Shown: positions 1-24,085 of the stretch, one piece after another | Numbering within the stretch: position 1 is the stretch's first letter | How the letters are laid out: every line of letters starts with the position of its first letter | DNA from: a phage | NCBI GenBank assembly: GCA_031441445.1 | Contig: GCA_031441445.1_4353.1 | Strand: one strand, 5' to 3' | DNA: 24,085 nucleotides | Program-made: the position numbers and the translations under genes | The notes under the pieces: generated by a model | Told to the model about the DNA's origin: nothing | Databases searched by the model: none | Seen by the model: the letters and a program-made list of their open reading frames with translations, nothing else

Positions 1-322
1 CTTTGTACCAGGTCAGAGAATACGGCGCTTTGCCTGCCTTAACCTCGACAGTGATGGTTGCGCTGCCGCCCGCCAGTTCAGCGTCCTGCGGTTGCGCAGA
101 GAAATACACGTCGCCAGCGTCCGCCAGATACGGAATTTCATAAAGCATACCGGCGGCGGGCAACGCAATACCGGTTTTATCTGCAAACGGCATATCATCT
201 ACCGGTGTACCGAGTACACTTTCGTCCCCAATAAATACCACGTTCTCGCCAGAGCCAGACACCCGAGCGTACTGGACTACGCGACGTGACGGCACATCAG
301 TTACTTTGAAAAAGCCCATCAT
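1..322 (-). CDS. hypothetical phage protein, 3'-truncated by window edge (N-terminus MMGFFKVTDVPSRRVVQYARVSGSGENVVFIGDE...)
   Basis: Minus-strand frame open from ATG at 322-320 (second in-frame ATG 319-317) to position 1 with no stop; ATG overlaps TAA of the upstream gene (TAATG); AAGGGG Shine-Dalgarno 5-6 nt upstream. Absent from ORF track because it has no stop inside the window. Confidence 0.5.
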   Translation of the reverse strand, partial: MMGFFKVTDVPSRRVVQYARVSGSGENVVFIGDESVLGTPVDDMPFADKTGIALPAAGMLYEIPYLADAGDVYFSAQPQDAELAGGSATITVEVKAGKAPYSLTWYK

Positions 323-1398
323 TAATCCCCTTTCAGATAATCAGCAACACGTTTATCGAGTTCCGCCATCTGCTTAAGCGTAAGCGGATTCCCGAAACCA
401 TCTACAGATTTTACGCGAAACTCTTCCGGCGATATACCGCTGTTACGGAAAATCTTACCACGAACAGGACCGAGCGCCTGGTCCTGAAACCATGCTGGTT
501 GTTGTTTCAGGAACTCGTAATAGGTGGTGTCTGCGCTTACCTGAGTACCGCCGTCCGCACCCTTAGCCGCACGTTTTGCGCCTTTATCAAGGAAGTCGAA
601 CTCTGAACTGATTACCGGTGCAGTGGTACTTCGGCAATTAGGATGGGCTGGTGGCATCGGACCTTTACCGATTTCCCACGTCATCCCGTCTCTGACCCTG
701 CAAATCGTACTGGTGCGGCTGTCAAGCGTTGACACCCACTCGTACTTCTCGATGATGTTGTCGTTCTGGCGGTACGTCTCGTTACGGGCCTCGTTGGATA
801 CGTGGGACAGCGCGGTGCGGATTACCGTAGTCGCGTTACGTTCTGAGATGTCGGCTAGTCCACCAGCGCCAACAACATTCTTAACAATCTGCCGTGTGGT
901 TTGACCTTGCACAAAGCCCATCTTAACTCCAGTTACAAGACGTGCTACTTCCGTTTCGCCCCATCCAGACATCAGCTTGGTGAAATCAACGGGCTTGTCG
1001 CTCAATGATAATGGTTGAAACTCGGCAGCGGCCCATACCTGCTCAGCGGTAGGCGTAACAAATTCCGCGTCTACGTTGGCGGTCAGTGTCTTTACGTTCC
1101 ACTCAGCCTCGTACGCCGCCAGTTCCTTAAGGTCGTCTGTTAGCTTTGTTTGCCAGTCACCCGTAATACCGGTTAGTGCTTCTTCCAGGTCGCGTAACAG
1201 TTTATTCAGTCGCGCAGTGCTGCGACCGTCGTCACCGAATAACAGCACCTGCCGTTTGATTTCATCCCTTATCTCCTGAATGAACGGCGTGAGGTCTTTC
1301 ACCTCACCGGATGCGGTGCGTTGCAGCCATATCTGATGGCTGATTAGGGATGTAAGTAAGCTCATAGATAAACCCTGTGGCGCTAAAGTTAATAGCAT
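322..1398 (-). CDS. phage head morphogenesis protein (Mu gpF / SPP1 gp7-like minor head protein)
   Basis: 358-aa ORF directly downstream of the portal gene on the same strand; carries the family motif ...STICRVRDGMTWEIGKGPMPPAHPNCRSTT... (C-x-x-DG ... PPxHxNCR). Confidence 0.8.
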   Translation of the reverse strand: MLLTLAPQGLSMSLLTSLISHQIWLQRTASGEVKDLTPFIQEIRDEIKRQVLLFGDDGRSTARLNKLLRDLEEALTGITGDWQTKLTDDLKELAAYEAEWNVKTLTANVDAEFVTPTAEQVWAAAEFQPLSLSDKPVDFTKLMSGWGETEVARLVTGVKMGFVQGQTTRQIVKNVVGAGGLADISERNATTVIRTALSHVSNEARNETYRQNDNIIEKYEWVSTLDSRTSTICRVRDGMTWEIGKGPMPPAHPNCRSTTAPVISSEFDFLDKGAKRAAKGADGGTQVSADTTYYEFLKQQPAWFQDQALGPVRGKIFRNSGISPEEFRVKSVDGFGNPLTLKQMAELDKRVADYLKGD

Positions 1399-1434
1399 AC
1401 TATAAGAAAGCCCCTTTCGGGGCTATAGGTGAAC

Positions 1435-2916
1435 TTACTGCTGAGTGGTGTCCTGTTGCTGCGCCGACTGCGGAATCTCTCCCGCTACCTGAGCAACAGA
1501 ACCCAACGGCAGAGGTGCGTCTTCAATAGCGTTCTGAATGTCCTCATCTGTCCAGTCAGTCACACCTGCCTTGCGCAACGCAGCATAGTAAGCGGTGGCG
1601 GGTAGCAGGCCAGCGTTAATATCCGCCATCCACTGAGCGCGGTCCTGAGCTGTCATAGGTTGCAGGAAGAATTCCATATTCAGCTTGAACTCAATCTCAG
1701 TATCTTCACTAAGCCCAAGCATACCCGCAACCCAGCGCAACGCATCGGTATACGCCATGCTTACATTACGTGCTATTGTTGCCATGACTGACGTGTCGGC
1801 GCCGCGTTGCAGGCGGGCCGATTCCGCGGTGATTTGCTGCGTCGGGGTGATAAGCTGCGCGCCAATCTGGATGGCCTGATTCTCTTTATCCAGCATATTC
1901 TGTTTGGCGAGGTTAGTTTCCGCCGCCTGAACCAGAAACGCATTTCCGCCGGAGCCGATGTTGTGGCCTGAACGCGACCCCATGCGTATGCCGTGTGGGT
2001 TGGCTTCTTTCCACTGCTCCATGCTCATGTTCTCGCCGGGGGCAATGAACAGTGTCGGTTGACCTACTATAAAGCTGGCCTCTTCCACATCGGCCGAATT
2101 TCTGAAGTGTCCTATATTTAGCTCAGCTAACGGCAGTAAAGGCGCATCGTCTATAGTGGCGTCGTTGTTGCTTGCGCCAATGAACGTGAACGGGATTTTA
2201 CCGCGCAACTGTTCGCCGAGTTCCGGGAAGATTTCGATTACTTCATCCTGTGCGCCACCTTCGGCATCGAAGCGGTAGATGCGCTGGCGGTAGCGACCGT
2301 CAATCAGGTCAAGGACGCGGTATTGCTCGCCGAATTTTGTTTCAAACTCAGCGCCTGGTTCCGAGTATTCCCATGCCTCACGCAATACAACCATCGTCAC
2401 GCGGTTCACTGAACCGATGCGGGTGAGTCTCCAGTTGATAATGTTCTCCGCGGTATAGAATGCGATTACCGGGTTTAATAATCCCGCGTTCTGCTCTGCC
2501 GCCGTTGCTGCGGCTGTTTCCGGGGCATCCACCAGCAACCCACCGCGTCCTATCGAGTCAATCTCCATTAACGTATCCTGCGCGTGCTGCCACAGCCCTA
2601 CACCCGAACCGTCAGCGTTGTGCAACAGGTACTCAAGTTCAGGCGGGATAATCTGCTCAGGGTCTTTGCGCATCACTGACCCCGTCATCCCCGCCAGGGT
2701 ACGTTTAGTGAAGTTGTAACAGATAGCACCGTTCTCGTATTCTTCCTGGCGCTGGGCTGCGTAGGTCGGGTCAGGTTCGTTCTTCCCGACGTTGCGCAGA
2801 TAGCGAATAAGGTCGCCTTCCAGCGCGTGGCGTACCTTCTGCCATTTATCGAAGTGATGCAGCCATTCCCGGTGTTTTGTCTTAACACCCTGATTCTGAC
2901 CGTTCATAGTTAACAT
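1435..2916 (-). CDS. portal protein (putative)
   Basis: 493-aa ORF immediately downstream of the large terminase gene and upstream of the head morphogenesis gene (canonical TerS-TerL-portal-F order); AAGAGGA RBS before ATG at 2916. Assignment is by position and size; no diagnostic motif recognised. Confidence 0.65.
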   Translation of the reverse strand: MLTMNGQNQGVKTKHREWLHHFDKWQKVRHALEGDLIRYLRNVGKNEPDPTYAAQRQEEYENGAICYNFTKRTLAGMTGSVMRKDPEQIIPPELEYLLHNADGSGVGLWQHAQDTLMEIDSIGRGGLLVDAPETAAATAAEQNAGLLNPVIAFYTAENIINWRLTRIGSVNRVTMVVLREAWEYSEPGAEFETKFGEQYRVLDLIDGRYRQRIYRFDAEGGAQDEVIEIFPELGEQLRGKIPFTFIGASNNDATIDDAPLLPLAELNIGHFRNSADVEEASFIVGQPTLFIAPGENMSMEQWKEANPHGIRMGSRSGHNIGSGGNAFLVQAAETNLAKQNMLDKENQAIQIGAQLITPTQQITAESARLQRGADTSVMATIARNVSMAYTDALRWVAGMLGLSEDTEIEFKLNMEFFLQPMTAQDRAQWMADINAGLLPATAYYAALRKAGVTDWTDEDIQNAIEDAPLPLGSVAQVAGEIPQSAQQQDTTQQ

Positions 2917-2928
2917 TTAATAATCCTC

Positions 2929-4179
2929 TTAAAGTGCGAAAGTCACCGGGATGTTGATTACTGGTTTAACCACCGGCATCTCATAAACTACAGGATAGCC
3001 GAGAGCATCAGCCATATGGTCAATGACGCCGTCTTTAGCCGGCTCTCCGTTATCGTCGTATGCCTGCTGTTCCAGCGTCTTGGCTATCTCAGGACATAAG
3101 TGGTCATTAACCCACAGCTTACCTTTTTCCAGCGCGGTGTTCACGGCTAAAACGCGGTCTTTAACCGGGGGGTTGGCTGATTTAGCGCGAACATCGAAAC
3201 CCGCCTGCTGGAGTAATGCAATATCAGAGATTGACGCCGAGTTTGTCTTACGGTTCTTGCCGCTAGCGTCGGGGTAAACGACGATGCGGTGGCCTTGTGA
3301 CTTCCACTTCTCGGTAATTACGCGCACGGTGTCCGGCGTATCGAACAGGCCCTTCAGTTCTGCAACCGCGTGCCATCCATCTTTACGCTGCACATACACG
3401 GCGCTGGCGTTCTTCGTAACGTTGAAGTCCTGCCCGATGTACAGCGTGTCGCCCGGTTGAATTGTCTCTTTGCTGCGGTGCTTGCGTCGGTCGTATGCGT
3501 AATACACGCTTCCGGATGTCAGGTTGACAAACTCACCGTTCAGATACGCGTTAATCAGTTGCGCCGGGTAAGTCTCAGTCAGCGAGCTAATGTAATCCGG
3601 CGGCAGGAATCTGGCGTTCTCGTGAGTGGACGCCTGCACCATTGAGTAACTCGGCGTCGGGTTCTCCTTGAACTTGGCGTAAACGAACTTGAACCCTTCC
3701 GGAGTCGTGGTGACGGAGATGTGGTTAATTACCCCCGGGATAACCAGACGCATGCGGGCTACGATTTTGTACCACGCCAGCTCGGCTTTCTCACGGCTCA
3801 ATACGTCCAGCTCATCCACGACCGCAGCCGCGATTTTGAAGCCGACTATCGAGCCGGGGTTATCCATCGAGCGGCAGATAACAGTTCCGAGCACCGTCTT
3901 ACCGCGAGTGACCACGACTTCTTTGTCGCCAGATTTAACCAGCACATCGAGGCCGAGGAGGTTAGCCGCTTCCTCGAATGTCGGGTAGAAGATGTCGCGG
4001 ATAGCCGGGTAGGTGGGGCCGAAGTAGCCCAGGCGGGTACCCGGGTTCCGGAGCATGAACGTAAGCAGGTCGAGACAGCCGACAAATGTCTTGCCGCTAC
4101 CGAAGCCTCCGACATAGGCCTTGTATTTGTTATCGCAATTCAGGAACAGTGCCTGTGGTGCGGATAGCTGAATACTCAT
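2929..4179 (-). CDS. terminase large subunit
   Basis: 416-aa ORF with Walker A (YVGGFGSGKTFVG) and Walker B-like (AAVVDELDVL) motifs; ATG overlaps stop of upstream small ORF (ATGA); GAGGTAGAGGA RBS. Confidence 0.8.
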   Translation of the reverse strand: MSIQLSAPQALFLNCDNKYKAYVGGFGSGKTFVGCLDLLTFMLRNPGTRLGYFGPTYPAIRDIFYPTFEEAANLLGLDVLVKSGDKEVVVTRGKTVLGTVICRSMDNPGSIVGFKIAAAVVDELDVLSREKAELAWYKIVARMRLVIPGVINHISVTTTPEGFKFVYAKFKENPTPSYSMVQASTHENARFLPPDYISSLTETYPAQLINAYLNGEFVNLTSGSVYYAYDRRKHRSKETIQPGDTLYIGQDFNVTKNASAVYVQRKDGWHAVAELKGLFDTPDTVRVITEKWKSQGHRIVVYPDASGKNRKTNSASISDIALLQQAGFDVRAKSANPPVKDRVLAVNTALEKGKLWVNDHLCPEIAKTLEQQAYDDNGEPAKDGVIDHMADALGYPVVYEMPVVKPVINIPVTFAL

Positions 4180-4721
4180 TCCTCTACCTCACCCATGTTC
4201 GTTGTTACGATTTTACCTACAGGCTCCGCAACACTGAAAACAATCTCAGTCGGTGCTGGTTCTTCGGTGGATGCAACCGGTTTCTCTTTGCTGAGGCCCA
4301 GTTTAGCCGCGGCAAACGTAGCCGAGATGCCCGCAGCCCCTGTCTCAGTGAAGTATGCCTCTTCCAGCGCCTGTGCTGTCTCCCAGGCTTCTGCAAATGC
4401 GGGAATCTCACGCAGCCAAAGCTTAATAATAGGGATAGTGACGCCGATGTGTAAGGCGAAGCGGGCCAGTGACGGCGGCTTATCCTGAATCAGTGGGCGT
4501 TCACCACCCTTAGACGTTGGCACAAGCTCCCACGACGTGCGGTCGAAGAACTCGATTAACGCGTCACAGTAGTCCGGGTCCCACAATGCCGCAGAATTAC
4601 GGGATGATTGATAAAGGCTCTGTTTACCGCGCGGTCGTTTACGGCGACGGTTTGCGCTAACAGCTTCTTCATGTGCAGCTTGCACCACCTCTGGTGATGG
4701 CTGCTTAAGTTTCAGCTTCAT
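4176..4721 (-). CDS. terminase small subunit (putative)
   Basis: ORF track gives 4176..4760 with a GTG start; the in-frame ATG at 4721 (MKLKLKQ...) has an AAGGGGA RBS and is preferred. Basic N-terminus (RRRKRPRGK); stop overlaps large-terminase ATG. Assignment mostly by position. Confidence 0.55.
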   Translation of the reverse strand: MKLKLKQPSPEVVQAAHEEAVSANRRRKRPRGKQSLYQSSRNSAALWDPDYCDALIEFFDRTSWELVPTSKGGERPLIQDKPPSLARFALHIGVTIPIIKLWLREIPAFAEAWETAQALEEAYFTETGAAGISATFAAAKLGLSKEKPVASTEEPAPTEIVFSVAEPVGKIVTTNMGEVEE

Positions 4722-4786
4722 AGAATCCCCTTGCATATGCGTCTGACCATCAGAGCGCACCAGACGCGCCCTACGCGTCTAAAGTG

Positions 4787-4816
4787 ATTATATAAGGGGA
4801 TTGGGCGGGATGTACA
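4787..4816 (-). promoter_or_regulatory. candidate promoter for the packaging/late operon (TGTACA-N18-TATAAT on minus strand)
   Basis: Perfect -10 TATAAT (rc of 4787-4792) with a 4/6 -35 (rc of 4811-4816), 18-bp spacer; lies between the early-operon terminator and terS. Confidence 0.3.
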
Positions 4817-4819
4817 GAA

Positions 4820-4839
4820 AAGCCCTCCGTAGAGGGCTT
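4820..4839 (-). terminator. stem-loop terminator candidate at the early/late boundary
   Basis: 8-bp stem AAGCCCTC / GAGGGCTT with CGTA loop; on the minus strand followed by UUCUGU. Confidence 0.4.
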
Positions 4840-5028
4840 GTTGGTCAGGATATAGCTTTGAATATGAATGCTACTGTAACACGCGCGGCGAAGAACGTAA
4901 CGCAGTTCAACAACCATTGCACGACCCAATATCGCTATGGTTTAGCTGCGATCCAGTCACTTATTTTATCCAGAATATCTTTCATCTCTCGCTCTCCAAT
5001 CAGTTATACAGGCCGTATCATGGTTATT

Positions 5029-5259
5029 TTACAGCTCTACGGATGCCAGATGACTGACTGCGGCTTTAACCGCATCTTTAAGGTTGTCATACGCGGAAGT
5101 AAAAGACGTATGCGCGCCTTTTGAGACAACTGTAGCGCCGCCGTTAAAGTACGCTTTTGCTCTCCAACTACCATTTACCTTGTCAATAAGGATGTAGTGG
5201 CTACCTTCTTCCGTTACCGTAACTGTGTTTTCATCGATTACTTCAAATTTAGTATCCAT
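5029..5259 (-). CDS. hypothetical protein (76 aa)
   Basis: ORF with GAGAGAG RBS, preceded by the cassette promoter at 5305-5333; last gene of the minus-strand early operon. Confidence 0.5.
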   Translation of the reverse strand: MDTKFEVIDENTVTVTEEGSHYILIDKVNGSWRAKAYFNGGATVVSKGAHTSFTSAYDNLKDAVKAAVSHLASVEL

Positions 5260-5304
5260 ATTTGCTCTCTCTCTGTTCGTTAAATTAGTGTATGAAGCGT
5301 TTTA

Positions 5305-5333
5305 ACTATACTAGTGAACTATTCACGCGTCAA
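5305..5333 (-). promoter_or_regulatory. early promoter with operator-like palindrome (TTGACG-N17-TATAGT, minus strand)
   Basis: -35 is rc of 5328-5333, -10 is rc of 5305-5310; the spacer contains TGAATAGTTCACTAG, a near-perfect copy of the recurring AATAG-N4-CTATT palindrome. Confidence 0.5.
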
Positions 5334-5352
5334 TAACTTCTGCGTGTATGAT

Positions 5353-5508
5353 TTAGTCAGTTATATCGCCGCCGTCTACCAGTGCGATTGGTATTCTCAC
5401 TTCACCGTTGAATGTTTCGGCATACCAGAACTTTTCACACTGCGTTACGCTGAAAACATCGAGTTCTGACGTAGCCCCTGTTTTCCAGTAGATAGTTAAC
5501 TTTTTCAT
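5353..5508 (-). CDS. hypothetical small protein (51 aa, MKKLTIYWKTGATSELDVF...)
   Basis: Below the 60-aa ORF-track cutoff; its ATG overlaps the stop of the upstream ORF (ATGA), indicating translational coupling. Confidence 0.35.
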   Translation of the reverse strand: MKKLTIYWKTGATSELDVFSVTQCEKFWYAETFNGEVRIPIALVDGGDITD

Positions 5509-5741
5509 TCTCCACTCTCCTCTTTAGCAATACGTTGCTCAGTTTTAGTGATACCACGGCGCGTGAATAACACCGGGCTAGTCTTAACGTGCGTCATCAG
5601 ACGATTGTTATAAATTACGTGGCGCTCACAATCAACGTCTTTACTGTACTTAGCAATCGTCATTTCGTTGATACCGGTTTGTCGGCATGTCTCCGCCATC
5701 GTACCAAATTCTTTAATCAGGTTAGGAATGCTGGTAATCAT
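5505..5741 (-). CDS. hypothetical protein with possible helix-turn-helix (EFGTMAETCRQTGINEMTIAKYSKD)
   Basis: ORF track 5505..5765 starts at GTG; the internal ATG at 5741 overlaps the stop of the upstream 56-aa ORF (ATGA) and is preferred. Confidence 0.45.
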   Translation of the reverse strand: MITSIPNLIKEFGTMAETCRQTGINEMTIAKYSKDVDCERHVIYNNRLMTHVKTSPVLFTRRGITKTEQRIAKEESGE

Positions 5742-5908
5742 CCTAAGAAATTCCTCGTTGTCCACATCGCATTCGGGTATTTGTTATCGCGGTCCTGTAC
5801 TACGGCAATCATGTTACCGCGTTGTACCAGGCAGAAGTGCCGCTGCTGCTCGCCGTTGTAGCGACGCCAGATTGCTTCTTCGATTGCCGCGTTGATGTCG
5901 CTGAACAT
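5738..5908 (-). CDS. hypothetical small protein (56 aa, MFSDINAAIEEAIWRRYNGEQQRHF...)
   Basis: Unlisted sub-60-aa ORF; start overlaps the stop of the upstream tiny ORF (TAATG) and its stop overlaps the downstream start (ATGA). Confidence 0.35.
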   Translation of the reverse strand: MFSDINAAIEEAIWRRYNGEQQRHFCLVQRGNMIAVVQDRDNKYPNAMWTTRNFLG

Positions 5909-5991
5909 TAGTATCTACCCCACAGAAATCCAACCAACAGCCCAACGAAGTAACTAAGACCAACCAGACCGATAACCACCTCGAGACTCAT
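5908..5991 (-). CDS. tiny hydrophobic peptide (27 aa, MSLEVVIGLVGLSYFVGLLVGFLWGRY)
   Basis: Single predicted transmembrane helix; GGGGTGAGAG RBS; sits 4 nt after the upstream stop and overlaps the downstream start. Confidence 0.3.
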   Translation of the reverse strand: MSLEVVIGLVGLSYFVGLLVGFLWGRY

Positions 5992-5995
5992 ACTC

Positions 5996-6196
5996 TCACC
6001 CCACTATCTCATCACCGAGCCACGCCGTTTCTCGTATATCGGAAACCACGCAAGCGGCGTGCTCACGGCTAATTGCAAAAATGTAGAAGCTAAACTTCTT
6101 CCCGTCGGCGTCGATGTGGTTAACCGAGTATGGTTTCCACAGGACGCCATCAATAACTACCGGTTCAGGCGCTTTCATCTTCTGGTCCGACAACAT
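5996..6196 (-). CDS. hypothetical protein (66 aa)
   Basis: ORF in the coupled minus-strand early operon. Confidence 0.45.
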   Translation of the reverse strand: MLSDQKMKAPEPVVIDGVLWKPYSVNHIDADGKKFSFYIFAISREHAACVVSDIRETAWLGDEIVG

Positions 6197-6455
6197 TGTC
6201 GTACAGCGGGATTATCACATCAGCCCCATCCTTTGAAGCTGCGGTTGCCGTGTTGTAATAAGCCAGCGAAGAACTGTCTTCACCGACGAACAACCCCGCG
6301 TACACGTTCGGTTCTTGCGTCTTAATAGCCAGTAACTCCTTAAACGCCTCCAGTTGAAACTCACCGTTAATTGACAGTTGCCCGCCTAACGTCTGTTTCT
6401 CTGACTCAAGGACCAGAATACGACGCTCAAGTGACGCGATTGTGATTTTAGGCAT
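6165..6455 (-). CDS. hypothetical protein (about 96 aa)
   Basis: ORF track 6165..6464 starts at GTG; the in-frame ATG at 6455 (MPKITIASLE...) is preferred. Overlaps the stop region of the upstream small ORF. Confidence 0.45.
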   Translation of the reverse strand: MPKITIASLERRILVLESEKQTLGGQLSINGEFQLEAFKELLAIKTQEPNVYAGLFVGEDSSSLAYYNTATAASKDGADVIIPLYDNVVGPEDESA

Positions 6456-6621
6456 TGGTGTCACCTTTGTTCAGGTTGAAGCGGTTAATCAATTCACGAC
6501 GATGCTCCTGTACCACAGATAACGCCTTTTCTAATTCGGCAATCGTCTTGTCGCACTCTTCAATAGCGTACATACCTAGCGCCGACTCTACGCATGCCTT
6601 CTCGTATTCGCGGTCAGTCAT
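6448..6621 (-). CDS. hypothetical small protein (57 aa, MTDREYEKACVESALGMYAIEECDK...)
   Basis: Unlisted ORF; its ATG overlaps the stop of the upstream ORF (ATGA). Confidence 0.35.
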   Translation of the reverse strand: MTDREYEKACVESALGMYAIEECDKTIAELEKALSVVQEHRRELINRFNLNKGDTNA

Positions 6622-6776
6622 TCTTTACGCTCTCCCCACATGCGATTGAGATACTTGTTCTTGTCCGGCCCAGGGAAACTGTTACGTTTCATCAGTTCCT
6701 CGCGTGTCGGGGACGGGGTGTGGCTGACTTTACGGCCTACCCGTAGTGGTTGGCTTACTTGACCTTGTTCGCTCAT
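6618..6776 (-). CDS. hypothetical small basic protein (52 aa, MSEQGQVSQPLRVGRKVSHTPSPTREELMKRN...)
   Basis: Unlisted ORF; ATGA overlaps at both ends (with 6773..6970 upstream and 6448..6621 downstream). Confidence 0.35.
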   Translation of the reverse strand: MSEQGQVSQPLRVGRKVSHTPSPTREELMKRNSFPGPDKNKYLNRMWGERKE

Positions 6777-6970
6777 TCTACAATCTCCCATTTAACGCCG
6801 TGGAAGCCATCACCTTCATCGTTACCAAAGTCTATGAAAATACAGCAGTCGTCGTCGGAGTCTATATAACCGAAACCAGTAGCTGTCGGGTTGTATACAT
6901 CATACACTTTACCCTCTGTCACATAGTCAAGGGCGGCTAACCAGAGAATTTTAGCGGCTTTAACTTTCAT
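6773..6970 (-). CDS. hypothetical acidic protein (65 aa)
   Basis: ORF in the coupled operon; ATGA overlap with the upstream gene. Confidence 0.45.
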   Translation of the reverse strand: MKVKAAKILWLAALDYVTEGKVYDVYNPTATGFGYIDSDDDCCIFIDFGNDEGDGFHGVKWEIVE

Positions 6971-7215
6971 TTCTTCTCTCCTGCATAAGCGGACTTCAGG
7001 GTCTGCATTGCAGCGAACCAGAACGCGTCCGCAGGGATGCTATTGCTCAGGTTACTAACGGCGATGCGTGCCATCAGTTGTGCATCTTTGAATGCTTCGA
7101 TGTCTGTGATTTTCATTGGAAATTTACGCATAGCAACCGGGTCATTACCCATAGTCCATGCGATACATTTGGCTTCAAGTTCCTCGGTTATTGCGATTGT
7201 CTGTACGTTACTCAT
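6967..7215 (-). CDS. hypothetical protein (82 aa), first gene of the early operon
   Basis: ATG at 7215 with ACGGAG RBS; preceded by the promoter at 7249-7277. Confidence 0.5.
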   Translation of the reverse strand: MSNVQTIAITEELEAKCIAWTMGNDPVAMRKFPMKITDIEAFKDAQLMARIAVSNLSNSIPADAFWFAAMQTLKSAYAGEKK

Positions 7216-7248
7216 CTTCTCTACTCCGTTCTCGTTGTCGATGGAGTA

Positions 7249-7277
7249 AATATAATAGGGTCGTAGGTAATAGTCAA
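7249..7277 (-). promoter_or_regulatory. sigma70-like promoter (TTGACT-N17-TATATT) for the minus-strand early operon
   Basis: -35 is rc of 7272-7277, -10 is rc of 7249-7254, 17-bp spacer; about 30 nt upstream of ATG 7215. No operator palindrome in this copy. Confidence 0.5.
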
Positions 7278-7299
7278 CTAGTCATTGCAGAAAATAGAT

Positions 7300-7331
7300 A
7301 AAAAAAATCCCGGCTGGGTCAGGGCCGGGAT
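7300..7331 (-). terminator. rho-independent terminator (minus strand)
   Basis: 8-bp stem ATCCCGGC / GCCGGGAT (7307-7314 / 7324-7331) followed on the minus strand by eight U (A-run 7300-7307 on plus). Confidence 0.6.
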
Positions 7332-7364
7332 AAAACTGGAGAGCAGAGGTATGGAACAGGAGGT
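7300..7364 (-). ncRNA. candidate small RNA (about 65 nt) between promoter 7371-7399 and terminator 7300-7331
   Basis: Promoter, short ORF-free transcript and strong terminator in series; predicted RNA begins ...ACCUCCUGUUCC... (anti-Shine-Dalgarno-like CCUCC). Confidence 0.3.
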
Positions 7365-7370
7365 GATTTA

Positions 7371-7399
7371 AGTATCGTCGGATTAGTCTTAGGTGTCAA
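7371..7399 (-). promoter_or_regulatory. sigma70-like promoter (TTGACA-N17-GATACT) driving the candidate sRNA
   Basis: Perfect -35 (rc of 7394-7399), 17-bp spacer, -10 GATACT (rc of 7371-7376). Confidence 0.35.
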
Positions 7400-7526
7400 C
7401 AGAGATTCTCCGGCACGCGTTACCGCACTTTGGCTCGACCTTGTTACAGGTCCGCGAGGGTGATGATACCCGGAATTCCCTCAATGTTGTTTAATCTTCT
7501 GTTGCCGTTAGTCTATCAAACTACTG

Positions 7527-7559
7527 GCAAAATAAAACCCGGATTCGCGGTCCGGGTTT
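7527..7559 (-). terminator. rho-independent terminator after the lysis cassette
   Basis: 9-bp stem AAACCCGGA / TCCGGGTTT (7535-7543 / 7551-7559) with a 7-nt loop, followed on the minus strand by UAUUUUG; 38 nt downstream of the endolysin stop. Confidence 0.6.
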
Positions 7560-7596
7560 ATGGAGATGCAAGCACAAGCGGCGTATGACGATTATA

Positions 7597-8085
7597 TCAG
7601 CCTTTCACCGCGCGTCCAATAGCAACCGCCTCTTGCCACGGCTTACCGTCGAACAATGCCAGCCGCCCGGCGGTACGGCGGCGCAGGCCGAGTAACGGTT
7701 TGCCGTTCTGGTTGATGAACAGCGCCAGCTTAGCCCGCAGCGTCGCGATGTCACCAGAGCGCAGTGCCTTACCTGTACCGGTAGTAGCTGCGATAACGCC
7801 AGCGCCTGCGTTAAACACAAGGTCACACACGGCGTCGAACTGAGCCTGTGTCAGTGAGTGATGCGCTGCAGCGTCAACGGCGGCTACGGCCTTAGCCATA
7901 TCGCGATTGAGTAGCAGAAGACCCTGGCCGGGCGTGATGGTCTGCCCGGGCTTAACGTCTGGCCCGTAATGCCCGTAGCCAATAGTCAGGTACTTCTCGG
8001 CGGGTGTAGCACGATACGCAGTTCCCCGGAAGCCCTCGAACTCGGCACAAAAATGTAAGCCGTTATCTGAAATGTTTCGAGACAC
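7597..8085 (-). CDS. endolysin, GH24 lysozyme-like (T4 lysozyme / lambda R family)
   Basis: 162-aa ORF with N-terminal catalytic-region motif EFEGFRGTAYRATPAEKYLTIGYGH; GTG start at 8085 with a strong AAGGAGG RBS 8 nt upstream; follows two membrane-protein genes. Confidence 0.75.
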   Translation of the reverse strand: MSRNISDNGLHFCAEFEGFRGTAYRATPAEKYLTIGYGHYGPDVKPGQTITPGQGLLLLNRDMAKAVAAVDAAAHHSLTQAQFDAVCDLVFNAGAGVIAATTGTGKALRSGDIATLRAKLALFINQNGKPLLGLRRRTAGRLALFDGKPWQEAVAIGRAVKG

Positions 8086-8344
8086 GCTTATGTCCTCCTT
8101 TCGACTGGTAATGCAGCCACGACTGACGAATCTGTCGCAGCGCTACCAGGGTAATTAATGTTTCCGGCAGCGTCGGGGACATGCTGCCCTGTAACAAGTG
8201 GATACAACCGGCGGCGCAGACAATAGCTGTCAGGATATAGAGCACCCGGCCAAATAGCCCGTCGTCAACGCTGGGATGATACACATTAAACAGCGATGTG
8301 CCTCCGATTGCCAGCATACCGCAGAACCAGAATAACTCATTCAT
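8063..8344 (-). CDS. lysis-associated membrane protein (holin/antiholin-like, two predicted TM segments)
   Basis: ORF track 8063..8437; the internal ATG at 8344 (MNELFWFCGMLAIGG...) has a GAGGAGG RBS and overlaps the upstream stop by 8 nt; basic C-terminus. Confidence 0.45.
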   Translation of the reverse strand: MNELFWFCGMLAIGGTSLFNVYHPSVDDGLFGRVLYILTAIVCAAGCIHLLQGSMSPTLPETLITLVALRQIRQSWLHYQSKGGHKRVSKHFR

Positions 8345-8645
8345 CCGGGCCTCCTCGACGTGCGATGTATTCTCCGGCGACAATGCCAGAGAGACGGGAA
8401 TAAATTGGCATCCAGAGAATAGCAATGATGAATCCAAGGCCCGCTATTTCGCGTTCACCTGCGATACCGAACCATTGAGCGGCGAGAGGCGCACCGAATA
8501 CGGCGCACGCAAAGCCAGTGGCGAGAAAACAGAGAGCATCGACAGGGCCGGTAATAGTGGCTTTGTGTTGCCGTAAGCCTATTACCCCACCAGCTAATGC
8601 GGCAGCGAGAAGCCACCCCGTCTCTGTTTCAGTAAATTTATCCAA
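8337..8645 (-). CDS. holin-like membrane protein (three predicted TM segments)
   Basis: 102-aa ORF with hydrophobic segments GWLLAAALAGGVIGL, ALCFLATGFACAVFGAPLAA and IAGLGFIIAILWMPIY and a charged C-terminus; TTG start at 8645 with GGAGG SD 7 nt upstream; first gene of the lysis cassette. Confidence 0.55.
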   Translation of the reverse strand: MDKFTETETGWLLAAALAGGVIGLRQHKATITGPVDALCFLATGFACAVFGAPLAAQWFGIAGEREIAGLGFIIAILWMPIYSRLSGIVAGEYIARRGGPDE

Positions 8646-8650
8646 GATGA

Positions 8651-8690
8651 ATCCTCCAGGTGCGTATTAAGTATGCAGTAACTGGAGGAT
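8651..8690 (-). promoter_or_regulatory. RNA hairpin sequestering the holin Shine-Dalgarno
   Basis: Perfect 9-bp inverted repeat ATCCTCCAG (8651-8659) / CTGGAGGAT (8682-8690) with a 22-nt loop; the minus-strand 3' arm contains the holin GGAGG SD. Confidence 0.45.
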
Positions 8691-8720
8691 AGCACGGTTA
8701 GGAATTATCTTAATAACGGT

Positions 8721-9014
8721 TTATTTATGACGCCAGATGTATTGTCGTCTCTGCGGTTTAGTCGGAATATCATCGTATCCGAGCGATTTCCAGTAATTAA
8801 ATAACCGATTAGCGATTGCCGCGCGTTCCTGTGTTTTAAACTCTCCTAGATTCACGGCCTTTCCGTTCTGGAATCCACAGGCGCGGATAGCTTTACGCCG
8901 TTCTTGTATCTCTGGGTACAGCACGTTACGGCGACGCTTGTGTATACGTGTCTTCGCTCTCGGTGACAGCGGCGCAAGGCCGCTTCGTTTCAGGATGTCA
9001 GTTGCTAACGACAT
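8721..9014 (-). CDS. hypothetical basic protein (possible DNA-binding)
   Basis: ORF track 8721..9059; the internal ATG at 9014 overlaps the upstream stop; K/R-rich (RAKTRIHKRRRN); weak resemblance to AP2-type DNA-binding domains, not diagnostic. Confidence 0.4.
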   Translation of the reverse strand: MSLATDILKRSGLAPLSPRAKTRIHKRRRNVLYPEIQERRKAIRACGFQNGKAVNLGEFKTQERAAIANRLFNYWKSLGYDDIPTKPQRRQYIWRHK

Positions 9015-9202
9015 CACTCCACCCCCTCCACATGTGTAACCGACCCACAGTTCGCGCACTCGACGTAATCAGGGTACTGGTCTTTGTATTTCTGTAACTC
9101 AGCTTCAAGTTTCGCGTAATCTTCGTAAAGCACTAACACGCCCTCAACATCAGGAGTAAACCCGAATATCTGGTCGTAGGTATATCTCTGCACCATAATC
9201 AC
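9014..9202 (-). CDS. hypothetical protein (62 aa)
   Basis: ORF coupled to its neighbours by overlapping start and stop. Confidence 0.4.
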   Translation of the reverse strand: MIMVQRYTYDQIFGFTPDVEGVLVLYEDYAKLEAELQKYKDQYPDYVECANCGSVTHVEGVE

Positions 9203-9417
9203 TTCTCCTGTTTACCAAGTCTCTTAGGTGAGCAGATAGCGCGTACCTCTGAATCGTTGGGCTTGTCGCCCTGAAACAGAAAGTGCGCGTTCTCTGCAGC
9301 GCGGGCGGCCGACTGGCACGCCTCCATTGAGTGAAACGTTTCCGATGCTGCGAGTTGCATCTGGCCTGCGGACAATACCCAGATAAATAAGATGCTGGTC
9401 ATTTCTTTAACCCACAT
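9199..9417 (-). CDS. hypothetical secreted or membrane-anchored small protein
   Basis: N-terminal hydrophobic signal-like segment (MTSILFIWVLSAGQMQLAA) and two Cys in the mature part; an alternative start at 9402 would overlap the upstream stop (ATGA). Confidence 0.4.
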   Translation of the reverse strand: MWVKEMTSILFIWVLSAGQMQLAASETFHSMEACQSAARAAENAHFLFQGDKPNDSEVRAICSPKRLGKQEK

Positions 9418-9599
9418 TTAATGTACATACATGGAAACCCGACTCCGTAAAATTGCCATTCGTGTTCACGCTGTTTCTCCTTCCACCGTACCCACATCCG
9501 CTGAACCTCTGGTTCAGCGTAGCCATTGTCTTTCCGGGCCGGGGTGAACCCAAACCGGCTCCGGAACCATATTTCAAACTGCCGCAAAGTAAGTCTCAC
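9399..9599 (-). CDS. hypothetical protein (66 aa)
   Basis: ORF with apparent GTG start overlapping the upstream gene by 26 nt; start uncertain. Confidence 0.35.
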   Translation of the reverse strand: MRLTLRQFEIWFRSRFGFTPARKDNGYAEPEVQRMWVRWKEKQREHEWQFYGVGFPCMYIKCGLKK

Positions 9600-9759
9600 T
9601 TCCTGGTAACTTGAAGCCGTTTTCAGTTCTCACCACGTTCCACTCCATCCCGCCGTGGTACACAACCATGTCTTCTAAATCCAGGTCTATAATGGTTCCT
9701 ACTTTGAAGATGCCTTTAGTCAGTTCACTGTCTCTTTTTGTAACTTTAACTTCTAACAT
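9574..9759 (-). CDS. hypothetical protein (61 aa)
   Basis: ATG at 9759 with GAGGAAAA RBS, downstream of the cassette promoter at 9792-9820. Confidence 0.45.
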   Translation of the reverse strand: MLEVKVTKRDSELTKGIFKVGTIIDLDLEDMVVYHGGMEWNVVRTENGFKLPGSETYFAAV

Positions 9760-9791
9760 TTCGTTTTCCTCTGTCTCGTCTGTGTAAATGA

Positions 9792-9820
9792 ATAGTAGCC
9801 TATTCTATCTTAGTGTGCAA
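9792..9820 (-). promoter_or_regulatory. early promoter cassette (TTGCAC-N17-TACTAT, minus strand) with operator palindrome
   Basis: -35 is rc of 9815-9820, -10 is rc of 9792-9797; palindrome AATAG-TAGC-CTATT at 9791-9804 overlaps the -10; whole cassette to the ATG is homologous to the one at 11022-11090. Confidence 0.5.
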
Positions 9821-9904
9821 GTAAATTTTATTGGTGTTTGTATTGTTGCATCTCCTGCAATAGCCGCTTCGATTGTTGCGTTTGGTGAAATAGAACAAAA
9901 ATGA

Positions 9905-9934
9905 GAAAAATGATACGCTGCTGTGTAGCAGCGT
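9905..9934 (-). terminator. rho-independent terminator (minus strand)
   Basis: Perfect 8-bp stem ACGCTGCT / AGCAGCGT (9915-9922 / 9927-9934) with GTGT loop, followed on the minus strand by AUCAUUUUUCUCAUUUUUG; just after the stop of gene 9938..10177. Confidence 0.6.
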
Positions 9935-9937
9935 AGG

Positions 9938-10177
9938 TCACTCAGTAAAATCCCAAACTATTGTTACAGTATAACATAACACTTCTGGCGGCTCGGGTAA
10001 CGGCATCCAGTGCGTCACGTACTTATCGTAGTTATTCCAGAAAGGCTTTCTCCCGTCATCAGGAACGATGTAATAATCGTGTTGAACTGCGTTATTTAAC
10101 GTTTCATACACCAGGAATTCTTTATCCGTATACCCGTTACCCGGCAGCATCTCACTACACTTAATCCACTCGCCCAT
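9938..10177 (-). CDS. DUF551-like phage protein
   Basis: 79 aa with N-terminal WIKCSEMLPG and C-terminal THWMPLPEPP, as I recall for the DUF551 family (from memory, not searched); a paralog lies at 16029-16286. Confidence 0.5.
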   Translation of the reverse strand: MGEWIKCSEMLPGNGYTDKEFLVYETLNNAVQHDYYIVPDDGRKPFWNNYDKYVTHWMPLPEPPEVLCYTVTIVWDFTE

Positions 10178-10180
10178 AAA

Positions 10181-10324
10181 TCACCCCTTATTCATCACAG
10201 CTTGCGCACCAGCTTTCCACGCCCGCCACGCGAGACGCGTCTTAACGTTCAGGTACTCTTTCTTCGAACCCTTGTTAACCGGCAGACCCTCGACTACGGC
10301 CCATCGTTCGAATGCTTCTCTCAT
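10181..10324 (-). CDS. hypothetical small protein (47 aa, MREAFERWAVVEGLPVNKGSKKEYLNVKTRLAWRAWKAGAQAVMNKG)
   Basis: Unlisted ORF filling the gap between the HNH and DUF551 genes; stop lies 4 nt before the DUF551 ATG. Confidence 0.35.
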   Translation of the reverse strand: MREAFERWAVVEGLPVNKGSKKEYLNVKTRLAWRAWKAGAQAVMNKG

Positions 10325-10327
10325 AAC

Positions 10328-10684
10328 TTAGTCCTCATGATATTTTTCAAACCAGAACACAACCGGGTCAGATTTCATTTCAACCAACCCCATACGAACC
10401 AGCGCTTTGCCTTTCCCGGACGCAAGGAATTCACGACGACCATCACTGATAATTCGCCGATAATCTTCCAGGCTACCGCAATGCTTGTGCAGATTGCATG
10501 GGCGGCATGCCGGAACCATGTTGGATATATCGTCGCGTTCCTGGTGAAGCATATTTCCATCAAAACGAATGACCGGTTTTACATGGTATGCATGCCACTT
10601 TTCACCAAGTTCGCAGCCACAATAAGCACAGCGACCGCCGAACTTCATACGCAATTCTGCTCGTTGTTTTTTAGTTATAGCCAT
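10328..10684 (-). CDS. HNH endonuclease
   Basis: ORF track 10328..10696 starts at GTG; ATG at 10684 preferred. HNH signature CAYCGCEL...WHAYHVKP...NMVPACRPCNLHKH (Cys pairs, His, Asn). Confidence 0.7.
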   Translation of the reverse strand: MAITKKQRAELRMKFGGRCAYCGCELGEKWHAYHVKPVIRFDGNMLHQERDDISNMVPACRPCNLHKHCGSLEDYRRIISDGRREFLASGKGKALVRMGLVEMKSDPVVFWFEKYHED

Positions 10685-10788
10685 ACCAACCCCCACAACG
10701 CGTGCACCGCATAAACGGCGCTGACAATTAAGATAAACGGGTAATTATTCACGGCAACCTCCCTCAGAGTCGTCGGCACTGGCGCCAT
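10675..10788 (-). CDS. tiny hydrophobic peptide (37 aa, MAPVPTTLREVAVNNYPFILIVSAVYAVHALWGLVWL)
   Basis: Unlisted ORF with one predicted TM helix; overlaps the HNH start by 10 nt; no clear SD. Confidence 0.25.
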   Translation of the reverse strand: MAPVPTTLREVAVNNYPFILIVSAVYAVHALWGLVWL

Positions 10789-10805
10789 GATTCGGCGCCG
10801 TGGGT

Positions 10806-11024
10806 TTATTTAAAGTAGATAGCGAATTTCTTGTAACCCGCAGGCTCATTACGAAGCCCCTTACCGATAGCGAAACGTTGTACGTTGTTAAAATCGTTTC
10901 CATCCATACCGTCGGTGCCGAACGTAAAGAAGTTGCGTTTGTTCCCGATAATTACGCGCTCTGAAATATCGATGCCGTAAACTTGTTTGATTGCGGAAAC
11001 TACGCTTGCGGTCGCTTTGTTCAT
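10806..11024 (-). CDS. hypothetical protein (72 aa)
   Basis: ATG at 11024 with AAGGAATTTAGAAATG initiation region (same leader motif as genes at 17616 and 21003); first gene after promoter 11059-11087. Confidence 0.5.
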   Translation of the reverse strand: MNKATASVVSAIKQVYGIDISERVIIGNKRNFFTFGTDGMDGNDFNNVQRFAIGKGLRNEPAGYKKFAIYFK

Positions 11025-11058
11025 TTCTAAATTCCTTATGTCTCGTTTCGATAAGTGA

Positions 11059-11087
11059 ATAGTAACCTATTATGTTGGGGTGTGCAA
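11059..11087 (-). promoter_or_regulatory. early promoter cassette (TTGCAC-N17-TACTAT, minus strand) with operator palindrome
   Basis: -35 is rc of 11082-11087, -10 is rc of 11059-11064; palindrome AATAG-TAAC-CTATT at 11058-11071. Confidence 0.5.
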
Positions 11088-11129
11088 GAGAATAGTTACG
11101 TTGCCGTTGTGATTCTTTCGTTTCTTAAA

Positions 11130-11185
11130 AGAGTACGCAACGCAGTGGGTGGGCGTTAGCCCACCCCAGCGGAGTGAAGTACTCT
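11130..11185. other. nested inverted-repeat element in the divergent intergenic region
   Basis: Inner perfect 8-bp GC-rich stem GGGTGGGC / GCCCACCC (11147-11154 / 11159-11166, GTTA loop) nested in an outer 7-bp stem AGAGTAC / GTACTCT (11130-11136 / 11179-11185). Confidence 0.4.
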
Positions 11186-11421
11186 CTACCTTGCTCACGG
11201 CAACTATAGAAACTTTTAATTATCAGTGACTTGGATATTTAGGCGGGATTAACAATAGACTTTGACCCTTCCGAAAGCGTCAGCGGAACTACACTCAAGT
11301 GCCTAATGGCACGCGTTGCGTTCCCTGCCGCTCCGCGGTCGCTTGCGATATCTCACAAGCTCAGTGAAGCTTAGCATATTTTCAAGTAAAAGTCAATACC
11401 AGTAGCATCTTTTGTATTTTA

Positions 11422-11461
11422 GTAACTTTGCGTGGTGTTTTGGTTGCTTTTACAAAGTTAC
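11422..11461. promoter_or_regulatory. perfect 9-bp inverted repeat upstream of the AlpA-like gene
   Basis: GTAACTTTG (11422-11430) / CAAAGTTAC (11453-11461) separated by 22 bp, 41-80 nt upstream of ATG 11502. Confidence 0.35.
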
Positions 11462-11501
11462 CGCCTTATACTTCGATACATATTACACAGGAGAGCGCGA
11501 G

Positions 11502-11672
11502 ATGACTATCAATGAAGTTGCAGAATTAATCGGCGTCACCCGCCAGACGATCAATAACTGGATTAAGAGTGGAAAGTTTCCTGATTGCAGCGTTAAAGTA
11601 ATGGGGCGCCGTTTACCAGGAACATTTGACCGTAATAAAGTTGAAGCGTGGATTAAGGAGAACGTGAAATGA
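11502..11672 (+). CDS. AlpA/excisionase-like helix-turn-helix DNA-binding protein
   Basis: ORF track 11412..11672; ATG at 11502 with AGGAGA RBS preferred. 56 aa with the HTH signature MTINEVAELIGVTRQTINNWIKSGKFP. Confidence 0.65.
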   Translation: MTINEVAELIGVTRQTINNWIKSGKFPDCSVKVMGRRLPGTFDRNKVEAWIKENVK

Positions 11673-11959
11673 AAGGTGTAATTTTCCACGATAAAGAAAA
11701 TGACAGTGCTTATATGGTCTATTTAGTGCAAGGTGAGTATGCGTTGTGTTTTAACGTTTCCTGTAAACTGGACTCATATTTGCCGTTTTGCGTTACAGAA
11801 GAATTGCAGTTGATTAGTCTAAGAAGACTCAGCACAATGTCGGCTTCCATCGATGTCTCCGACCACCTATCCTACGTTTATCAGTATTTCGGGGATGAGA
11901 TTGTCGCAGATTATTACCGTAAGTACGCGCATTTGATGGAATGTCTGGCTAATAGATAA
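11669..11959 (+). CDS. hypothetical protein (96 aa)
   Basis: ATG overlaps the upstream stop (ATGA); GGAG RBS. Confidence 0.5.
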   Translation: MKGVIFHDKENDSAYMVYLVQGEYALCFNVSCKLDSYLPFCVTEELQLISLRRLSTMSASIDVSDHLSYVYQYFGDEIVADYYRKYAHLMECLANR

Positions 11960-12016
11960 AAGAAGGCCCCAGCGTTAGAGCGCCGAGGCCAAATTACTTG
12001 CTGAAGGAAATACAAC

Positions 12017-14302
12017 ATGTCCGATGTAATTTTATCCTACTCGTGGTCACGCCGCAACGCGCGGGCGGGAAAAAAGGATATAAATGTCAGAACCGCACAC
12101 ACGGCAACACTGGACGACCTGAAAGAGTTAATCCAGCCGCTCGATGCCGTTCGCGACGGGATTAACCCTAAGACCGCGCCCGGTTATATCACCGCCGCGT
12201 GCGACTCAACGCACAGCACCGTAAAAGACCCGGAAACTGGAGACTTTAAGCAAGCGCGTAAAGGTTTTTTCTACCGCTGCGATGCGTCTGTAAGCAAATC
12301 GTCGCTGGCCTATCTGGATTTCGACAGCACAACACCGGAAGAGTATCAGGAAGCGGTGCGCCTGGTTAAGCGCAGCCGCTGGGCCATGTGCCTCTATACC
12401 ACGGCATCACATACTGATGAGTCACCGCGCTTTCGCGTCGTAATGCCACTGGCCCGTCCGGTGGAGGGTGGTGACATCATCCGTGTTCGTCATGGGTTGC
12501 TGGAGCACTTCTTCAAAGGCATGGGTGCGGACCGCAGCGGGTTCACTCTGTCGCAGCCGATGTACCTGCCGCCGGTCGGCGCTACCGTTATCTGGTCGCG
12601 CCGCAACGACCTGATCGACCCGAACGAGTTACTGGAAGGCATCCCAGCCGTTGACGTTAGCAGCGCATCGGATTACCAGATACCGGAAGAACTGCGCACC
12701 GCGTTTACAGACGCGTTTGAAGCACTGGCGTTTGAGTACGGCGGCGTCATGACGCCGCGCGGCCTTAAGATGCCAGCCACACCGGAACATGCCGAAAACT
12801 ACAGCGACCCGACACCGCGCCCGGACGACTTCCTGCTGTGCTTCCCGCGCGAGGGGTATGAAGCGCCAAACGTAACCATGATTCACGACACAGACATTAC
12901 GGCGACAGAAGGCCTGTCACCGAAAGAGGTGTGGAAGTACGCGTGCGATGCGACCGGGCTGCCGTTCAGTGAAGTCGCAGAGGCCATCGGTTGGGGGGCG
13001 CGTGAATCTGTCTCATGCAGCCTCGACGACCTGGAAGACGACGAGGACTCAGAGGAGGACGAGTTACCAGAACCGGTAAAGGCTGATTTCGTCGTTGAGG
13101 GGTACATGCCGTCGGATTGTATCTGGGATATTGTCGGGGAATCCGGCACGTACAAATCATTCTATACGCTGGGGATGATGTACCTGAGCGCCGCCGGGTA
13201 CCGGTTTGCGGGGGCTGACACCCAACGTTGCCACCATTTCTATATTGACGGCGAGGGTGGTGCAGCTACACGAACACGTATTGATGCACTCGCGGCTAAA
13301 TATGGCGAGGAAGGTAAAGATTATGTACATGTCATCGATATGGGCGAAATACTCGCTACGCATGGTGATAAAAAAATTCCAGCTCTAATCCGCAGGATGC
13401 GCGAAACCGCAGGGGATGAACCTATTGGCATGGTTGCCTTCGACACCCTTAACCAGACGCTGGCCCTGACGATTGATAAGTTCGACGAGAACAGTTCATC
13501 AACGGCAATCGGTATGGGTAAAGTTATCGCCATCCTGAAAGAAGTGCGCGATGCAACTAAAGCCGCTGTCGGTGTCGTTCACCATACTCCGAAGGGCGGA
13601 AAGAAAGCCCGCGGCAGTGGAGCATTGTATGCGGGTGTCGACGTGGAACTGACAATCGAACGCGCTACCGACCGTCAGATAAACGTATACCACTCTAAAT
13701 TTAAGCACGGTCCGCAACAGAAGACGGTTGGCATGGTACTGGAGTCTGTACAGTTCCGTGAAGCACCGCCGCCGAAAGAGTACCGCGCGGTTGAGTTCCT
13801 CGGTAGCACAGAGGAATACGGCACAATAGTAAACCTCGACCTGCCTGAGCCGCACAAGGCGCTTGTATTGATGCCGTGGGGCTTCGAGCCGTTCAAAACT
13901 GACGAGGAGAAAGAGAGGGAAGAAGGGTTAACTAACGAAGGTAAACAAAATGTACGTAAAACCATAGAGAACGCCGTCAACAGTTCCGAGGCCACGATAC
14001 TCGCGGCGTTTGAACTGGCGGAGGGGACCTACAACGGCAACGAGGGCATCACGGTATCCGCAGCGAATAAGCTCGCGCAGTCTGACCCCAACGCAAAGGC
14101 GTTTAACTCCAAAGAAGCCATAGAACGCGGGAAGATTAAGAAAATGGTTGAGGCTGGGTATCTTGTTCCGGGTACTGACGAAAACAATCAGATAATCCCA
14201 GGCCGTTACAGACTGAACACCATGATAACAGATAACAAGATTCCGAAGACAATATACGAACCGAATGAAATGCTGACAGTGACCGAGGAGGATTTGGAAT
14301 GA
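12017..14302 (+). CDS. bifunctional DNA primase/helicase (AEP-type primase-polymerase N-terminus fused to RecA-like ATPase)
   Basis: 761 aa. N-terminal AEP motifs LAYLDFD (DxD) and TTASHTD (sxH); acidic linker DDLEDDEDSEEDE; C-terminal Walker A GESGTYKS and H-motif VGVVHHTPKG; GAAGGAAA RBS. Confidence 0.7.
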   Translation: MSDVILSYSWSRRNARAGKKDINVRTAHTATLDDLKELIQPLDAVRDGINPKTAPGYITAACDSTHSTVKDPETGDFKQARKGFFYRCDASVSKSSLAYLDFDSTTPEEYQEAVRLVKRSRWAMCLYTTASHTDESPRFRVVMPLARPVEGGDIIRVRHGLLEHFFKGMGADRSGFTLSQPMYLPPVGATVIWSRRNDLIDPNELLEGIPAVDVSSASDYQIPEELRTAFTDAFEALAFEYGGVMTPRGLKMPATPEHAENYSDPTPRPDDFLLCFPREGYEAPNVTMIHDTDITATEGLSPKEVWKYACDATGLPFSEVAEAIGWGARESVSCSLDDLEDDEDSEEDELPEPVKADFVVEGYMPSDCIWDIVGESGTYKSFYTLGMMYLSAAGYRFAGADTQRCHHFYIDGEGGAATRTRIDALAAKYGEEGKDYVHVIDMGEILATHGDKKIPALIRRMRETAGDEPIGMVAFDTLNQTLALTIDKFDENSSSTAIGMGKVIAILKEVRDATKAAVGVVHHTPKGGKKARGSGALYAGVDVELTIERATDRQINVYHSKFKHGPQQKTVGMVLESVQFREAPPPKEYRAVEFLGSTEEYGTIVNLDLPEPHKALVLMPWGFEPFKTDEEKEREEGLTNEGKQNVRKTIENAVNSSEATILAAFELAEGTYNGNEGITVSAANKLAQSDPNAKAFNSKEAIERGKIKKMVEAGYLVPGTDENNQIIPGRYRLNTMITDNKIPKTIYEPNEMLTVTEEDLE

Positions 14303-14613
14303 ATATTTACGATTTTATAGATAACCCGTTTAAAGCAGTGAAGGCAGGATACCGCCCGTCATACCTGACATGTGTTTCCGCTGTAAGCAACAACTGGTGG
14401 ACTTTTTGTGTGTATGCAGCGGGGATTTTTGCGGAGTTTAAAGACATTTTAGACATGACGCTGGCAGAGATTATAAAGTGCCTTTTCAAATTAATTATAT
14501 CGATAACTATTGTTATAAGTTTTCCTGTAAGTGCGTGGTTTCTCGCCTGGATTCAGTACCTGAACGTGCAACACACTATTAAGAATTTGGAAGAACTCGA
14601 TAAGTTGCTATAA
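14299..14613 (+). CDS. small membrane protein (two predicted TM segments), low-GC moron candidate
   Basis: 104 aa; ATG overlaps primase-helicase stop (ATGA); hydrophobic stretches WWTFCVYAAGIFAEF and LFKLIISITIVISFPVSAWFLAWIQYL; visibly AT-richer than flanking genes. Confidence 0.55.
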   Translation: MNIYDFIDNPFKAVKAGYRPSYLTCVSAVSNNWWTFCVYAAGIFAEFKDILDMTLAEIIKCLFKLIISITIVISFPVSAWFLAWIQYLNVQHTIKNLEELDKLL

Positions 14614-14618
14614 AAAGA

Positions 14619-14637
14619 AAGGGGCTTTAAGCCCCTT
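14619..14637 (-). terminator. terminator hairpin for the XRE gene (possibly bidirectional)
   Basis: 7-bp stem AAGGGGC / GCCCCTT around loop TTTAA; the XRE stop codon (14627-14629) lies in the loop; followed on the minus strand by UCUUUUU. Confidence 0.5.
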
Positions 14638-14842
14638 CACCTAACGCCAGCCACTTGGCGTCTACTTCCAGAACTTCCGCCAGTTTGAACAGCGTTGCCG
14701 GGCGGACGTCCTGAGTTACTCCAAGTGCCAGTTGGTTAATCGCGCCCTGGGAAACGCCGGTCAGGGCCGCCAAACGGCGCTGGGAGATGCCGAGTTCTTT
14801 ACGGCGTTGTTCTACACGGGTGCCTAGTTCAGATGGTTGCAT
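14627..14842 (-). CDS. XRE-family (Cro/CI-type) helix-turn-helix transcriptional regulator
   Basis: 71 aa with HTH_3 signature GISQRRLAALTGVSQGAINQLALG; AAGGAG RBS; the only minus-strand gene inside the plus-strand module, with its own promoter and terminator. Confidence 0.8.
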   Translation of the reverse strand: MQPSELGTRVEQRRKELGISQRRLAALTGVSQGAINQLALGVTQDVRPATLFKLAEVLEVDAKWLALGEGA

Positions 14843-14872
14843 GTCAGTTACTCCTTAGTCAGTTGATATGTG

Positions 14873-14886
14873 AATAGTACCATATT
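14873..14886. promoter_or_regulatory. operator-like site O1 overlapping the XRE promoter -10 (AATAG-TACC-ATATT) with extended -10 TGGTACTAT
   Basis: Imperfect copy of the recurring palindrome; minus-strand TGnTACTAT (rc of 14874-14882) serves as an extended -10 for the XRE gene; the -35 is poor. Confidence 0.45.
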
Positions 14887-14906
14887 AATTATTTTAGAAA
14901 AGCCCA

Positions 14907-14935
14907 TTGACATGTGAATAGTTCGCTATTATAGT
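14907..14935 (+). promoter_or_regulatory. early promoter cassette (TTGACA-N17-TATAGT) with operator palindrome
   Basis: -35 14907-14912, -10 14930-14935; palindrome AATAG-TTCG-CTATT at 14917-14930 in the spacer; drives the operon starting at 14964. Confidence 0.55.
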
Positions 14936-14963
14936 TAGCCCATACCAAACGAGAGGGGCAGAT

Positions 14964-15191
14964 ATGAACACAATCACTGGGGCCATAGCTAAAGGTTTTC
15001 GAGCAATTTTCGGCGCTCCGCAAGAAGTGTGCACAAAACATAAATTTGTACTTTCTTGCGTAGTAGGGGATGAGTTTGATGGGTTCGATAAACTTGTTGT
15101 CTGTGACCATTGCGGGCAAGAAGCTATTCAACACTCAAACGGTAAATTTGAACTAATAGACGATAGCCTTACTGAAGGCGACGGTGAGTAA
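14964..15191 (+). CDS. hypothetical small Cys/His-containing protein (possible zinc-binding)
   Basis: 75 aa with C-x3-H ... C-x2-C pattern (CTKHKF...CDHCG); GAGAGGGG RBS. Confidence 0.45.
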   Translation: MNTITGAIAKGFRAIFGAPQEVCTKHKFVLSCVVGDEFDGFDKLVVCDHCGQEAIQHSNGKFELIDDSLTEGDGE

Positions 15192-15215
15192 CTTACACAA
15201 ACAGGAGAGAAACAA

Positions 15216-15716
15216 ATGTTAGAGAAATTCTTAGTATTGCTGGAACGTTTCGTAGTTGCACATGAACTGATTGCCGCGAACAGTGCGAAACAAGTTGTTC
15301 AGGTTGCCACGCCGCTGGAAGTAGAGACGGTATCGTACACCAAAGAAGCGGTAGCTGAGTGCGCTGAAGAAGCAACAAAAGAAATCCCGGTTGAAGGTGA
15401 AGACGTAGTTGACACTAAACCGGCGGAGGAAGAGAAGCCAAAACGCAAGCCGCGTAAAGCTAAAGTAGAGGAACCTGCGCCAGAACCGGAAGAAGAGAAA
15501 GAAGAAGTCGATTACAAGTCTCTGCGTGACCAGATTCAGGCCATCGACGATGCAATTAATGAAGGTCCTAGCGATGCCGCGTGCGATGATTCTGATGAAC
15601 TGCTGGAAGAGTTCACAGGTAAGAAGATGAAGATTGCCGCGATTAAAGACGAAGACCTGGTTGAGTACCTGGAACGCCTGACAGCAATCAAGAACAAGTA
15701 TTTCGAAGAAGAATAA
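15216..15716 (+). CDS. highly acidic low-complexity protein (candidate DNA mimic)
   Basis: 166 aa rich in E/D with a PAEEEKPKRKPRKAKVEEPAPEPEEEKEE segment and EEE C-terminus; CAGGAGAGA RBS. Confidence 0.5.
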   Translation: MLEKFLVLLERFVVAHELIAANSAKQVVQVATPLEVETVSYTKEAVAECAEEATKEIPVEGEDVVDTKPAEEEKPKRKPRKAKVEEPAPEPEEEKEEVDYKSLRDQIQAIDDAINEGPSDAACDDSDELLEEFTGKKMKIAAIKDEDLVEYLERLTAIKNKYFEEE

Positions 15717-15723
15717 CTATCTC

Positions 15724-15742
15724 GCGGCCTTCGGGCCGCTTT
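15724..15742 (+). terminator. UUCG-tetraloop hairpin (weak terminator or attenuator)
   Basis: 6-bp stem GCGGCC / GGCCGC with TTCG loop followed by TTT; between genes 15216..15716 and 15760..16032. Confidence 0.35.
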
Positions 15743-15759
15743 AACTGAGGGTCGGAATT

Positions 15760-16032
15760 ATGATTTACCAACTCTACCGAGCCGTCGACAGGCGGGATAA
15801 CACAGAGGCGCTATGGCTATTGCGTGCTCCGTCCGGTGCGCACCAGATGGAAGAGATGGCGTACTTAGGAAAAGTACCACGGCCTAAAGATATAGGCCGT
15901 CACGTGTCACAGATTAAGCGCACAACTTTCGCCAAGCCTGACTTTTATGTCTTCGAGTCGATGTATGGGTGGGCCATGCACTGCGACCATAAGACACGAC
16001 ATTTAATTGACCAGTGGGAGAACAGGGTATGA
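15760..16032 (+). CDS. hypothetical protein (90 aa)
   Basis: ORF with ATG at 15760; its stop overlaps the downstream ATG (ATGA). Confidence 0.45.
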   Translation: MIYQLYRAVDRRDNTEALWLLRAPSGAHQMEEMAYLGKVPRPKDIGRHVSQIKRTTFAKPDFYVFESMYGWAMHCDHKTRHLIDQWENRV

Positions 16033-16286
16033 ATTGGGTTAGCGTAAACGAAGCACTACCAGAGTCAAAAGATGATTCTGTTTTAGTTTGCTCAGTAGAC
16101 GGAAGTAAATGTGACGATAATGGGTTCCCGGAAGGCGGAATTGATTTTGTGCATATACAGGACTATTTCGACGACATTACTGCTGGGCTGGATGAAAACG
16201 GAAATCAGTTATATACGAAACGGTATATCGAGATGGGTATAACACACTGGATGTATTTACCAGAACTACCGGAGGAGGCTAAATAA
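16029..16286 (+). CDS. DUF551-like phage protein (paralog of 9938..10177)
   Basis: ORF track 16014..16286 starts at GTG; ATG at 16029 preferred. MNWVSVNEALPE N-terminus and THWMYLPELPEE C-terminus parallel the minus-strand paralog. Confidence 0.5.
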   Translation: MNWVSVNEALPESKDDSVLVCSVDGSKCDDNGFPEGGIDFVHIQDYFDDITAGLDENGNQLYTKRYIEMGITHWMYLPELPEEAK

Positions 16287-17527
16287 TGATTCTAAAAGAA
16301 CGAGGCGGCAATAATGATGTACACGCCTTACTGTCACCGTCAGGCGCTAAAAAGTGGCTGTCATGCGCTGCGTCGCTGGCGTGTGAAAAAGATACCCCTA
16401 ACACGTCGGGTAAAGCCGCTGTATTAGGAACCGCCATGCACACCATAGCTGAGGTCCATCTCAACGCCTATATACGCGGCACTGCGTTGCCGTTGGAGCG
16501 TGAAGTCGGCGCTTACGTACTGGATGAAGGCAAAGGTCAGATTAAGGCGCTAATCAGCCCGATGAAAGGCGCGGTACTGATTACGGCGGACATGATTGAG
16601 CAGGTGCGCAAGTACACCGACTACTGCAAAGCGATTATAGACGTAGCGACTTACGCCAAGCTGGAAATGCGTGTCAATCTTACTGAGGTATTGCATCCGG
16701 GGTATGAAGGCGTTGAGACGTTCGGAACCGCTGACCTCGTTGCTGTCCAGGAACTGGCAAACACCGACGAGCACATGCTCATTATCGGCGACCTGAAAAC
16801 CGGGCGGCATCGCGTCGAAGCGAAAGAAAACAAGCAGCTTATGCTTTACGCTCTCGGTGTTTATCGTCGACTCAAGAGACGTTATAACATAACAACCGTT
16901 CGTCTGGTCATCTTCCAGCCTTACGCTGGGGGCGCGACAGAGTGGGACATCTCGGTTGAAGGACTGGAACTGTTCGCTAAGTTCGCACAGAAACGCGCGC
17001 TGTTAGCACTTGATGCATATTTCCGCGGTAAGAAGAACCTGAAAGCGTCAGACTTTAAGCCGTCAGTAGATGGTTGCCAGTGGTGCCGGTTCTCTGAACA
17101 GTGTGCCGCGCGTACAAAGACGGTTAATTCTGTACTGGCGGAAGAACTTGAAGACGACTTTGTGCTGGAACTGACGACGGAGCAACTCGTAGTTGAGTAT
17201 GAGAAGTTGCCGCTGTTGCGCCAGCACATCGACAAGGTTGAGAAAGCTATGGCGGCCGCGTTGCATTCAGGTAAGAAAGTTCCTGGTTACAAGTTGGTTG
17301 AAGGCCGCCCGGGTAATCGTGCATGGAAGGATACCGATGCGGTATTCGAAAAGTACGGTACTATGCTGCAAAAGGTAGTTCTCATGACGCCAACCGAAGC
17401 GGTTAAAGTTGTGCCTGAAGATGAACTGAAAGACTTCATTACACGTAAGCCAGGCGCACCATGTGTCGCAACGGCAGATGACAAACGTCCTGAGTGGAAT
17501 CAGGTTAGTGAAGAAGATTTGGAATAA
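16286..17527 (+). CDS. PD-(D/E)XK nuclease, Cas4/RecB-like with Cys cluster
   Basis: 413 aa. Motifs TADLV, IGDLKTG (D-x-K) and QLMLY (QxxxY); N-terminal Cys (WLSCAASLAC) plus C-terminal CQWCRFSEQC suggest an Fe-S cluster; GGAGGAGG RBS; ends in SEEDLE. Confidence 0.65.
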   Translation: MILKERGGNNDVHALLSPSGAKKWLSCAASLACEKDTPNTSGKAAVLGTAMHTIAEVHLNAYIRGTALPLEREVGAYVLDEGKGQIKALISPMKGAVLITADMIEQVRKYTDYCKAIIDVATYAKLEMRVNLTEVLHPGYEGVETFGTADLVAVQELANTDEHMLIIGDLKTGRHRVEAKENKQLMLYALGVYRRLKRRYNITTVRLVIFQPYAGGATEWDISVEGLELFAKFAQKRALLALDAYFRGKKNLKASDFKPSVDGCQWCRFSEQCAARTKTVNSVLAEELEDDFVLELTTEQLVVEYEKLPLLRQHIDKVEKAMAAALHSGKKVPGYKLVEGRPGNRAWKDTDAVFEKYGTMLQKVVLMTPTEAVKVVPEDELKDFITRKPGAPCVATADDKRPEWNQVSEEDLE

Positions 17528-17531
17528 AGTG

Positions 17532-17560
17532 TTGACACCTGAATAGTTAGCTATTATAGT
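17532..17560 (+). promoter_or_regulatory. early promoter cassette (TTGACA-N17-TATAGT) with operator palindrome
   Basis: -35 17532-17537, -10 17555-17560; palindrome AATAG-TTAG-CTATT at 17542-17555; drives the SSB gene. Confidence 0.55.
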
Positions 17561-17615
17561 TCTAATCACTGGCCGGGCAGCTCCCGGAGTAAACTGAAAA
17601 CTGAGGAATCGAGAA

Positions 17616-18242
17616 ATGGGACTGAAATTAAATCTGCGTAAAGTAAACACTGCTTGGGTTAACGTATTCGAACGCGAAAAAGACCGTGAAAATGATGATG
17701 GTTCAATCACTAAAGGTCAGTACAGCGCGACTATTATCCTGCCGTCCGACCACGCGCAAATCGACGCGCTCTACGACACCGTTTACGCTGTAGTTGAAGA
17801 AGCGTTAGGTGCAGCCGCCGCCGAGAAGTGGATGAAGTCCAACTACGGCGAAGGTAAGCACATGGATAAATGTGCGATTAAAGACATTGCCGAGCGTGAC
17901 AATCCGTTTGAAGACTTCCCGGAAGGCTTCTACTTCAAAGCGAAGGCACAGAAGCAGCCGCTGATTGTAACCTCTAAAAAAGGTGAGACTCAGGTAGAAC
18001 AGGACTTCAATGTAGACGGTGAACAGATTGAAGGTGAACAGGTTTACAGCGGATGCTTAGCTAACGTAAGCGTTGAAATCTGGTTCAGCCAGAAATACAA
18101 AGTCCTCGGCGTTAACCTGCTGGCGATTAAATACGTTGGCGAAGGCAAAGCGTTCGGCGGTTCTAAAGTCGCTGCGAGCGTCAATGACCTGGAAGACGAC
18201 GAAGAAGATGAAGCACCGCGCCGCGAACGTCGCCGCCGCTAA
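17616..18242 (+). CDS. single-stranded DNA-binding protein, T7 gp2.5-like (putative)
   Basis: 208 aa with architecture resembling gp2.5-type SSBs (by recollection, not alignment) and an acidic C-terminal patch DLEDDEEDE followed by RRERRRR; GAGGAATCGAGAAATG initiation region. Confidence 0.5.
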   Translation: MGLKLNLRKVNTAWVNVFEREKDRENDDGSITKGQYSATIILPSDHAQIDALYDTVYAVVEEALGAAAAEKWMKSNYGEGKHMDKCAIKDIAERDNPFEDFPEGFYFKAKAQKQPLIVTSKKGETQVEQDFNVDGEQIEGEQVYSGCLANVSVEIWFSQKYKVLGVNLLAIKYVGEGKAFGGSKVAASVNDLEDDEEDEAPRRERRRR

Positions 18243-18262
18243 TATCTGAATCAATTTAACTA

Positions 18263-18285
18263 AGGCCCTTCATTGGGCCTTTTTA
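18263..18285 (+). terminator. rho-independent terminator between SSB and DNA polymerase genes
   Basis: 7-bp stem AAGGCCC / GGGCCTT with 5-nt loop followed by TTTT. Confidence 0.55.
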
Positions 18286-18301
18286 CTAGGGGTCAAAAAT
18301 A

Positions 18302-20482
18302 ATGAGTTACCTGTTCTTAGACTTTGAAACATTCTCAGAAGCCGATTTGAAGAAAGTCGGTTCTTACGCTTACGCCGAACACCCGTCAACCGAAGTGCTT
18401 ATCTGTACATATGCTTTTGACGACGAACCTGTGCGGGTATGGGATTGCACCGACGGCAGCGACATGCCGGGGGATTTACACCGCGCACTGCGCCGCCTTG
18501 TTAAGCCCAACAGCCGCATCAAGATGGTGTGGCACAACGGTGGACTTTTCGATCGCCTAATCATGAAACACTGCTGGGACTTTGATATTCCGGTAAGTAA
18601 CACCATTGATACTATGATTTGGGCGTTCCGTCACGCGCTGCCGGGTTCTCTTGATGCGCTGTGCGAAGTGCTGGGCGTGTCTGCAGACAACGCGAAAGAT
18701 AAACGCGGCAAGGCTCTGATTAAGCGTTTCTCTAAACCGACGCCGAAGAACTACAAAATCCGCCGCTACACCGCAGAAACTCACCCTGACGAGTGGGCGA
18801 TGTTCATCAGGTACGCCGTGAGCGACATCACTGCGATGCGTGAAGTCTTCCATAAGCTGCCGCGTTGGGGTAACTCCGAGTTCGAAGACCGTGTACTGGA
18901 ACTTGACCAGTTAATCAACGACCGCGGATTTAAGGTTGACGTCGCACTGGCGGAAGCCGCGATTGAAGCCGTAGAGAAGCACAAGGCACAGTTACAGGAA
19001 GAAGCTCAACGTAAATACGGCGGCTCGCTTACCGGTAAAGACTTCCTTCCGATTCTGCGTGAACTTGCGCCCGCGCACCGCATACACAATGCACAGAAGT
19101 CGACGCTTAACGACCTGTTGGCAGATGATGATTTACCGGACGACGCCCGGATGATTATCGAAATGCGCCTCGGGGCCGCGTCAACAGCGTCCACGAAATA
19201 TAACCCGCTGCTGTTAGGCCGCTCGTCGGACGACCGACGCCGCGGTTGTATCCAGTACGGTGGGGCAAAGCGTACGTTACGGTTCGCGGGTAAAGGCTTC
19301 CAGCCACAGAACCTGGCGCGTGGGTACTATCACGATGATGAACTGGATAAAGGCATTTCAGCGTTACTTAAGGGCCGGGCGCACCGCCGATTTGACGTAG
19401 CCAAGCTGACGGCATCTACCGTTCGTAGCTGCATTATACCGGAAGCTGGGCATAAGTTTGTCGTCGCCGATTACTCTAACGTTGAGGGTCGCGGGCTTGC
19501 GTGGCTGGCAGGCGAAGAAACCGCGCTAGATACGTTCCGCGCCGGACTGGATATTTACTGCGTAACAGCAGGTAAGATGTTTGGCATGGAGCCGGATTAC
19601 ATTAAGAAAGAACGTAAAGACTTACGCCAGATTGGTAAAGCCTGCGAATTGGGCCTCGGATACGCGGGCGGTGTCGGTGCTTTCGTTCAGTTCGCCAAGA
19701 ACCTCGGCCTTGACCTTGTAGATATGGCAAAAACAATGGATGGGACTTTCCCTGACCACATCTGGGCCGCTACCGCGCGCGGGTACGAGTGGGCGCGTAT
19801 TCAGGAAGCCAAGCGACCACCGCGTCCGGGTGAAAAGGATGACCGACCATCATATATTCTTGATAAGAAAGTCTGGCGTACATGCGACGCAATTAAGCGT
19901 ATGTGGCGGGAGTCCCACCCGGAAACAGTAGCTTTCTGGCGTGATATTGAAGACGCAGCTATGGCAGCAATCCGTAATCCGGGGAAAGAGTTCACCGCTG
20001 GCCCTCGCGGGGTTAAGTTTTCTCGCAACGTAGAAACAGACAATAACGGCAACAAAGTCGCTGGTTGGTGGTTGCGCATGACGTTGCCGTCAGGTCGCGT
20101 TATGTCATACCCGGGCGTCGGGTTGAGCGTGTCAAAAGAGACAGACGAAGACGGAAAAGTTTCTACTAACGTGCGCATCAAGTATCAGGGTGAAAATCAG
20201 TTAACCAGGCAGTGGGGCTTCCAGTACACCTACTCCGGTAAACTGGTGGAAAACTGCACTCAGGCACTGTGCCGTGACTTGCTGGCTAATGCGCTACTTA
20301 ACGTTGAAGCAAACGGCTACCCGATTGTACTTCACGTACACGATGAGATTATCTGCGAGACACCGGATTCGCCTGAATACAATGTGGCGGAACTCGAACG
20401 ATTGATGTGTGAATTACCAGACTGGGCTAAGGGGTTCCCTTTGGTTGCAGAAGGTGCGGAGATGAAGCGTTATGCTAAGTAA
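18302..20482 (+). CDS. DNA polymerase, family A, with 3'-5' exonuclease domain
   Basis: 726 aa. Exo I motif LDFETFS; polymerase motif A ADYSNVEGRGLAWLAGEE, motif B RQIGKACELGLGYAGG, motif C VLHVHDEIICE; AGGGG RBS. Confidence 0.85.
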   Translation: MSYLFLDFETFSEADLKKVGSYAYAEHPSTEVLICTYAFDDEPVRVWDCTDGSDMPGDLHRALRRLVKPNSRIKMVWHNGGLFDRLIMKHCWDFDIPVSNTIDTMIWAFRHALPGSLDALCEVLGVSADNAKDKRGKALIKRFSKPTPKNYKIRRYTAETHPDEWAMFIRYAVSDITAMREVFHKLPRWGNSEFEDRVLELDQLINDRGFKVDVALAEAAIEAVEKHKAQLQEEAQRKYGGSLTGKDFLPILRELAPAHRIHNAQKSTLNDLLADDDLPDDARMIIEMRLGAASTASTKYNPLLLGRSSDDRRRGCIQYGGAKRTLRFAGKGFQPQNLARGYYHDDELDKGISALLKGRAHRRFDVAKLTASTVRSCIIPEAGHKFVVADYSNVEGRGLAWLAGEETALDTFRAGLDIYCVTAGKMFGMEPDYIKKERKDLRQIGKACELGLGYAGGVGAFVQFAKNLGLDLVDMAKTMDGTFPDHIWAATARGYEWARIQEAKRPPRPGEKDDRPSYILDKKVWRTCDAIKRMWRESHPETVAFWRDIEDAAMAAIRNPGKEFTAGPRGVKFSRNVETDNNGNKVAGWWLRMTLPSGRVMSYPGVGLSVSKETDEDGKVSTNVRIKYQGENQLTRQWGFQYTYSGKLVENCTQALCRDLLANALLNVEANGYPIVLHVHDEIICETPDSPEYNVAELERLMCELPDWAKGFPLVAEGAEMKRYAK

Positions 20483-20603
20483 ACTGATTGTTACAGCACT
20501 GGCGGGATTCGCCGCCGGTGTCTACTGTCACGGGGGGCAATACGGCATGATGGTAGCCGTATTGGGTATGTTCATCGCAATTTATCTGTGGGTGCCGGAA
20601 TGA
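20472..20603 (+). CDS. small hydrophobic peptide (43 aa, MLSKLIVTALAGFAAGVYCHGGQYGMMVAVLGMFIAIYLWVPE)
   Basis: Unlisted ORF overlapping the 3' end of the polymerase gene by 11 nt; its stop overlaps the next ATG (ATGA). Confidence 0.3.
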   Translation: MLSKLIVTALAGFAAGVYCHGGQYGMMVAVLGMFIAIYLWVPE

Positions 20604-20698
20604 AAATTTACTGGTTTTATGAGGAAGACTGCCGAATCTGTCCGCGCTGCGGTATTGAGCATACGAAACGTGAGGGGTGTATAGATGAGTACGCCTGA
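20600..20698 (+). CDS. small Cys-rich peptide (32 aa, MKIYWFYEEDCRICPRCGIEHTKREGCIDEYA)
   Basis: Unlisted ORF with C-x2-C-x2-C ... C pattern; coupled to the upstream peptide; overlaps the VRR-NUC start. Confidence 0.25.
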   Translation: MKIYWFYEEDCRICPRCGIEHTKREGCIDEYA

Positions 20699-20972
20699 GG
20701 GGCGCATACAGAAATACGCAAAAGAGCGATTCGAGGCCCTCGGTGGCCTCGTTCGCAAGCTCTCCTACGAAGGACGTTCCGGCGCTCCCGACCTGCTGGT
20801 AATTCTCCCCGGCGGTATCATCTGGTTTGTCGAGGTTAAGAAAGACGAAAACACGAAGCCAGACCCGCACCAGTTACGTGAGCATGAGCGGATGCGTAAA
20901 CGCGGTGCAAATGTTTTTGTCGTTGGTTCGTTTAAACAGGTTGACGACCTAATAGCAAACTATTATAGTTAG
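20685..20972 (+). CDS. VRR-NUC domain nuclease
   Basis: 95 aa with PD-(D/E)XK core GAPDLLVILPGGIIWFVEVKK; GTGAGGGG RBS. Confidence 0.7.
   Translation: MSTPEGRIQKYAKERFEALGGLVRKLSYEGRSGAPDLLVILPGGIIWFVEVKKDENTKPDPHQLREHERMRKRGANVFVVGSFKQVDDLIANYYS
20941..20969 (+). promoter_or_regulatory. early promoter cassette (TTGACG-N17-TATAGT) with operator palindrome, inside the 3' end of the VRR-NUC gene
   Basis: -35 20941-20946, -10 20964-20969; palindrome AATAG-CAAA-CTATT at 20951-20964; downstream leader matches the cassette at 14930-14945. Confidence 0.5.
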
Positions 20973-21002
20973 CCATACACCAACAATATAAGGAATTGAG
21001 AA

Positions 21003-21197
21003 ATGAAACACGAATATGACCGCAAGCCAGCACGTGACATCGTACCTGGCGACATGATTTTCAACGTTAAGACCCGCCAGCCTGTTGCCGTTGATACTGT
21101 GTTCGTCGAGTCAAACGGTAAACTGGTTATCGAAGATGTAACAGGCAACGTTACCGCGTTCGGGCGTAAAGAGCTGGTACTCTACGTTAAGGATTGA
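21003..21197 (+). CDS. hypothetical protein (64 aa)
   Basis: ATG with AAGGAATTGAGAAATG initiation region, downstream of promoter 20941-20969. Confidence 0.45.
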   Translation: MKHEYDRKPARDIVPGDMIFNVKTRQPVAVDTVFVESNGKLVIEDVTGNVTAFGRKELVLYVKD

Positions 21198-21199
21198 AC

Positions 21200-22624
21200 A
21201 TGTCTAAATTTATCCGTCGAGAGTACCAGAAGCTCATGACTTCGTTCATGCTGCAACACCCGCGCTGTAATATCTGGTGCGGAATGGGGGGAGGTAAAAC
21301 CTCCTCCACTATGTGGGTGCTCAACCGCCTGTTCCGCAACGGGCAGCTTACGGAAGAGGACCGCGTGTTAATCCTTGCCCCGTTACGTGTTGCGTCCGGT
21401 ACGTGGCCCGCTGAACAAGAGAAATGGCAATTCCCTTGTCTGCGTGTCGTAGATGCAACTGGTTCGGAGAAGCGCCGCATCGCAGCGCTGGAGTCAGATG
21501 CTAACGTGGTGTGCACTAACTACGAAGTTATCGAGTGGCTAATTGACTACTACGGCAAAGACGACTGGCCTTTTACGGTTATCGTTGCCGATGAAAGCAC
21601 GAAGCTTAAATCGTTCCGCAGCCGTTCGGGTGGTAGCAAGCGGGCAAAGGCGCTCAGCAAGGTTGCGTTCGGAAAGGTTAAGCGTTTCATCAACCTGACA
21701 GGCACACCGTCACCAAACGGCCTCAAAGACTTGTGGGGTCAGAACTGGTTTATCGACGCTGGCGAGCGCCTCGGCTCTTCGTACACAGCATTCACCGACC
21801 GCTGGTTTAACTCGGTACAGAAAGGTAAATCGGCTATGGCCCGCGAGTATCATGCACGACCGGGTGCGGATAATGAGATTCATCAGAAGATGAAAGACAT
21901 CAGCCTGACCATAGACCCTGCCGAGTGGTTTGGTTGTGAAGCGCCTGTTATCGTACCGGTGGAAATAGACCTGCCGAAGAAAGCGCGTCAGGCGTACATA
22001 GATATGGAGGAGAAGTTATTCGCAGAACTGGAGAGCGGGGAAGTTGAAGCGGCTAACGCTGCGGCGAAGACCTCAAAGTGCTTGCAGATTGCATCTGGTG
22101 CTGTATATGTATCCGGGCCAGACGGCGAAGCAACCAAAGAATGGGAGAAAGTGCACGACACGAAACTGGATGCGCTGGCGTCCATTGTCGAGGAGTTACA
22201 GGGTGCGCCGTTACTGGTAGCCTATCAGTTCAAGCACGAACTGGAGCGCGTCCTTAAGCGATTCCCACAAGCACAGGCCTTTGCCAAAGGCGCCAGGGGT
22301 AATAAGCAGATGGAAGCATGGAACCGCGGGGAAATAGAGATTTTGTGCGTCCACCCTGCGTCCGCCGGGCATGGTTTGAATTTACAGGACGGGGGTCATC
22401 ATCTGGCGTTCATCTCGCAAGGCTGGAACCTTGAGCACTATTTGCAGGTTGTTGAGCGCATAGGCCCAGTCCGCCAGAAACAGGCGGGTCACGAGCGCCC
22501 GGTGTTCCTTTATCACATCGTTGCTAAAGACACTCTGGACGAGGTTGTCGCCGCGCGTACCGACGAGAAGAAATCGGTACAGGAAGAGTTGCTTAATTAC
22601 ATGAAGAGACGAGGTAAGAAATGA
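21200..22624 (+). CDS. SNF2-like (superfamily 2) helicase
   Basis: ORF track 21194..22624 starts at TTG; ATG at 21200 preferred. Motif I CGMGGGKTSST, motif II VIVADESTKLK, motif V-like HPASAGHGLNLQ, motif VI-like QVVERIGPVRQ. Confidence 0.75.
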   Translation: MSKFIRREYQKLMTSFMLQHPRCNIWCGMGGGKTSSTMWVLNRLFRNGQLTEEDRVLILAPLRVASGTWPAEQEKWQFPCLRVVDATGSEKRRIAALESDANVVCTNYEVIEWLIDYYGKDDWPFTVIVADESTKLKSFRSRSGGSKRAKALSKVAFGKVKRFINLTGTPSPNGLKDLWGQNWFIDAGERLGSSYTAFTDRWFNSVQKGKSAMAREYHARPGADNEIHQKMKDISLTIDPAEWFGCEAPVIVPVEIDLPKKARQAYIDMEEKLFAELESGEVEAANAAAKTSKCLQIASGAVYVSGPDGEATKEWEKVHDTKLDALASIVEELQGAPLLVAYQFKHELERVLKRFPQAQAFAKGARGNKQMEAWNRGEIEILCVHPASAGHGLNLQDGGHHLAFISQGWNLEHYLQVVERIGPVRQKQAGHERPVFLYHIVAKDTLDEVVAARTDEKKSVQEELLNYMKRRGKK

Positions 22625-23136
22625 TGGATTTCGAAGAGTTTCTACTTAAAGCTCATCTGCTGGCGCGTGGGTTTGACGCTGACCGTCTCCAGGTAGTCTT
22701 AGCCCCTGGAGTAGCTACGTTTTACCTGTGGGGGTTTGACGGTAGGCTTCGCGGATACCAGCATTACAAACCACATGCCGAAAAGAACTGTAAAAACCCT
22801 AAAGACGCGCGGTACTTTACCAGAACAACAAGGCCGTGTTTATGGGGGCTTGAGTATTTGCCGGAAAGCGGGGTGGTATTTGTTACCGAAAGCATATTCA
22901 AAGCCGTAGCCTTGATGAATTGCGGGTTCAATGCTGTAAGCGCACTGGGGTCAAATATATCAACAGACCTACGGCAGCAAATGTCACTTTTGCCGTATGA
23001 CTGGGTGTGCGCTGGCGACAATGATAAAGCTGGATTAAAGTTCAGCAAAACATTCACCAGAGGATTTGTATCTAACGACCTTGATGAACTTTGTGAAGAA
23101 GAAATAACGTATCTTGCGAGGAAATTTACCAGATGA
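22621..23136 (+). CDS. Toprim-domain protein (DnaG-like catalytic core)
   Basis: 171 aa with conserved Glu (VFVTESIFKAVAL) and DxD (VCAGDNDKAG) signatures; ATG overlaps SNF2 stop (ATGA). Confidence 0.55.
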   Translation: MMDFEEFLLKAHLLARGFDADRLQVVLAPGVATFYLWGFDGRLRGYQHYKPHAEKNCKNPKDARYFTRTTRPCLWGLEYLPESGVVFVTESIFKAVALMNCGFNAVSALGSNISTDLRQQMSLLPYDWVCAGDNDKAGLKFSKTFTRGFVSNDLDELCEEEITYLARKFTR

Positions 23137-23270
23137 ACATCATAGCCCCGATTCCAGCATTGCAAAAACGTATCAAGGAACTCGAAGAAGAGGTTCTACG
23201 ACTACGGCAACAAAGAGACGCCGCTAATGCGCAACTGGCGTTTGTACTGGAGAAGTTATCAGAAGAGTAG
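23133..23270 (+). CDS. hypothetical small coiled-coil protein (45 aa, MNIIAPIPALQKRIKELEEEVLRLRQQRDAANAQLAFVLEKLSEE)
   Basis: Unlisted ORF; ATG overlaps Toprim stop (ATGA); ends 5 nt before the terminator hairpin. Confidence 0.4.
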   Translation: MNIIAPIPALQKRIKELEEEVLRLRQQRDAANAQLAFVLEKLSEE

Positions 23271-23274
23271 AGAA

Positions 23275-23294
23275 AAGGCCCCGTTTGGGGCCTT
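23275..23294. terminator. bidirectional terminator between converging replication and tail-fibre transcription units
   Basis: 8-bp stem AAGGCCCC / GGGGCCTT with GTTT loop; T-rich on both sides (AGTTTT on plus, UUCUCU on minus). Confidence 0.55.
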
Positions 23295-23298
23295 AGTT

Positions 23299-24085
23299 TT
23301 AAGCCAACGACATTCTGGAGTTAGCGAAAGCTAAAGCCTGAGCCTGCGTCGTAAACTCAGCGATGAAGAAGTCACTAAATCTGATAACAGCACCTGAACC
23401 TCCCCCAGTAGAGACGTACAGACCTACAGTACCGTTAGCGGAAGCTTTACCCACACCAAATGTGCTAATCCACTCATCAGACTTAGTATAAACGCTACCC
23501 ATAGTAATACCTAACGTTATACTCACATCTGCTGTTCCTGATTGGAGGCGAGAGTTGACGCCCCACACGTACCATCTGCCGGATGTAAGTGTCGTTCTTG
23601 ACGCTACCATTTCATATAAACCGGACCTAGGGAATGAAAATTCGGTACATGTAGCGGCGTGAAGTCCGTCAGATACAGTCGAACCGTTAACGGTACCGCT
23701 ACCAGAAAAATTATGTCTACCTGAGTCAAATGTGATAGCTTTTAACTTATTCCCCGTCGGCGTATTAAACAATCGTCCCCTTGTTAAATTTCCTCGCAGA
23801 GACAAGTTTGTAGTGGCTATCGTTGCGGATTGCGACGCGACAGACTCTACAATAACGTCCTTTCCAGAGCTGCCGTTTAAATACACGTCGTGGGCTACGA
23901 TGGTGCTTTGTGCATCCACTACAATATCCTGATTACCATCGGCGTTGTCAAAACGGCAACCATAAGTTACTAAGTTGGAGTTGGATAGCTCGATGTTATT
24001 GAGATAAGAATACTCAGCAAAGAATATCGCGGTGTCTACCAACTTGAGAACTCGCGGTTTTTGCGCCACGCCGTCTACCCGAACA
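23299..24085 (-). CDS. tail fibre / receptor-binding protein-like, C-terminal part (5' end beyond window)
   Basis: Frame open to the window edge (ORF track starts at GTG 24069, but upstream codons remain open); G/S/T/N-rich composition (…GSGTVNGSTV…, …STGGGSGAV…); last gene of a minus-strand unit ending at the bidirectional terminator. Confidence 0.4.
   Translation of the reverse strand, partial: VRVDGVAQKPRVLKLVDTAIFFAEYSYLNNIELSNSNLVTYGCRFDNADGNQDIVVDAQSTIVAHDVYLNGSSGKDVIVESVASQSATIATTNLSLRGNLTRGRLFNTPTGNKLKAITFDSGRHNFSGSGTVNGSTVSDGLHAATCTEFSFPRSGLYEMVASRTTLTSGRWYVWGVNSRLQSGTADVSITLGITMGSVYTKSDEWISTFGVGKASANGTVGLYVSTGGGSGAVIRFSDFFIAEFTTQAQALAFANSRMSLA

Follow-up and report, generated by a model that had tools for sequence, protein, structure and literature searches.

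The interlinked genes of the phage lambda nin region form a non-essential chain of the delayed-early class. One of its products, NinH, is a Fis-like DNA-bending protein (a Fis mimic) that is toxic if overproduced. A chain of small genes of a similar kind was found in a 24,085-nt stretch of phage DNA (GenBank assembly GCA_031441445.1), called the window below. The source is a Kagunavirus-type (Guernseyvirinae) siphophage of E. coli and belongs to a virulent group; 419-522 phage records match, nearly all of them from Guernseyvirinae, and the window contains no visible lysogeny module. The array is probably an accessory one that corresponds, in Guernseyvirinae, to the lambdoid nin chain, has promoters of its own, and belongs to a pre-late regulon.

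Layout of the array

The stretch 5029-7215 is a genuine, tightly packed array. Its minus strand contains 11 intact small genes (g1-g11) of 27-96 aa, and 2133 of the 2187 nt lie within genes. An earlier note on this DNA had claimed a chain of about 12 small minus-strand genes, and this count is essentially right: the twelfth gene (g12, 4845-4985) is present but broken, and lies downstream of the range given for the chain. Eight of the nine junctions between g1 and g10 overlap, by 1-14 nt, and five of them are of the ATGA type. The six junctions that had been listed all proved to be real ATGA or TAATG overlaps (6970/6967, 6776/6773, 6621/6618, 5908, 5741/5738, and 5508/5505), and the listed product sizes of 52, 57, 27, 56, and 51 aa are those of g3, g4, g7, g8, and g10. 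The small ORFs, all on one strand and overlapping at their stop and start codons, are arranged as in a lambdoid nin-type chain. Shine-Dalgarno-like motifs were found upstream of most starts.

The array is located between the endolysin and the small terminase genes in every relative examined. A presence/absence matrix revealed that its gene content is mosaic across relatives, as expected of accessory host-interaction genes, and metagenomic relatives contain in-frame fusions among the array genes. The matrix, these fusions, and a nonsense codon in g12 suggest that the array products are individually dispensable. The cassette is fairly ordinary because it is already present in hundreds of sequenced relatives, mostly as "hypothetical proteins".

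Promoters, terminators, and an operator-like repeat

The array promoter P2 was predicted at 7249-7277 on the minus strand (TTGACT-17-TATATT), exactly where the earlier note had placed a promoter. P2 agrees with the consensus at 10 of 12 positions and has a 17-nt spacer, which on sequence evidence makes it usable by the unmodified host RNA polymerase. Both hexamers are invariant in 13 Guernseyvirinae although the spacer is variable, and phage Jersey has an annotated promoter at the equivalent place. From the predicted start near 7242, the leader of ~27 nt is nearly invariant.

Another sigma-70-like promoter, P1 (7371-7399, minus strand; TTGACA-17-GATACT), was predicted directly after the endolysin region. 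P1 carries no operator motif; in all 13 Guernseyvirinae compared, its TTGAC and GATACT are unchanged and the spacer varies. Its predicted transcript of ~65 nt (7300-7365, minus strand) consists of a CU-rich 5' part, which includes an invariant CUCCUG, followed by the terminator T1 (hairpin at 7308-7330, T8 at 7300-7307, minus strand), which was assigned from the sequence and the alignment. A compensatory change distinguishes the T1 stem of Kagunavirus (CCCGGC/GCCGGG) from that of Jerseyvirus (CCCGGTAA/TTACCGGG). The transcript folds with -13.8 kcal/mol, leaving the 5' half unpaired, and matched no Rfam family at threshold. T1 would also close the lysis operon and insulate the array from it. 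At the other end, the intrinsic terminator T2 (4814-4838, minus strand; AGCCCTC-tacg-GAGGGCT-TTTCTGT) closes the array. T2 is conserved in 13 phages with all pairs formed, including one compensatory pair (UA to GC or GU). The terminase promoter P3 (4816-4787, minus strand), which is without the operator motif, overlaps the T-tract of T2.

The last intact gene, g11, is preceded by a predicted promoter, Pg11 (5305-5333, minus strand; TTGACG-17-TATAGT), whose architecture is that of the promoters at 14905-14935, 17530-17560, and 20940-20970. Both its hexamers and its TGAATAGT core have been kept in NRG857CP3. It had been proposed that g11 has its own palindrome-bearing promoter; the promoter is present, but the palindrome GTGAAtagTTCAC occurs only once in the window and is unconserved in the sole relative with the promoter, whereas an inverted repeat that overlaps it (5310-5323) is a strongly over-represented promoter motif.

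This 14-bp inverted repeat, AMTAG-N4-CTAKT, occurs 7 times in the window versus 0.08 expected, and the operator 18-mer with up to two mismatches also occurs 7 times versus 0.02 expected; neither count was reached in any of 100 shuffles. The complete Jersey genome contains AMTAG-N4-CTAKT 5 times versus 0.10 expected, and 4 copies are located in annotated promoters, that of the array included. Every copy in the window overlaps the -35, spacer, or -10 of a predicted promoter. Within the array, one copy (7269-7282, ACTAG-TTGA-CTATT) overlaps the -35 hexamer of P2, and the other (5310-5323, ACTAG-N4-CTATT) is in the spacer and -10 region of Pg11. The repeat at the P2 position is present in the loci of 12 of 13 relatives, with two arm types swapped between the genera. 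The remaining copies are at the promoters of replication and other small-gene operons, and none is at the terminase promoter.

An operator-bearing promoter seems to feed the lysis genes too (the promoter at 9789 in the window; 39893-39920 in Jersey), so that the operator is no marker of strictly early genes.

Since P2 and Pg11 carry the repeat of the replication and small-gene promoters, the array most likely belongs to the non-structural (pre-late) regulon. The recurrence of the repeat at these promoters, together with its absence from the terminase promoter, makes "early" expression of the array plausible, if unproven. A gene for an XRE-type HTH protein (14627-14842; PF01381 HTH_3, E = 3.9e-13) adjoins two operator copies, on both sides of the intergenic region, one of which lies over its own -10. 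This protein is the best candidate for the regulator, its identity and sign of action being putative. We propose that the host sigma-70 RNA polymerase would start at P2 to produce one polycistronic g1-g10 mRNA, on which the overlapping stop and start codons would couple translation from gene to gene, and that Pg11 would add transcription of g11 and the broken g12. T1 would separate the array from the lysis operon upstream, and T2 from the terminase and structural genes downstream. The regulon would be turned on at infection by the host polymerase and subsequently modulated, probably repressed, by a phage DNA-binding protein, possibly the XRE-type one.

In the only Kagunavirus RNA-seq study (phage K1B4), the NinH gene was assigned to a coarse "middle" class with lysozyme and structural genes, although these classes span several infection cycles (sampling at 5-120 min with a 30-min latent period). 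The XRE gene (K1B4_004) was also "middle", and a different HTH gene (K1B4_008, HTH_17 type) was "early". The place beside the packaging genes is the site of late-expressed accessory genes in P22-like phages, which speaks against an early reading.

These observations could be explained if the array were the 5' part of the late (packaging/structural) unit and if most of its expression came late, from transcripts of the lysis operon or P1 that read through into the terminase gene. The array is on the same strand as, and contiguous with, the endolysin gene upstream and the terminase gene downstream; P22 carries rha, orf80, and others at the equivalent position between lysis and terminase genes; and P1 followed by a near terminator formally resembles the lambdoid pR'-tR' unit that needs antitermination, to which the K1B4 class of the NinH gene may be added. 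However, the terminators on both sides of the array are conserved and show compensatory changes, and the array has a conserved promoter of its own that is close to consensus and shares its operator with the replication promoters and not with the terminase promoter. In addition, a scan of ten neighbouring ORFs turned up no antiterminator of the Q or N type. It is thus unlikely that the array is a late unit, and assignment to a pre-late regulon is preferred.

Gene products and the anti-defence question

The earlier interpretation of an operon of tightly coupled small genes agrees with the present results, in which the unit is discrete and has a conserved promoter of the sigma-70 type and a terminator at either end, but its statement that none of the products is recognisable does not: profile and BLAST checks identified g3 as DUF2737, g9 as NinH-like, and g4 as NinZ-like. 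For seven of the 11 products, no function could be inferred. All genes described below are on the minus strand.

The 82-aa product of g1 (6967-7215; phrog_2180) has a C-terminal part of ~50 aa conserved across the subfamily and a variable N-terminus, with a pN/pS of 0.02-0.25. It has only 11 representatives among 1.84 billion proteins and no sequence match in the PDB. The g2 product (6773-6970; 65 aa) is acidic (pI 4.2), is confined to Kagunavirus, and is predicted by modelling to be a small β-barrel with an SH3/Gp54-like shape, to which Bas11 Gp54 is closest. The identity of g2 with Bas11 Gp54 is only 7%, and the PF25180 (Gp54) profile matched neither g2 nor its 35 relatives (36 members, E up to 1). 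The same profile recognised a true family member elsewhere in the window (9574-9759, 94.3 bits). A cold-shock domain was also considered for g2 and rejected, as no profile or fold match to CSD/OB was obtained.

The basic 52-aa product of g3 (6618-6776; phrog_4684) scored 37.9 bits against PF10930 (DUF2737), above the gathering cut-off of 25, and showed a pN/pS of 0.04-0.33; no counterpart was found in the lambda and P22 nin regions examined. The 57-aa product of g4 (6448-6621; phrog_1402), which is predicted to be helical, shares 48% identity across 29 aa with the C-terminal part of P22 NinZ (E = 3e-4). This gene is a divergent allele, 48-58% identical to the versions of the relatives. The acidic product of g5 (6165-6455; 96 aa, or 99 aa if it starts from GTG at 6464) is conserved in the N-terminal ~45 aa and variable in the C-terminus, and phrog_9023 and phrog_10200 match the N-terminal half only. 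The g6 product (5996-6178; 60 aa), also confined to Kagunavirus, is predicted to form a β-hairpin and a helix and has no PDB or Pfam match. A g6 homologue is labelled "RNA polymerase inhibitor" in one GenBank record, and this label is unsupported. BLASTP of g6 with T7 Gp2 gave E = 0.17 over 20 aa. Neither sequence nor profile similarity to Gp2 was found for g6, and the Gp2 fold was not its best structural match.

The smallest gene, g7 (5908-5991; 27 aa), encodes a single hydrophobic helix, MSLEVVIGLVGLSYFVGLLVGFLWGRY, with a maximum 19-residue hydropathy of 2.44, and is predicted to be a membrane micro-protein. The ORF is intact in 9 of the 9 Kagunaviruses with the segment, in which substitutions are conservative and one in-frame 15-nt deletion is present (pN/pS 0.11-0.37). 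No CDS is annotated there in the GenBank records examined. The 56-aa product of g8 (5738-5908; phrog_5407) is very conserved (pN/pS 0.00-0.02). Its homologues are also present in N4-like Gamaleyaviruses (44-49% identity by tblastn), inside the left-end small-gene array; in PD38, the homologue (1391-1573) is among small genes adjoining the phage RNAP genes. The g9 product (5505-5741; 78 aa) is a NinH-like helix-turn-helix protein with 33% identity to lambda NinH over 51 aa (E = 2e-6), and its score against PF06322 (NinH) was 23.4 bits (E = 5.5e-5), below the gathering cut-off of 29.8. The NinH DNA-contact residues T32, K35, H45, and H55 are kept, whereas N18 and R56 are replaced by T and V and the key Arg30 by E.

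The product of g10 (5353-5508; 51 aa; phrog_22569) is sporadic, being present only in XY2 and Bas74 among the loci checked. g11 (5029-5259; 76 aa) is a moron-like cassette gene of a narrow family (phrog_10134, E = 2e-47; pN/pS 0.16-0.19), which is found in NRG857CP3 and some Jerseyviruses and is absent from most Kagunaviruses. The skrot and SS10 versions are 87% identical to g11 and lack a separate promoter. The disrupted g12, a gene of 46 codons for a small membrane protein that is interrupted by an in-frame TAG (4935-4937), sits between g11 and T2, and its counterpart is intact in KMB36 (an aligned 46-aa CDS). The products may comprise individually dispensable factors that are shuffled horizontally and whose targets are the membrane and the DNA of host or phage: a NinH-like DNA binder of the Fis type, a NinZ-like protein, a DUF2737 protein, an SH3/Gp54-like β-barrel, and one or two membrane micro-proteins.

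No array product matched a known defence or anti-defence family in Pfam, NCBIfam, PHROGs, PDB, or PADLOC. An island specifically for anti-defence, whose products inhibit bacterial immune systems, is suggested by the genes being small, mosaic, lineage-restricted, and under purifying selection, by the two strongly acidic products (g2 and g5), and by the proximity of the g2 model to Bas11 Gp54. The latter is a non-essential protein that triggers CapRelSJ46, and its authors suggest that it possibly inhibits another defence system. We regard such an island as improbable; in BASEL phenotyping, Kagunaviruses were highly sensitive to restriction-modification systems, and the set includes Bas74, which carries g1-g10. 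A broader reading joins several of the present observations into a takeover/defence island. A Cro-like XRE protein could co-repress the array and the replication genes via AATAG-N4-CTATT, conserved across Guernseyvirinae; g2 could be a second, sequence-unrelated Gp54-type β-barrel; g7 and g12 could be unannotated membrane micro-proteins; and an abundant ~65-nt, CU-rich, anti-Shine-Dalgarno-like P1-T1 small RNA could tune the translation of the array. This combination is very doubtful as a whole.

The coding status of the array was evaluated by comparison with 11-13 relatives. The pN/pS values of g1, g3, g5 (N-terminal part), g6, g7, g8, g9, and g11 were 0.0-0.4, revealing purifying selection that extends to the 27-aa ORF; the data are thinner for g2 and g10. 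These values indicate that the ORFs are more than chance open frames. Although g7 is annotated in none of the GenBank relatives examined and neither g7 nor g12 has a PHROG family, it is highly improbable that the sub-60-aa ORFs are chance frames with genes only among the longer ones, since g3, g7, and g8 show far more synonymous than non-synonymous changes, the frame, start, and stop of g7 are kept in 9 of 9 relatives with a single, in-frame indel, g3, g4, g8, and g10 have PHROG matches with E = 1e-18 to 1e-32, and most starts have a Shine-Dalgarno-like motif.

Comparison with known systems

At face value, the array is one more mosaic accessory cassette, and little changes because it adds to a heavily sequenced phage group. 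Three points of annotation are corrected: the public records examined omit a conserved membrane gene of 27 aa, the 46-codon gene of this phage is broken, and nothing supports calling g6 homologues "RNA polymerase inhibitor". The promoters, terminators, one operator, and one candidate regulator provide a testable regulatory map of the Guernseyvirinae, a group that serves in phage therapy and engineering and has hardly been studied at the level of transcription. g2, the nin-type genes, and the true Gp54 family member offer compact targets when BASEL phages, for example Bas74, are screened for toxicity and interaction with defence.

As in the operator regulons of the Cro/CI type (lambda Cro, P1 C1), one short inverted repeat lies over core elements of at least seven promoters, and two copies adjoin an XRE-type HTH gene, one over its own -10. 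In contrast to those regulons, the regulator is here a candidate of putative identity and sign, and the phage belongs to a virulent group with no lysogeny module seen in the window. Like the morons of HK97/HK022-type phages, which are promoter-gene-terminator insertions, g11 has its own promoter and a downstream terminator, a G+C content lower than that of the adjoining terminase region, and a scattered distribution among relatives. Unlike morons, g11 is in a virulent phage and is thus not expressed from a prophage; its promoter is not independent but carries the phage's own operator, and Jerseyviruses have g11 without its own promoter.

The early arrays of virulent coliphages, such as the left end of N4-like phages and the class I genes of T7, likewise consist of densely packed, tiny, lineage-specific genes transcribed by whichever polymerase is available first, as would be those of the array with its presumed timing, and the Gamaleyavirus left-end array contains the g8 homologues. 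This phage differs in having no polymerase of its own, and no array product was homologous to a characterised takeover protein, the T7 Gp2 label on g6 homologues being unsupported.

The lambdoid nin region (lambda ninB-ninI; P22 ninA-ninZ) sits between the replication genes and Q/gp23 and depends on N-antiterminated pR transcription, whereas the array lies between endolysin and terminase, with no Q-like protein found in its neighbourhood, and has its own sigma-70 promoters and operator. The phage is virulent, the array lacks NinB/Orf, NinG/Rap, and NinI, and g1, g2, g5-g8, g10, and g11 have no lambdoid counterpart. Nevertheless, both consist of small ORFs linked by ATGA-type overlaps, both hold NinH-like (g9) and NinZ-like (g4) genes, and the members of the nin region are individually dispensable and mosaic between relatives, as those of the array appear to be.

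Layout and coding status of the small-gene array

We called genes in the minus-strand array at 5029-7215 by reading and translating the minus strand, which gave 11 intact genes: g1 (6967-7215, 82 aa), g2 (6773-6970, 65 aa), g3 (6618-6776, 52 aa), g4 (6448-6621, 57 aa), g5 (6165-6455, 96 aa), g6 (5996-6178, 60 aa), g7 (5908-5991, 27 aa), g8 (5738-5908, 56 aa), g9 (5505-5741, 78 aa), g10 (5353-5508, 51 aa), and g11 (5029-5259, 76 aa). The earlier note had described a chain of small genes joined by ATGA or TAATG overlaps, and every junction that it listed proved to be of this kind. Eight of the nine junctions between g1 and g10 are overlaps of 1-14 nt, the remaining one being a 4-nt gap, and a 93-nt spacer lies upstream of g11. 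Coding sequence occupies 2133 of the 2187 nt. A twelfth gene, g12 (4845-4985, minus strand), lies beyond the range described earlier. It has 46 codons for a small membrane protein and aligned with the intact 46-aa CDS of phage KMB36 (MKNILDKLSDWITAKPYRYW...AIS), with an in-frame TAG at 4935-4937 replacing Tyr17. Either a nonsense mutation arose here recently or the sequence contains an error at this point.

Megablast of 5029-7300 matched 419 phage records and the more sensitive blastn of 4700-7650 matched 522, nearly all of them Guernseyvirinae (Jerseyvirus, Kagunavirus) of Salmonella or Escherichia. The closest records, the Kagunaviruses XY2 and Bas74, covered ~75% of the query at ~94% identity. 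The array is flanked by the endolysin (7597-8085) and small terminase (4176-4760) genes, both on the minus strand, and the order endolysin, array, small terminase subunit on a single strand was found in every annotated relative fetched. GenBank annotates the array in these relatives as 7-12 'hypothetical proteins', with an occasional NinH, DUF2737, 'Nin protein', 'NinZ-like', or 'RNA polymerase inhibitor'.

The coding status of the small ORFs was evaluated by tblastn and Nei-Gojobori counts against the loci of 11 relatives. In g1, g3, g5 (N-terminal part), g6, g7, g8, g9, and g11, synonymous differences greatly outnumbered non-synonymous ones, and pN/pS lay between 0.00 and about 0.4; for g8, 9-14 synonymous differences were counted against 0-1 non-synonymous ones. 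The very short g7, which encodes a single hydrophobic helix, is not annotated as a CDS in the GenBank records examined, and a PHROG search assigned it to no family. Its start, frame, and stop are retained in all nine Kagunaviruses that have the segment. It differs from its phiEc3 counterpart by 14 synonymous and 7 non-synonymous changes, replacements among Kagunaviruses are conservative (L/I/V, G/S/A), and the AV104 copy has a single in-frame deletion of 15 nt. Differences in g2 and g10 were too few for a firm selection test. The g2 family is diverse (45-98% identical) and has conserved columns.

Gene content is mosaic. The C-terminal domain of g1, g3, g4-like genes, and g9 were present in both genera; g2, g6, g7, and g8 were found only in Kagunaviruses among the loci compared, and g10 in two of these loci. 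The g4 allele of the window is only 48-58% identical to all others. Metagenomic relatives of g6 (P0014, P0019, P0021, P0023, P0026) are in-frame fusions of the types g5N::g6, g4N::g6, and g2N::g6. Thus, internal deletions of the array are tolerated, occur in nature, and leave open frames.

Boundaries of the array and the upstream transcript

The upstream boundary (7190-7420) was aligned with 12 relatives of both genera. The predicted promoter P1 (7399-7371, minus strand; TTGACA-17-GATACT) has invariant hexamers and a variable spacer, and is followed by a CU-rich stretch of ~35 nt with an invariant CUCCUG and by the terminator T1 (7330-7300, minus strand), a hairpin with T8. The T1 stem carries a compensatory change between the genera, CCCGGC/GCCGGG versus CCCGGTAA/TTACCGGG. 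The predicted promoter of the array itself, P2 (7277-7249, minus strand; TTGACT-17-TATATT), also has invariant hexamers and corresponds to an annotated promoter in phage Jersey. The 5' leader from P2 to the g1 start showed almost no variation in the alignment. The 185-nt upstream block is 94-99% identical among Kagunaviruses, which exceeds the conservation at synonymous sites of the flanking genes. A 5-bp hairpin that would hide the Shine-Dalgarno sequence of g1 was rejected, since it lacks conservation in Jerseyvirus and is weak (-2 kcal/mol).

Downstream, the terminator T2 (4838-4814, minus strand; AGCCCTC-tacg-GAGGGCT followed by TTTCTGT) is kept in 13 of 13 phages with all pairs formed, one pair changing from UA to GC or GU. 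Its T-tract is overlapped by the predicted terminase promoter P3 (4816-4787, minus strand; TGTACA-18-TATAAT). Since the array is bounded by two terminators, it is a discrete unit. Between the P3 -10 element and the GTG at which the small terminase gene starts is a conserved inverted repeat (4762-4780, minus strand; AGACGCG-taggg-CGCGTCT), which recurs in altered form in Jerseyviruses and may serve as a hairpin in the leader or as a site for protein binding.

The segment between the endolysin gene and P1 (7400-7596, ~197 nt) contains an extra terminator-like hairpin (7559-7535). It is partly present in Golestan, fEg-Eco06, and AV104, and is missing from NTEC3, Bas74, XY2, NRG857CP3, phiEc3, and K1H, in which the endolysin stop codon lies inside the P1 -35 hexamer.

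At 7300-7399 (minus strand), the conserved promoter is followed ~65 nt on by the conserved terminator, and the short CU-rich transcript predicted from P1 to T1 contains anti-Shine-Dalgarno-like motifs (CACCUCCUG, CCUCU, CUCUCC). One possibility is a small RNA of the phage; a plainer one is that the transcript consists of the lysis operon's 3' end and a leader. A search of 4600-7700 against Rfam gave only sub-threshold, terminator-like matches and none for this transcript. RNAduplex predicted pairing with the ribosome-binding sites of g7 (-29.3 kcal/mol) and g12 (-23.9 kcal/mol), against a background with a mean of -11.2 kcal/mol and a 1st percentile of -23.5 kcal/mol. Because any CU-rich RNA will pair with a purine-rich ribosome-binding site, small-RNA pairing with sites in the array is a lead only.

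An operator-like repeat and its candidate regulator

The earlier note had assigned g11 its own palindrome-bearing promoter. The literal palindrome, GTGAAtagTTCAC, is unique in the window and is not conserved in NRG857CP3, and we rejected it as the regulatory element. Its place is taken by an overlapping, enriched inverted repeat. The expected count of the 8-mer TGAATAGT, which lies inside GTGAAtagTTCAC, is 0.57 in the window; six copies were found, all of them intergenic. The extended motif TGAATAGTnnnCTATTAT, with up to two mismatches, occurs seven times against 0.02 expected, and the 14-bp inverted repeat AMTAG-N4-CTAKT seven times against 0.08 expected. In 100 shuffles, neither count was ever reached.

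Within the array, this operator-like repeat covers the spacer and -10 element of the predicted g11 promoter Pg11 (5310-5323) and lies over the -35 element of P2 (7269-7282). At 9791-9804 and 11058-11071 it covers the -10 element of a TTGCAC-17-TACTAT promoter, the one promoter preceding a Gp54-family gene, the other the first leftward gene of a divergent control region. Two sites, 14917-14930 and, as an 18-mer with two mismatches, 14871-14888, lie in the gap separating the leftward gene of an XRE-type HTH protein from rightward genes; another (17542-17555) precedes the genes for the SSB-like protein and DNA polymerase, and one is at 20951-20964. Pg11 and the promoters at 14917, 17542, and 20951 have a common architecture, TTGAC(A/G)-NN-(T/C)(G/T)AATAG-N4-CTA(T/G)TATAGT. 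The motif was found at neither P1 nor P3.

The operator was present at the P2 position in the loci of 12 of 13 relatives, and its two arm types are swapped between the genera. In the complete Jersey genome it occurs five times against 0.10 expected (16957, 29243, 32930, 39910, and 42338). Four of these five sites are in annotated promoters, among them the array's own and the one preceding the SSB and polymerase genes, and no site was found at the structural-gene promoters. Judged from sequence, these copies over core elements of non-structural promoters in both genera look like an operator regulon. The likeliest regulator would be a 71-aa XRE/Cro-type HTH protein (14627-14842, minus strand; PF01381 HTH_3, E 3.9e-13), whose gene is divergent from the rightward genes. 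Its 120-nt intergenic region has two operator copies, one on each side, and one of them lies over the -10 element of the XRE gene itself. This candidate is the counterpart of K1B4_004, annotated with 'specific DNA binding' in the RNA-seq paper on the Kagunavirus K1B4.

In some Jerseyviruses g11 occurs without a separate promoter, and it is also present in the Kagunavirus NRG857CP3. It behaves like a moron cassette that has been incorporated into the regulon of the phage itself.

The leaders of four operator-bearing units share ACGAGA (7230-7236, 9773-9779, 11041-11047, and 14948-14954), 10-20 nt upstream of the Shine-Dalgarno sequence and extended to AACGAGA in three of the four. AACGAGA occurs only four times in the window, three of them in these leaders.

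The promoter at 9789 bears the operator and appears to feed the lysis genes as well. The operator thus marks genes as non-structural, not as strictly early. In K1B4, with a latent period of 30 min, RNA-seq samples were taken at 5-120 min, and the NinH gene (K1B4_023) was classed as 'middle' (peak at 50-90 min), as were lysozyme, structural genes, the primase/helicase, and also the XRE gene K1B4_004; the 'early' class comprised four genes only, including the HTH_17 gene K1B4_008. This sampling is too coarse to settle the timing of the array. No Jerseyvirus transcriptome was found in the literature. In the best-supported model, the host polymerase would transcribe the array from the start of infection, and expression would then be modulated through the operator.

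Product resemblances and the anti-defence question

The g3 product belongs to DUF2737 (Pfam, 37.9 bits; cut-off 25). The g9 product scored 23.4 bits against Pfam NinH, below the threshold of 29.8, and is 33% identical to lambda NinH over 51 residues (E 2e-6), keeping the DNA-contact residues T32, K35, H45, and H55 with Arg30 replaced by Glu. Lambda NinH, a Fis-like dimer, binds DNA and bends it, and its overproduction is toxic. The g4 product and P22 NinZ share 48% identity over 29 aa of the NinZ C-terminus (E 3e-4). Except for g2 and g7, the products tested fell into PHROGs of unknown function. Searches of the array products against NCBIfam gave nothing meaningful, PADLOC on ten products gave no match, and searches of g1, g8, g9, and g11 against PDB sequences gave no significant match. 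An exhaustive HMMER search for g1 among 1.84 billion proteins returned only 11 small representatives and no informative domain fusion.

The left-end region of N4 is an early region. Homologues of g8 occur in the N4-like Gamaleyaviruses (44-49% identity), and that of PD38 (1391-1573) lies within the left-end run of small genes adjoining the phage RNA polymerase genes. The g6 family is too narrow for a deep profile, and g6 as a T7 Gp2-like RNA polymerase inhibitor was rejected as lacking any sequence signal. The reading of g2 as a cold-shock domain was also rejected; a run of weak Csp matches was confirmed neither by hhalign (45%), nor by Pfam, nor by the predicted fold, an SH3-like one.

The earlier note had proposed that such an array would hold host-takeover and anti-defence functions. 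The observation of a small-gene array was right, and this interpretation holds in part only. No array product could be tied to a known inhibitor. In the BASEL study, Kagunaviruses, including Bas74, proved highly sensitive to RM systems, and their sensitivity to Old varied. Bas74 carries g1-g10, and this sensitivity therefore argues against a broad anti-restriction function of the array; the RM result is silent on other defence systems. Outside the array, a 61-aa protein (9574-9759, minus strand) clearly belongs to the 'phage antiviral trigger protein Gp54' family PF25180 (94.3 bits, E 3.7e-27), and the promoter of its gene carries the operator. The Bas11 member of PF25180 activates the defence protein CapRelSJ46.

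The array fits a known kind, the accessory small-gene cassette, and what it yields in addition is a corrected annotation and a regulatory map open to testing. Among described systems, the lambdoid nin region comes closest. This 'chain of interlinked genes' is delayed-early and not essential. DUF2737 (g3) has no counterpart in the nin regions of lambda or P22. What the array shares with the lambdoid region is its NinH-like and NinZ-like members; its position, its own promoters and operator, and most of its genes set it apart.

Follow-up and report, generated by a model that had tools for sequence, protein, structure and literature searches.

A 14-bp palindrome in the sigma70-like promoters of a Kagunavirus as a probable operator for the phage's own 434 Cro-like protein

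The DNA examined here (hereafter, the window) is a stretch of 24,085 nucleotides from a Kagunavirus, a K1G-like virulent siphophage of Escherichia coli, in which the palindrome AATAG-N4-CTATT (AATAGNNNNCTATT) lies in predicted sigma70-like promoters. We consider it probable that this palindrome is an operator, bound by a dimer of the phage's own XRE protein, and that binding represses the promoters concerned. As regulation the circuit is solid but of an ordinary type, and the motif itself was published earlier, mislabelled.

The first-pass annotation had described the palindrome as a recurrent element of sigma70-like promoters on both strands, and a motif scan bears this out. Five exact copies (starting at 9791, 11058, 14917, 17542, and 20951) are present in the window against 0.01 expected, and none of 100 shuffles of the window contained at least five. 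When one mismatch is allowed, the count rises to nine against 0.64 expected, with the additional copies starting at 1391, 5310, 7269, and 14873; the nearest relative with a complete genome, SHAK7858, is likewise enriched, with 12 copies at this tolerance against 1.21 expected. Of the nine window copies, eight overlap sigma70-like promoters, and among the 162 exact palindromes found in 37 Kagunavirus sequences, 154 have TTGAC or TTGCA located 4-5 or 10 nt upstream.

On the plus strand, the promoter scan returned three promoters with the palindrome in the spacer. The promoter at 14907..14935 (TTGACA-17-TATAGT, 11/12 consensus matches) contains the exact palindrome O1 (AATAGTTCGCTATT, 14917..14930) and is followed by 14964-17527, a region of small ORFs, a DUF551 protein, and a DUF2800/PD-(D/E)XK exonuclease (Pfam). 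The promoter at 17532..17560 (TTGACA-17-TATAGT) contains another exact copy (AATAGTTAGCTATT, 17542..17555) and, according to the annotations of homologues, precedes the genes for a Gp2.5-like SSB (17616-18242), DNA polymerase (18302-20482), and a VRR-NUC protein. The promoter at 20941..20969 (TTGACG-17-TATAGT; exact palindrome AATAGCAAACTATT, 20951..20964) precedes 21003-21197, an SNF2 helicase (21194-22624), and a Toprim-like protein. The earlier assignment of the SSB gene and the SNF2 helicase operon to the palindrome-preceded units is therefore retained.

The minus strand presents more varied arrangements. The promoter TTGCAC-17-TACTAT at 11059..11087 precedes 11024-9938 (small ORFs and an HNH-type ORF), and the right arm of its exact palindrome (AATAGTAACCTATT, 11058..11071) supplies the minus-strand -10 hexamer TACTAT. 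A promoter of the same sequence at 9792..9820 also has its -10 hexamer within the right arm of an exact palindrome (AATAGTAGCCTATT, 9791..9804); behind it lies 9759-7597, with a Gp54-like ORF, several small ORFs, and holin and endolysin genes, these lysis genes being named via the K1G and SHAK7858 annotations. The scan further identified TTGACG-17-TATAGT at 5305..5333, with a one-mismatch palindrome in its spacer (5310..5323, reading AATAGTTCACTAGT on the minus strand) that is perfect in seven of eight orthologues. This promoter precedes a 76-aa ORF and then the genes for the small and large terminase subunits, portal, and head morphogenesis, named via the SHAK7858 and Jersey annotations. As the palindrome thus precedes the holin/endolysin cassette and the terminase-portal-head genes as well, the label "early promoters" given to the set in the first-pass annotation is too narrow.

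The promoter TTGACT-17-TATATT at 7249..7277 (minus strand, promoter scan), which precedes ten small ORFs (7215-5353) including that of a NinH-like protein, had been described as lacking the palindrome and as possibly outside its control. Neither description holds, since a one-mismatch copy (AATAGTCAACTAGT, 7269..7282) covers its -35 hexamer TTGACT. The copy is mostly imperfect in orthologues, with the identical 14-mer in 25 and other imperfect variants in 13. The ninth window copy (AATAGCATACTATA, one mismatch, 1391..1404) is not in a promoter; it spans the start codon of a head-morphogenesis gene, is directly preceded by a terminator-like hairpin, and has an identical counterpart at position 2743 of SHAK7858. 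Its membership of the set is doubtful, because a single one-mismatch match is what chance would provide (0.64 expected). Inspection of the sequence upstream of the AlpA-like/helicase-primase operon revealed a candidate promoter with no palindrome.

Comparison of 36-44 relatives puts conservation at 98.0% in the palindrome arms, 85.1% in the central 4 bp, which vary freely among orthologues, and 82.3% in the flanks. At O1, 36 distinct orthologous sequences agree fully in the arms (100%) but have TTCG, TTAG, TTCA, or TTTG at the centre; at 20951..20964 the arms are 99% and the centre 62% conserved (41 distinct sequences). Across the subfamily, the palindrome occurs at +4, +7, and +10 nt relative to the -35, and in one case right over it, so the element is separable from the core promoter. 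Orthologues of the SSB promoter in Jersey, AH01, Tsm2, phiEap-2, and TS33 all have a palindrome-like 14-mer at the unchanged position. Pantoea phage AH01 uses AATAC-N4-GTATT at equivalent promoter positions, and a metagenomic lineage has TTAGC-N2-GCTAA at the unchanged spacer position. Arm position 5 is a mixture of G, C, and T in phiEap-2 and TS33, and the covariation is therefore loose. In Klebsiella phage VLCpiS11a, whose XRE recognition helix is the most divergent, the motif is absent. Judged from these alignments, conserved arms, several registers, and symmetric variants are together characteristic of an operator that a sequence-specific dimer binds, and the single dimeric regulator originally proposed fits with a separate, selected, dyad-symmetric element in sigma70-like promoters.

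The proposed binder is a 71-aa, 434 Cro-like XRE/HTH_3 protein encoded at 14627..14842 on the minus strand. It matches Pfam HTH_3 at 3.9e-13 and, using phmmer, 434 Cro and 434 repressor in the PDB at ~5e-6; these two are its nearest solved relatives, with 38-40% identity in structural alignment. The AF2 model (pLDDT 84) has five helices and a Foldseek TM-score of ~0.8 to 434 Cro (2cro/3cro), C.BclI, and SinR. The protein is single-copy in every lineage examined and is the sole HTH protein found in all of them. Its candidate promoter (TTCACA-16-TAAAAT, 14891..14918, minus strand, 10/12 consensus matches in the promoter scan) has its -35 covered by O1, and a one-mismatch palindrome, O2 (AATAGTACCATATT, 14873..14886), lies immediately downstream of its -10 and directly upstream of the XRE gene. 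O1 and O2 are 44 bp apart, centre-to-centre; the imperfect sequence of O2 is kept in 37 of 38 orthologues, and AH01 has the same two-site layout at its XRE locus. An RNA-seq time course of a Kagunavirus placed one HTH gene among only four early-peaking genes (PMC12645636), and from gene order alone we infer that this is the XRE gene.

In the proposed circuit, each arm of the palindrome would take one recognition helix of the XRE dimer, with no direct readout of the central 4 bp expected. Since the palindromes sit in the spacer or on top of a hexamer of near-consensus sigma70 promoters, the bound dimer would compete with the host RNA polymerase and so repress. O1 would be common to the XRE promoter and to that of the divergently transcribed rightward replication operon, and O2 adjoins the -10 of XRE; thus XRE, made upon infection, would turn down some ten operator-bearing transcription units and would finally limit its own synthesis. 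If XRE does repress most predicted promoters, those for lysis and packaging included, its role in the lytic programme is not obvious. Because most of the recognizable sigma70 promoters, those for replication, lysis, and packaging among them, carry the putative operator of a Cro/cI-like protein, one might speculate that a presumed strictly virulent phage can shut down the greater part of its genome in one step, perhaps for a dormant or carrier state or superinfection immunity. We regard this as very improbable; if true, it would mean a reversible dormant or carrier state with no integration machinery, and an infected cell immune to superinfecting relatives.

Other binders should be kept in mind, beginning with another phage protein: AlpA-like (11502-11672), NinH-like (5505-5765), or an unrecognised small one. 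The AlpA/excisionase-like protein (11502..11672, plus strand) has an HTH_17 domain (Pfam, 3.2e-10) of the MerR-like kind, and MerR-type proteins bind the spacers of promoters. Between Kagunavirus and Jerseyvirus, which both have AATAG, it also shows 77% identity; XRE, the most divergent protein shared by the two genera, shows only 48% (neighbouring proteins, 73-98%). This reading is nevertheless unlikely, given that iterative HMM searches found the AlpA-like protein only in these two genera and not in AH01, Tsm2, TS33, phiEap-2, or VLCpiS11a, although AH01, phiEap-2, and Tsm2 keep the palindromes; the NinH-like protein was not found in AH01 or Tsm2. Spacer-binding activators of the MerR type were rejected as a class: their promoters have an over-long spacer of 19-20 bp that is distorted by the bound protein, whereas the spacers here are the optimal 17 bp, and 16 bp in the candidate XRE promoter. 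Of the two candidate binders named in the first-pass annotation, distribution across relatives thus favours XRE and disfavours the AlpA-like protein. A conserved enterobacterial transcription factor, tying the phage promoters to host physiology, would explain why AATAG arms recur in phages that infect E. coli, Salmonella, and Serratia even though their XRE recognition helices diverge (SQGAINQL in Kagunavirus and SQSLITHL in Jerseyvirus, though both genera use AATAG). This divergence counts against XRE as the binder, as does the result that no simple residue-to-base code emerged across ~9 lineages. We also counted in its favour the TTAGC-NN-GCTAA variant of one lineage, which we take to be the SlyA/RovA consensus (TTAGCAAGCTAA). 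A host factor is still quite unlikely: none was matched to AATAG-N4-CTATT, the preferred variant differs by phage lineage, the two-site arrangement coincides with the XRE gene of the phage itself, and the 14-bp geometry suits a 434-type HTH dimer.

The palindrome could also have no dedicated binder, being either a mirrored AATAGT/TATAGT-like -10 or a set of copies of a duplicated promoter-leader cassette. In the TTGCAC-type promoters the -10 hexamer is one palindrome arm, in the TTGACR type TATAGT begins with the palindrome's last T, and the promoters at 11059..11087 and 9792..9820 have flanks and a leader box in common and so may be duplicates. A promoter by-product is, however, very unlikely to account for the four spacer palindromes, which combine 98-100% conserved arms with a drifting centre in a region where sigma70 reads little sequence, for the occurrence at four registers, or for the symmetric change of both arms in other lineages. 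The remaining alternative, a promoter, perhaps in the form of a DNA hairpin, for an RNA polymerase encoded by the phage, has been published: PHIRE analysis of Kagunavirus fBC-Eco01 found seven copies with the consensus tgAATAGTa-ccTATTat-T and assigned them to the phage enzyme as "phage RNAP promoters" (PMC9825357). We find this extremely unlikely and consider the label mistaken, since seven complete subfamily genomes have no annotated gene for a phage RNA polymerase; the palindromes are, moreover, framed by sigma70 hexamers at 17-bp spacing. Hairpin promoters of the N4 type, which require a stable extruded DNA hairpin and a virion RNA polymerase, were rejected on the same missing gene and on the marginal stability predicted for the palindrome hairpins (just -1.8 to -3.7 kcal/mol).

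The XRE operator system that we favour most resembles that of phage 434, where Cro and the cI repressor bind 14-bp operators (ACAA-N6-TTGT, at OR and OL) whose outer arms are conserved and whose centre varies. Three features of a 434-type HTH_3 system are seen here: a five-helix fold, a 14-bp dyad (such operators measure about 14-18 bp), and overlap of the palindromes with predicted promoter hexamers. XRE is like 434 Cro in size (71 aa) and fold, as reflected in the structural alignment; the dyad has the same conserved outer arms and variable centre; the palindromes overlap the -35 and -10 of predicted sigma70 promoters; and the regulator gene diverges from an operon with which it has operators in common, the weaker site being on the regulator side. 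The present system differs in that the phage is virulent, XRE is without a peptidase domain, the XRE locus has two sites rather than three, some ten more copies occur in promoters elsewhere in the genome, those for lysis and packaging included, and the arm sequence is AATAG. A lambdoid lysis-lysogeny switch was considered and rejected. It would need another repressor whose C-terminal domain can be cleaved, three operators side by side, and the means to integrate, but a 71-aa XRE has no room for the C-terminal peptidase domain, only O1 and O2 are present at the locus, and the complete relatives have no annotated integrase. Mycobacteriophages L5 and Bxb1 share with our phage a short site dispersed in many genome copies and a single phage repressor for control of the whole genome, but they are temperate, and their stoperators are asymmetric, orientation-dependent 13-bp sites that stop elongation in transcribed intergenic regions, whereas the sites here are palindromic and inside promoters. 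The controller (C) proteins C.BclI and C.AhdI of restriction-modification (R-M) systems, small HTH_3 dimers that rank highest among the structural matches to the predicted XRE model, bind dyad operators (C-boxes) over their own promoter as paired strong and weak sites and are autoregulated. They differ in controlling a single R-M operon, which they initially activate; our phage has no R-M system alongside, and the palindromes occur in some ten promoters. Finally, the PHIRE motif of fBC-Eco01 (PMC9825357) is identical in sequence to the palindrome described here, and differs in its assignment to a phage RNAP, whereas we place the element inside sigma70 promoters.

By megablast, the window belongs to the genus Kagunavirus, subfamily Guernseyvirinae, with phiEc4, K-01, and SHAK7858 as its closest relatives (93-95% identity). 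Kagunaviruses are K1G-like virulent siphophages infecting E. coli; together with the jerseyviruses they count among the most frequently isolated phages for therapy or food biocontrol (E. coli K1 and Salmonella), and to our knowledge the transcription programme of both groups is essentially uncharacterised. The minus-strand block of the window carries head, portal, and terminase genes, many small ORFs, and the lysis cassette. One plus-strand block consists of the gene for an AlpA-like HTH_17 protein (11502-11672) followed by the helicase-primase gene, and a second, for replication and recombination, encodes a DUF2800 exonuclease, a Gp2.5-like SSB, DNA polymerase, and an SNF2 helicase. Among the public records (OR594183.1, GU196277.1, and GU196279-81), that of SHAK7858 is classed as Autographiviridae/Kayfunavirus, yet the phage is a Kagunavirus, and those of K1G and K1ind have no annotation of the gene for XRE, the small protein encoded here at 14627-14842 (minus strand).

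The first-pass annotation had pointed to a 14-bp palindrome, AATAG-N4-CTATT, recurring in promoters, and this recurrence is real. The window holds five exact copies (9791, 11058, 14917, 17542, and 20951) where 0.01 is expected, and nine with at most one mismatch where 0.64 is expected, the additional ones being at 1391, 5310, 7269, and 14873. Eight of the nine are located in sigma70-like promoters, in three arrangements. Four promoters read TTGACR-N4-palindrome (14907-14935, 17532-17560, and 20941-20969 on the plus strand, and 5333-5305 on the minus strand), the final T of the palindrome being the first base of the -10 hexamer TATAGT. Two minus-strand promoters, 11087-11059 and 9820-9792, read TTGCAC-N10-palindrome, and here the right arm contains the -10 hexamer TACTAT. 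In a single case, the minus-strand promoter 7277-7249, a one-mismatch copy covers the -35 hexamer TTGACT, so the earlier statement that this promoter lacks the palindrome was mistaken. The 14873 copy adjoins the XRE gene. In a good candidate promoter for this gene (TTCACA-16-TAAAAT, 14918-14891) the -35 is covered by the 14917 copy, and the 14873 copy closely follows the -10 on its downstream side. The copy at 1391 spans a start codon, and one match of this kind is within chance expectation.

In the exact copies of the window the arms are always unlike at position 6: AATAGT is paired with AATAGC or AATAGG. A copy with full symmetry, AATAGTTTACTATT, occurs in SHAK7858 (L005:37801-37814) at a gene end, just before a terminator and outside promoters. 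Separately, 10-mers such as CAACGGCAAC and AACGGCAGCA are present in 5-8 copies per genome in every genus, across all the complete genomes; they may be a coding repeat or a signal in the DNA.

The comparison set comprised 76 related loci from IMG/VR, collected with an XRE protein alignment, plus seven complete genomes. Orthologous sites in 36-44 Kagunavirus and Jerseyvirus sequences show 98.0% conservation over the ten arm positions, 85.1% over the four central ones, and 82.3% over the ±40-bp flanks, percentages that are descriptive rather than independent tests because the sequences are related. The centre varies freely among orthologues (at 20951: CGAA, AACA, CGAG, CGGA, CTAG, and CAAA) while the arms are fixed. 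TTGAC or TTGCA stands upstream of 154 of the 162 exact copies counted in 37 Kagunavirus sequences, at a distance of 4-5 nt or 10 nt, and across the subfamily the palindrome is also found 7 nt past the -35 hexamer (AH01 and phiEap-2). Since the arms are kept, the centre drifts, and the position shifts against the core hexamers, the palindrome is, judged from these alignments, a selected and separable element that does not belong to the sigma70 recognition sequence; the comparison among relatives gives good support to its reading as an operator.

Unbiased palindrome counts returned AATAG-N4-CTATT in Kagunavirus, TAATAG-N4-CTATTA in Jerseyvirus, AATAC-N4-GTATT in Pantoea phage AH01, and TTAGC-N2-GCTAA, in the same spacer position, in a metagenomic lineage (loci L069 and L073). 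In GC-rich relatives such counts were drowned by coding-sequence noise, and promoter-anchored scans were therefore used instead. All copies inside a genome have one arm sequence in common, though the rule is not strict, arm position 5 mixing G, C, and T in phiEap-2 and TS33. Such a pattern favours specific recognition of the sequence by a dimer over a generic hairpin; a hairpin or cruciform was rejected in any case because the DNA folds with only -1.8 to -3.7 kcal/mol. An Rfam search of the whole window gave no matches. The TTAGC-NN-GCTAA sites lie in promoter spacers at L069:6831, 14523, and 16413 and L073:7319, 14545, and 16485, and the XRE helix of this lineage reads SQGYISHL. We take the site to be the SlyA/RovA consensus TTAGCAAGCTAA, so binding of a host factor there is a possibility. 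Klebsiella phage VLCpiS11a is without the palindrome motif and has instead another repeat, aatGTTGGTTGCAAt, around the -35 hexamer of several promoters (L008:1933, 4792, 19000, and 34811); it is also found in Tsm2 (L004:208 and 6722), and its carriers are phages with few or no AATAG palindromes. The operator variants AATAG, AATAC, and TTAGC, together with divergent recognition helices, form a natural set for studying how HTH specificity evolves.

We infer that the palindrome is bound by XRE, an HTH_3 protein by Pfam. The solved structures closest to it are those of 434 Cro, likewise of 71 aa, and of the DNA-binding domain of 434 repressor, and its AF2 model (five helices, pLDDT 84) superposes on 434 Cro, C.BclI, C.AhdI, SinR, and P22 C2 with TM-scores of ~0.8. 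The two 434 proteins bind operators of 14 bp whose outer bases are conserved and whose centre varies, the same geometry as that of the palindrome described here. XRE is present in one copy in every lineage examined. Among the same lineages the AlpA-like protein is restricted to Kagunavirus and Jerseyvirus, and a NinH-like protein is absent from AH01 and Tsm2; AH01, phiEap-2, and Tsm2 keep palindromes despite this distribution. The 112-aa ORF at 8721-9059, which has no Pfam domain and is a "DNA-binding protein" in the AH01 record, was rejected as binder, as its presence or absence does not follow the palindromes across relatives. The XRE locus has a perfect site, O1 (14917-14930), and an imperfect one, O2 (14873-14886), with 44 bp between their centres; the imperfect form of O2 is kept in 37 of 38 orthologues, and AH01 has an identical two-site layout with its own AATAC-type arms. 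Evidence against XRE should be kept in mind: the Kagunavirus and Jerseyvirus proteins are only 48% identical, whereas neighbouring proteins reach 73-98%, and they differ in helix 3, yet both genera use AATAG. Conservation in that alignment is higher in the N-terminal, DNA-binding half (24 of 41 residues) than in the C-terminal one. No simple rule tying helix-3 residues to arm bases emerged across ~9 lineages, and the case for XRE is therefore built on its distribution, the architecture of its locus, and its fold.

With their near-consensus hexamers and 17-bp spacers, the predicted palindrome-bearing promoters should need no activator to fire. A dimer between or on the -35 and -10 hexamers would exclude RNA polymerase, which suggests repression as the direction of control; most likely, a Cro-like, autoregulated repressor turns down roughly ten transcription units. 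The description of these units as an early regulon does not hold, since the promoter at 9820-9792 leads to the holin/endolysin cassette and that at 5333-5305 to the terminase, portal, and head genes. Nor does an imperfect operator mark late promoters: the palindrome of the latter promoter is perfect in most relatives, and the 5310 mismatch is private to the window (7 of 8 orthologues being perfect), so packaging and replication promoters are not told apart by the quality of their operators. The palindrome is missing from TTGCTT-17-TATACT, the candidate promoter of the AlpA-like/helicase-primase operon; an inverted repeat, TAACTTTG-N23-CAAAGTTA (11423-11461), overlaps this promoter. The first gene past the 9820-9792 promoter (9574-9759, minus strand) encodes a 61-aa product matching PF25180, "Phage antiviral trigger protein Gp54" (3.7e-27). 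A low-resolution Kagunavirus RNA-seq study places an HTH gene among only four early-peaking genes (PMC12645636), and this gene, 008, is a candidate XRE.

In several genera, many palindrome-bearing promoters are followed by short leaders that have a box in common (CGAAACGAGA, CCAAACGAGAGG, or ACACCAAC), found in the window at 14936-14960, 11035-11055, 9765-9788, and 20970-21000 and also in relatives. Possible explanations for the box are a conserved signal for translation initiation or processing, or the spread of promoter-leader cassettes as units. A strong promoter, TTGACT-17-TAAGCT, within 11396-11120 (minus strand) is followed by ~250 nt without an ORF, ending near a GC-rich hairpin, GGGGTGGGCTAACGCCCACCCC. 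This stretch, which had no Rfam match, may act as a shared leader or encode a non-coding RNA; in SHAK7858, a paralogous copy of the promoter and first ~60 nt precedes the spanin, scaffold, and capsid genes (L005:4646-4720, plus strand).

The motif has been published under a different label. In fBC-Eco01, seven copies with the consensus tgAATAGTa-ccTATTat-T were called "phage RNAP promoters" using PHIRE (PMC9825357), and the Golestan paper reports seven PHIRE promoters as well. We consider the label wrong because the annotation of these genomes includes no RNA polymerase gene. In our literature search, no paper interpreted the motif as an operator or tied it to XRE. If read as an operator inside host-type promoters rather than as a promoter for a phage polymerase, the motif calls for correction of published annotations and yields a concrete, testable wiring diagram of one small repressor and about ten promoters. 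The circuit type is well known and the mechanism not new in kind.

Follow-up and report, generated by a model that had tools for sequence, protein, structure and literature searches.

Analysis of a 24,085-nucleotide stretch of phage DNA, referred to here as the window, suggests that the minus strand at 7364–7300 encodes a genuine small non-coding RNA, conserved across the subfamily Guernseyvirinae. We assign this reading a probability of about 0.5. It is based on the order of the elements at the locus, on their conservation in relatives whose neutral sites are saturated, and on a terminator hairpin whose pairing is kept by compensatory change.

Organization of the locus behind the endolysin gene

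The window belongs to a virulent Escherichia coli phage of the Kagunavirus type (subfamily Guernseyvirinae) and shares 88–92% identity with many E. coli phage records. Its minus strand carries, in order, small genes, two holin genes, the endolysin gene (8085–7597), an intergenic region, approximately ten small genes, the small and large terminase genes, and the portal gene. A PHROGs scan of the 20 flanking small proteins left nearly all of them without a function and identified no antiterminator; of the remaining proteins of the window, six were compared with Pfam. The original prediction referred to the genes downstream of the intergenic region as an early operon, a label that we regard as an assumption.

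The predicted minus-strand promoter TTGACA-N17-GATACT was present at 7399–7371. This promoter (P1) consists of the -35 hexamer TTGACA (7394–7399), a 17-nt spacer (7377–7393), and the -10 hexamer GATACT (7371–7376), with 10 of 12 matches to the sigma-70 consensus. The strong intrinsic terminator that had been proposed at 7331–7300 was also confirmed as an 8-bp hairpin followed by U8, with a folding energy of -13.8 kcal/mol. The hairpin (7307–7331, minus strand) has the stem AUCCCGGC/GCCGGGAU, composed of six G-C and two A-U pairs, and a 9-nt loop, CCUGACCCA, containing a conserved CUGACC. The U8 tract occupies 7300–7307, and its first T closes the stem. A consensus terminator scan missed this hairpin because the loop limit of the scan was 8 nt.

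A separate promoter was expected immediately after the terminator and was found at 7277–7249 of the minus strand as TTGACT-N17-TATATT. This promoter (P2) is separated from the U tract by 23 bp and is predicted to serve the downstream small-gene block, the first gene of which begins with an ATG at 7215. The predicted 5′ UTR of the P2 mRNA (7242–7216, minus strand) contains the ribosome-binding site GGAG. The U8 tract is located 58–65 nt upstream of the predicted P2 start, the position of an UP-like element, and it may act on P2 in this manner.

The unit had also been described as lying between two other terminators. The upstream one was identified at 7559–7535, right after the endolysin gene, but no downstream terminator was detected before approximately 4838–4815. 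The upstream terminator is part of a lineage-specific insertion between the endolysin stop codon and P1 (7400–7596, minus strand), which forms the context of the unit and is outside the conserved module. The 135-nt remainder of the insertion showed no significant structure (z = -1.35).

Approximately 11 sites in the window match the promoter consensus at 10 or more of 12 positions, and the counts of promoter-like and terminator-like sites equal those of shuffled sequence. A lone promoter–terminator pair is therefore not beyond chance, and it is the conservation among relatives, described below, that makes this locus more than chance. Existing records annotate parts of it. The fBC-Eco01 record contains a predicted promoter, a terminator, and a promoter; that of phage Jersey contains P2 only, as a predicted promoter; that of Schulenburg contains the terminator; and that of phage Ivi contains a CDS over the locus (ECPH5_11), which we judged to be spurious.

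The candidate RNA is 65 nt long (7300–7364, minus strand), with the 5′ end placed from the -10 hexamer and the 3′ end from the U tract. It is predicted to start at approximately A7364, about 7 nt past the -10 hexamer, and to begin with ACCUCCUGUUCCAUACCUCUGCUCUCCAGUUUUAU. The first 33 nt (7332–7364) are poor in G (13 C, 13 U, 4 A, and 3 G) and 79% pyrimidine. They contain the conserved blocks CUCCUG, CAU(C/A)CCUCU, and CUCC, followed by a U-rich GUUUUAU that abuts the hairpin. When the RNA was folded, the terminator hairpin was the sole structure (-13.8 kcal/mol; z = -2.2), and the first 33 nt were unpaired. The transcript had been predicted to be free of ORFs, and this held: the 65 nt contain no AUG, GUG, or UUG, and the intergenic gap contains no minus-strand ORF of 60 or more amino acids.

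It is known that a U-rich stretch, a GC hairpin, and a long U tail make up the Hfq-binding module of enterobacterial small RNAs. The candidate RNA possesses each of these features. Its U tail is uninterrupted and at least 7 nt long (U8 in the window and 7–14 in relatives), and a U-rich stretch lies 5′ of the hairpin in all three genera (GUUUUAU in Kagunavirus, UUUAU in Jerseyvirus, and CUUU in Cornellvirus-type phages).

No Rfam family reached its gathering score anywhere in the window, and ARAGORN identified no tRNA or tmRNA gene in it. The best Rfam match was RF02278, a toxic small RNA of Betaproteobacteria with C/U-rich motifs resembling an anti-Shine-Dalgarno sequence, and the two have in common UCUCC-type pyrimidine motifs ahead of a CCCGG/CCGGG terminator hairpin. 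Membership in this family was rejected, since the match scored 25 bits (E = 0.014, E-value mode) against a gathering score of 50 and was driven by the terminator. As no family was matched at the gathering score, the candidate would represent a new RNA family, although one of a known kind.

Distribution and conservation in the Guernseyvirinae

A 190-bp module (7400–7216) was matched in 445 phage records, 398 of which cover at least 80% of it. The identity is 95–99% within Kagunavirus and approximately 75% in Jerseyvirus, and homology starts at the -35 hexamer in all cases. In an alignment of relatives that was derived by blastn and checked by hand, both P1 hexamers were invariant. A blastn search of 5,426 E. 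coli genomes returned nothing similar, and an E. coli host origin or host copy of the module was rejected. A scan for the hairpin pattern in the genomes of 185,579 species returned only Jerseyvirus contamination in one assembly.

IMG/VR was scanned with three patterns representing P1, P2, and the hairpin. These converged on one set of 41–45 kb Guernseyvirinae contigs or fragments of them, plus one chance match of the P1 pattern; the pattern matches at two loci (L141 and L142) were also discarded as chance. Most of the IMG/VR loci were gathered by sequence pattern, so that the invariance of exact motifs among them is partly by construction. The blastn set and the loci retrieved via P2 alone are free of this bias and serve as controls. 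All P2-only loci with sufficient upstream sequence possess P1, the C/U-rich tract, and the hairpin, and only minor variants were observed in the controls: TTGACG once for the -35 hexamer, in a locus retrieved via P2 only; CATACT once for the -10 hexamer; and CUCCUUG in the transcribed part.

A covariance model built from 24 distinct sequences detected exactly one copy per genome, scoring 98 bits in the window, 80 bits in Salmonella phage SE2, and 37 bits (E = 1e-6) in the Cornellvirus-type phage GRNsp27. No paralogous copy of the RNA was detected elsewhere in the genome by this model; the upstream terminator unit scored 12 bits (E = 0.8). The model found no homologues at 51 loci of more distant terminase relatives. 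In the Cornellvirus-type phages GRNsp27, FSL SP-031, and Shemara, and in Enterobacter phage phiEap-2, the homologue is located directly after the lysin gene. There, the -35 hexamer (TGGACG) lies in the last lysin codons and the -10 hexamer (TATACT) past the stop, and the predicted RNA of approximately 50 nt starts with AUAUUCCACCCAGCCAGCUUU and ends in a hairpin and a U8 tract, followed by a counterpart of P2. Four pair positions of the stem differ from those of Kagunavirus, and all are still paired; the loop in FSL SP-031 is CUAACCC.

The Cornellvirus-type RNAs are rich in C and poor in G, but they lack the CCUCCU and CCCUCU motifs, and the 5′ blocks conserved in Kagunavirus and Jerseyvirus are largely absent from them. 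The 5′ region is unpaired in every homologue. A pyrimidine content of 62–82%, two or three G residues, and the architecture are common to all three genera. Either the seed is lineage-specific, or composition outweighs sequence.

The position of the unit relative to the lysis genes was compared in 48 distinct upstream contexts. In 30 of these, the endolysin stop codon lies inside or adjoins the -35 hexamer of P1 (GGT TGA CAC or TAG G TTGACA), so that the RNA sequence would double as the 3′ UTR of the lysis mRNA, with the hairpin terminating that operon. In another 17 contexts, 85–337 bp are inserted exactly at the endolysin/P1 junction, and at least nine of these insertions carry their own terminator. 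The window is among them, with an insertion of 197 bp. Despite the insertions, the block of P1, RNA, terminator, and P2 remains intact, with up to 99.5% identity. Because the block is intact even in lineages with an extra upstream terminator, it is not kept merely to end the transcription of the lysis genes.

The conservation of the transcribed part was compared with that of neutral sites in the neighboring endolysin gene. The endolysins of the window and SE2 share 76% protein identity, and only 17 of 51 four-fold sites (33%) and 44% of third positions are identical, indicating that neutral sites are saturated between Kagunavirus and Jerseyvirus. In the same pair of phages, the P1 -35 hexamer is identical at all six positions and the -10 hexamer is likewise identical in the alignment, with the spacer between them at 59% identity. 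Of the 33–35 nt of the single-stranded transcribed part, 26–27 are identical, including the shared blocks CUCCUG, CAUCCCUCU, CUCC, and UUUAU. The hairpin is kept, and identity is 100% in the U tract as well as in each of the P2 hexamers.

Within genera, the nucleotide diversity of the transcribed part was 0.06 in Kagunavirus (n = 28) and 0.035 in Jerseyvirus (n = 11), compared with 0.47 and 0.29, respectively, at third positions of the endolysin gene. The diversity of the transcribed part is thus approximately eight times below that of third codon positions. In Jerseyvirus, the 6 nt that separate the -10 hexamer from the predicted start form a hypervariable stretch (diversity 0.47), and sequence conservation sets in at the predicted +1. 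A boundary at this position is what a functional transcript predicts. The stretch from the terminator to P2 is also conserved, so that some of the constraint on the module is one on the DNA itself.

Pairing of the hairpin was examined in the 24 distinct sequences. The stem positions were paired in 97.9% of cases, with one compensatory C-G to U-A position and one G-U; when the stem partners were shifted by one to three columns as a control, pairing fell to 23–50%. RNAalifold returned the same single hairpin, an unpaired 5′ part, and nothing else. Conservation extends to the loop sequence CUGACC, beyond what an ordinary terminator requires. In our interpretation, CUGACC fits a U-turn-like loop (pyrimidine-U-N-purine).

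The main competing explanation is purely architectural, with the hairpin as terminator and insulator of the lysis operon, P2 as the promoter of the next operon, P1 as an auxiliary promoter, and the RNA as a functionless by-product. P1 might then recruit or recycle polymerase near P2, or feed the P2 operon by partial read-through. The outgroup siphovirus Haito_Bas83 is consistent with this explanation. There, a terminator comes directly after the last lysis gene, and next in line are a TTGACT-N17-CATACT promoter and a 5′ UTR of similar sequence; neither P1 nor a pyrimidine tract was found at this locus. The terminator and P2 thus appear to be the ancestral core, and P1 with the transcribed tract an addition specific to Guernseyvirinae. 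The interval from the terminator to P2 and the 5′ UTR of P2 are also as conserved as the RNA (the UTR at 91% identity between the window and SE2), and this UTR is kept even where the first gene differs, divergence starting right after the ATG. In addition, Cornellvirus-type phages preserve little of the 5′ sequence, and the search for targets in the phage, described below, yielded none. The architectural explanation nevertheless leaves four observations unaccounted for: the blocks kept in unstructured transcribed sequence against a background of saturated four-fold sites, the conservation of the hairpin loop, the onset of conservation at +1 after a hypervariable discriminator, and the retention of a promoter at the endolysin stop in three genera. 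We therefore consider it possible but less probable than a gene for a functional RNA.

Overall, the occurrence in 445 records, the contrast with saturated neutral sites, the boundary at +1, the compensatory changes, and the Cornellvirus-type homologue all support the original prediction that the promoter-to-terminator unit behaves like a gene for a short RNA.

Predicted mode of action and target search

From the observed sequence elements, their conservation, and the hairpin, we infer the following course for transcription, termination, Hfq binding, and pairing. The host sigma-70 RNA polymerase would start at P1. The hexamers and spacing of P1 are those of the lambda PL promoter, and on that basis unmodified host polymerase would be expected to make the RNA immediately on entry of the DNA into the cell. 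The polymerase would stop approximately 65 nt farther on, at the strong intrinsic terminator. The product would have the anatomy of an Hfq-binding trans-acting RNA, with about 33 nt rich in C and U, a U-rich stretch, a GC hairpin with the CUGACC loop, and a U8 tail. In most relatives, where the -35 hexamer of P1 overlaps the endolysin stop, the RNA would share the terminator of the lysis operon and be of the 3′-UTR type with its own promoter; in the window, the inserted upstream terminator would make the unit free-standing. The single-stranded pyrimidine-rich part may pair with purine-rich host or phage mRNAs, for which the regions of ribosome-binding sites are obvious candidates, and this pairing would alter the translation or stability of the bound mRNAs. 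The hairpin loop is a possible second contact.

The C-rich 5′ end had been proposed to act as an anti-Shine-Dalgarno sequence on GGAGG ribosome-binding sites. This proposal was not borne out across the subfamily. CCUCCU is intact only in Kagunavirus; it is shortened to CUCCU in Jerseyvirus and RP180-like phages and is absent from the Cornellvirus-type homologues. Target prediction against the Shine-Dalgarno regions of the phage, which had been suggested as a check, also gave no support, as no initiation region stood out in both genera. Among 35 ortholog pairs of the window and SE2, no common outlier was detected. An anti-Shine-Dalgarno mechanism is unproven and would be lineage-specific at best.

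Individual candidate targets were also examined. The region of the ribosome-binding site in the P2 mRNA (GGAGUAGAG...AUG) can be paired with the RNA by eye over 13–14 bp, but its duplex energy ranked only 13th among 44 initiation regions, and the natural UTR variants UAAAC, UAUAG, and UAGCG are not compensated in the RNA; this candidate was rejected. When real seeds were compared with 40 composition-matched shuffled seeds, the mRNA of an SNF2 helicase (21194–22624) was the top gene in the window (z = -3.9), and its ortholog ranked second among 61 genes in SE2 (z = -4.1). The best site in this gene (22020–22050) varies synonymously, and a comparison of 45 RNA–helicase sequence pairs revealed no change to match; the site is also present in Jerseyvirus, the RNA of which lacks the complementary segment. 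The SNF2 helicase mRNA is thus an unproven target and probably a chance match. A strong apparent target in SE2 (14782–14831) was discarded, since it lies on the non-transcribed strand of a holin coding region. No transcriptome of any Kagunavirus or Jerseyvirus was found in the literature searched.

A more far-reaching form of the small-RNA reading can be outlined, although we regard it as rather unlikely. All Guernseyvirinae would make an abundant riboregulator from a promoter of lambda PL strength, and in Kagunavirus its 5′ end, AUCACCUCCU, would reproduce the 3′ end of 16S rRNA. The RNA would then occupy strong Shine-Dalgarno sites in competition with ribosomes, or it would make two contacts, through the 5′ seed and the conserved U-turn-like CUGACC loop, and in either manner reprogram host or phage translation during infection.

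Alternatively, an abundant, unstructured RNA that is rich in C and U, poor in G, and equipped with a 3′ end of the Hfq type could bind protein and act as a decoy, titrating a host RNA-binding protein (Hfq, ribosomal protein S1, or Rho, for instance). Composition and architecture, rather than one seed, are what the three genera share, and the near-consensus P1 makes high abundance plausible. Such a decoy would not, however, account for the specific blocks that are kept within Kagunavirus and Jerseyvirus beyond composition, and we consider this explanation unlikely.

Relation to known small RNAs and implications

DapZ and MicL of enterobacteria are small RNAs of the 3′-UTR type, each with a separate promoter that lies within the upstream gene or where that gene ends. 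The candidate RNA resembles this type in that its promoter overlaps the end of the upstream CDS in 30 of 48 relatives, the mRNA terminator is shared, and the putative seed is in the single-stranded 5′ part. It differs from DapZ and MicL in its setting, which is a phage lysis operon and not a host gene, and in the window the insertion and its terminator split the unit from the endolysin gene.

Among phage RNAs, lambda LPR1/PreS is bound by Hfq, is active in lytic growth, and regulates dnaN, and the operon terminator tL2a forms its 3′ end (bioRxiv 10.1101/2024.10.31.621285). Both LPR1/PreS and the candidate are phage RNAs of approximately 60–90 nt with a GC hairpin and a poly-U 3′ end that doubles as an operon terminator. 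The two share no sequence similarity; lambda is temperate, whereas the phage analyzed here is virulent, and the candidate RNA has its own near-consensus promoter. Hfq binding and the regulation of dnaN have been demonstrated by experiment for LPR1, whereas the properties of the candidate are predicted from sequence. StxS, a 74-nt trans-acting short PR′ transcript of Stx phages (PMC12197685), is likewise a short, promoter-proximal, terminated phage transcript, and its regulatory role proceeds via pairing of the Hfq type. Unlike the candidate, StxS is the default product of a late promoter antiterminated by Q; here, no antiterminator is recognizable among the flanking small proteins and a separate promoter follows the terminator.

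The lambda PR′-6S RNA-tR′ region offers a further parallel, with a strong promoter and a short terminated RNA near the lysis and morphogenesis genes, and lambda 6S RNA was also among the Hfq-bound RNAs (bioRxiv 10.1101/2024.10.31.621285). By analogy, the unit described here could be an antitermination cassette, in which the short RNA would be the default product and a phage factor would let polymerase from P1 read into the small, terminase, and structural genes. A strong promoter with a close terminator upstream of genes leading to the terminase would fit such a cassette, of which lambda 6S RNA is a known short product. We nevertheless consider it quite unlikely. The candidate unit lies after the lysis genes, and the conserved strong P2 comes directly after its terminator; additional promoters and a terminator lie ahead of the terminase gene; neither a Q-like protein nor another antiterminator was identified among the 20 flanking small proteins; and the first 25 transcribed bases contain no -10-like pause element (TAnnnT-like). 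Finally, a small protein gene is highly improbable: an ORF at 7399–7319 is present in the mechanical ORF list (26 codons in the window) and the Ivi CDS spans the same stretch with 38 codons, starting at the TTG of the -35 hexamer, but this start codon is upstream of the predicted transcript and lacks a ribosome-binding site. Moreover, indels between genera disrupt the frame, the Jerseyvirus versions have UAG, UAA, and UGA, and the RNA itself offers no start codon.

A small RNA gene at this locus would be a previously undescribed one. Gene callers place spurious CDSs over it, and records annotate at most an isolated promoter or terminator, which is of practical concern for the annotation of these genomes. 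Because the insertion separates P1 from the endolysin gene, P1 is cleanly mutable in this phage. Regulatory small RNAs are well documented in temperate phages and prophages, but few are known in strictly virulent coliphages. If the proposed reading is true, the Guernseyvirinae as a whole, comprising Kagunavirus, Jerseyvirus, and Cornellvirus-type phages with several hundred sequenced isolates, would possess a conserved RNA regulator. Many of these phages are candidates for therapy or biocontrol, and phages Bas70–75 of the BASEL collection are among those that would carry it.

Insertions downstream of the endolysin gene

An insertion hot spot was observed at the junction where the endolysin stop codon meets the -35 element of P1, the minus-strand promoter of the candidate small RNA (window 7400/7596; loci L001-L062). 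Insertions of 85-337 bp were present at this junction in 17 of 48 distinct contexts, and several of them carried a terminator of their own. In the window, the insertion opens with what is predicted to be a second promoter-short RNA-terminator unit (7529-7618, minus strand). Its predicted promoter, TGGACG-N16-TATAAT with an extended TG (7618-7591, minus strand), has its -35 element within the final endolysin codons, and the predicted RNA of approximately 56 nt consists of ACGCCGCUUGUGCUUGCAUCUCCAUAA, a hairpin at 7559-7535 and UUUUAUUUU. The Cornellvirus-type promoter is the positional counterpart of this promoter, and the -10 element is not conserved in the related phage Ivi. The second unit scored just 12 bits with the covariance model of the small RNA.

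Helicase complementarity and a palindromic promoter motif

The predicted complementarity of the small RNA with the SNF2-family helicase mRNA (21194-22624, plus strand), where stretches at 22016-22060, 22296-22335 and 21256-21310 stood out, exceeded that of composition-matched shuffles in both the window and Salmonella phage SE2. The best site in this mRNA was not shielded from synonymous change, and the complementarity is probably due to chance.

The palindromic motif TGAATAGTnnnCTATTAT occurs six times in the window, compared with 0.02 copies expected: once on the minus strand (5308-5325) and at 9789-9806, 11056-11073, 14871-14888, 14915-14932 and 17540-17557 on the plus strand. Three of the six copies lie in the spacer and -10 element of near-consensus promoters (5333-5305, 14907-14935 and 17532-17560). 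The motif resembles an operator to which a phage regulator would bind; in the fBC-Eco01 paper, this consensus was described as 'phage RNA polymerase promoters'. It is absent from P1 and from P2, the promoter downstream of the small-RNA terminator.

Database records of the locus

At least one scaffold in the assembly of Taishania pollutisoli (Bacteroidota) is plainly Jerseyvirus DNA with the whole module (NZ_JACVEL010000022.1, L064) and looks like contamination; two further short scaffolds of this assembly matched the hairpin pattern, by pattern scan alone. In phage Ivi, ECPH5_11 (L001 3198-3314), a 38-codon 'hypothetical protein' called across the small-RNA locus, takes the TTG within the -35 hexamer as its start codon (window counterpart, 7319-7399) and is most likely a false gene call.

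The P2 leader and its first gene

The first gene after P2 (6967-7215, minus strand) is N-terminally extended relative to its relatives. Its phrog_2180 match covers residues 29-82 only, the gene begins in many relatives with an internal ATGAAAATCACAGA (approximately 7113), and the initial 100 nt of the ORF are confined to a few phages.

The same terminator-then-promoter junction lies downstream of the lysis genes in Escherichia phage Haito_Bas83 (L222, 43170-43270), an unrelated siphovirus, and its 5' UTR, AACCAATCAACGAGAAGGAGTAACAC, is similar to that of P2 in the window, CATCGACAACGAGAACGGAGTAGAG. These likenesses suggest that promoter and leader constitute an exchangeable cassette.

Follow-up and report, generated by a model that had tools for sequence, protein, structure and literature searches.

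The Lysis Cassette

The whole stretch of DNA analysed here, referred to as the window (24,085 nucleotides), comes from a phage that, judged by its sequence, is a virulent, Kagunavirus-like coliphage, the region sharing 85–91% DNA identity with Kagunavirus phages (Guernseyvirinae). Three lysis genes lie on its minus strand. The first, holin 1 (8337–8645, −), starts at a TTG codon and encodes a protein of 102 aa with three transmembrane domains that belongs to phrog_2359. It is followed by holin 2 or an antiholin partner (8063–8344, −; 93 aa; phrog_2508) with an ATG start after GAGGAGG, which shares 8 nt with holin 1 and 23 nt with the endolysin. The endolysin itself (7597–8085, −; PF00959) starts at GTG 8085–8083 behind the Shine–Dalgarno (SD) sequence AAGGAGG (8100–8094), and the cassette ends in a predicted intrinsic terminator (7535–7559, −). 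An earlier note on this DNA had omitted holin 2, a second holin gene with a strong SD between holin 1 and the endolysin. The same three lysis genes are annotated in the GenBank records of relatives, and a TMHMM note in the Schulenburg record assigns three transmembrane domains to the first gene and two to the second.

By profile comparison, both holins match PHROG holin families; for holin 1, residues 1–95 fall on positions 4–97 of phrog_2359 with an E value of 2.5e-29, and a Pfam search of the same protein gave no match. The endolysin matches PF00959 (GH24 phage lysozyme) with 97.5 bits over residues 15–138, which takes in the N-terminal catalytic region and hence calls for the GTG start, and its alignment with PDB entry 8hp8 spans residues 1–161. 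No Rfam family was matched by the holin leader or by the rest of the window, in which a tRNA search likewise found none.

Downstream of the endolysin on the same strand, a series of promoter- and terminator-like elements was observed at 7591–7618, 7535–7559, 7371–7399, ca. 7299–7331 and 7249–7277. The first pair past the endolysin consists of TGGACG-16-TGaTATAAT with a terminator ca. 30 nt later, the second of TTGACA-17-GATACT followed by a terminator-like hairpin with T8, and gene 7215 (−) has TTGACT-17-TATATT ahead of it. From the first two pairs, two small RNAs, each ca. 50–70 nt long, might arise; alternatively, these pairs could form a checkpoint for antitermination ahead of the packaging and structural genes.

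Start Codons

The TTG codon 8645–8643, which the earlier note had taken as the only plausible start of holin 1, holds up well. In-frame upstream starts are absent, the first in-frame ATG is codon 79, and TTG is kept in all 42 Kagunavirus relatives examined (42/42). Moreover, the resulting N-terminus, MDKF, can be aligned position by position with the ATG-initiated MDKL of the Dhillonvirus holins and falls on position 4 of the phrog_2359 profile. The GTG start of the endolysin, also put forward before, is borne out as well: an 8-nt spacer separates it from AAGGAGG, GTG and GGAGG are conserved in ca. 50 relatives, and the N-terminus of the crystallised homologue 8hp8 reads VSRNIS. The codon lies 15 codons ahead of the catalytic motif FEGF. 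Together, holin 1 and the endolysin account for two of only three non-ATG starts among the 30 genes of the window (rough gene list). Internal start codons are used in some GenBank records, namely those of Bas72 (L001, 2794–3186; endolysin of 130 aa) and TU03 (L043, 1237–1509; holin 1 of 90 aa); these drop the conserved N-termini and are probably misannotations that result from the non-ATG starts.

A comparison of lineages (L041, L058, L101, L104 and the window) reveals an inverse relation between the start codon and the strength of the SD. The SD duplex amounts to −9.3 and −8.6 kcal/mol in the two lineages with TTG, compared with −3.9 to −5.7 kcal/mol in the three ATG lineages scored, which looks as if total initiation strength were held moderate.

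The Leader Hairpin

Ahead of the TTG codon, the holin 1 mRNA contains two complementary arms that form a hairpin. Its 5′ arm, the anti-SD arm (8682–8690, −; ATCCTCCAG, = AUCCUCCAG), is separated by a 22-nt loop (8660–8681, −) from the 3′ arm (8651–8659, −; CTGGAGGAT, = CUGGAGGAU), which includes the SD sequence GGAGG (8657–8653). A spacer of 7 nt, ATTCATC, then leads to the start codon. This perfect 9-bp stem with the SD in its 3′ arm had been described in the earlier note, with all coordinates correct. Folding of a 71-nt leader RNA returned exactly the same stem, with an energy of −16.7 kcal/mol and a z score of −3.1; none of 200 shuffles folded as well (0/200). The SD forms a duplex of −9.3 kcal/mol with the 16S tail, and its opening costs 8–11 kcal/mol on long transcripts of the window. 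Since the hairpin is located wholly in untranslated RNA, ribosomes will not melt it. The proposed occlusion of the SD is supported, and the hairpin is conserved among relatives.

Inverted repeats of 9 bp with separated arms occur ca. nine times in the window, so that such a repeat is not rare per se. Likewise, the cost of opening the holin 1 ribosome binding site (RBS) in its −110 to +60 context ranks only 7th among the 30 genes and is no outlier; RBS-opening energy was thus rejected as an uninformative mark of special regulation. The evidence above chance level lies in the comparative signal, i. e. in the invariance of the arms and the recurrence of hairpins, rather than in the repeat or its opening energy. 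Compared with intrinsic terminators, the window hairpin has a 22-nt loop and a tail, UCAUCUUG, from which a U-tract is absent, and a terminator scan based on a simple consensus did not call it. Two other candidates were discarded, namely an RNase III site in the leader, for which the stem is too short, and a leader peptide from GTG 8695, which is without an SD.

Elsewhere in the window, a second perfect 9-bp inverted repeat, GTAACTTTG / CAAAGTTAC (11422–11430 / 11453–11461), has its arms 22 nt apart like those of the holin hairpin and sits where the rightward gene block begins.

Conservation within Kagunavirus

Conservation was assessed in 42 distinct Kagunavirus sequences. The leader (−65 to −1) has a major-allele frequency of 0.970 with 28% variable columns, compared with 0.977 and 15% at codon position 2 of holin 1 and 0.742 and 84% at codon position 3. 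The 3′ arm is invariant, and a single column varies in the 5′ arm, where A is replaced by G to make a G·U pair. Unexpectedly, the loop is also conserved, with a major-allele frequency of 0.985. Common polymorphisms are found at three positions only, which correspond to position 4 of the −35-like TTAAGA (−65), the spacer (−53) and the 'n' of cgTGnTATCCT (−47). At this 'n', the 42 sequences are split evenly between C (21) and G (21), with TG and TATCCT invariant. Across 121 GenBank phages, the leader is at least 88% identical.

The conserved block begins ca. 70 nt upstream of holin 1 even where the upstream gene differs. That gene, which adjoins the leader (8721–9014, − in the window; also compared in relatives such as L005 and L009), is of two unrelated kinds among Kagunaviruses and encodes either an HslV-like peptidase or a phrog_9632 protein of 97 aa, with a mosaic junction ca. 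70 nt ahead of the holin start. As the leader block is kept despite these different neighbors, the lysis cassette travels with its own leader.

Within the loop, CUUAAUA (8671–8665) is complementary over 7 nt to UAUUAAG (8715–8709), which overlaps the −35-like hexamer. The A/G polymorphism at −65 retains this pairing and L028 converts it to G–C; in L002, both partners of one pair are changed to a mismatch. On this mixed evidence, the two segments could form a pseudoknot in read-through RNA.

Hairpins in Other Lineages

Homologues of holin 1 in Jerseyvirus, Dhillonvirus and two other lineages form a hairpin in the corresponding position, whose sequence is different and co-varies. The shared layout comprises a −10-like site, the 5′ arm, the loop, a 3′ arm with an SD-like G-run, which is present in every lineage, and a start codon 5–11 nt further on. 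The G-run itself precedes the start codon by 6–11 nt. In Dhillonvirus, the leader reads gcgTGaTATAGT-CCCAGTGAG-loop-TTACTGGGAC-TTTTTT-ATG with TGaTATAGT as the −10-like site, and L057 is a variant of it with an extra C/G pair. The leader of L058 is caTGtTAATAT-CCCCCGTG-13-CACGGGGGAT-TTTATT-TTG, and that of KW1E_UTAR is TTGACC-17-TACTAT-TCCCCGGA-7-TTCGGGGA-T8-ATG, in which a canonical −35/−10 pair replaces the TGn motif. Jerseyvirus SETP3, whose ORF53 is the holin 1 homologue (hhalign probability 94%, same PHROG), has the leader aTGtTAATCTCCGAAGGT-6-ACTTTCGGAGAT-TTTTTATT-GTG with TGtTAATCT-CCGAAGG... at the hairpin edge. Finally, L116–L120 share the leader cTGaTAATCTCCGTATGG...CTATACGGAG-11 nt-ATG, with a stem over GGAG and an absent U-tract. 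In the homologues of Dhillonvirus, L058, KW1E and SETP3, the features of terminators were found, i. e. a short loop and a U-tract after a G+C-rich stem, and the hairpin abuts the start codon. In the WF5505 record, the Dhillonvirus hairpin is annotated as a terminator.

When the arms are aligned across lineages, seven of the nine pairs change on both sides. In total, 93.9% of cells pair, a value from a hand-anchored alignment that was fitted to each lineage's own hairpin and leans towards structure, so that it shows the recurrence of hairpins with different sequences and not an independent prediction; shuffles and slid alignments remained far below this value. A metagenome scan returned only Kagunavirus and Dhillonvirus and no further lineages, and the layout is absent from the distant homologues L060–L062 and Wc4-1.

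Promoter-like Sites

The 5′ arm of the hairpin coincides with a promoter-like site that had escaped notice in the earlier note. This extended −10-like element, TGcTATCCT (8686–8694, −), consists of TG 8694–8693 and the hexamer 8691–8686, and the anti-SD arm begins with its last five bases. Located 16 bp upstream of the hexamer is a putative −35-like hexamer, TTAAGA (8708–8713, −), which is a weak match (4/6) and reads TTAGGA in about half of the relatives.

That we infer a promoter here is based on a rough position-weight scan and the comparison across lineages. With a rough sigma70 weight matrix applied to the 130 nt upstream of each holin, the highest-scoring site lies directly at the 5′ arm or partly within it in all leader types (11/11); in the other lineages, an equivalent element TGnTAnnnT, or the −35/−10 pair of KW1E_UTAR, abuts the hairpin. 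Shuffled sequences contain an equal or better site in 1–3% of cases for Dhillonvirus, L057, L058 and KW1E and in 9–75% for the Guernseyvirinae leader types, the window itself being at 28%. A simple consensus scan called neither a promoter nor a terminator in the holin leader. As the bases ATCCT are forced by complementarity to the SD, only TGnT represents independent evidence in this lineage. The non-consensus middle bases of the hexamers TATCCT and TAATCT in the Guernseyvirinae are what would be expected of positions that also pair with the SD. An alternative −10 hexamer, GATAAT (8709–8704), which would place the whole hairpin in the RNA, was rejected with a score of 5.7 vs. 8.9 and no counterpart elsewhere.

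At the usual sigma70 spacing, transcription is predicted to start at 8679 (A, −), i. e. at the 7th nt after the −10 hexamer and 3 nt past the 5′ arm; the predicted starts in other lineages fall within the last 1–3 nt of the arm. A transcript that starts 7 nt after the hexamer would be without the full 5′ arm, and hence the stem could not form, which applies to every lineage tested. In the window, the RBS-opening cost is calculated to be ca. 6–9 kcal/mol from the predicted start compared with 10–14 kcal/mol when the 5′ arm is present, and across lineages it drops from 14–28 to 3–11 kcal/mol for transcripts starting at the predicted site.

A further promoter-like site, TTGCAC-17-TACTAT, is predicted upstream at 9792–9820 (−), with a second copy at 11087–11059. 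Transcription from 9820–9792 would cover the genes from 9759 to 8721 and enter the holin leader, and the interval from 9759 to 8645 is free of predicted terminators. With another host-type site, TTGACT-17-TGcTAAGCT, at 11396–11368 (−), the phage is clearly predicted to use host-type promoters elsewhere in the window.

The sites at 9792–9820 and 11059–11087 (−) are copies of a repeated motif, CTTGCACA-N9/10-AATAGG(C/T)TACTATTCA, with a palindrome AATAG..CTATT over the −10 region that may be an operator for early-gene shut-off; the repeated motif (TTGCAC-17-TACTAT) agrees with the 'phage promoter' consensus (PHIRE) described for fBC-Eco01. The site at 11396–11368 is followed by ca. 300 nt of structured, ORF-free DNA before the first leftward gene (11024). 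This stretch of the divergent control region (11025–11396, −) may give rise to a long leader or a non-coding RNA.

The literature found on these phages consists of in-silico promoter lists and one coarse RNA-seq time course, which reports no start sites and leaves out the holins. In the sole transcriptome paper, the lysozyme is assigned to the middle class at coarse resolution.

A Possible Transcript-Origin Gate

With a probability of roughly one half, we propose that the holin leader acts as a gate that distinguishes transcripts by their origin, as in T4 gene e, rather than as a constant brake. The 75-nt leader would then be a composite element, in which one and the same DNA stretch provides the anti-SD arm and, for a weak promoter with an extended −10 like that of galP1 (TGcTATCCT), the −10/discriminator region. 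Read-through RNA from the promoter at ca. 9820–9792 would contain both arms, so that the 9-bp stem would fold, GGAGG would be buried and holin 1 would stay silent. In the sister genera, the U-tract on the hairpin probably also terminates such read-through transcripts. RNA starting at ca. 8679, from which the 5′ arm would be absent, would possess an open leader of 34 nt and be translated moderately owing to the TTG codon. Holin output and the lysis clock would thus follow the weak proximal promoter, not the strong upstream transcription, and an effect on lysis timing is plausible.

The stable hairpin, the cross-lineage covariation and the position of the best sigma70-like site at the hairpin edge in 11 of 11 leader types count in favor of such a gate. 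Against it, the promoter score is weak by itself in Kagunavirus and Jerseyvirus, where 28–75% of shuffles score at least as well somewhere, a sigma70 promoter without regulation would already fire when infection begins, and the model does not require the degree of conservation seen in the loop and the putative spacer.

The main competitor builds on the interpretation of the earlier note and assumes that a functional internal promoter does not exist, that all holin 1 mRNA is hairpin-bearing read-through, and that SD occlusion together with the TTG start results in low holin levels and a long lysis delay. Of this, the occluded SD and the TTG start stand; a throttling of all holin mRNA is not established, as the 5′ arm overlaps TGnTATCCT. 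Such a permanent restraint would agree with the conserved hairpin and TTG, with the weak score of the proximal promoter in this lineage, and with the strong promoter-like site upstream from which no predicted terminator separates the holin. The combination of TTG with a strong SD and of ATG with a weak one, as if initiation were kept moderate, would also fit. However, it leaves unexplained why an invariant TGnT with a freely varying n lies beside the stem and why the best sigma70-like site is found at the 5′ arm in every lineage, including TTGACC-17-TACTAT of KW1E. Moreover, in Dhillonvirus, L058, KW1E and SETP3, where a terminator-like hairpin abuts the start codon, read-through alone would supply very little mRNA for an essential cassette. 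Given the overlap of the 5′ arm with a conserved extended −10 element and the recurrence of the layout in every related lineage, discrimination between transcripts is likelier than a constant brake, which we consider rather doubtful.

Conceivably, the hairpin is mainly a terminator or attenuator of the upstream operon that has decayed in Kagunavirus and pairs with the SD only as a consequence of its position beside the start codon. The short loops and U-tracts of the sister lineages and the terminator annotation in the WF5505 record point in this direction, yet the window hairpin with its 22-nt loop, without a U-tract and without a call by the terminator scan does not, and L116–L120 have kept the stem over GGAG without a U-tract. 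A properly spaced SD-like G-run in the 3′ arm of every lineage, as well as the invariance of both arms within Kagunavirus, which is contrary to decay, make this reading distinctly unlikely. Very unlikely, in our view, is a factor-dependent element, in which a phage or host protein would bind the repeat or the loop and the upstream block, or the loop and UAUUAAG would form a pseudoknot, to switch on the holin late. It would account for the conservation of loop and spacer beyond the needs of promoter and stem, and the 7-nt complementarity between loop and upstream block, kept by A/G at −65 and by G–C in L028, is in line with it. Nevertheless, the stem keeps its position but has wholly different sequences between lineages, which is more in keeping with RNA pairing than with a protein operator; L002 has a mismatch at one proposed loop pair; and since two unrelated kinds of gene are found upstream, there is no conserved candidate regulator beside the element.

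An extended version of the transcript-origin gate, which we regard as unlikely, would be a triple-overlap element in which ca. 15 bp serve as −10/discriminator, terminator 5′ arm and anti-SD at once. Conserved over Guernseyvirinae, Dhillonvirus and allied coliphages, it would act as a transcript-origin filter that frees the lysis clock from early transcription, and in Kagunavirus the loop and the upstream block would add a timing layer based on a pseudoknot or a bound factor.

Comparison with Known Systems

In phage T4, the RBSs of the genes e (lysozyme), soc, 49 and I-TevI are inhibited by a hairpin, the 5′ strand of which derives from the DNA of the late promoter, as shown experimentally (McPheeters et al. 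1986; reviewed in PMC3014915). Similarly, the SD or start of a lysis gene would here be buried on transcripts from upstream, and a promoter-like site is located in the DNA of the 5′ strand, the transcripts of which are here predicted to be without the inhibitory arm. In contrast to T4, the motif is the sigma70-like TGnTATCCT and not the gp55 late promoter TATAAATA, and the gated gene is a siphovirus holin instead of an endolysin. Furthermore, the hairpins of the sister genera also resemble intrinsic terminators, and the T4 case was shown by experiment, whereas the present one is deduced from sequence.

The lambda S gene, to which the leader had been likened before, reportedly contains a dual-start motif, S107/S105, with an upstream stem-loop, sdi (Blasi, Young and co-workers). 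The sdi structure sets the ratio of the two products without occluding the SD, and the late promoter of lambda is located far upstream and depends on Q antitermination. The likeness is real insofar as an RNA structure lies at the initiation region of a holin gene, with a predicted effect on output and lysis timing in the present phage. Beyond this it is loose, since a single TTG (M-D-K) takes the place of the dual start. A dual-start holin of the lambda S type was consequently rejected, the next in-frame start after the one TTG being codon 79. Likewise, lambda-like Q antitermination was discarded, as in Dhillonvirus and KW1E the stem directly follows the −10 hexamer, which leaves no room for an upstream start.

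Extended −10 promoters of the galP1 type (TGnTATGGT) work without a good −35 element. The putative holin promoter resembles them in the combination of TGn with a TATnnT hexamer, the non-consensus middle bases and the poor −35; unlike in galP1, the 3′ half of the hexamer is constrained by pairing with the SD. With rho-independent terminators, the hairpins share a G+C-rich stem directly after the upstream gene and, in Dhillonvirus, L058, KW1E and SETP3, the U-tracts. The window hairpin differs from them in its 22-nt loop, its lack of a U-tract and a 3′ arm that is the SD of the next gene.

Implications

Taken together, the element is best filed as a promoter-in-hairpin translational gate, a type already known from T4, with the sigma70-type motif and the holin as target being new. 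If the model is true, it explains both why the −10 hexamers deviate from the consensus and why the first lysis gene starts at non-ATG codons. The leader would then also be a compact part of ca. 50 nt that ties expression to transcript origin, and TG 8694–8693, T 8691, the stem and the TTG codon would offer handles for the engineering of lysis time. Kagunavirus, Jerseyvirus and Dhillonvirus are among the commonest E. coli and Salmonella phage isolates proposed for therapy and biocontrol. In these unrelated siphoviruses, which use the host sigma70, the strategy of T4 gene e would have evolved or been retained.

Follow-up and report, generated by a model that had tools for sequence, protein, structure and literature searches.

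A palindromic AATAG-N4-CTATT element in predicted promoters of a Kagunavirus genome, and a 434-Cro-like protein proposed as its repressor

The window analysed here is the whole stretch of 24,085 nucleotides of contig GCA_031441445.1_4353.1 (assembly GCA_031441445.1); its source is a virulent siphophage of E. coli that belongs to the genus Kagunavirus (subfamily Guernseyvirinae). The window encodes a 71-aa XRE/HTH_3 protein of the 434-Cro type (14627..14842, minus strand), which is proposed below as an operator-binding repressor, a 56-aa HTH_17 excisionase-like protein (11502-11672, plus strand), and a number of predicted promoters that have a 14-bp palindrome in common. An Rfam scan of the whole window returned no matches.

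The longest two-copy direct repeat of the window is formed by positions 9765-9826 and 11032-11093 (62 nt, ungapped, 73% identical) and falls into two minus-strand cassettes, each of which is, judged from its sequence, a promoter-operator-leader module with a predicted promoter (class 2, see below). Cassette C1 (9757..9820) comprises a -35 hexamer TTGCAC (9820-9815) followed by a 17-nt spacer, a putative operator AATAGGCTACTATT (9804-9791) with the -10 hexamer TACTAT (9797-9792) within its right half, a leader box ACGAGACA (9779-9772), the Shine-Dalgarno sequence GAGG (9771-9768), and the ATG start codon (9759-9757) of a 61-aa Gp54-like gene; a terminator (9935-9914, minus strand) lies directly upstream. 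Cassette C2 (11022..11087) comprises a -35 hexamer TTGCAC (11087-11082), also followed by a 17-nt spacer, a putative operator AATAGGTTACTATT (11071-11058) with the -10 hexamer TACTAT (11064-11059) inside, a leader box AACGAGACA (11047-11039), and an initiation region AGGAATTTAGAAATG (11036-11022). When aligned with MAFFT, the two cassettes share, on the minus strand, CTTGCACAC, AATAGG.TACTATTCA, (A)ACGAGACA, a Shine-Dalgarno sequence, and GAAATG. This pair had been pointed out (9757-9830 and 11022-11090) in a previous, sequence-only reading of the window, and the resemblance is borne out as clearly beyond chance; since it extends past the -35 and -10 hexamers, the claim also survives the objection that any two sigma-70 promoters would look alike to this degree.

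Predicted promoters of a different architecture (class 1) are found on the plus strand. P_R (14907..14954), which is divergent from the gene for the 71-aa protein, has a -35 hexamer TTGACA (14907-14912), an operator AATAGTTCGCTATT (14917-14930), a -10 hexamer TATAGT (14930-14935), and a leader box AACGAGA (14948-14954) ahead of a gene start at 14964. The promoter of the gene for an ssDNA-binding protein (17532..17618; Enc34_ssDNA-bd domain) has a -35 hexamer TTGACA (17532-17537), an operator AATAGTTAGCTATT (17542-17555), a -10 hexamer TATAGT (17555-17560), a hairpin in the 5'UTR (17571-17589), and an initiation region AGGAATCGAGAAATG (17604-17618). P20941 (20941..21005) overlaps the last codons of an ORF (20685-20972), with a -35 hexamer TTGACG (20941-20946), an operator AATAGCAAACTATT (20951-20964), a -10 hexamer TATAGT (20964-20969), and an initiation region AGGAATTGAGAAATG (20991-21005) that is conserved in Kagunavirus and Jerseyvirus. 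A likeness that had been noticed between 14926-14945 (CTATTATAGTTAGCCCATAC) and 20960-20978 (CTATTATAGTTAGCCATAC) on this strand was recovered, and is clearly beyond chance. The shared palindrome reaches wider than had been described, as it is present in exact form in the plus-strand promoters also (14917, 17542 and 20951).

On the minus strand, the predicted class-1 promoter P5333 (5305..5333) lies ahead of a gene for a 76-aa protein and of the terminase and portal genes (-35 TTGACG, 5333-5328; operator AATAGTTCACTAGT, 5323-5310; -10 TATAGT, 5310-5305); its operator has one mismatch, in the right half, which recurs in another Kagunavirus locus. Another predicted promoter, P7277 (7230..7282; TTGACT-17-TATATT at 7277-7249), has a one-mismatch palindrome ACTAGTTGACTATT (7282-7269) that overlaps the -35 hexamer, a CTATT resembling a right half-site that abuts the -10 hexamer, and a leader box AACGAGA (7236-7230); the region is conserved in Kagunavirus and Jerseyvirus. 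The putative operator O_rep (AATATGGTACTATT; 14873..14886, minus strand) is located 44 nt upstream of the start codon of the proposed repressor and overlaps a TACTAT -10-like hexamer (14879-14874); its one-base mismatch is conserved, and nearly all Kagunavirus loci have the same mismatch.

The palindrome AATAG-N4-CTATT is the top-ranked inverted repeat of the 5-Nk-5 type in the window, and it also ranks top in XY1, K1G and Jersey. Nine sites are present in the window against 0.64 expected, five of them exact (C1, C2, 14917, 17542 and 20951) and four with one mismatch (5310, 7269, 14873 and 1391), and nine or more sites with up to one mismatch were reached in 0 of 100 shuffles. The site at 1391 (TATAGTATGCTATT; 1391..1404, minus strand), positioned after a terminator and between the portal and head-morphogenesis genes, is a doubtful member and was rejected as an operator; it is probably not one, because its K1G orthologue carries two mismatches. 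Of the eight sites retained, seven fall within or directly beside a predicted -35/-10 pair whose spacer is 17 nt long; the eighth, O_rep, has no clear promoter.

In class 1 (TTGACA-N4-palindrome-ATAGT), the palindrome occupies the spacer and touches the -10 hexamer, with its centre near -18.5 (P_R at 14907, the promoter at 17532, P20941 and P5333), whereas in class 2 (C1 and C2; TTGCAC-N10-palindrome) the -10 hexamer TACTAT is placed inside the right half-site and the centre is near -12.5; the proposed repressor's own promoter, P_rep, is probably class 2 as well. In pairwise comparison, C1, C2 and P_rep are 45-68% identical and the five TTGACA-type promoters 37-58%; across the classes, identity falls to 24-39%. 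A third register is represented in Jersey (L002:5213), where a -10 hexamer TATTAT overlaps the right half. The half-sites of the 14-bp palindrome are one helical turn apart; the flanks outside the 5+5 core are asymmetric (tGAATAGT...CTATTAt). In view of its three registers relative to -35 and -10, the palindrome is argued to be an independent module, and a symmetric 14-bp dyad at differing registers is the signature of a protein-binding operator rather than of a copied cassette. As the right half-site overlaps the -10 hexamer, part of the conservation of this half is promoter conservation.

For the comparison with relatives, a pattern scan of IMG/VR for TGAATAGTNNNCTATTA yielded, among the matches listed, mainly single matches on variously sized contigs and was uninformative, so relatives were gathered as protein-anchored loci instead. 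Across 47 related loci, the half-sites are conserved to the same degree as the -35 and -10 hexamers, and drift is seen in the central 4 bp and in the flanks. Among the class-1 sites of Kagunavirus loci (77 unique sequences), the left half-site within the spacer is no less invariant than TTGACA and TATAGT; variation falls on the N4 at the centre and on the four nucleotides that follow the -35 hexamer.

The orthologues of C1 and C2 are kept in Kagunavirus loci at about 88% identity, whereas C1 and C2 are 63.0% identical to each other within one genome and 62.5% identical between genomes; the positions common to C1 and C2 are the positions conserved in both orthologue sets, and a gene-conversion test of C1 against C2 was negative. 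With no excess of identity within the genome and no likeness beyond the orthologue-conserved positions, the resemblance of the cassettes is, from these alignments, old and maintained by constraint. The previous proposal of modular reuse of a complete expression cassette is retained in part: promoter, leader and ribosome-binding site do recur as a recognisable module, more than sigma-70 hexamers alone would give. The reuse is not recent, and instead of two duplicated copies there are at least seven to eight promoters, a family with two architectures; what unites these is the symmetric palindrome and not a copied expression cassette.

The module extends into the leader. A box (A)ACGAGA is found 11-12 nt past the -10 hexamer in C1, C2, P_R and P7277, and also in Jerseyvirus, where the class-2 sites carry the leader box of C1 and C2. 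As a bare word, AACGAGA is not enriched in the window (four copies against 3.4 expected); its notable features are its fixed distance from the -10 hexamer and its conservation only. The initiation region AGGAATNNAGAAATG, which had been reported for the genes starting at 11024 (minus strand), 17616 and 21003 (both plus strand), was confirmed in exactly three copies, with 0.02 expected from 100 dinucleotide-preserving shuffles. In the orthologues of 11024 and 17616 it is found only in subsets of phages, and it is conserved in both genera only at the orthologue of 21003. The short CA-rich leader, which contains the (A)ACGAGA box, and likewise the strong initiation region, belong to the conserved parts of these promoter modules, and probably aid efficient initiation or translation. 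The initiation region follows no single promoter class. The label 'early genes' did not hold as stated: an operator, with a conserved mismatch, is also placed in P5333 ahead of the packaging genes, so the promoter set is not simply one of early genes. Co-regulation of the genes behind the shared modules is the most likely consequence of the arrangement.

The 71-aa protein matches Pfam HTH_3 (PF01381; E=3.9e-13; 49.6 bits, cut-off 23), and by phmmer its best sequence matches in the PDB are 434 Cro and the 434 repressor over residues 6-68, at E about 5e-6 (1zug and 1per among them). The AF2 model (pLDDT 84) has five helices (residues 5-17, 21-28, 32-39, 48-57 and 62-66), and was matched by Foldseek to 434 Cro (2cro and 3cro; TM 0.80-0.87, 38-40% identity) and further to C.AhdI, C.BclI, SinR, HipB and P22 C2. 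434 Cro, P22 C2, SinR and the controller proteins of restriction-modification (R-M) systems are dimers that bind inverted repeats, and the 434 operators are 14 bp long. Between the gene for the 71-aa protein and the divergent gene, i.e. in a divergent promoter region, lie two of the palindromes (14873 and 14917), and this two-site arrangement is found in other lineages with spacings of 44-45, 55 and 64-65 bp, equal to 4, 5 and 6 helical turns. Several marks of a Cro/CI-type system are found together: an HTH_3 domain in a predicted five-helix fold, dyads of about 14-18 bp with half-sites one turn apart that overlap the predicted core promoter, and a regulator gene beside multiple sites in a divergent region.

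The density of palindromes was determined for each type of recognition helix (chance, about 0.31 per 20 kb). Loci with the helix GVSQGAINQL (36 loci) and GVSQSLITHL (10 loci) contain ATAG-N4-CTAT at 5.2 and 3.5 per 20 kb, respectively; with the helix GMTQGGIGHI (locus L181) the type is ATAC-N4-GTAT (three in 13 kb), and with GASQGYISHL (loci L192 and L196) it is TTAG-N4-CTAA (eight in 40 kb), the ATAG type being absent from both. The ATAC and TTAG palindromes occupy the same spacer position in TTGACA-type promoters. Lineages with the helices GWSQGCFGHL, GVTQSAISHL or GFSQGRVSHI showed no palindrome that was clearly enriched. The three palindrome types segregate with helix types, but two helices share the ATAG type: the Cro-like proteins of Kagunavirus and Jerseyvirus are 48% identical and differ in the helix (QGAINQ and QSLITH, respectively), and both genera have AATAG-N4-CTATT, so the correspondence of helix and operator is not one-to-one. 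A residue-to-base code was sought from the recognition helices, and gave no clean one-to-one rule.

We consider it fairly probable that the palindromes are the operators of the phage's own 71-aa Cro-type repressor, a dimer of which would occlude RNA polymerase at sigma-70 promoters; here, we infer that the predicted hexamers are active promoters, that it is the 71-aa protein which binds the palindromes, and that repression is the result. The strong phage promoters would then be ordinary host sigma-70 promoters, each with a 14-bp palindromic operator; a dimer of the Cro-like protein would bind AATAG-N4-CTATT and block RNA polymerase. As the level of the protein rises, the perfect operators would be turned down first, and the mismatched operators (own promoter, P5333 and P7277) later or less, and the outcome would be negative autoregulation and a graded shut-down like that by lambda or 434 Cro in lytic growth. 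P5333 ahead of the packaging genes would also be turned down, which speaks against a simple repressor unless the conserved mismatch matters; the asymmetric flanks of the 5+5 core also speak against this reading.

Across these lineages everything covaries with phylogeny, and thus the palindrome could be bound by some other lineage-specific protein of the phage, be it the HTH_17 protein, the 76-aa product of the gene behind P5333, or a protein so far unrecognised, with the targets of the Cro-like protein located elsewhere. We regard this as unlikely. In favour of the HTH_17 protein, its homologues were detected only in Kagunavirus and Jerseyvirus (63-100% identity in most Kagunavirus loci, 66-79% in Jerseyvirus), the two genera with AATAG-N4-CTATT; it is more conserved between them than the Cro-like protein, as fits their identical operator, and about 430 bp separate its gene from the C2 operator. 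However, it is excisionase/Xis-like (PDB 4j2n, E=0.08; phrog_66), and proteins of this family bind as monomers or in head-to-tail arrays rather than to dyads of 14 bp. The promoter predicted for its gene (TTGCTT-17-TATACT, 11444-11472) is without a palindrome, and in L181, L192 and L196, which have spacer palindromes of the same geometry, a homologue was undetected even at E<10; the 76-aa protein gave no match to a DNA-binding domain. Binding of the palindrome by a transcription factor of the host, one conserved in both Escherichia and Salmonella, is very improbable in our view; such a factor would account for the same AATAG-N4-CTATT in E. coli and Salmonella phages whose Cro-like proteins are just 48% identical, but the lineage-specific palindromes track the phage lineage. 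No match was found among the host operator consensuses considered; TGTGA-N6-TCACA for CRP and TGAAT-N4-ATTCA for the ARG-box of ArgR were compared with the sites by eye and rejected as the identity of the palindrome, their half-sites and spacings being a misfit. Equally improbable is that an expression cassette was simply duplicated or recombined in recent times and that no dedicated regulator exists, for which the 73% identity of C1 and C2 over 62 nt would speak, as would the same initiation region at three genes, two of them only in phage subsets, which suggests mosaic exchange; the lack of a within-genome excess, the restriction of the C1/C2 likeness to orthologue-conserved positions, the presence of the modules in both genera, and a palindrome common to otherwise unrelated promoters argue against it.

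Two further explanations concern the polymerase itself. The motif as an intrinsic promoter element, be it the promoter of a phage RNA polymerase or a spacer that tunes the host RNA polymerase, appears quite improbable. This assignment has a precedent in the Kagunavirus fBC-Eco01, where a PHIRE consensus tgAATAGTa-ccTATTat-T in seven copies was attributed to a phage-encoded RNA polymerase (PMC9825357); the DNA motif there and here is one and the same, its genomic positions correspond, and the overlap of the right half-site with -10 and the asymmetric outer flanks would suit such an element. No phage RNA polymerase gene is annotated in K1G (52 CDS, whole genome) or in XY1 (51 features in the 24.5 kb matching the window), however, and the sites do not replace the sigma-70 hexamers but are embedded in near-consensus ones with 17-nt spacers; the symmetry of the motif and its three registers also disagree, and related lineages combine the same hexamers with a different palindrome, which is unexpected for an element of the host polymerase. 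An extremely small likelihood is given to the palindrome in the spacer and the initially transcribed box as the loading site of a processive antiterminator of the Q/AlpA type, for read-through of the phage terminators. The class-1 palindromes do lie between -35 and -10, as loading elements for Q or AlpA require, terminators separate the operons of the window, and the box at its conserved distance resembles the CACGAT of AlpA; the lambda counterpart, AACGAT, is similar. In the known cases, the Q- and AlpA-binding elements lie between -35 and -10 and are paired with a conserved initially transcribed element, and AlpA binds as a single molecule to a 6-bp asymmetric element and needs an N-terminal ring domain (PMC9371919). 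The palindrome in this window is a symmetric dyad, and the box, besides its lack of enrichment, is missing the final T that is the defining base of a -10-like pause element; no Q/AlpA-like protein was recognised in the window, where the HTH_17 protein is only 56 aa and many small ORFs are uncharacterised. A related and highly speculative notion is that dyad and box form no repressor site but a loading platform at which a small, unrecognised phage factor modifies the host RNA polymerase at almost all promoters of the phage, as a processivity or timing device of a Q/AlpA-like or otherwise new kind; if true, a virulent siphophage would run its whole temporal programme without an own polymerase, sigma factor or known antiterminator.

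A phage switch of an ordinary kind, with the 71-aa repressor as the identity behind the palindrome, remains the most likely explanation. The motif itself is already published. In the main text on VB_EcoS-Golestan, seven PHIRE 'phage-specific promoters' are given, a comparison by count only (PMC7203180); the words 'repressor' and 'palindrome' are absent from the main texts on fBC-Eco01 and Golestan (PMC9825357, PMC7203180), and the dyad symmetry, the sigma-70 embedding and the neighbouring Cro-like gene are undiscussed in these papers. The literature found in a search for transcriptomics or operators of Guernseyvirinae comprised genome descriptions only. If true, the circuit would correct the annotation of a motif named as phage RNA-polymerase promoter, and a Cro-like protein with operators in most strong promoters would be how virulent phages may time and limit transcription with the host polymerase only. 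It would also provide a compact set of strong, repressible sigma-70 promoters for engineering, with natural specificity variants (ATAG, ATAC and TTAG). Kagunavirus and Jerseyvirus are widely isolated candidates for therapy and biocontrol, and gene labels in relatives such as 'transcriptional repressor', 'DicA' and 'cro' may be taken to suggest that these phages are temperate; related phages are described as lytic (PMC7203180, PMC9825357), and the annotation of K1G and of the 24.5 kb of XY1 contains no CI partner, integrase or lysogeny module.

This type of switch is conceptually familiar, and the gain is therefore one of annotation and of the biology of one phage subfamily, with no new principle. 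The C proteins of R-M systems, of which C.BclI and C.AhdI are top structural matches of the 71-aa model, are likewise small XRE dimers on inverted repeats over a strong promoter of an incoming element, with a role in timing and autoregulation, and the anti-CRISPR-associated Aca repressors are comparable as small dimers on promoter-overlapping inverted repeats; however, these govern one operon and not a genome-wide set of promoters, and C proteins activate at low concentration, whereas nothing here indicates activation. Like lambda Cro, the protein is proposed to be a weak repressor from an early transcript that throttles the strong early promoters and its own synthesis, but lambda Cro has a non-HTH_3 fold, 17-bp operators and two target regions (P_L and P_R), and the target set here includes a promoter ahead of packaging genes. 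From 434, the phage differs in its half-site (AATAG-N4 in place of ACAA-N6), in the dispersal of its operators over at least seven promoters and a stretch exceeding 15 kb, where 434 has two clusters with three operators each (O_R1-3 and O_L1-3), and in that binding is a prediction here; with 434 Cro and repressor, it shares the identical length of 71 aa, the five-helix HTH_3 fold and the best PDB sequence relationship, a 14-bp dyad over the core promoter, and graded operators in the divergent region beside the regulator gene.

The window was assigned by Megablast to the genus Kagunavirus (Guernseyvirinae), siphophages of E. coli, and is about 90-95% identical to phages XY1, CR01, phiEc4 and SHAK7858 where it aligns with them. 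The gene map was taken from the XY1 annotation: the minus strand carries the head, portal and terminase genes, small genes, the lysis genes and two small-gene clusters, and the plus strand carries an HTH gene, a helicase-primase gene, a small-gene block, an exonuclease-like gene, and the genes for ssDNA-binding protein, DNA polymerase and helicase; a single gene annotated "transcriptional repressor DicA" lies on the minus strand at 14627-14842.

The sequence-only reading had described two similar minus-strand cassettes of promoter, leader and ribosome-binding site (C1 and C2, with starts at 9759 and 11024), and these were recovered as a 62-nt direct repeat (D3; 9765-9826 and 11032-11093, 73% identity), the longest two-copy repeat of the window. 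Read on the minus strand, both contain TTGCAC and TACTAT at a distance of 17 nt, a palindrome, the (A)ACGAGACA box, a Shine-Dalgarno sequence and GAAATG. The related 19/20-mers on the plus strand at 14926 and 20960 were present as described, and the initiation region said to be common to three genes, AGGAATNNAGAAATG, has three copies, one precisely at each start codon named for it (0.02 expected). The modular reuse by duplication that had been proposed from these likenesses was not supported: the similarity of C1 to C2 is 63.0% within a genome and 62.5% between genomes (orthologues are about 88% identical), i.e. there is no within-genome excess, and the positions common to C1 and C2 are those conserved in both orthologue sets. 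Judged from these alignments, the likeness goes back a long way and has been kept by functional constraint.

From the repeat search also came a family of five (D1) and the inverted matches I1, I2 and I4, which tie C1 and C2 to predicted promoters at 14907, 17532 and 20941 (plus strand) and 5333 (minus strand). Their common core is the palindrome AATAG-N4-CTATT, exact at 9791, 11058, 14917, 17542 and 20951, and with one mismatch at 5310, 7269, 14873 and 1391; these nine sites with at most one mismatch compare with 0.64 expected, and nine were reached in no shuffle. It is the commonest 5-Nk-5 inverted repeat in the window, XY1, K1G and Jersey, and all sites are intergenic except that at 20951, which overlaps the final codons of an ORF.

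A further dyad, at 9949-9962 and immediately upstream of a minus-strand terminator (9935-9914), has two mismatches in the window, but several other Kagunavirus loci have it in perfect form (AATAGGTTACTATT). Beyond the range of the window, perfect copies were seen in K1G (14752-14765, in a C2-like context) and Jersey (5213-5226), between an 'immunity to superinfection' gene and a tail assembly chaperone gene. A different dyad, GAATAA-N-TTATTC, is repeated in the late regions of SP-031 and phiEap-2, in 3-4 copies (L003 25438-26600; L005 11501-12680). The 61-aa product of the first gene after C1 (9574-9759, minus strand) has a hit to Pfam PF25180, 'Phage antiviral trigger protein Gp54' (E=3.7e-27), and the gene by its position would stand directly under a perfect putative operator.

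Two placements of the palindrome were distinguished among the predicted promoters. In class 1, TTGAC(A/G)-N4-AATAGnnnnCTATT-ATAGT, it fills the 17-nt spacer, and the -10 begins with its final T; the members are P_R (14907), P_ssb (17532), P20941 and P5333. In class 2, TTGCAC-N10-AATAGGnTACTATT-CA, the -10 TACTAT lies within the right half-site; the members are C1, C2 and a site with a poor -35 that precedes the repressor gene by 44 nt. The predicted promoter P7277 has a one-mismatch palindrome over its -35, and Jersey shows a third register (L002:5213; TTGCAT-N7-palindrome, -10 TATTAT). Pairwise promoter identity is 45-68% in class 2, 37-58% in class 1 and only 24-39% between the classes, so that the palindrome is the sole element common to all members. 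A generic promoter scan of the window gave no enrichment (20 found, 19.6 expected in shuffles); the argument therefore stands on this specific family, whose promoters are sequence predictions.

For a phylogenetic footprint, 80 IMG/VR loci, each surrounding a homologue of the 71-aa protein encoded at 14627-14842, were used, together with the complete genomes of Jersey, SP-031, TS6, phiEap-2 and K1G. The Kagunavirus class-1 set comprised 77 unique sequences, taken from 37 loci and the window. In it the left half-site varies as little as the -35 and -10 do, and free variation is seen in the central tetranucleotide and in the four positions that follow the -35; the left half-site falls in the spacer, a region of which sigma-70 polymerase makes no base-specific demand. 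Jerseyvirus class-1 sequences show the same pattern, and in the class-2 sets the left half-site alone was informative, since the filter demanded TACTAT in the right half. Such a pattern is the trace that a dimeric DNA-binding protein leaves.

The loci were also sorted according to the Cro-like protein's recognition-helix region, and 4-N4-4 palindromes were counted (about 0.31 per 20 kb by chance). ATAG-N4-CTAT occurs 5.2 times per 20 kb in 36 Kagunavirus loci (GVSQGAINQL) and 3.5 times in ten Jerseyvirus loci (GVSQSLITHL); the ATAG type is absent from L181 (GMTQGGIGHI), which has three copies of ATAC-N4-GTAT in 13 kb, and from L192 and L196 (GASQGYISHL), with eight copies of TTAG-N4-CTAA in 40 kb. 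Three lineages gave no clear dyad in this count. The variant palindromes hold the same position in TTGACA-type promoters, e.g. TTGACA-N8-TTAGCGGGCTAA-AGT; hexamers that are kept and a dyad that shifts with phage lineage argue against an element for the host polymerase and for a phage-specific operator, with the reservation that the ATAG type is common to two different helices and that each covarying feature also follows phylogeny. AATAG-N4-CTATT is very probably a protein-binding operator.

The 71-aa protein has an HTH_3 domain, and its closest solved structures are 434 Cro and the DNA-binding domain of 434 repressor (E about 5e-6, whole length). Its AF2 model (pLDDT 84) has five helices as in the 434 Cro fold, and was matched by Foldseek to 434 Cro (TM 0.80-0.87, 38-40% identity), the controller proteins C.BclI and C.AhdI, HipB, SinR and P22 C2; such relatives are dimers that bind inverted repeats. 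The divergent control region at the repressor gene holds two sites 44 bp apart, a perfect palindrome in P_R (14917) and a site with AATAT for AATAG (14873), a mismatch shared by almost every Kagunavirus locus. This two-dyad layout recurs in different lineages (window 14873-14930; L002:24281-24349; L181:2396-2474; L192 upstream of 9962) with distances of 44-45, 55 or 64-65 bp, i.e. four, five or six helical turns, which suggests binding on the same face, perhaps cooperatively.

A different binder of the palindrome would be the excisionase-like HTH_17 protein (gene at 11502-11672, plus strand; 56 aa from the likely start at about 11502). Its homologues were detected in the searched loci solely in Kagunavirus and Jerseyvirus, which keeps it alive as a rival; however, lineages that lack it nonetheless carry spacer dyads, its own predicted promoter has no palindrome, and its family is not known to bind 14-bp dyads. 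The 71-aa protein is the candidate that we consider, with moderate confidence, to bind the palindrome and to repress.

The motif also has a published label, that of a promoter for a phage-encoded RNA polymerase, to which seven PHIRE sites of fBC-Eco01 (consensus tgAATAGTa-ccTATTat-T) were ascribed (PMC9825357); seven PHIRE promoters are reported in the Golestan paper (PMC7203180). Against this label stand the position of the motif between sigma-70 hexamers and the annotations of K1G and of the XY1 region matching the window, neither of which lists an RNA polymerase. A literature search of incomplete coverage returned no paper that treats the motif as an operator or ties it to the Cro-like gene.

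In C1, C2, P_R, P7277 and Jerseyvirus class-2 sites, the (A)ACGAGA box follows the -10 by 11-12 nt, and more distant lineages resemble them in having short CA-rich leaders that end in a purine-rich Shine-Dalgarno sequence; as a bare word the box is not enriched in the window, and it is regarded as a conserved component of the promoter module. The initiation region AGGAATTGAGAAATG is kept in Kagunavirus and Jerseyvirus at the 21003 orthologue; in the case of the C2 gene and of the gene for ssDNA-binding protein, only subsets of phages have it, which suggests mosaic exchange or convergence. The 5'UTR of the latter gene contains a hairpin, GGCCGGGCAGCTCCCGGAG (17571-17589, plus strand), that is conserved in place in Jersey, K1G, SP-031, TS6 and phiEap-2 and could be a translational operator or attenuator.

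Between C2 and the HTH_17 gene lie about 350 bp (11090-11443) with no convincing ORF and no Rfam match, including a GC-rich hairpin at 11146-11170; about 900 bp are unannotated at the equivalent position in Jersey, and the gap may serve as an origin or encode a regulatory RNA. The predicted promoter of the HTH_17/helicase-primase operon (TTGCTT-17-TATACT, 11444-11472, plus strand; TTGATT-17-TATACT in Jersey) is without the palindrome, so that at least one early operon may be exempt from the proposed repression.

Overall, the initial observation was borne out and now extends from two cassettes to a promoter family with a common palindrome. Its co-regulated promoter modules stand and the copied cassette as their mechanism is not supported; the modules are best described by a Cro-type repressor, which would act through operators embedded in the sigma-70 promoters of the phage. 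Like 434 operators, which are 14 bp long, AATAG-N4-CTATT spans 14 bp, with binding inferred here, and the proposed circuit of Cro-type repressor and operator would be of a well-known kind.

Follow-up and report, generated by a model that had tools for sequence, protein, structure and literature searches.

Here we describe a non-coding cassette that, judged from sequence comparison, appears to be an undescribed, strongly conserved and folded leader RNA. It lies in the window, the 24,085-nt stretch of phage DNA analysed here, on the minus strand of a 477-nt gap from which the two gene arms of the phage diverge, and in phages of this group a second copy precedes the capsid genes. The base pairing retained among relatives makes it very probable that the minus-strand leader is a conserved RNA structure.

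BLAST of positions 10800-11700 against phage records places the phage in Kagunavirus (Guernseyvirinae), a genus of virulent E. coli siphoviruses with genomes of ~44 kb, the nearest record being vB_EcoS-phiEc4 (99.4% identity over 11039-11700); a reading of the region as part of a resident prophage was rejected, megablast against 5,426 complete E. coli genomes returning no match. In phiEc4 the two genome arms diverge from one point only, this gap: the rightward arm carries the HTH gene, primase-helicase, polymerase and helicase, and the leftward arm of ~31 kb runs from small genes through holin and endolysin to terminase, portal, head, tail and tailspike. Thirty ORFs of the window, which spans half of the genome, were scanned against PHROGs and Pfam and are consistent with this two-arm layout; the phage is one without an RNA polymerase of its own.

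An earlier note on this DNA, made from its letters alone, had singled out the gap as unusually long, with AT-rich stretches, and as a candidate control hub. The coordinates are correct, the gap being bounded by the start codons (ATG) of the leftward ORF (11024-11022) and of the HTH gene (11502), and at 477 nt it is the biggest intergenic stretch in phiEc4, the next two measuring 376 and 375 nt. Its GC content is 43.8% against 50.5% for the window, with 77.5% A+T in the richest 40-mer (11202-11241). In keeping with the proposed hub, three elements in it resemble promoters, and it contains a composite hairpin of terminator-like form, an inverted repeat that looks like an operator, and the conserved structured RNA. 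These support a transcription control region at the divergence of both gene arms, rather than empty spacer; the whole explanation given below, with its functional step, we regard as an even proposition. The sequence elements, their conservation, their strand and their occurrence in two copies are observed directly, as is the base-pairing pattern, and from these we infer promoter firing and the start and end points of the RNA. The anatomy that we propose, in which the promoters are predicted, is as follows, and its order of promoters, leader RNA and hairpin is probably right.

11025-11501, no strand assigned: proposed control region, divergent and non-coding, that separates the leftward arm from the rightward replication arm
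11037-11032, minus strand: RBS AAGGAA of the first leftward gene, with ATG at 11024
11057-11087, minus strand: P_st, predicted promoter of the first leftward gene; TTGCAC (11087-11082), 17-nt spacer, TACTAT (11064-11059)
11120-11213, minus strand: composite hairpin, terminator-like 3' domain of the predicted leftward non-coding transcript (-40.4 kcal/mol, z -4.0)
11213-11208 with 11125-11120, minus strand: enclosing helix GUUUCU / AGAAAC
11130-11127, minus strand: short U run after the outer stem (UCUUUU)
11214-11252, minus strand: A/U-rich linker of ~40 nt, mostly unpaired, from leader RNA to composite hairpin (77.5% A+T at 11202-11241)
11253-11362, minus strand: two-hairpin leader RNA (the "module"), 110 nt; covariance model R1, 102 bits, E 1.5e-22
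11360-11353 with 11348-11341, minus strand: leader P1, 5'-terminal hairpin at ~+3 of the predicted transcript
11338-11271, minus strand: long irregular hairpin of the leader, closed by CCG/CGG, with P2, P3 and apical P4
11312-11308 with 11303-11299, minus strand: apical P4 of the leader
Ending at 11253, minus strand: conserved single-stranded leader tail GGAAGGG...CUAUUG
11368-11396, minus strand: P_mod, predicted promoter of the leader RNA; -35 TTGACT (11396-11391), N14, extended -10 TGC-TAAGCT (11376-11368)
11422-11461, no strand assigned: perfect 9-bp inverted repeat GTAACTTTG / CAAAGTTAC, operator-like, flanking the P_R -35 between the divergent promoters
11444-11501, plus strand: predicted P_R with the 5' UTR of the AlpA/excisionase-like HTH gene (56 aa); TTGCTT (11444-11449), 17-nt spacer, TATACT (11467-11472)
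Near 11490-11495, plus strand: RBS of the HTH gene, with ATG at 11502

None of this corresponds to a catalogued RNA: Rfam 15 gave 0 matches at gathering threshold over the whole window and, with the limit relaxed to E 10 for 10950-11560, nothing beyond ctRNA_p42d (16 bits against 50) and PhrS (9.5 against 37), and ARAGORN found no tRNA or tmRNA. The fold recurs among relatives nonetheless. When each of 26 distinct sequences is folded alone, 22 share the two-hairpin topology, with the long hairpin 2 bases after P1. The model R1 was made from a MAFFT alignment of 21 sequences with the folded structure written on. In the structure-blind MAFFT alignment 92.1% of cells pair, and sliding the partners lowers this to 32-39%; the covariation score of 0.228 compares with 0.123 for shuffles (0/500) and with at most 0.063 after sliding. 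For 40 distinct sequences the corresponding values are 95.2% of cells, 0.202 against 0.103 shuffled, and at most 0.044 slid. Individual positions show the same behaviour: pair 32/99 occurs in C-G, U-A and A-U forms and pair 42/88 in U-A, A-U and G-C forms, both with zero mispairs, and P4 takes at least 6 different sequences, every one of them hairpin-forming, around a loop with no sequence conservation. The strand follows from the wobble pairs, the conserved G.U pairs 30/101, 31/100 and 52/77 being A.C mismatches on the opposite strand, and RNAalifold gives -20.8 kcal/mol for the minus strand against -11.3 for the other.

The covariation measures least inflated by relatedness, pair and pair-type counts, are not above shuffles on the ~6-9 independent lineages available, whether taken as pairs with two-sided changes (148/500 for the 40 sequences, 351/500 for the MAFFT alignment) or as pair types (468/500 and 500/500, respectively). 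RNAalifold on the model-fitted 64-row alignment likewise recovered P1 and local pairs only (-9.9 kcal/mol) and not P2-P4, a result to which we give lower weight because of the incomplete rows and gaps of that alignment. The strongest additional support for the leader structure comes from two divergent lineages, one in phage Jersey, whose copy scores 39.8 bits and lies within the annotated "gp08", and a third module lineage made up of L233, L237, L238 and L240. P1 is here swapped wholesale by lineage and stays complementary (GCUUGU/ACAAGC, ACGCU/AGCGU in Jersey, CGUUC/GAACG in L233), Jersey P3 reads UCGCG/CGCGA, and both lineages retain the CCG...CGG-AAGGG frame and the promoter layout. P1 of these lineages is not alignable in register by MAFFT, and the helices are described lineage by lineage.

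The cassette of the window has a paralogue. BLAST of the gap alone aligns 11253-11396, at ~79% identity, with another non-coding gap of this genome group, which includes the Salmonella Jerseyviruses; this structural site has the Hoc-like head gene on one side and the spanin (Rz)/scaffold/major-capsid genes on the other, and comes directly after the canonical terminator with which the preceding operon ends. In phiEc4 there are exactly 2 R1 matches, each with TTGACT-N14-TGn-TAAGCT before it and a GC hairpin after it, and at both sites the minus-strand order is promoter, ~110-nt conserved stretch, A/U-rich linker and GC-rich hairpin, with the linker boxes CUAUUG and GUUUCUAUrGUU conserved as well. 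Conservation is striking in phages whose genes have drifted apart: between the E. coli phage Bas73 and the Salmonella phage S102 the module is 100% identical, while identity in the neighbouring coding windows (positions 1-2400) ranges over 62-93% and is mostly 72-90%, which argues for purifying selection on the module.

We counted 181 phage records with the structural-site version, and in 43 of them there is a second place as well. Pattern scans of IMG/VR, of one genome per species and of metagenomes found essentially only contigs like this group, mostly ~41-45 kb, with the gene content of the group and often with the module twice per contig; the one-genome-per-species scan gave 1 match, on a Kagunavirus-like contig of 6.2 kb labelled "Bacillota MAG". 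A promoter-only pattern scan of viral contigs returned mostly unrelated promoters, together with 5 new module variants. R1 found no match in the more distant scaffold-protein relatives (L234, L235, L243-L252). Two further matches, L074 and L087, show the same promoter in a distant relative, directed away from the scaffold gene, and were not taken as homologous.

At the present locus the module is less constant, being found in the gap at 13 of 41 primase-helicase loci and missing from the other 28, and is thus dispensable here. The relatives fall into three classes, which share sequence with the window over 11039-11501, 11039-11232 or 11039-11117; all classes have a non-coding gap of ~450-480 nt, with a leftward promoter at the HTH end, hairpins and then P_st. 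The gap architecture is general, and the window's own cassette is a duplicate of the structural-site element.

The hairpin that closes the cassette had in part been noticed before. The nested inverted repeat of the earlier note is present, with an inner 8-bp stem (11147-11154 / 11159-11166) inside an outer 7-bp stem (11130-11136 / 11179-11185); the 8-bp hairpin alone turns up in 5.2% of shuffles and is marginal, whereas for the composite hairpin 0/200 shuffles are as good. What is conserved in relatives is its placement, three unrelated GC hairpins being carried at the same position, and the structural-site hairpin contains a compensatory C-G to U-A change; the latter hairpin corresponds to ARNold terminator T03 in phage Golestan (PMC7203180 supplement). 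In the window the stem is very stable and UCUUUU comes after the outer stem on the minus strand; the hairpin fell outside the criteria of a simple terminator scan, and 13 nt lie between inner GC stem and U run. The Jersey and L233 lineages keep the hairpin with no U tract behind it, so that the label "terminator" does not fit every version of the cassette.

The earlier note had also pointed to a minus-strand TATAGT, present at 11208-11203, as a -10-like element that could make a short structured RNA. The regulatory RNA survives in spirit and its start does not, the leader beginning ~160 nt rightward at P_mod (11396-11368). TATAGT forms part of GUUUCUAUAGUU, a conserved box in which GUUUCU is paired to the AGAAAC past the U run, and at the structural site the equivalent AGAAAC-type partner overlaps the spanin Shine-Dalgarno sequence. 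This pairing accounts for conservation of the box better than a -10 element does, and leaves room for a weak promoter at TATAGT. Because the helix spans the U run, it would form in read-through RNA only, which suggests that the read-through RNA matters; such a helix fits a role in an mRNA leader or its processing as well as it fits antitermination.

A sigma-70 and terminator consensus scan flagged none of P_st, P_mod and P_R, and missed the hairpin at 11130-11185 too; the promoter calls accordingly rest on conservation, spacing and position. P_mod, with a predicted start at ~11362, escaped the scan because its -10 matches at 3/6 positions, and yet TTGACTTTT and TGnTAAGCT are near-invariant across all copies, as are the -35 and the spacing, and the divergent Jersey copies retain the layout as TTGACT-N14-TGT-TACGCT. 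P_st matches its 31-nt pattern exactly, with a chance expectation of 0; a further copy lies in the window at 9820-9790, and phiEc4 has 4 copies in total. Its motif, TAATAGGnTACTATTCA, is the PHIRE promoter of phage Golestan, at the same site as the one listed there as "Before ORF54" (PMC7203180, Table S4). This stereotyped promoter explains only ~30 of the 477 bp of the gap, and the leader RNA and P_mod do not appear in that publication (PMC7203180).

From this arrangement we infer the functional step as a whole, and our leading hypothesis, held tentatively, is a cis control of elongation or read-through that resembles antitermination. P_mod, acting near-constitutively, would transcribe leader, linker and composite hairpin leftward; the leader would act in cis on RNA polymerase or on its own transcript, and would set the amount of P_mod transcription that passes the hairpins and terminators into the late genes, through a mechanism of processive antitermination or attenuation comparable to HK022 put or lambda PR'-6S-tR'. 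At the present locus a late read-through transcript would be laid over genes served early by P_st, which would drive the first leftward gene, with P_R driving the HTH gene and the replication operon. The structural site bears directly on this proposal, as P_mod is there the sole promoter-like element ahead of the spanin RBS and the hairpin lies in between, so that transcription of the capsid operon must traverse the hairpin. The leftward arm of the window holds more terminator-like hairpins, at 9935-9914, 7559-7535 and 1424-1409.

Among known systems, HK022 offers a close parallel in layout. Its genome carries two similar cis-acting antiterminator RNAs, putL and putR, both transcribed from a host sigma-70 promoter upstream of them, with putL starting almost at +1, and each put RNA of ~70 nt forms two stem-loops with bulges and conserved unpaired bases (PMC9378689). 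The cassette shares the two paralogous copies, each behind a (here predicted) sigma-70 promoter and upstream of terminators, in a phage without its own RNA polymerase and with long operons that contain terminators; it also shares a two-stem-loop RNA with bulges, for which 92-95% of cells pair here and the phylogeny-robust measures are non-significant. It differs in that the leader is 110 nt long as opposed to ~70 nt, P1 is a short regular hairpin, and both copies point in the same direction in a virulent siphovirus. The likeness is one of layout: no similarity to the put region was seen in sequence or covariance model, R1, run with filters off on 12.4 kb of HK022 (record 24000-34000, assumed to cover the immunity region, in which put was not located), giving at most 8 bits and E of at least 1. 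The put RNAs suppress terminators in cis without added factors, and mutations in the beta' zinc-binding domain block this.

The late region of lambda offers a second parallel. As in PR'-6S-tR', a near-constitutive sigma-70 promoter would stand just before lysis and structural genes, and a short non-coding transcript would run to a hairpin, with late genes reached by read-through only; this lambda-type layout is present at the structural site, with a U tract that is weak in the window's copy and missing in the Jersey and L233 lineages. Two differences set the systems apart: no Q homologue or Q-binding element was identified here (30 window ORFs), and the leader RNA is itself under structural selection, which to our knowledge is not a feature of lambda 6S RNA. 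Scans of the 30 window ORFs, covering half of the genome, with PHROGs and Pfam yielded no Q-, N- or RfaH-like protein. Nor does the gap resemble lambda N/nut, the P4 loop being unconserved and boxA (GCTCTTTAACAA, up to 3 mismatches) having no match in 11025-11501 and a window total below chance. It is possible, if rather doubtful, that the leader represents a new class of cis processive antitermination RNA, either put-like or a docking site for an unrecognised phage factor; were this so, virulent Guernseyvirinae would make host RNA polymerase terminator-resistant at the heads of their late operons. As far as we know, the list of RNA antiterminator classes is very short (put, EAR and the Tn916 element), and a true RNA antiterminator in the leader would be a new class on that list and the first in a virulent siphovirus.

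Control of elongation need not be the purpose of such a leader, and an unlikely alternative is that it governs the fate of the mRNA, with P1 shielding the late mRNA from 5'-end-dependent decay and the irregular hairpins serving as sites of RNase III-type processing or translation control. The ompA 5' UTR, the lambda N leader and the T7 R sites are 5'-terminal stabiliser hairpins or RNase III-processed leaders of this kind, and the cassette resembles them in placing a hairpin a few nucleotides from the 5' end (P1 is 2-3 nt from the predicted one) and in having long irregular UTR hairpins before highly expressed genes, one of which overlaps an RBS. The read-through-only helix, which at the structural site pairs part of the spanin Shine-Dalgarno sequence, and the retention of the hairpin before the spanin RBS even in lineages without the U tract fit the same picture. 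However, known leaders of this type tolerate change, and a simple stabiliser could do without 100% identity from one genus to the next and without fixed internal loops and tail, all of which are kept in the module; moreover, P_st separates the cassette from the first leftward gene, whose mRNA the leader would join by read-through only.

It is less probable again, and quite unlikely in our view, that the cassette is a free-standing sRNA gene of ~240 nt with a promoter and terminator of its own, present as two paralogues, whose product would bind a protein or regulate targets in trans, in the host or the phage. Its order of promoter, structured body, A/U-rich stretch and hairpin with U run is typical of enterobacterial sRNAs, the transcript at the present locus would stop just ahead of the independent promoter P_st, and the conserved unpaired segments (GGAAGGG...CUAUUG and GAGUGUAG) could be contact sites. 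Against this, the structural-site hairpin abuts the spanin RBS with no promoter behind it, so that read-through is needed for the capsid operon, two lineages have no U tract, and no target was identified.

The earlier note had further suggested a replication origin, which we now consider very unlikely, whether of iteron type and bound by the adjoining primase-helicase or transcription-primed, in which case P_mod would provide the R-loop primer across the A/U-rich linker. The gap does adjoin the replication operon at the strand-switch point, it has the 77.5% A+T stretch downstream of a promoter, and the published accounts examined for these phages mention no origin. In these respects (a promoter, a structured RNA, an A+T-rich stretch and adjoining replication genes) it is like T4 oriF/oriG and ColE1 RNA II, which are transcription-primed origins. 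In contrast to them, it shows no sign of an R-loop or unwinding element, is dispensable in most relatives, and has a second copy in the structural region, ahead of the capsid genes. The gap contains no iterons, its direct repeats being two-copy and 9-16 nt only, the best pair promoter-associated, with no repeat family other than promoter-associated 14-mers, and no DnaA or IHF consensus; the GC-skew minimum falls where the coding strand changes; 28/41 relatives lack the central module in this gap, the gap being a three-class mosaic; and the pattern of conservation is that of RNA pairing with G.U pairs.

Finally, unannotated small protein genes in the gap and at the paralogous site are scarcely credible and this reading was rejected: the module carries hypothetical CDS annotations in SHAK7858, Bas73_0007 and Jersey gp08, and several frames hold stop-free stretches, but frames are not conserved among relatives, the ORF from the promoter spacer measuring 24 aa in the window, 42 aa in one relative and only 5 aa in most others, the conserved core containing 1- and 4-nt indels, substitutions preserving pairs, and the 42-aa GTG ORF at 11198 (11070-11198, minus strand) having no preceding Shine-Dalgarno sequence. 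The earlier description of the gap as free of ORFs is literally too strong, since a mechanical count gives 14 ORFs that reach 20 aa or more and overlap 11000-11520, and holds in the sense that no frame is kept across relatives. Several GenBank records thus misannotate the module as a hypothetical protein, and it merits an RNA family model.

The cis-acting, antitermination-like reading also bears on an aspect of these phages for which we found no published account, the timing of late genes in Kagunavirus and Jerseyvirus. These genera, which lack an RNA polymerase of their own, are among the commonest isolates for E. coli and Salmonella therapy and biocontrol. As the most conserved stretch of its locus, placed before the capsid operon and duplicated at the divergence point, the cassette is a testable candidate for the late switch.

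On the other side of the gap, both hexamers of P_R are kept in all window-like gaps regardless of the HTH variant, and RNA-seq of the Kagunavirus K1B4 shows the HTH gene to be an early gene (PMC12645636). The 9-bp inverted repeat that had been noted beside this gene is indeed perfect (arms 11422-11430 / 11453-11461) and looks like an operator common to P_R and P_mod, although a 9-bp repeat within 40 nt is seen in 5.9% of dinucleotide shuffles and is marginal alone. Its left arm occurs in nearly all window-like gaps and its right arm only alongside the MTINEV-type HTH gene. In Jersey the same half-site forms a tight palindrome, GTAACTTcAAGTTAC, at the equivalent place just after that phage's own arm promoter, which favours the operator reading of the repeat.

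Similarity to the window in most close relatives starts at 11039 and extends rightward only, so the left flank of the 477-bp gap is, judged by sequence comparison, a swap point. This flank holds a 72-aa first leftward gene (window 10806-11024, minus strand) with a match to an 'internal head protein' PHROG, and a 122-aa ORF (window 10328-10696, minus strand) that matches an HNH endonuclease family in its C-terminal part only (160-272 of 301). The stereotyped promoter predicted at the left end of the gap uses a motif already present in the PHIRE listing for the Kagunavirus phage Golestan (PMC7203180), and motif searching of the window returned further matches:

9790-9820, minus strand: further stereotyped promoter copy, TTGCAC-17-TACTATTC
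14865-14887, 14914-14932, 17540-17557 and 20951-20966: partial matches to the stereotyped promoter

phiEc4, the closest complete genome, has four full copies, which are predicted to serve the small leftward genes as well as opposite-strand inserts, the latter including a superinfection-immunity gene and phosphatase genes. The genes served by these four copies suggest that the stereotyped promoter represents an early/moron promoter class.

Structured elements were also found at other positions, among them a strong terminator-like hairpin facing leftward within the rightward operon, directly upstream of the primase-helicase gene:

11965-11990, minus strand: hairpin of 10 pairs, 8 of them G-C, followed by UUCUUUUAUC

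This predicted terminator, whose Golestan counterpart is ARNold T12, may block antisense transcription into the control region, or may work bidirectionally. In L010 and its relatives, which carry hairpin variant B in the early gap, a (CACU)n run lies directly upstream of the GGUGCC-UUCG-GGCACC hairpin; its length varies among phages (about three repeats versus about six). The run is rich in C and lacks structure, which makes it a possible site for Rho loading. A different short leader occupies phiEc4 14095-14272, a third restart of the late arm after opposite-strand genes and upstream of the tail genes (14273 onward), where an extended -10 (TGcTAGAAT) is followed by a hairpin (GCGCC...GGCGC) and U-rich sequence; a search of phiEc4 with R1, the covariance model of the leader RNA module, indicates that this leader is unrelated to R1.

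One candidate for a repeated operator half-site within the gap is TAGTAACTTTG, which may have a relationship to the 9-bp inverted repeat. With up to 2 mismatches allowed it has 13 matches window-wide, 4 of them in the gap, an enrichment that is post hoc as the motif was derived from the gap itself:

11093-11103, 11207-11217, 11420-11430 and 11453-11463: matches to TAGTAACTTTG, at most 2 mismatches

Several database records appear misassigned or misannotated. A 6.2-kb contig from a 'Bacillota bacterium' MAG bin (JAEWLW010000073.1) carries a Kagunavirus-like copy of the gap, which scores 93 bits with R1 and is 76% identical over 430 nt; the contig is almost certainly a piece of phage DNA placed in the wrong bin. 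The taxonomy line of vB_EcoM_SHAK7858 (OR594183.1) reads Autographiviridae/Kayfunavirus, yet its sequence runs collinear with the Kagunavirus region studied here and is 85.6% identical to it, which suggests a mislabelled record. Finally, in three phages the module made up of promoter and leader RNA is overlain by GenBank CDSs for hypothetical proteins, and these CDSs are probably annotation artefacts:

Jersey 7265-7456: gp08
Bas73 2485-2595: Bas73_0007
SHAK7858 3418-3654: SHAK7858_0054 and SHAK7858_0055

Follow-up and report, generated by a model that had tools for sequence, protein, structure and literature searches.

A shared acidic D-L motif, most likely a docking tag, on the primase-helicase, nuclease and SSB of a Kagunavirus replication module

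Genes and motif copies of the replication module

The 24,085-nucleotide stretch of phage DNA analysed here (the window) comes from a Kagunavirus (K1G-like) phage and makes up its replication module. The following features were identified, with coordinates given in the window.

12017..14302, + strand: primase-helicase gene (761 aa, two motif copies), AEP-type primase N-domain and AAA_25/RepA-like helicase
13016..13063, + strand: motif copy 1, CSLDDLEDDEDSEEDE, in the linker between the primase and helicase domains (translation checked)
14276..14299, + strand: motif copy 2, primase-helicase C-terminal tail TVTEEDLE (translation checked)
15216..15716, + strand: small acidic protein "p13" (phrog_3127), ending in KYFEEE
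16286..17527, + strand: DUF2800 PD-(D/E)XK (Cas4/RecB/AddB-like) nuclease gene, 413 aa (Pfam, phrog)
17501..17524, + strand: motif copy 3, nuclease C-terminal tail QVSEEDLE (translation checked)
17616..18242, + strand: gp2.5-like/Enc34-type (DUF2815) SSB gene, 208 aa (Pfam, phrog)
18177..18212, + strand: motif copy 4, SVNDLEDDEEDE, directly 3' of the SSB OB fold (translation, alignment)
18213..18239, + strand: SSB basic C-terminal extension APRRERRRR (translation)
18302..20482, + strand: family A DNA polymerase with 3'-5' exonuclease and polymerase domains (Pfam DNA_pol_A, DNA_pol_A_exo1; phrog_17)

The primase-helicase matched phrog_3228 "replicative helicase-primase" (E=2.7e-285), with Pfam AAA_25 at aa 352-528 (E=5.8e-20). 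The nuclease matched Pfam DUF2800 and PDDEXK_1 (E=3.4e-66 and 1.6e-9, respectively) and the exonuclease family phrog_69; residues D150, D169 and K171 as well as C27, C264, C267 and C273 were invariant in a 17-sequence alignment. The SSB matched Pfam PF10991 (E=3.9e-16) and phrog_112, with 4JG2 and 5ODJ as PDB relatives. No 5'-3' exonuclease domain was detected in the polymerase with Pfam. The gene order nuclease-SSB-polymerase was kept in 140/140 loci.

All four acidic elements listed in a preliminary description of this DNA were present. The span given for them there, 14285-17524, reaches only from one C-terminal tail to the other and thus does not include the copies in the SSB and the linker. 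The arginine-rich C-terminus of the SSB had been called unusual; it is typical of the clade, whose SSB tails regularly alternate between acidic and basic blocks, with APRRERRRR as the shortest version. In the AF2 model of the SSB (pLDDT 88.6), the OB domain was confident to approximately aa 180. The motif fell in the low-confidence tail (pLDDT ~60-65) with a 4-residue helix at 189-192, and aa 199-208 had pLDDT <50. The C-terminus of a nuclease ortholog is predicted to be disordered.

Conservation of the motif in the clade and the wider family

D-L was invariant at all four sites among 13 lineage representatives (48-85% nuclease identity), while the flanks were variable and rich in indels. The linker and C-terminal copies of the primase-helicase were compared in the 12 representatives with a full-length protein. 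The linker copy showed C..DL in 12/12, with the clade consensus C-[ST/Q/D]-x-x-D-L-x-D, and in the C-terminal tail the D-L columns had an entropy of zero, whereas the 30 columns before them were full of indels. When 17 sequences with 32-57% identity to the window nuclease were aligned, just 38 columns were invariant, and D411 and L412 were among these. In the SSB, D191, L192 and D195 were invariant across 11 genera, with only 16 invariant columns in total. Among ~170 close relatives, D or L was altered in isolated variants only.

The preliminary description had remarked that both tails are encoded by the same GATTTGGAAT nucleotides. This proved uninformative. Relatives use all six Leu codons (TTG, TTA, CTG, CTT, CTC or CTA), GAT or GAC for Asp, and three stop codons, with D-L unchanged. 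Such free synonymous codon use at a fixed D-L indicates selection on the protein. When the last 40 residues of the 37 window ORFs were shuffled, two proteins had the last five residues in common in 0.03% of trials. The sharing of the 6-mer DLEDDE was not significant by itself, as ~0.9 shared 6-mers are expected by chance; its significance comes from its conservation in other phages.

EEDLE is the version found here of a motif, "DDFxDL", that runs through the whole family. It stands after the OB fold of gp2.5-like SSBs, among them T7 gp2.5, and forms the C-terminus of DUF2800 nucleases from phages that infect Proteobacteria, Firmicutes or Bacteroidetes. The consensus end of DUF2800 was DKRPA-x6-8-DDFxDL, with F in at least 90% of sequences, and QVSEEDLE of the window nuclease occupies the "DDFxDL" position after the conserved "DKRP" segment. 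SSB tails across the family ended in DDFDD[VIL]..[DE]DL[VA]. The SSB motif SVNDLEDDEEDE was homologous to "DDFDEL" of the sister lineage Scapp, "DAYDED" of Enc34 and "EDDWADEV" of T7 gp2.5 (Enc34 and T7 aligned). Scapp carries DDFDEL in the SSB, SDFENLE at the end of the nuclease and EEFEELE at the end of the primase, and the window clade lacks the F-x-x at the corresponding place in all three proteins alike.

The four copies represent one short motif, roughly [ST]-x-[DE]-D-L-x-[DE], within disordered acidic segments, which in this clade derives from an "acidic + F/Y/W/L anchor" motif (DDFxDL) after the OB fold of gp2.5-like SSBs. The cognate DUF2800 nuclease has a copy of the SSB motif at its C-terminus, as do the primase or primase-helicase and other module proteins in several lineages. 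Many primases of the distant clade were without the motif. The earlier proposal of one short linear motif common to replication and recombination proteins was supported by the invariance of D-L across 13 lineages in variable, indel-rich tails, by the parallel loss of F-x-x relative to Scapp, and by the co-variation of tails within genomes across the wider family.

Co-variation of the tails within genomes

Among 56 representatives, the mean similarity of nuclease and SSB tails was 27.6 within genomes and 23.3 between genomes, while control pairs scored ~13; the acidic composition common to the tails raises absolute similarity but not the within- over between-genome excess. This excess (z=6.5) was reached by 0/5000 permutations. 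Nuclease and primase tails also co-varied (z=3.0). Lineage-specific endings common to several proteins of one genome included ..DMI, ..IL and FEDLT. In Casjensviridae (Chi/Enc34-like), aromatic-DDEDDEV ended the primase, an ORF3-like protein, the nuclease and the SSB, and WDDEDD ended SNF2. The identity of the aromatic anchor co-varied non-strictly (in L174, the nuclease has Y where the SSB has W).

Acidic anchored C-tails were found on 30% of nucleases, 28% of SSBs and 50% of p13-like proteins, compared with 1% of other ORFs, and on 0% of polymerase (0/40), VRR-NUC and SNF2 proteins. Since p13 counterparts elsewhere end in the tail of their own lineage, p13 is a possible further client of the motif system. 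The type of motif varies with the lineage of the phage, not with its host: E. coli and Salmonella phages carried DL (window clade), aromatic-DDEDEV endings (Chi-like) or a final DF (T7), and DL was kept throughout window-clade members from Serratia, Edwardsiella, E. coli and Salmonella.

Candidate receptors and proposed docking

In T7, the tails of the gp4 primase-helicase (ending STDWSNDTDF) and the gp2.5 SSB (ending ADEDGDF) dock on basic patches of the gp5 polymerase. The tails vie for a single site and have roles in loading and exchanging the polymerase and in displacing the SSB. For the shared acidic motif, T7 was the right analogy to draw. The window SSB is gp2.5-like, primase-helicase and SSB have a common acidic tail with a hydrophobic anchor in both phages, and gp2.5 carries the same "motif 1" (FGGGEDDWADEV) directly after the OB fold. 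However, the window motif is anchored by Leu within D-L, whereas T7 uses a C-terminal Phe; the window SSB carries its copy internally, ahead of an arginine tail, and a further internal copy is present in the primase-helicase. The window helicase is AAA_25/RepA-like and fused to an AEP-type primase, whereas that of T7 is DnaB-like and fused to Toprim. The window nuclease carries the tail, whereas T7 gp6 ends in EIYLWRP without an acidic tail.

The window SSB belongs to the same family (PF10991) as the Enc34 ORF6/DUF2815 structures 5ODJ, 4JG2 and 4KLK. The Enc34 ORF6 crystal shows the final residues of the tail that could be traced inserted into the concave sheet/ssDNA groove of a neighbouring molecule, as reported also for 4JG2, 4KLK and T7 gp2.5, and deletion of the ORF6 tail changes DNA specificity (PMC5686142). 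By residue count on the ORF6 sequence, the inserted residues are approximately SDAYD, the motif homolog, and window SVNDLE aligns with Enc34 SDAYDE; the window SSB differs in having Leu for Tyr and a basic extension. These crystal contacts may be packing artefacts. The Enc34 paper discusses the tail solely as an SSB feature and does not mention that the same peptide ends the neighbouring nuclease, primase, ORF3 and SNF2 (PMC5686142).

The bacterial SSB tip (DDDIPF ending) likewise combines an acidic stretch with a hydrophobic tip as a universal docking peptide. There, only the SSB has the peptide and the partners have pockets, whereas the phage partners carry copies of the SSB peptide, and the window SSB is without this tip. 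In eukaryotes, the basic OB-fold cleft of RPA70N binds acidic-hydrophobic, ssDNA-mimicking peptides of DNA2, PrimPol, WRN, BLM, HelB and ATRIP. The likeness lies in an SSB OB fold as (here candidate) receptor, in acidic-amphipathic ligands and in the clients, a RecB/Cas4-like Fe-S nuclease (DNA2), an AEP primase (PrimPol) and helicases. The two systems are not homologous; RPA has a dedicated protein-binding OB fold, whereas the single OB fold of gp2.5-type SSBs, to which we infer peptide binding, also binds ssDNA. The earlier remark that a nuclease in such a complex would be unusual was overstated, and a nuclease within a replisome is not unusual in itself. T7 gp6 is stimulated via the gp2.5 tail, and a place in the replisome has been proposed for it (PMC4124056), and DNA2 docks on RPA70N through an acidic peptide (10.1101/2022.07.14.500000).

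The ssDNA groove of the SSB is at least as good a candidate receptor as the polymerase, because the motif outlives replacement of PolA and crystals of homologous SSBs show groove insertion. In six loci, PolA (phrog_17) was replaced in place by a phrog_1252 polymerase without detectable similarity to it (BLASTP E=8), and the DDF tails of nuclease and SSB were unchanged. These loci speak against a polymerase that is the sole hub, with all three tails docking on PolA basic patches and the SSB groove playing no part for clients. This arrangement has its precedent in T7, where the gp4 and gp2.5 tails bind the gp5 front and TBD basic patches and PDB 6P7E shows a bound DTDF peptide. It also fits the polymerase being the one large conserved module protein that never carries the motif, and the invariant gene order; in addition, a tethered 5' nuclease would be functionally sensible beside a PolA that shows no 5'-3' exonuclease domain. 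However, no thioredoxin-binding-domain-like insert or basic patch was identified by sequence in PolA, where PDB matches covered only aa 372-484, and we regard the polymerase as sole hub as a serious but rather unlikely alternative.

Each acidic tail might instead fold back on the DNA-binding site of its own protein as an intramolecular DNA mimic, with the likeness arising by compositional convergence and no common partner. In gp2.5 and Enc34 the tail controls the DNA binding of the protein that bears it, all three motif carriers bind DNA, and acidic tails score above background generally (23 across genomes vs ~13). Parallel auto-inhibition is nevertheless improbable, as it leaves unexplained the within-genome excess, the same F-x-x loss in three proteins, and the ..DEV, ..DMI and FEDLT endings on unrelated folds, small HTH proteins and SNF2 among them.

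Binding of the motif to a host protein, such as a member of the SSB interactome, a sliding clamp or a processivity factor, is very improbable. T7 polymerase uses host thioredoxin, and some distant DUF2815 SSBs end in DDDDIPF or DDLPF, the bacterial SSB C-terminal tip. However, three motif types occur among E. coli and Salmonella phages, DL is retained within a single lineage across four host genera, and the window motif has neither an IPF tip nor the QLxLF clamp-binding pattern. Chance (~3e-4 for two proteins with the same last five residues), recent DNA duplication or a Shine-Dalgarno/overlapping start for the next gene (GAGGAGGATTTGGAATGA) can be set aside as negligible: GAGGAGG does lie in the primase-helicase tail codons, 8 nt upstream of the stop-overlapping ATG at 14299, but the nuclease tail is GAAGAAGATTTGGAATAA with the next gene start 90 nt downstream, and synonymous codon and stop variation at fixed D-L refutes a nucleotide-level cause.

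Being kept and changing in step across related phages, the EEDLE/DLEDDE copies are most likely a common docking tag joining primase-helicase, nuclease and SSB in one replication/recombination machine. The best explanation overall, which we consider reasonably probable, is a docking peptide that co-evolves among its carriers, mimics ssDNA and binds a basic site encoded by the phage. The carboxylates would mimic phosphates and the Leu/Phe anchor a base, and the motif would plug into a basic ssDNA-binding surface, most probably the groove of the phage's own SSB, with a basic patch of the polymerase as a possible second receptor, as in T7. The helicase and the 5'-end-resecting nuclease, both generators of ssDNA, could then hold SSB and/or polymerase and pass it on, with client tails competing with the SSB's own tail for one site to give an organised replisome/recombination complex. 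With only one OB fold, a gp2.5-type SSB can probably bind either a tail or ssDNA but not both at once, and this restricts the ways in which clients could travel on SSB-coated DNA. The Bas14 nuclease ortholog is an active nuclease dispensable for plaque formation (10.64898/2026.07.14.737667), which makes any function that depends on the tail non-essential under laboratory conditions. If the docking-peptide explanation holds, this module would have a wider version of the docking known from phage T7.

Acidic motif copies in the replication module

The window shared about 90-96% nucleotide identity with the K1G-like Escherichia phages (Kagunavirus, Guernseyvirinae). The replication module was located at 12017-23136 on the + strand and contained the following genes:

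12017-14302 (+), primase-helicase, an AEP-type primase fused to an AAA_25/RepA-like helicase
between the primase-helicase and the nuclease, some small genes and, on the opposite strand, an XRE-type repressor (14627-14842, minus) without a replisome-type tail
16286-17527 (+), DUF2800 PD-(D/E)XK nuclease
17616-18242 (+), Enc34/gp2.5-type SSB
18302-20482 (+), family A polymerase with a 3'-5' exonuclease
downstream of the polymerase (+), a VRR-NUC protein, an SNF2 helicase and a Toprim fragment

The nuclease matched DUF2800 (PF10926, E=3.4e-66 over profile positions 1-368), and its invariant residues included D150, D169 and K171 (D…D-x-K) as well as C27, C264, C267 and C273, a C…CxxCxxxxxC cluster predicted to bind iron-sulfur. 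The SSB belonged to the gp2.5 OB-fold family, as shown by PF10991 (E=3.9e-16), phrog_112 ('Gp2.5-like'), a confident AF2 OB fold and an alignment with T7 gp2.5. A duf2800-gp2.5-polA triad has already been published as a phage module (PMC8093625). The three genes were adjacent on the same strand in the window (16286-20482) with no other ssb gene, and the order nuclease-SSB-polymerase was kept in 140 of 140 loci. No 5'-3' exonuclease domain was detected in the window polymerase by the domain search. The 171-aa Toprim/DnaG-like primase fragment (22621-23136, +; phrog_849, E=2.7e-48) adjoined the SNF2 helicase, so that the phage has a separate Toprim protein besides its AEP-type primase-helicase. 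Mobile insertions were seen in the replication genes of some close relatives (L047:15590-18055; L025:12034-15132; also L044, L045 and L049-L052). One was an intein in an 821-aa SNF2 protein with Hint and LAGLIDADG domains, and another was an insert of about 306 aa, without a Pfam match, after residue 447 of a 1032-aa polymerase. The window copies of SNF2 and polymerase were uninterrupted.

A short acidic peptide centered on Asp-Leu (D-L) occurred four times in this module:

13016-13063 (+), linker between primase and helicase, CSLDDLEDDEDSEEDE
14276-14299 (+), C-terminus of the primase-helicase, TVTEEDLE
17501-17524 (+), C-terminus of the nuclease, QVSEEDLE
18177-18239 (+), SSB after the OB fold, SVNDLEDDEEDE followed by the C-terminal APRRERRRR

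All four elements named in the preliminary description were thus found, at its positions or just beyond its span. The chance that two among the 37 ORFs of the window share their last five residues was about 0.03% in local-composition shuffles, while the shared hexamer DLEDDE, taken alone, was not significant in a shuffle test. The claim that EEDLE is encoded by the same nucleotides in both genes carried no meaning, because relatives have any of the six Leu codons, either Asp codon and any of the three stop codons at these positions. GAGGAGG in the primase-helicase tail could serve the next, overlapping ORF as its ribosome-binding site; this concern was removed by the varying codons of the relatives, and the same synonymous-codon spectrum ruled out a Shine-Dalgarno sequence, an overlapping start or duplicated DNA as the cause of the shared tail. 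NEMLTVTEEDLE, PEWNQVSEEDLE, AASVNDLEDDEEDE and SCSLDDLEDDEDS were named as candidate ligand peptides for SSB(1-187) and the polymerase.

Two further candidates for a copy were rejected. Polymerase LNDLLADDDLPDDAR (aa 268-282) is a conserved folded segment, present also in the polymerases of Scapp (a sister lineage) and Enc34, and is not disordered. In p13, a small acidic protein (15216-15716, +; phrog_3127), most genera have Val in place of the Leu of DEDLVEYL, and the segment resembles an amphipathic helix. In relatives from the clade, two small ORFs had endings similar to the motif, PDLEDDED and KDLEDDYE (L016:220-411 (-) and L062:2913-3278 (-), respectively); their homologs in other genomes were without it, and the window showed no counterpart.

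Conservation and family-wide form of the motif

The first-round protein search returned only relatives 94-97% identical, and diversity was obtained from a representative search and locus scans. Annotated relatives were gathered from Jerseyvirus, Serratia phage Smarc3, Dhillonvirus and Eiauvirus, together with 80 viral contigs. Thirteen representatives with mutual nuclease identity below 85% (48-85% to the window) were compared, and every one had D-L at each of the four sites. The final 30-40 columns of the primase-helicase were broken up by indels except at D-L, where the entropy was 0; the acidic C-tail of this protein, which resembles SVNDLEDDE of the SSB, was kept in 12 lineages. In the nuclease, D411 and L412 were among only 38 invariant columns (17 sequences, 32-57% identical to the window), the remainder including the catalytic D..D-x-K residues and the four cysteines. 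In the SSB, D191, L192 and D195 were among only 16 invariant columns of an 11-genus alignment. Among about 170 close relatives, D or L was altered by isolated variants only, and the clade consensus was roughly [ST]-x-[DE]-D-L-x-[DE].

An AF2 model of the SSB, built from database homologs, was confident in the OB fold to about residue 180. The tail had a pLDDT of 46-65, with 60-65 at a four-residue helix, VNDL, and below 50 in the arginine tail. The C-terminus of the Bas14 nuclease ortholog is also predicted to be disordered (preprint 10.64898/2026.07.14.737667). The motif was therefore a conserved island in disordered, fast-evolving segments and recurred in three unrelated folds, as expected of SLiMs; judged from sequence conservation and predicted disorder, the D-L pattern is the signature of a short linear motif. 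The SSBs of the clade and many metagenomic DUF2815 proteins carried alternating acidic and basic blocks, (DDDDEPRxKRRSRR)n, in loci L003-L005, L055-L072 and L087 and homologs P0271-P0380, and APRRERRRR of the window (18213-18239, +) was the shortest version. Many other DUF2815 SSBs ended in DDDDVV, DDDLV or DDDDIPF.

Roughly 11,000 DUF2800 homologs were found in all. Among 150 nuclease representatives at 50% identity, the family ending was GKPxVAPESDKRPAL-x6-8-DDFxDL, often followed by a C-terminal [DE]DL[VAI]. The Phe of DDFxDL was present in at least 90% of the sequences, and D-L in the window nuclease end DKRPEWNQVSEEDLE fell at the position of DDFxDL. ADDFDELDEDD of the Scapp SSB aligned exactly where the window's clade reads DD---LxDD, and the Scapp nuclease and primase ended in SDFENLE and EEFEELE, respectively. 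The 'F-x-x' was therefore lost at the corresponding place in three different proteins of the window's clade. T7 gp2.5 carries FGGGEDDWADEV immediately behind its OB fold (aa ~183-194; L169), where it aligned with the DDFxDL / DL motif of DUF2815 SSBs; this segment is distinct from the well-studied C-terminal DGDF tip. The first post-OB motif is thus ancient in the gp2.5-like SSB family. A joint loss of the stacking aromatic in the groove (Enc34 Trp150/Tyr156) with the F-to-L change was considered and dropped, since no clean pattern was found.

Co-variation of tails across lineages

Tail sequences of replication proteins by lineage; (end) marks the C-terminus
Window (K1G-like): primase-helicase TVTEEDLE (end); nuclease QVSEEDLE (end); SSB SVNDLEDDEEDE…; p13 KYFEEE (end)
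Scapp: primase EEFEELE (end); nuclease SDFENLE (end); SSB ADDFDELDEDD…; gp55 IYEEFDE (end)
Enc34: primase …DPFDDEDEV (end); nuclease …GAYDDEDEDDDEV (end); SSB …SDAYDEDEDEWDEDEV (end); ORF3 …AGEEEEV (end); SNF2 …IWDDEED (end)
Staphylococcus phiSa2wa: primase …ESLEDLI (end); nuclease …AEDDFDKL (end); SSB …AEDDFDELDTDDEDFL (end)
Streptococcus Javan108: nuclease DEF; SSB DEF
Bacteroides BK735P1: nuclease DF[DE]; SSB DF[DE]
Proteobacterial loci L119-L138: primase LFEDES; nuclease QFEDLT; SSB FEDLS; small HTH proteins YFEDLT
T7: gp4 STDWSNDTDF (end); gp6 nuclease without acidic tail; SSB …ADEDGDF (end)

The Enc34 pattern recurred in ER24, which is Chi-like, and in ten more loci of Casjensviridae. 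Across 80 proteobacterial viral loci, nuclease and SSB agreed even in lineage-specific endings, for example DMI in both or IL in both. The tails of 56 representatives with less than 70% nuclease identity were compared by the best ungapped BLOSUM62 score. The mean score between nuclease and SSB tails was 27.6 for pairs from one genome and 23.3 for pairs from different genomes (z=6.5; reached by 0 of 5000 permutations), in a test that reduces but does not remove phylogenetic non-independence. Nuclease-polymerase and nuclease-VRR-NUC controls scored about 13 without a within-genome excess, and nuclease-primase tails gave z=3.0. Independent evolution predicts equal similarity within and between genomes, and the excess therefore indicates co-evolution. 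Among nucleases, SSBs and p13-like proteins, 28-50% had acidic, hydrophobic-anchored tails; the share was 1% in other ORFs and 0 of 40 in polymerases. Strict co-variation of the anchor, which had looked compensatory in Enc34 (Y/Y) and Chi-like ER24 (W/W), was rejected when more Casjensviridae loci combined a Y nuclease with a W SSB; the identity of the anchor aromatic is therefore interchangeable.

In the p13 proteins, a hydrophobic helix at the N-terminus and an aromatic-acidic end (KYFEEE, KYYEIED, EFFEFEEE) were conserved, with a K/E/P-rich stretch between them, and the counterparts Enc34 ORF3, Chi-like gp44 and Scapp gp55 ended with the replisome tail of their own lineage. p13 may be another client or the organizer of the complex. 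XRE-type HTH proteins beside the module also carried the lineage-specific motif at their ends (YFEDLTQEENAE and DPDFLDLGDDLAE), in 83-96 aa ORFs of L119, L123, L127, L132, L134 and L135 and at L095:6431-7243 and L114:7016-7909. These endings suggest that HTH regulators may also plug into the common site.

Candidate receptor, proposed mechanism and wider meaning

The motif type followed the phage lineage and not the host. E. coli and Salmonella phages used DL, aromatic-DDEDEV or DF endings, and one lineage kept DL on four host genera. This distribution points to a receptor that is probably phage-encoded and co-evolving with the motif. An experimental precedent exists for two candidates. The first is the polymerase, a conserved module member that never carried the motif. 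In T7, the gp4 and gp2.5 tails dock on gp5 at its front and TBD basic patches and take part in loading, exchange and the displacement of SSB. The other candidate is the ssDNA groove of the SSB. In the crystal of Enc34 ORF6, the last traceable tail residues enter the concave sheet of a neighbor, and equivalent contacts are reported for 4JG2, 4KLK and T7 gp2.5, all of them possible packing artefacts; tail removal in the Enc34 SSB alters DNA specificity (PMC5686142). By our own residue count, these last residues are about SDAYD, the homolog of SVNDLE in the window. Binding in the groove is known from crystals and for the homologous tail of the SSB alone; the peptides of the clients have the acidic-hydrophobic character. 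In six distant loci (L120, L131, L146, L149, L154 and L166), the place of PolA (phrog_17) was taken by a polymerase of phrog_1252, about 600 aa long, with weak PolB-type Pfam matches and no detectable similarity to the window polymerase, and nuclease and SSB kept matching DDF tails. These six loci speak for the SSB groove as the receptor or, at the least, show that the tails do not depend on PolA.

In the mechanism we infer, the motif would mimic ssDNA and occupy a basic surface with which the phage's own machinery binds ssDNA. A helicase hexamer, if the protein forms one, would present 12 copies and the 5'-resecting nuclease a single one, and both are enzymes that create ssDNA. SSB would be held by its groove until nascent ssDNA displaced the tail and took over the SSB. 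The copy on the SSB itself would control DNA binding by this protein, in the manner of gp2.5 and Enc34. Should the polymerase act as a receptor too, the tails would link it to the helicase and anchor a 5' nuclease on an enzyme that has none of its own.

Bas14 (Escherichia phage TheodorHerzl, L170) encodes an ortholog of the window nuclease, bas14_0045, with 46.6% identity. According to the preprint, the ortholog is an active nuclease, inactive as a D177A/K179A mutant, and the reported trigger of retron type IX (Sen3); bas14_0045 has missense mutations or truncations in escaper phages, where truncation is tolerated (10.64898/2026.07.14.737667). Any tail-dependent role of the nuclease is therefore not essential for plaque formation. 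Its dispensability fits a role in recombination, repair or processing better than indispensable primer removal.

As in T7, the SSB of the window is a gp2.5 OB-fold protein and the primase-helicase C-tail resembles the motif of the SSB. However, the T7 SSB ends with an essential aromatic DF, whereas the window SSB ends in APRRERRRR with an internal, Leu-anchored acidic motif, and the helicase is of another family. With no C-terminal aromatic tip and a different helicase, the window is, by analogy, a system that would work like that of T7 and is not a member of it. The bacterial SSB-Ct tip D-D-D-[IL]-P-F was absent from all window proteins and was seen only in distant DUF2815 SSBs. Eukaryotic RPA70N is a close functional parallel, in which an OB cleft binds ssDNA-mimicking acidic-hydrophobic peptides of DNA2 (a RecB-like Fe-S nuclease), PrimPol (an AEP primase) and several helicases. 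It is possible, though we consider it somewhat doubtful, that duf2800-gp2.5-(pol) phages run a viral counterpart of the RPA70N hub, with the SSB's single OB groove as address and a co-evolving, lineage-specific tail code as ligand. The code may read DL in the window, DDFxDL in the majority of lineages and aromatic-DDEDEV in phages of the Chi/Enc34 type, and its carriers may be all proteins that have to meet the SSB, namely the nuclease, the primase or helicase, the SNF2 helicase, the small acidic protein and, in some lineages, HTH regulators.

The likeness of the SSB and primase-helicase tails in T7, the acidic tail of DUF2815 SSBs and the SSB-directed acidic peptides of RPA partners are already known. 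In the part of the open-access literature covered, no description was found of a DUF2800 C-terminus copying or co-evolving with the motif of the neighboring SSB, of its spread to primases, SNF2, small acidic and HTH proteins, or of the Leu-anchored four-copy variant in Guernseyvirinae, Dhillonvirus and Eiauvirus. The open-access passages, titles and abstract openings on DUF2800 likewise held no mention of the shared tail.

The duf2800-gp2.5-(pol) module is very widespread in phages of Proteobacteria, Firmicutes and Bacteroidetes, and to our knowledge its protein-protein wiring has not been studied so far. A conserved peptide changing in step between proteins is a direct handle for point mutations, peptides and tail swaps, which can map helicase-nuclease-SSB-polymerase coupling outside the T7 model. 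The last few codons of the motif-bearing genes are marked out as functional, a point to heed when such genes are tagged, truncated or annotated. The shared tail suggests a role for the Cas4-like nuclease, which is also a trigger of retron defense, and extends the idea of partners copying the SSB's own tail, a logic documented so far mainly for eukaryotic RPA. If the hub reading is true, the code would hand SSB to nascent ssDNA and prevent replisome cross-talk between co-infecting phages.

Follow-up and report, generated by a model that had tools for sequence, protein, structure and literature searches.

A gene for a predicted membrane-anchored protein in a variable slot downstream of the helicase-primase gene of Kagunavirus

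The 104-residue open reading frame that follows the replicative helicase-primase gene of a K1G-like siphophage of Escherichia coli appears to be a real yet optional accessory gene, housed in a hot-swappable slot that closes the helicase-primase operon on its 3' side. We put the probability of this reading at about 0.6. The window, i.e., the whole stretch of 24,085 nucleotides that was analysed (contig GCA_031441445.1_4353.1), belongs to the genus Kagunavirus, which is described as lytic.

Results

Organisation of the locus

The gene for the replicative helicase-primase (761 aa, 12017-14302, plus strand; phrog_3228, E = 2.7e-285; AAA_25, E = 5.8e-20) precedes the cassette in the operon, and its terminal codons (..TEEDLE followed by the stop) hold the ribosome-binding site of the cassette, a Shine-Dalgarno sequence GAGGAGG that can be read directly at 14285-14291 on the plus strand, within the helicase-primase coding sequence, with the ATG 7 nt downstream. 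This motif is also kept in genomes in which the slot is empty or carries a 65-aa cassette. The cassette gene, which encodes the 104-aa protein of the phrog_2638 family, exists as originally predicted at 14299-14613 on the plus strand, and its ATG (14299-14301) shares two nucleotides with the helicase-primase TGA (14300-14302) in an ATGA arrangement. This overlap indicates that translation of the cassette gene would be coupled to that of the helicase-primase, in agreement with the coupling claimed in the original prediction.

On the other side, the right junction of the slot, TAAAAAGAAAGGGGC (14611-14625, plus strand), has the same sequence in the phages K-02, AV104 and Bas73. It comes after the 104-aa gene here, after the 65-aa gene in K-02 and after the helicase stop in AV104 and Bas73, and the TAA within it serves as the stop codon of both alternative cassettes. 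A terminator scan and folding revealed a GC-rich hairpin at 14619-14637 (stem 14619-26 / 14630-37), with its T-run on the minus strand and folding energies of -17.3 kcal/mol for the minus strand and -12.7 kcal/mol for the plus strand (z about -2.4). The convergent gene, at 14627-14842 on the minus strand, codes for an XRE/Cro-like HTH regulator of 71 aa (HTH_3, E = 3.9e-13). By its sequence, the hairpin is predicted to end the XRE gene as a canonical intrinsic terminator, with the stop codon of that gene as the loop, and for the plus-strand operon it would amount to an A-tract and a hairpin only. A terminator followed by the XRE regulator had been proposed immediately after the cassette: a hairpin does follow the stop codon and the regulator is in place, but the T-run serves the strand of the XRE gene.

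A slot with three states

Between the helicase-primase stop and the terminator, Kagunavirus genomes show three states: a phrog_2638 gene (~311 nt), a gene for a 65-aa protein (~194 nt) or no gene at all (0-5 nt). The phrog_2638 family is present in 12 of 117 Kagunavirus records, and the unrelated 65-aa gene (phrog_36357) fills the identical slot in 16/117. The slot is empty, with an insert of 0-5 nt, in 40 of the 60 best-matching records inspected, and the C-terminus of the helicase-primase is the same in empty-slot genomes. Among Salmonella (Jerseyvirus-type) records, only one of ~166 has the family. The locus thus has variable content between conserved core genes, as in an accessory region, with the helicase-primase gene on one side and the XRE gene on the other. 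The latter forms the conserved right flank, with 94-96% flank identity between genomes that differ in slot content.

The cassette occurs as three allele classes that are 72% identical in nucleotide sequence, while the flanks are 92-96% identical. Exchange between phages probably proceeds by homologous recombination through these flanks, with ..GAGGAGGATTTGGAAT to the left of the slot and TAAAAAGAAAGGGGC to its right. Judging from its natural presence and absence, the cassette is presumably dispensable. The idea that the gene represents cargo acquired at a module boundary is supported by its low G+C content, by the variable content of the slot and by alleles that are far more diverged than their flanks. 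The original prediction had called for a survey of relatives and a computation of base composition; both were performed, and the gene proved not to be kept at this position and to have a G+C content below the average. The idea of acquired cargo thus withstands the refuting conditions that had been set for it.

The cassette gene and its family

Several lines of evidence mark the open reading frame, from its sequence, as a genuine gene. In every pairwise comparison of cassette alleles dN/dS is 0.13-0.5, which denotes purifying selection, and the phrog_2638 family HMM gives a significant match (E = 6.9e-33) over residues 1-98. All 35 aligned relatives match phrog_2638 and no other annotated PHROG; at E<=0.05 these members gave no second PHROG match except for three, each from a single member and each to a family without an assigned function. 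A spurious open reading frame is ruled out by purifying selection and family conservation. An open reading frame on the minus strand (14307-14489) was also considered as the real gene and discarded, as conservation tracks the plus frame.

A set of 1.84 billion proteins contains 39 cluster representatives of the family, each about 90-127 aa long. It is an uncharacterised, phage-only family whose function is unassigned in PHROGs, and the source names for 10 of its clusters are all 'hypothetical protein'. Searches of the 104-aa protein against Pfam, NCBIfam, PADLOC and PDB sequences yielded no function, a family-pattern scan of representative bacterial genomes gave no match, and our literature search found no study of the cassette gene. 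The 35-member alignment was too divergent to be used for locus scanning. Truncated or frameshifted homologues (P0023-25, P0030) and 67-aa calls (P0013, P0015, P0020, P0021) were not used as evidence of decay, as they may be assembly or gene-calling artefacts, and ungapped 'up600' identities of ~0.37-0.41 were disregarded as indel artefacts.

Base composition

With a G+C content of 0.387 compared with 0.505 for the window, the cassette gene has the lowest value among the ~32 genes examined. Resampling of synonymous codons with the codon usage of the window gave an expected G+C of 0.430 +/- 0.017 for the cassette, and therefore about two thirds of the deficit is due to amino-acid composition. 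At third codon positions, its GC3 is 0.456 against an expected 0.563 (z -2.3), a synonymous AT bias that is at least as strong in seven other genes of the window (10328-10696, 11669-11959, 14964-15191, 16014-16286, 22621-23136, 23299-24069 and 11412-11672, the last with z -2.1). Sister alleles have a G+C content of 0.44-0.45. The gene is thus AT-richer than its neighbours, as had been noted by eye, but most of the difference reflects amino-acid composition and the synonymous bias is shared by seven others.

Architecture of the 104-aa protein

The AF2 model of the protein is all-helical, with a pLDDT of 89.5. The product would comprise four parts: a strongly conserved N-terminal motif of ~30 residues, a hypervariable helical hairpin, a C-proximal transmembrane helix and a short polar tail. 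According to the alignments, codons 1-30 (14299-14388, plus strand) encode the conserved motif MNIYDFIxxPFKAVxAGYRPSYLTCVS, in which the family signature is F..P..AV..GY.PS.LDC.S; among the 35 members, down to 20% identity, G17 never varies and the conservation of P10, Y18 and P20 is 90% or more. The hairpin, delimited by the comparison of allele classes A and B and by the AF2 helices, corresponds to codons 31-72 (14389-14514, plus strand) and is formed in the model by helix 33-52, a DMT turn and the first part of a long helix. Between classes A and B, codons 31-72 have a dN of 0.64 and a dN/dS of 0.5-0.97, and the same comparison gave 0.06-0.09 for codons 73-104.

Codons 65-88 (14491-14562, plus strand) encode the single robust transmembrane helix, LIISITIVISFPVSAWFLAWIQYL, which contains the conserved Pro76 and was called with hydrophobicity scales, i.e., by scale-based prediction and not with a dedicated topology predictor (KD19 2.22, Hessa sum 0.43 kcal/mol). 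A KD of at least 1.6 is reached in 31/35 family members. The two transmembrane segments initially attributed to the protein are not supported: the first one, segment 26-44, has a KD19 of 0.94 and a summed Hessa dG of +6.3 kcal/mol, passes in 5/35 members and bears K/E/E/E/R in sister alleles (class B). K+R totals favour an N-in orientation in 24 of the 35 members, and many distant members have strongly basic C-tails. The 104-aa protein is thus most likely anchored in the inner membrane, and the predicted topology for this allele probably places the bulk of it in the cytoplasm.

Homologues in other phages

Homologues of the cassette gene were found in 59-kb Mulvp2-like phages, in Dickeya jumbo phages and in the nin regions of lambdoid prophages, Yersinia included, where they lie between a DnaB-type helicase gene and NinF/YbcO/RusA/Q. 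In every context examined, the homologue is co-directional inside an early-type operon. This distribution suggests that the family is mobile between unrelated phages.

Expression of the cassette

A consensus scan of the plus strand between 12017 and 14299 detected no promoter-like sites, and the only such site nearby, at 14450-14479 (9/12), lies inside the cassette gene. With no promoter of its own, the cassette would be transcribed with the replication genes, and it would be translated by coupling to the helicase-primase stop, through the ATGA overlap and the Shine-Dalgarno sequence in the helicase tail. This layout would place its expression in the replication phase. In the Kagunavirus vB_Eco_K1B4, the gene with an AAA domain (helicase) was classified as a 'middle' gene by RNA-seq (PMC12645636).

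These features bear on the proposal that the gene is a moron. In the strict sense, it would be an autonomous unit expressed apart from the replication operon, for instance in a carrier or pseudolysogenic state, which we regard as scarcely credible. Its low G+C content, its presence or absence at the same position in close relatives and the hairpin immediately downstream would fit a moron. Nevertheless, the consensus scan yielded no autonomous unit with a promoter and a terminator: the upstream region is devoid of promoter-like sites and the nearby one is intragenic, the start codon and the preceding stop codon overlap, and the T-run of the hairpin serves the opposite strand, leaving no plus-strand terminator of its own. 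As the genus is described as lytic, prophage expression is not expected either. As for the homologues of lambdoid prophages, their place is the nin region, which belongs to the repressor-controlled early lytic operon.

Discussion

The lambda nin region is the classical example of an accessory region. The Kagunavirus slot resembles such regions in its variable content between core genes, its natural empty states, its horizontal exchange and its small, fast-diverging alleles, and phrog_2638 members themselves occur in lambdoid nin regions. It differs from the nin region in that it holds a single gene rather than a cluster. No Nin Pfam family matches the 104-aa protein, and nin genes are not known to code for membrane proteins. 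Accessory regions, defined as variable slots between core genes, have been formalised by Silas et al. (10.1101/2023.04.06.535777), in whose supplementary files the cassette gene was not found.

Small membrane proteins of other phages offer further points of comparison. T4 Imm and Sp are small, early, non-essential envelope proteins of a virulent phage, and their genes are embedded in replication-gene operons, with sp located three genes downstream of helicase gene 41 and imm flanked by genes 43 and 42, which provides a precedent for an exclusion role. However, Imm is almost wholly hydrophobic over its first ~65 residues and Sp is periplasmic, whereas the 104-aa protein has a polar N-terminal domain of ~60 residues and one C-proximal helix, with no detectable homology to either. 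HK97 gp15, a moron-encoded inner-membrane superinfection-exclusion protein, is likewise a small membrane protein encoded by acquired cargo that is absent in close relatives and has a terminator just downstream. It differs in its annotation as an autonomous moron, in its location among the tail genes of a temperate phage and in its expression from the prophage. In contrast, the cassette has no promoter, is coupled to a replication gene and belongs to a lytic phage, and there is no homology between the two. Finally, phi29 p16.7, which organises phage DNA replication, is another small early protein with a membrane anchor, and its gene accompanies replication genes. Its anchor is N-terminal, its DNA-binding domain is C-terminal and its phage group conserves it, whereas the cassette protein is anchored near its C-terminus, shows no DNA-binding signature and is missing from most close relatives.

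As for function, for which the original prediction had raised superinfection exclusion or defence, we tentatively favour an action resembling superinfection exclusion at the inner membrane. Made in the replication phase, the protein would alter the inner membrane of the infected cell such that the DNA of a secondary phage is kept out, in the manner of Imm, and the hypervariable hairpin would set specificity. A hypervariable centre between conserved ends would fit a specificity element engaged in an arms race. Comparisons with hhalign showed no similarity to T4 Imm, T4 Sp or HK97 gp15 (probabilities of 1.1%, 0.1% and 2.4%, respectively), no defence model of PADLOC-DB was hit at E<=0.1 by the 104-aa protein or three distant relatives, and none of the 35 members matched PHROGs annotated as exclusion, defence or anti-defence. 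More broadly, it is a speculative possibility that phrog_2638 represents an unrecognised membrane-anchored family involved in phage-phage or phage-host conflict, composed of an effector motif, a specificity hairpin and a conserved anchor, and traded among virulent siphophages, jumbo phages and lambdoid nin regions.

The next most likely mechanism, which we also consider no better than tentative, is that of a host-directed factor. The tethered N-terminal motif would bind and neutralise a conserved inner-membrane or membrane-associated protein of the host during lytic growth, for counter-defence or take-over; candidate targets include an abortive-infection effector, a protease such as FtsH, a division protein or a transport protein. 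The conservation of the motif down to 20% identity across unrelated virions, in phages of E. coli, Salmonella, Enterobacter, Yersinia and Dickeya, argues for this reading, as does the location of the gene in a lytic early operon in every context, the prophage-repressed nin region included. Anti-defence accessory genes are concentrated in variable slots flanked by core genes (10.1101/2023.04.06.535777), and the cassette occupies such a slot. Nevertheless, no known anti-defence or defence model is matched, the anti-defence proteins that have been characterised are mostly soluble and the specificity of exclusion explains the hypervariable centre as easily.

Other roles are suggested by the genetic neighbourhood or by the nature of the protein. 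It might tether the helicase-primase or replicating DNA to the inner membrane, like phi29 p16.7, hence its position after the helicase, but we find such a replication accessory improbable. Coupling to the helicase-primase would link their synthesis, the relatives in Kagunavirus, Jerseyvirus TS3 and lambdoid prophages are found 0-3 genes downstream of the replicative helicase, and in the 59-kb phages the gene lies within about 2 kb of that of a VapE/DUF5906 primase-helicase. However, in the latter phages it belongs to a different, convergent operon, no replication gene is annotated nearby in the jumbo phage, and as early operons of small phages consist mostly of replication genes, such proximity is expected by chance. 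In addition, most Kagunaviruses lack the gene with no change in the C-terminus of the helicase-primase, the same slot can carry an unrelated soluble 65-aa protein, and no DNA-binding motif was detected in the 104-aa protein. An obligatory partner of the helicase is ruled out, since empty-slot genomes share the same helicase tail. A small helical membrane protein could also govern the timing of lysis, as a holin, an antiholin or a pinholin-like factor acting on membrane permeabilisation, and its hydrophobic helix has weak, sub-threshold matches to DUF4750 and TatC. These Pfam matches are below the gathering thresholds and concern 2-3 of the 35 members, the gene never adjoins lysis genes in the contexts examined, and the near-identical phage SHAK7858 has an endolysin and two annotated holins, which makes this explanation very improbable. 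We rejected a role in lysis as the phage has a separate lysis cassette on the opposite strand, at a distance of about 6 kb, which includes a Phage_lysozyme endolysin gene (7597-8085).

Kagunaviruses serve as agents against K1 and uropathogenic E. coli. If the family mediates exclusion or counter-defence, it would contribute a compact factor of 104 aa, and such a factor could change the behaviour of therapeutic Kagunaviruses in cocktails and on defended hosts. Otherwise, the cassette is an ordinary accessory gene and the locus a routine instance of phage mosaicism. The three natural states of the slot, with the 104-aa gene, the 65-aa gene or nothing, provide a ready-made isogenic comparison, and the slot is a proven permissive site for the insertion of payloads in these small phages.

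The family is common to phages with unrelated tails and injection machinery, a distribution that suits a host-directed role no less than exclusion. The lambdoid homologues, for their part, are in the repressed nin region, which is not the usual site of prophage exclusion genes, and the same holds for this location.

An exchangeable cassette behind the helicase-primase gene

The 104-aa gene (14299-14613, +) occupies a slot that is found in three states among related phages. A sequence search with 3.9 kb around it matched 117 phage records at 85-96% identity, nearly all of them from Escherichia phages of the genus Kagunavirus (Guernseyvirinae, K1G-like siphophages). With the two slot flanks joined as the query, the insert size, taken from the match span in each record, is ~311 nt (the 104-aa family) in SHAK7858, SHAK7693, NRG857CP3, EC3-1 and 22664BS2, ~194 nt in K1G, K-02, phiEc3/4, Golestan, Ivi and others, and 0-5 nt in 40 of the 60 best records, including AV104, K1H, K1ind2/3, the fFiEco phages and BASEL isolates. 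Read directly, the junction of the empty-slot genomes is GGAATAGGTAAAAAGAAAGGGGC. Both cassettes begin at GGAATGA, overlapping the helicase stop, and the TAA of TAAAAAGAAAGGGGC serves as the end of both. The shorter one encodes an unrelated soluble 65-aa protein (phrog_36357; MSGKFKEVSDEL...), with ATGA coupling to the helicase stop (3395-3592 in the K-02 locus, L001; 2827-3024 in the K1G locus, L002); this gene also occurs in Skate-like phages of Salmonella, Klebsiella and E. coli. A tblastn search of the 117 Kagunavirus records detected the 104-aa family in 12 and the 65-aa gene in 16. Among ~166 Salmonella (Jerseyvirus-type) records, a single one, TS3, has a homologue, at the same position.

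The three allele classes in Kagunavirus are 72% identical at the nucleotide level (dS 0.7 to >1) within flanks that are 92-96% identical, which points to cassette exchange and not to divergence in place. Most of this divergence falls in codons 31-72 (classes A vs B: dN 0.64, dN/dS 0.5-0.97); codons 73-104 are tightly constrained (0.06-0.09). The slot states, the diverged alleles and the presence or absence of the gene in relatives all bear out the acquired cargo of the original prediction, which largely stood apart from its two membrane segments, the weight given to base composition and the strand of the terminator. The locus represents ordinary phage mosaicism with an uncharacterised but already catalogued family, phrog_2638. 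Its interest is modest and lies mainly in the slot, whose three clearly separate states make for an easy test of the question.

The ORF is a real gene, with pairwise dN/dS values of 0.13-0.5 (Nei-Gojobori). The exact sequence lies on 82 public contigs, every one naming it hypothetical, and the product is 100% identical to a 'hypothetical protein' of SHAK7858. A profile search of 1.84 billion representatives yielded 39 relatives at E<=1e-3; this total includes some shorter fragments as well as three long proteins whose match is confined to repeated hydrophobic stretches. Full-length relatives have 87-127 aa, and phrog_2638 takes in all 35 aligned members.

Three records have annotation problems. 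By sequence SHAK7858 (L004, OR594183) belongs to Kagunavirus, yet its labels read Autographiviridae/Kayfunavirus and 'vB_EcoM'. The EC3-1 homologue (L024) is named 'helix-turn-helix domain-containing protein', and the annotation of the intact 102-codon TS3 homologue (L005) covers only its last 50 codons. In BEU33 (L030, OM632667; 338-785), the 3' end of the helicase-primase gene is apparently broken by inverted sequence of the 14964-type ORF; as the record is flagged UNVERIFIED_ORG, either faulty assembly or a rearrangement may be the cause.

Coupling, composition and the moron label

The ATG of the gene (14299-14301) overlaps the TGA (14300-14302, +) of the 761-aa helicase-primase gene (phrog_3228, E 2.7e-285; AAA_25), and a Shine-Dalgarno-type GAGGAGG (14285-14291, +) lies 7 nt upstream, within the last helicase codons, as expected of the proposed translational coupling. 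The TAA (14611-14613) is directly followed by a hairpin (stem 14619-26 / 14630-37), in whose loop the convergent XRE/HTH_3 gene ends (14627-14842, -; E 3.9e-13); that regulator had been correctly recognised. The announced terminator is present as a hairpin, on the other strand: since its T-run is on the minus strand, it is a canonical terminator for the XRE gene and, for the plus-strand operon, only an A-tract plus hairpin. The same layout, a second A-tract and GC-rich hairpin with a minus-strand T-run, recurs inside the plus-strand operon at 11965-11990, between an ORF (11669-11959) and the helicase-primase gene; its role may be to halt antisense transcripts or to act as a processing site.

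As for base composition, the G+C content of the ORF (0.387 vs 0.505 for the window) is indeed the lowest of ~32 genes. When synonymous codons are redrawn at the frequencies used in the window itself, a value of 0.430 +/- 0.017 is expected, so about two thirds of the deficit stems from an I/F/L/K/N-rich amino-acid composition. The residual synonymous bias (GC3 0.456 vs 0.563 expected, z -2.3) is equalled or exceeded in seven other window genes. Sister alleles have a G+C content of 0.44-0.45, and in other phages the relatives are as a rule just a little more AT-rich than the DNA around them (-0.07 to +0.03). The low G+C is real; taken alone, it is a weak sign of foreign origin.

The strict moron label was rejected: a consensus scan found no promoter-like site before the gene, its start is coupled to the helicase-primase gene and Kagunavirus is described as lytic. 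By inference, the cassette is predicted to be timed like the AAA-domain (helicase) gene of the Kagunavirus vB_Eco_K1B4, an RNA-seq 'middle' gene (PMC12645636). A better label is that of an accessory gene within an accessory region (10.1101/2023.04.06.535777), here one of the nin-region type.

In every context examined, homologues are co-directional within a lytic early operon. The homologue of 59-kb Mulvp2-like phages (50-57% identity) is one of a series of small early-type genes; it overlaps the stop codon of the small ORF before it and faces convergent genes for a methylase and a VapE/DUF5906 primase-helicase. Lambdoid prophages carry it in the nin region, between a DnaB-type helicase gene and Q-type antiterminator/lysis genes; on contig L019 the order is cI - cro - cII - O - DnaB-type helicase - two small genes - phrog_2638 homologue - NinF - YbcO - RusA - NinH - Q. 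In prophage L032 a DUF1367 gene precedes the homologue, which is followed by a Metallophos phosphatase, YbcO, RusA and a DUF1133 protein; annotated members of this lambdoid-prophage cluster are found in Yersinia chromosomes. In 253-kb Dickeya jumbo phages the homologue sits among hypothetical genes.

Protein architecture and possible roles

Hydrophobicity was assessed over 35 family members (KD19 >= 1.6 and Hessa sum). Residues ~65-88 form a clear membrane helix (KD19 >= 1.6 in 31/35 members, Hessa sum about 0), whereas the earlier hydrophobic segment, the other half of the claimed two-TM topology, passes in only five; in the 104-aa protein it scores 0.94 and +6.3 kcal/mol, and in class B alleles it reads ..CKLALEEVAELRHVL... 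The AF2 model (pLDDT 89.5) is all-helical, with short helices 3-8, 10-15 and 22-30, then 33-52 and a long 55-103, the last two separated by a turn at the conserved DMT motif. We read the protein as probably single-pass, its C-proximal anchor preceded by a polar N-terminal stretch of ~60 residues. Going by K+R totals, 24/35 members would be N-in, although many distant members have basic C-tails. The family signature comprises F..P..AV..GY.PS.LDC.S near the N-terminus, the DMT[ILV]RE turn and, in the membrane helix that follows, a central Pro and W..G.

Homology, fold and literature searches returned nothing informative on function: in Pfam the hydrophobic helix matched DUF4750 and TatC, but only below threshold, nothing was hit in NCBIfam, PADLOC or PDB sequences, and no study of the gene was found. 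Comparing its profile directly with those for T4 Imm, T4 Sp and HK97 gp15 was likewise negative (probabilities 1.1%, 0.1% and 2.4%). It thus belongs to no known exclusion family, although it could resemble one in action. The proposed exclusion or defence role remains plausible, and it is tempting to speculate that the protein acts in an Imm-like manner in superinfection exclusion, to which we assign a probability of roughly 0.3. T4 shows that a virulent phage can have early exclusion genes inside its replication operons: imm is located between genes 43 and 42, and sp three genes after the helicase gene 41. In addition, the hairpin, hypervariable and flanked by conserved ends, has the look of a specificity element. 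Nevertheless, the family is common to phages with unrelated injection machinery and, in prophages, resides in the repressed nin region. Both facts count against exclusion and fit a conserved host target equally well. We regard a host-directed or counter-defence role as only slightly less probable than exclusion.

Two further readings look weaker than exclusion and a host-directed role. A role as a tether for the replisome is improbable, since empty-slot phages have an identical helicase tail (..TEEDLE*) and the slot can hold an unrelated soluble gene instead. A part in lysis timing is more improbable still, as there is a separate lysis cassette, with an endolysin at 7597-8085 here, and the near-identical SHAK7858 has an endolysin plus two annotated holins.

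Other features of the window

Two 25-nt direct repeats (14863-14887 and 14907-14931; TTGAyATGTGAATAGT..., 84% identical, 44 nt apart) lie where the XRE gene and the 14964 (+) operon diverge. A promoter matching the sigma-70 consensus at 11/12 positions (TTGACA-17-TATAGT) falls on the second repeat, and a 10/12 promoter is oriented the opposite way. Together the repeats probably form paired promoter/operator sites at which the XRE protein acts.

The same acidic pentapeptide ends the helicase-primase (14285-14302, ..TVTEEDLE*) and the DUF2800/PD-(D/E)XK exonuclease (17510-17527, ..VSEEDLE*). By analogy with T7 gp4 and gp2.5, which have acidic C-tails, it may be a docking tail for another replisome protein. 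Finally, two DUF551 paralogues are found on opposite strands, at 9938-10177 (-) and 16014-16286 (+) (E 6e-12 and 1e-8), and the synonymous sites of the latter are among the most strongly biased towards AT (z -3.7).
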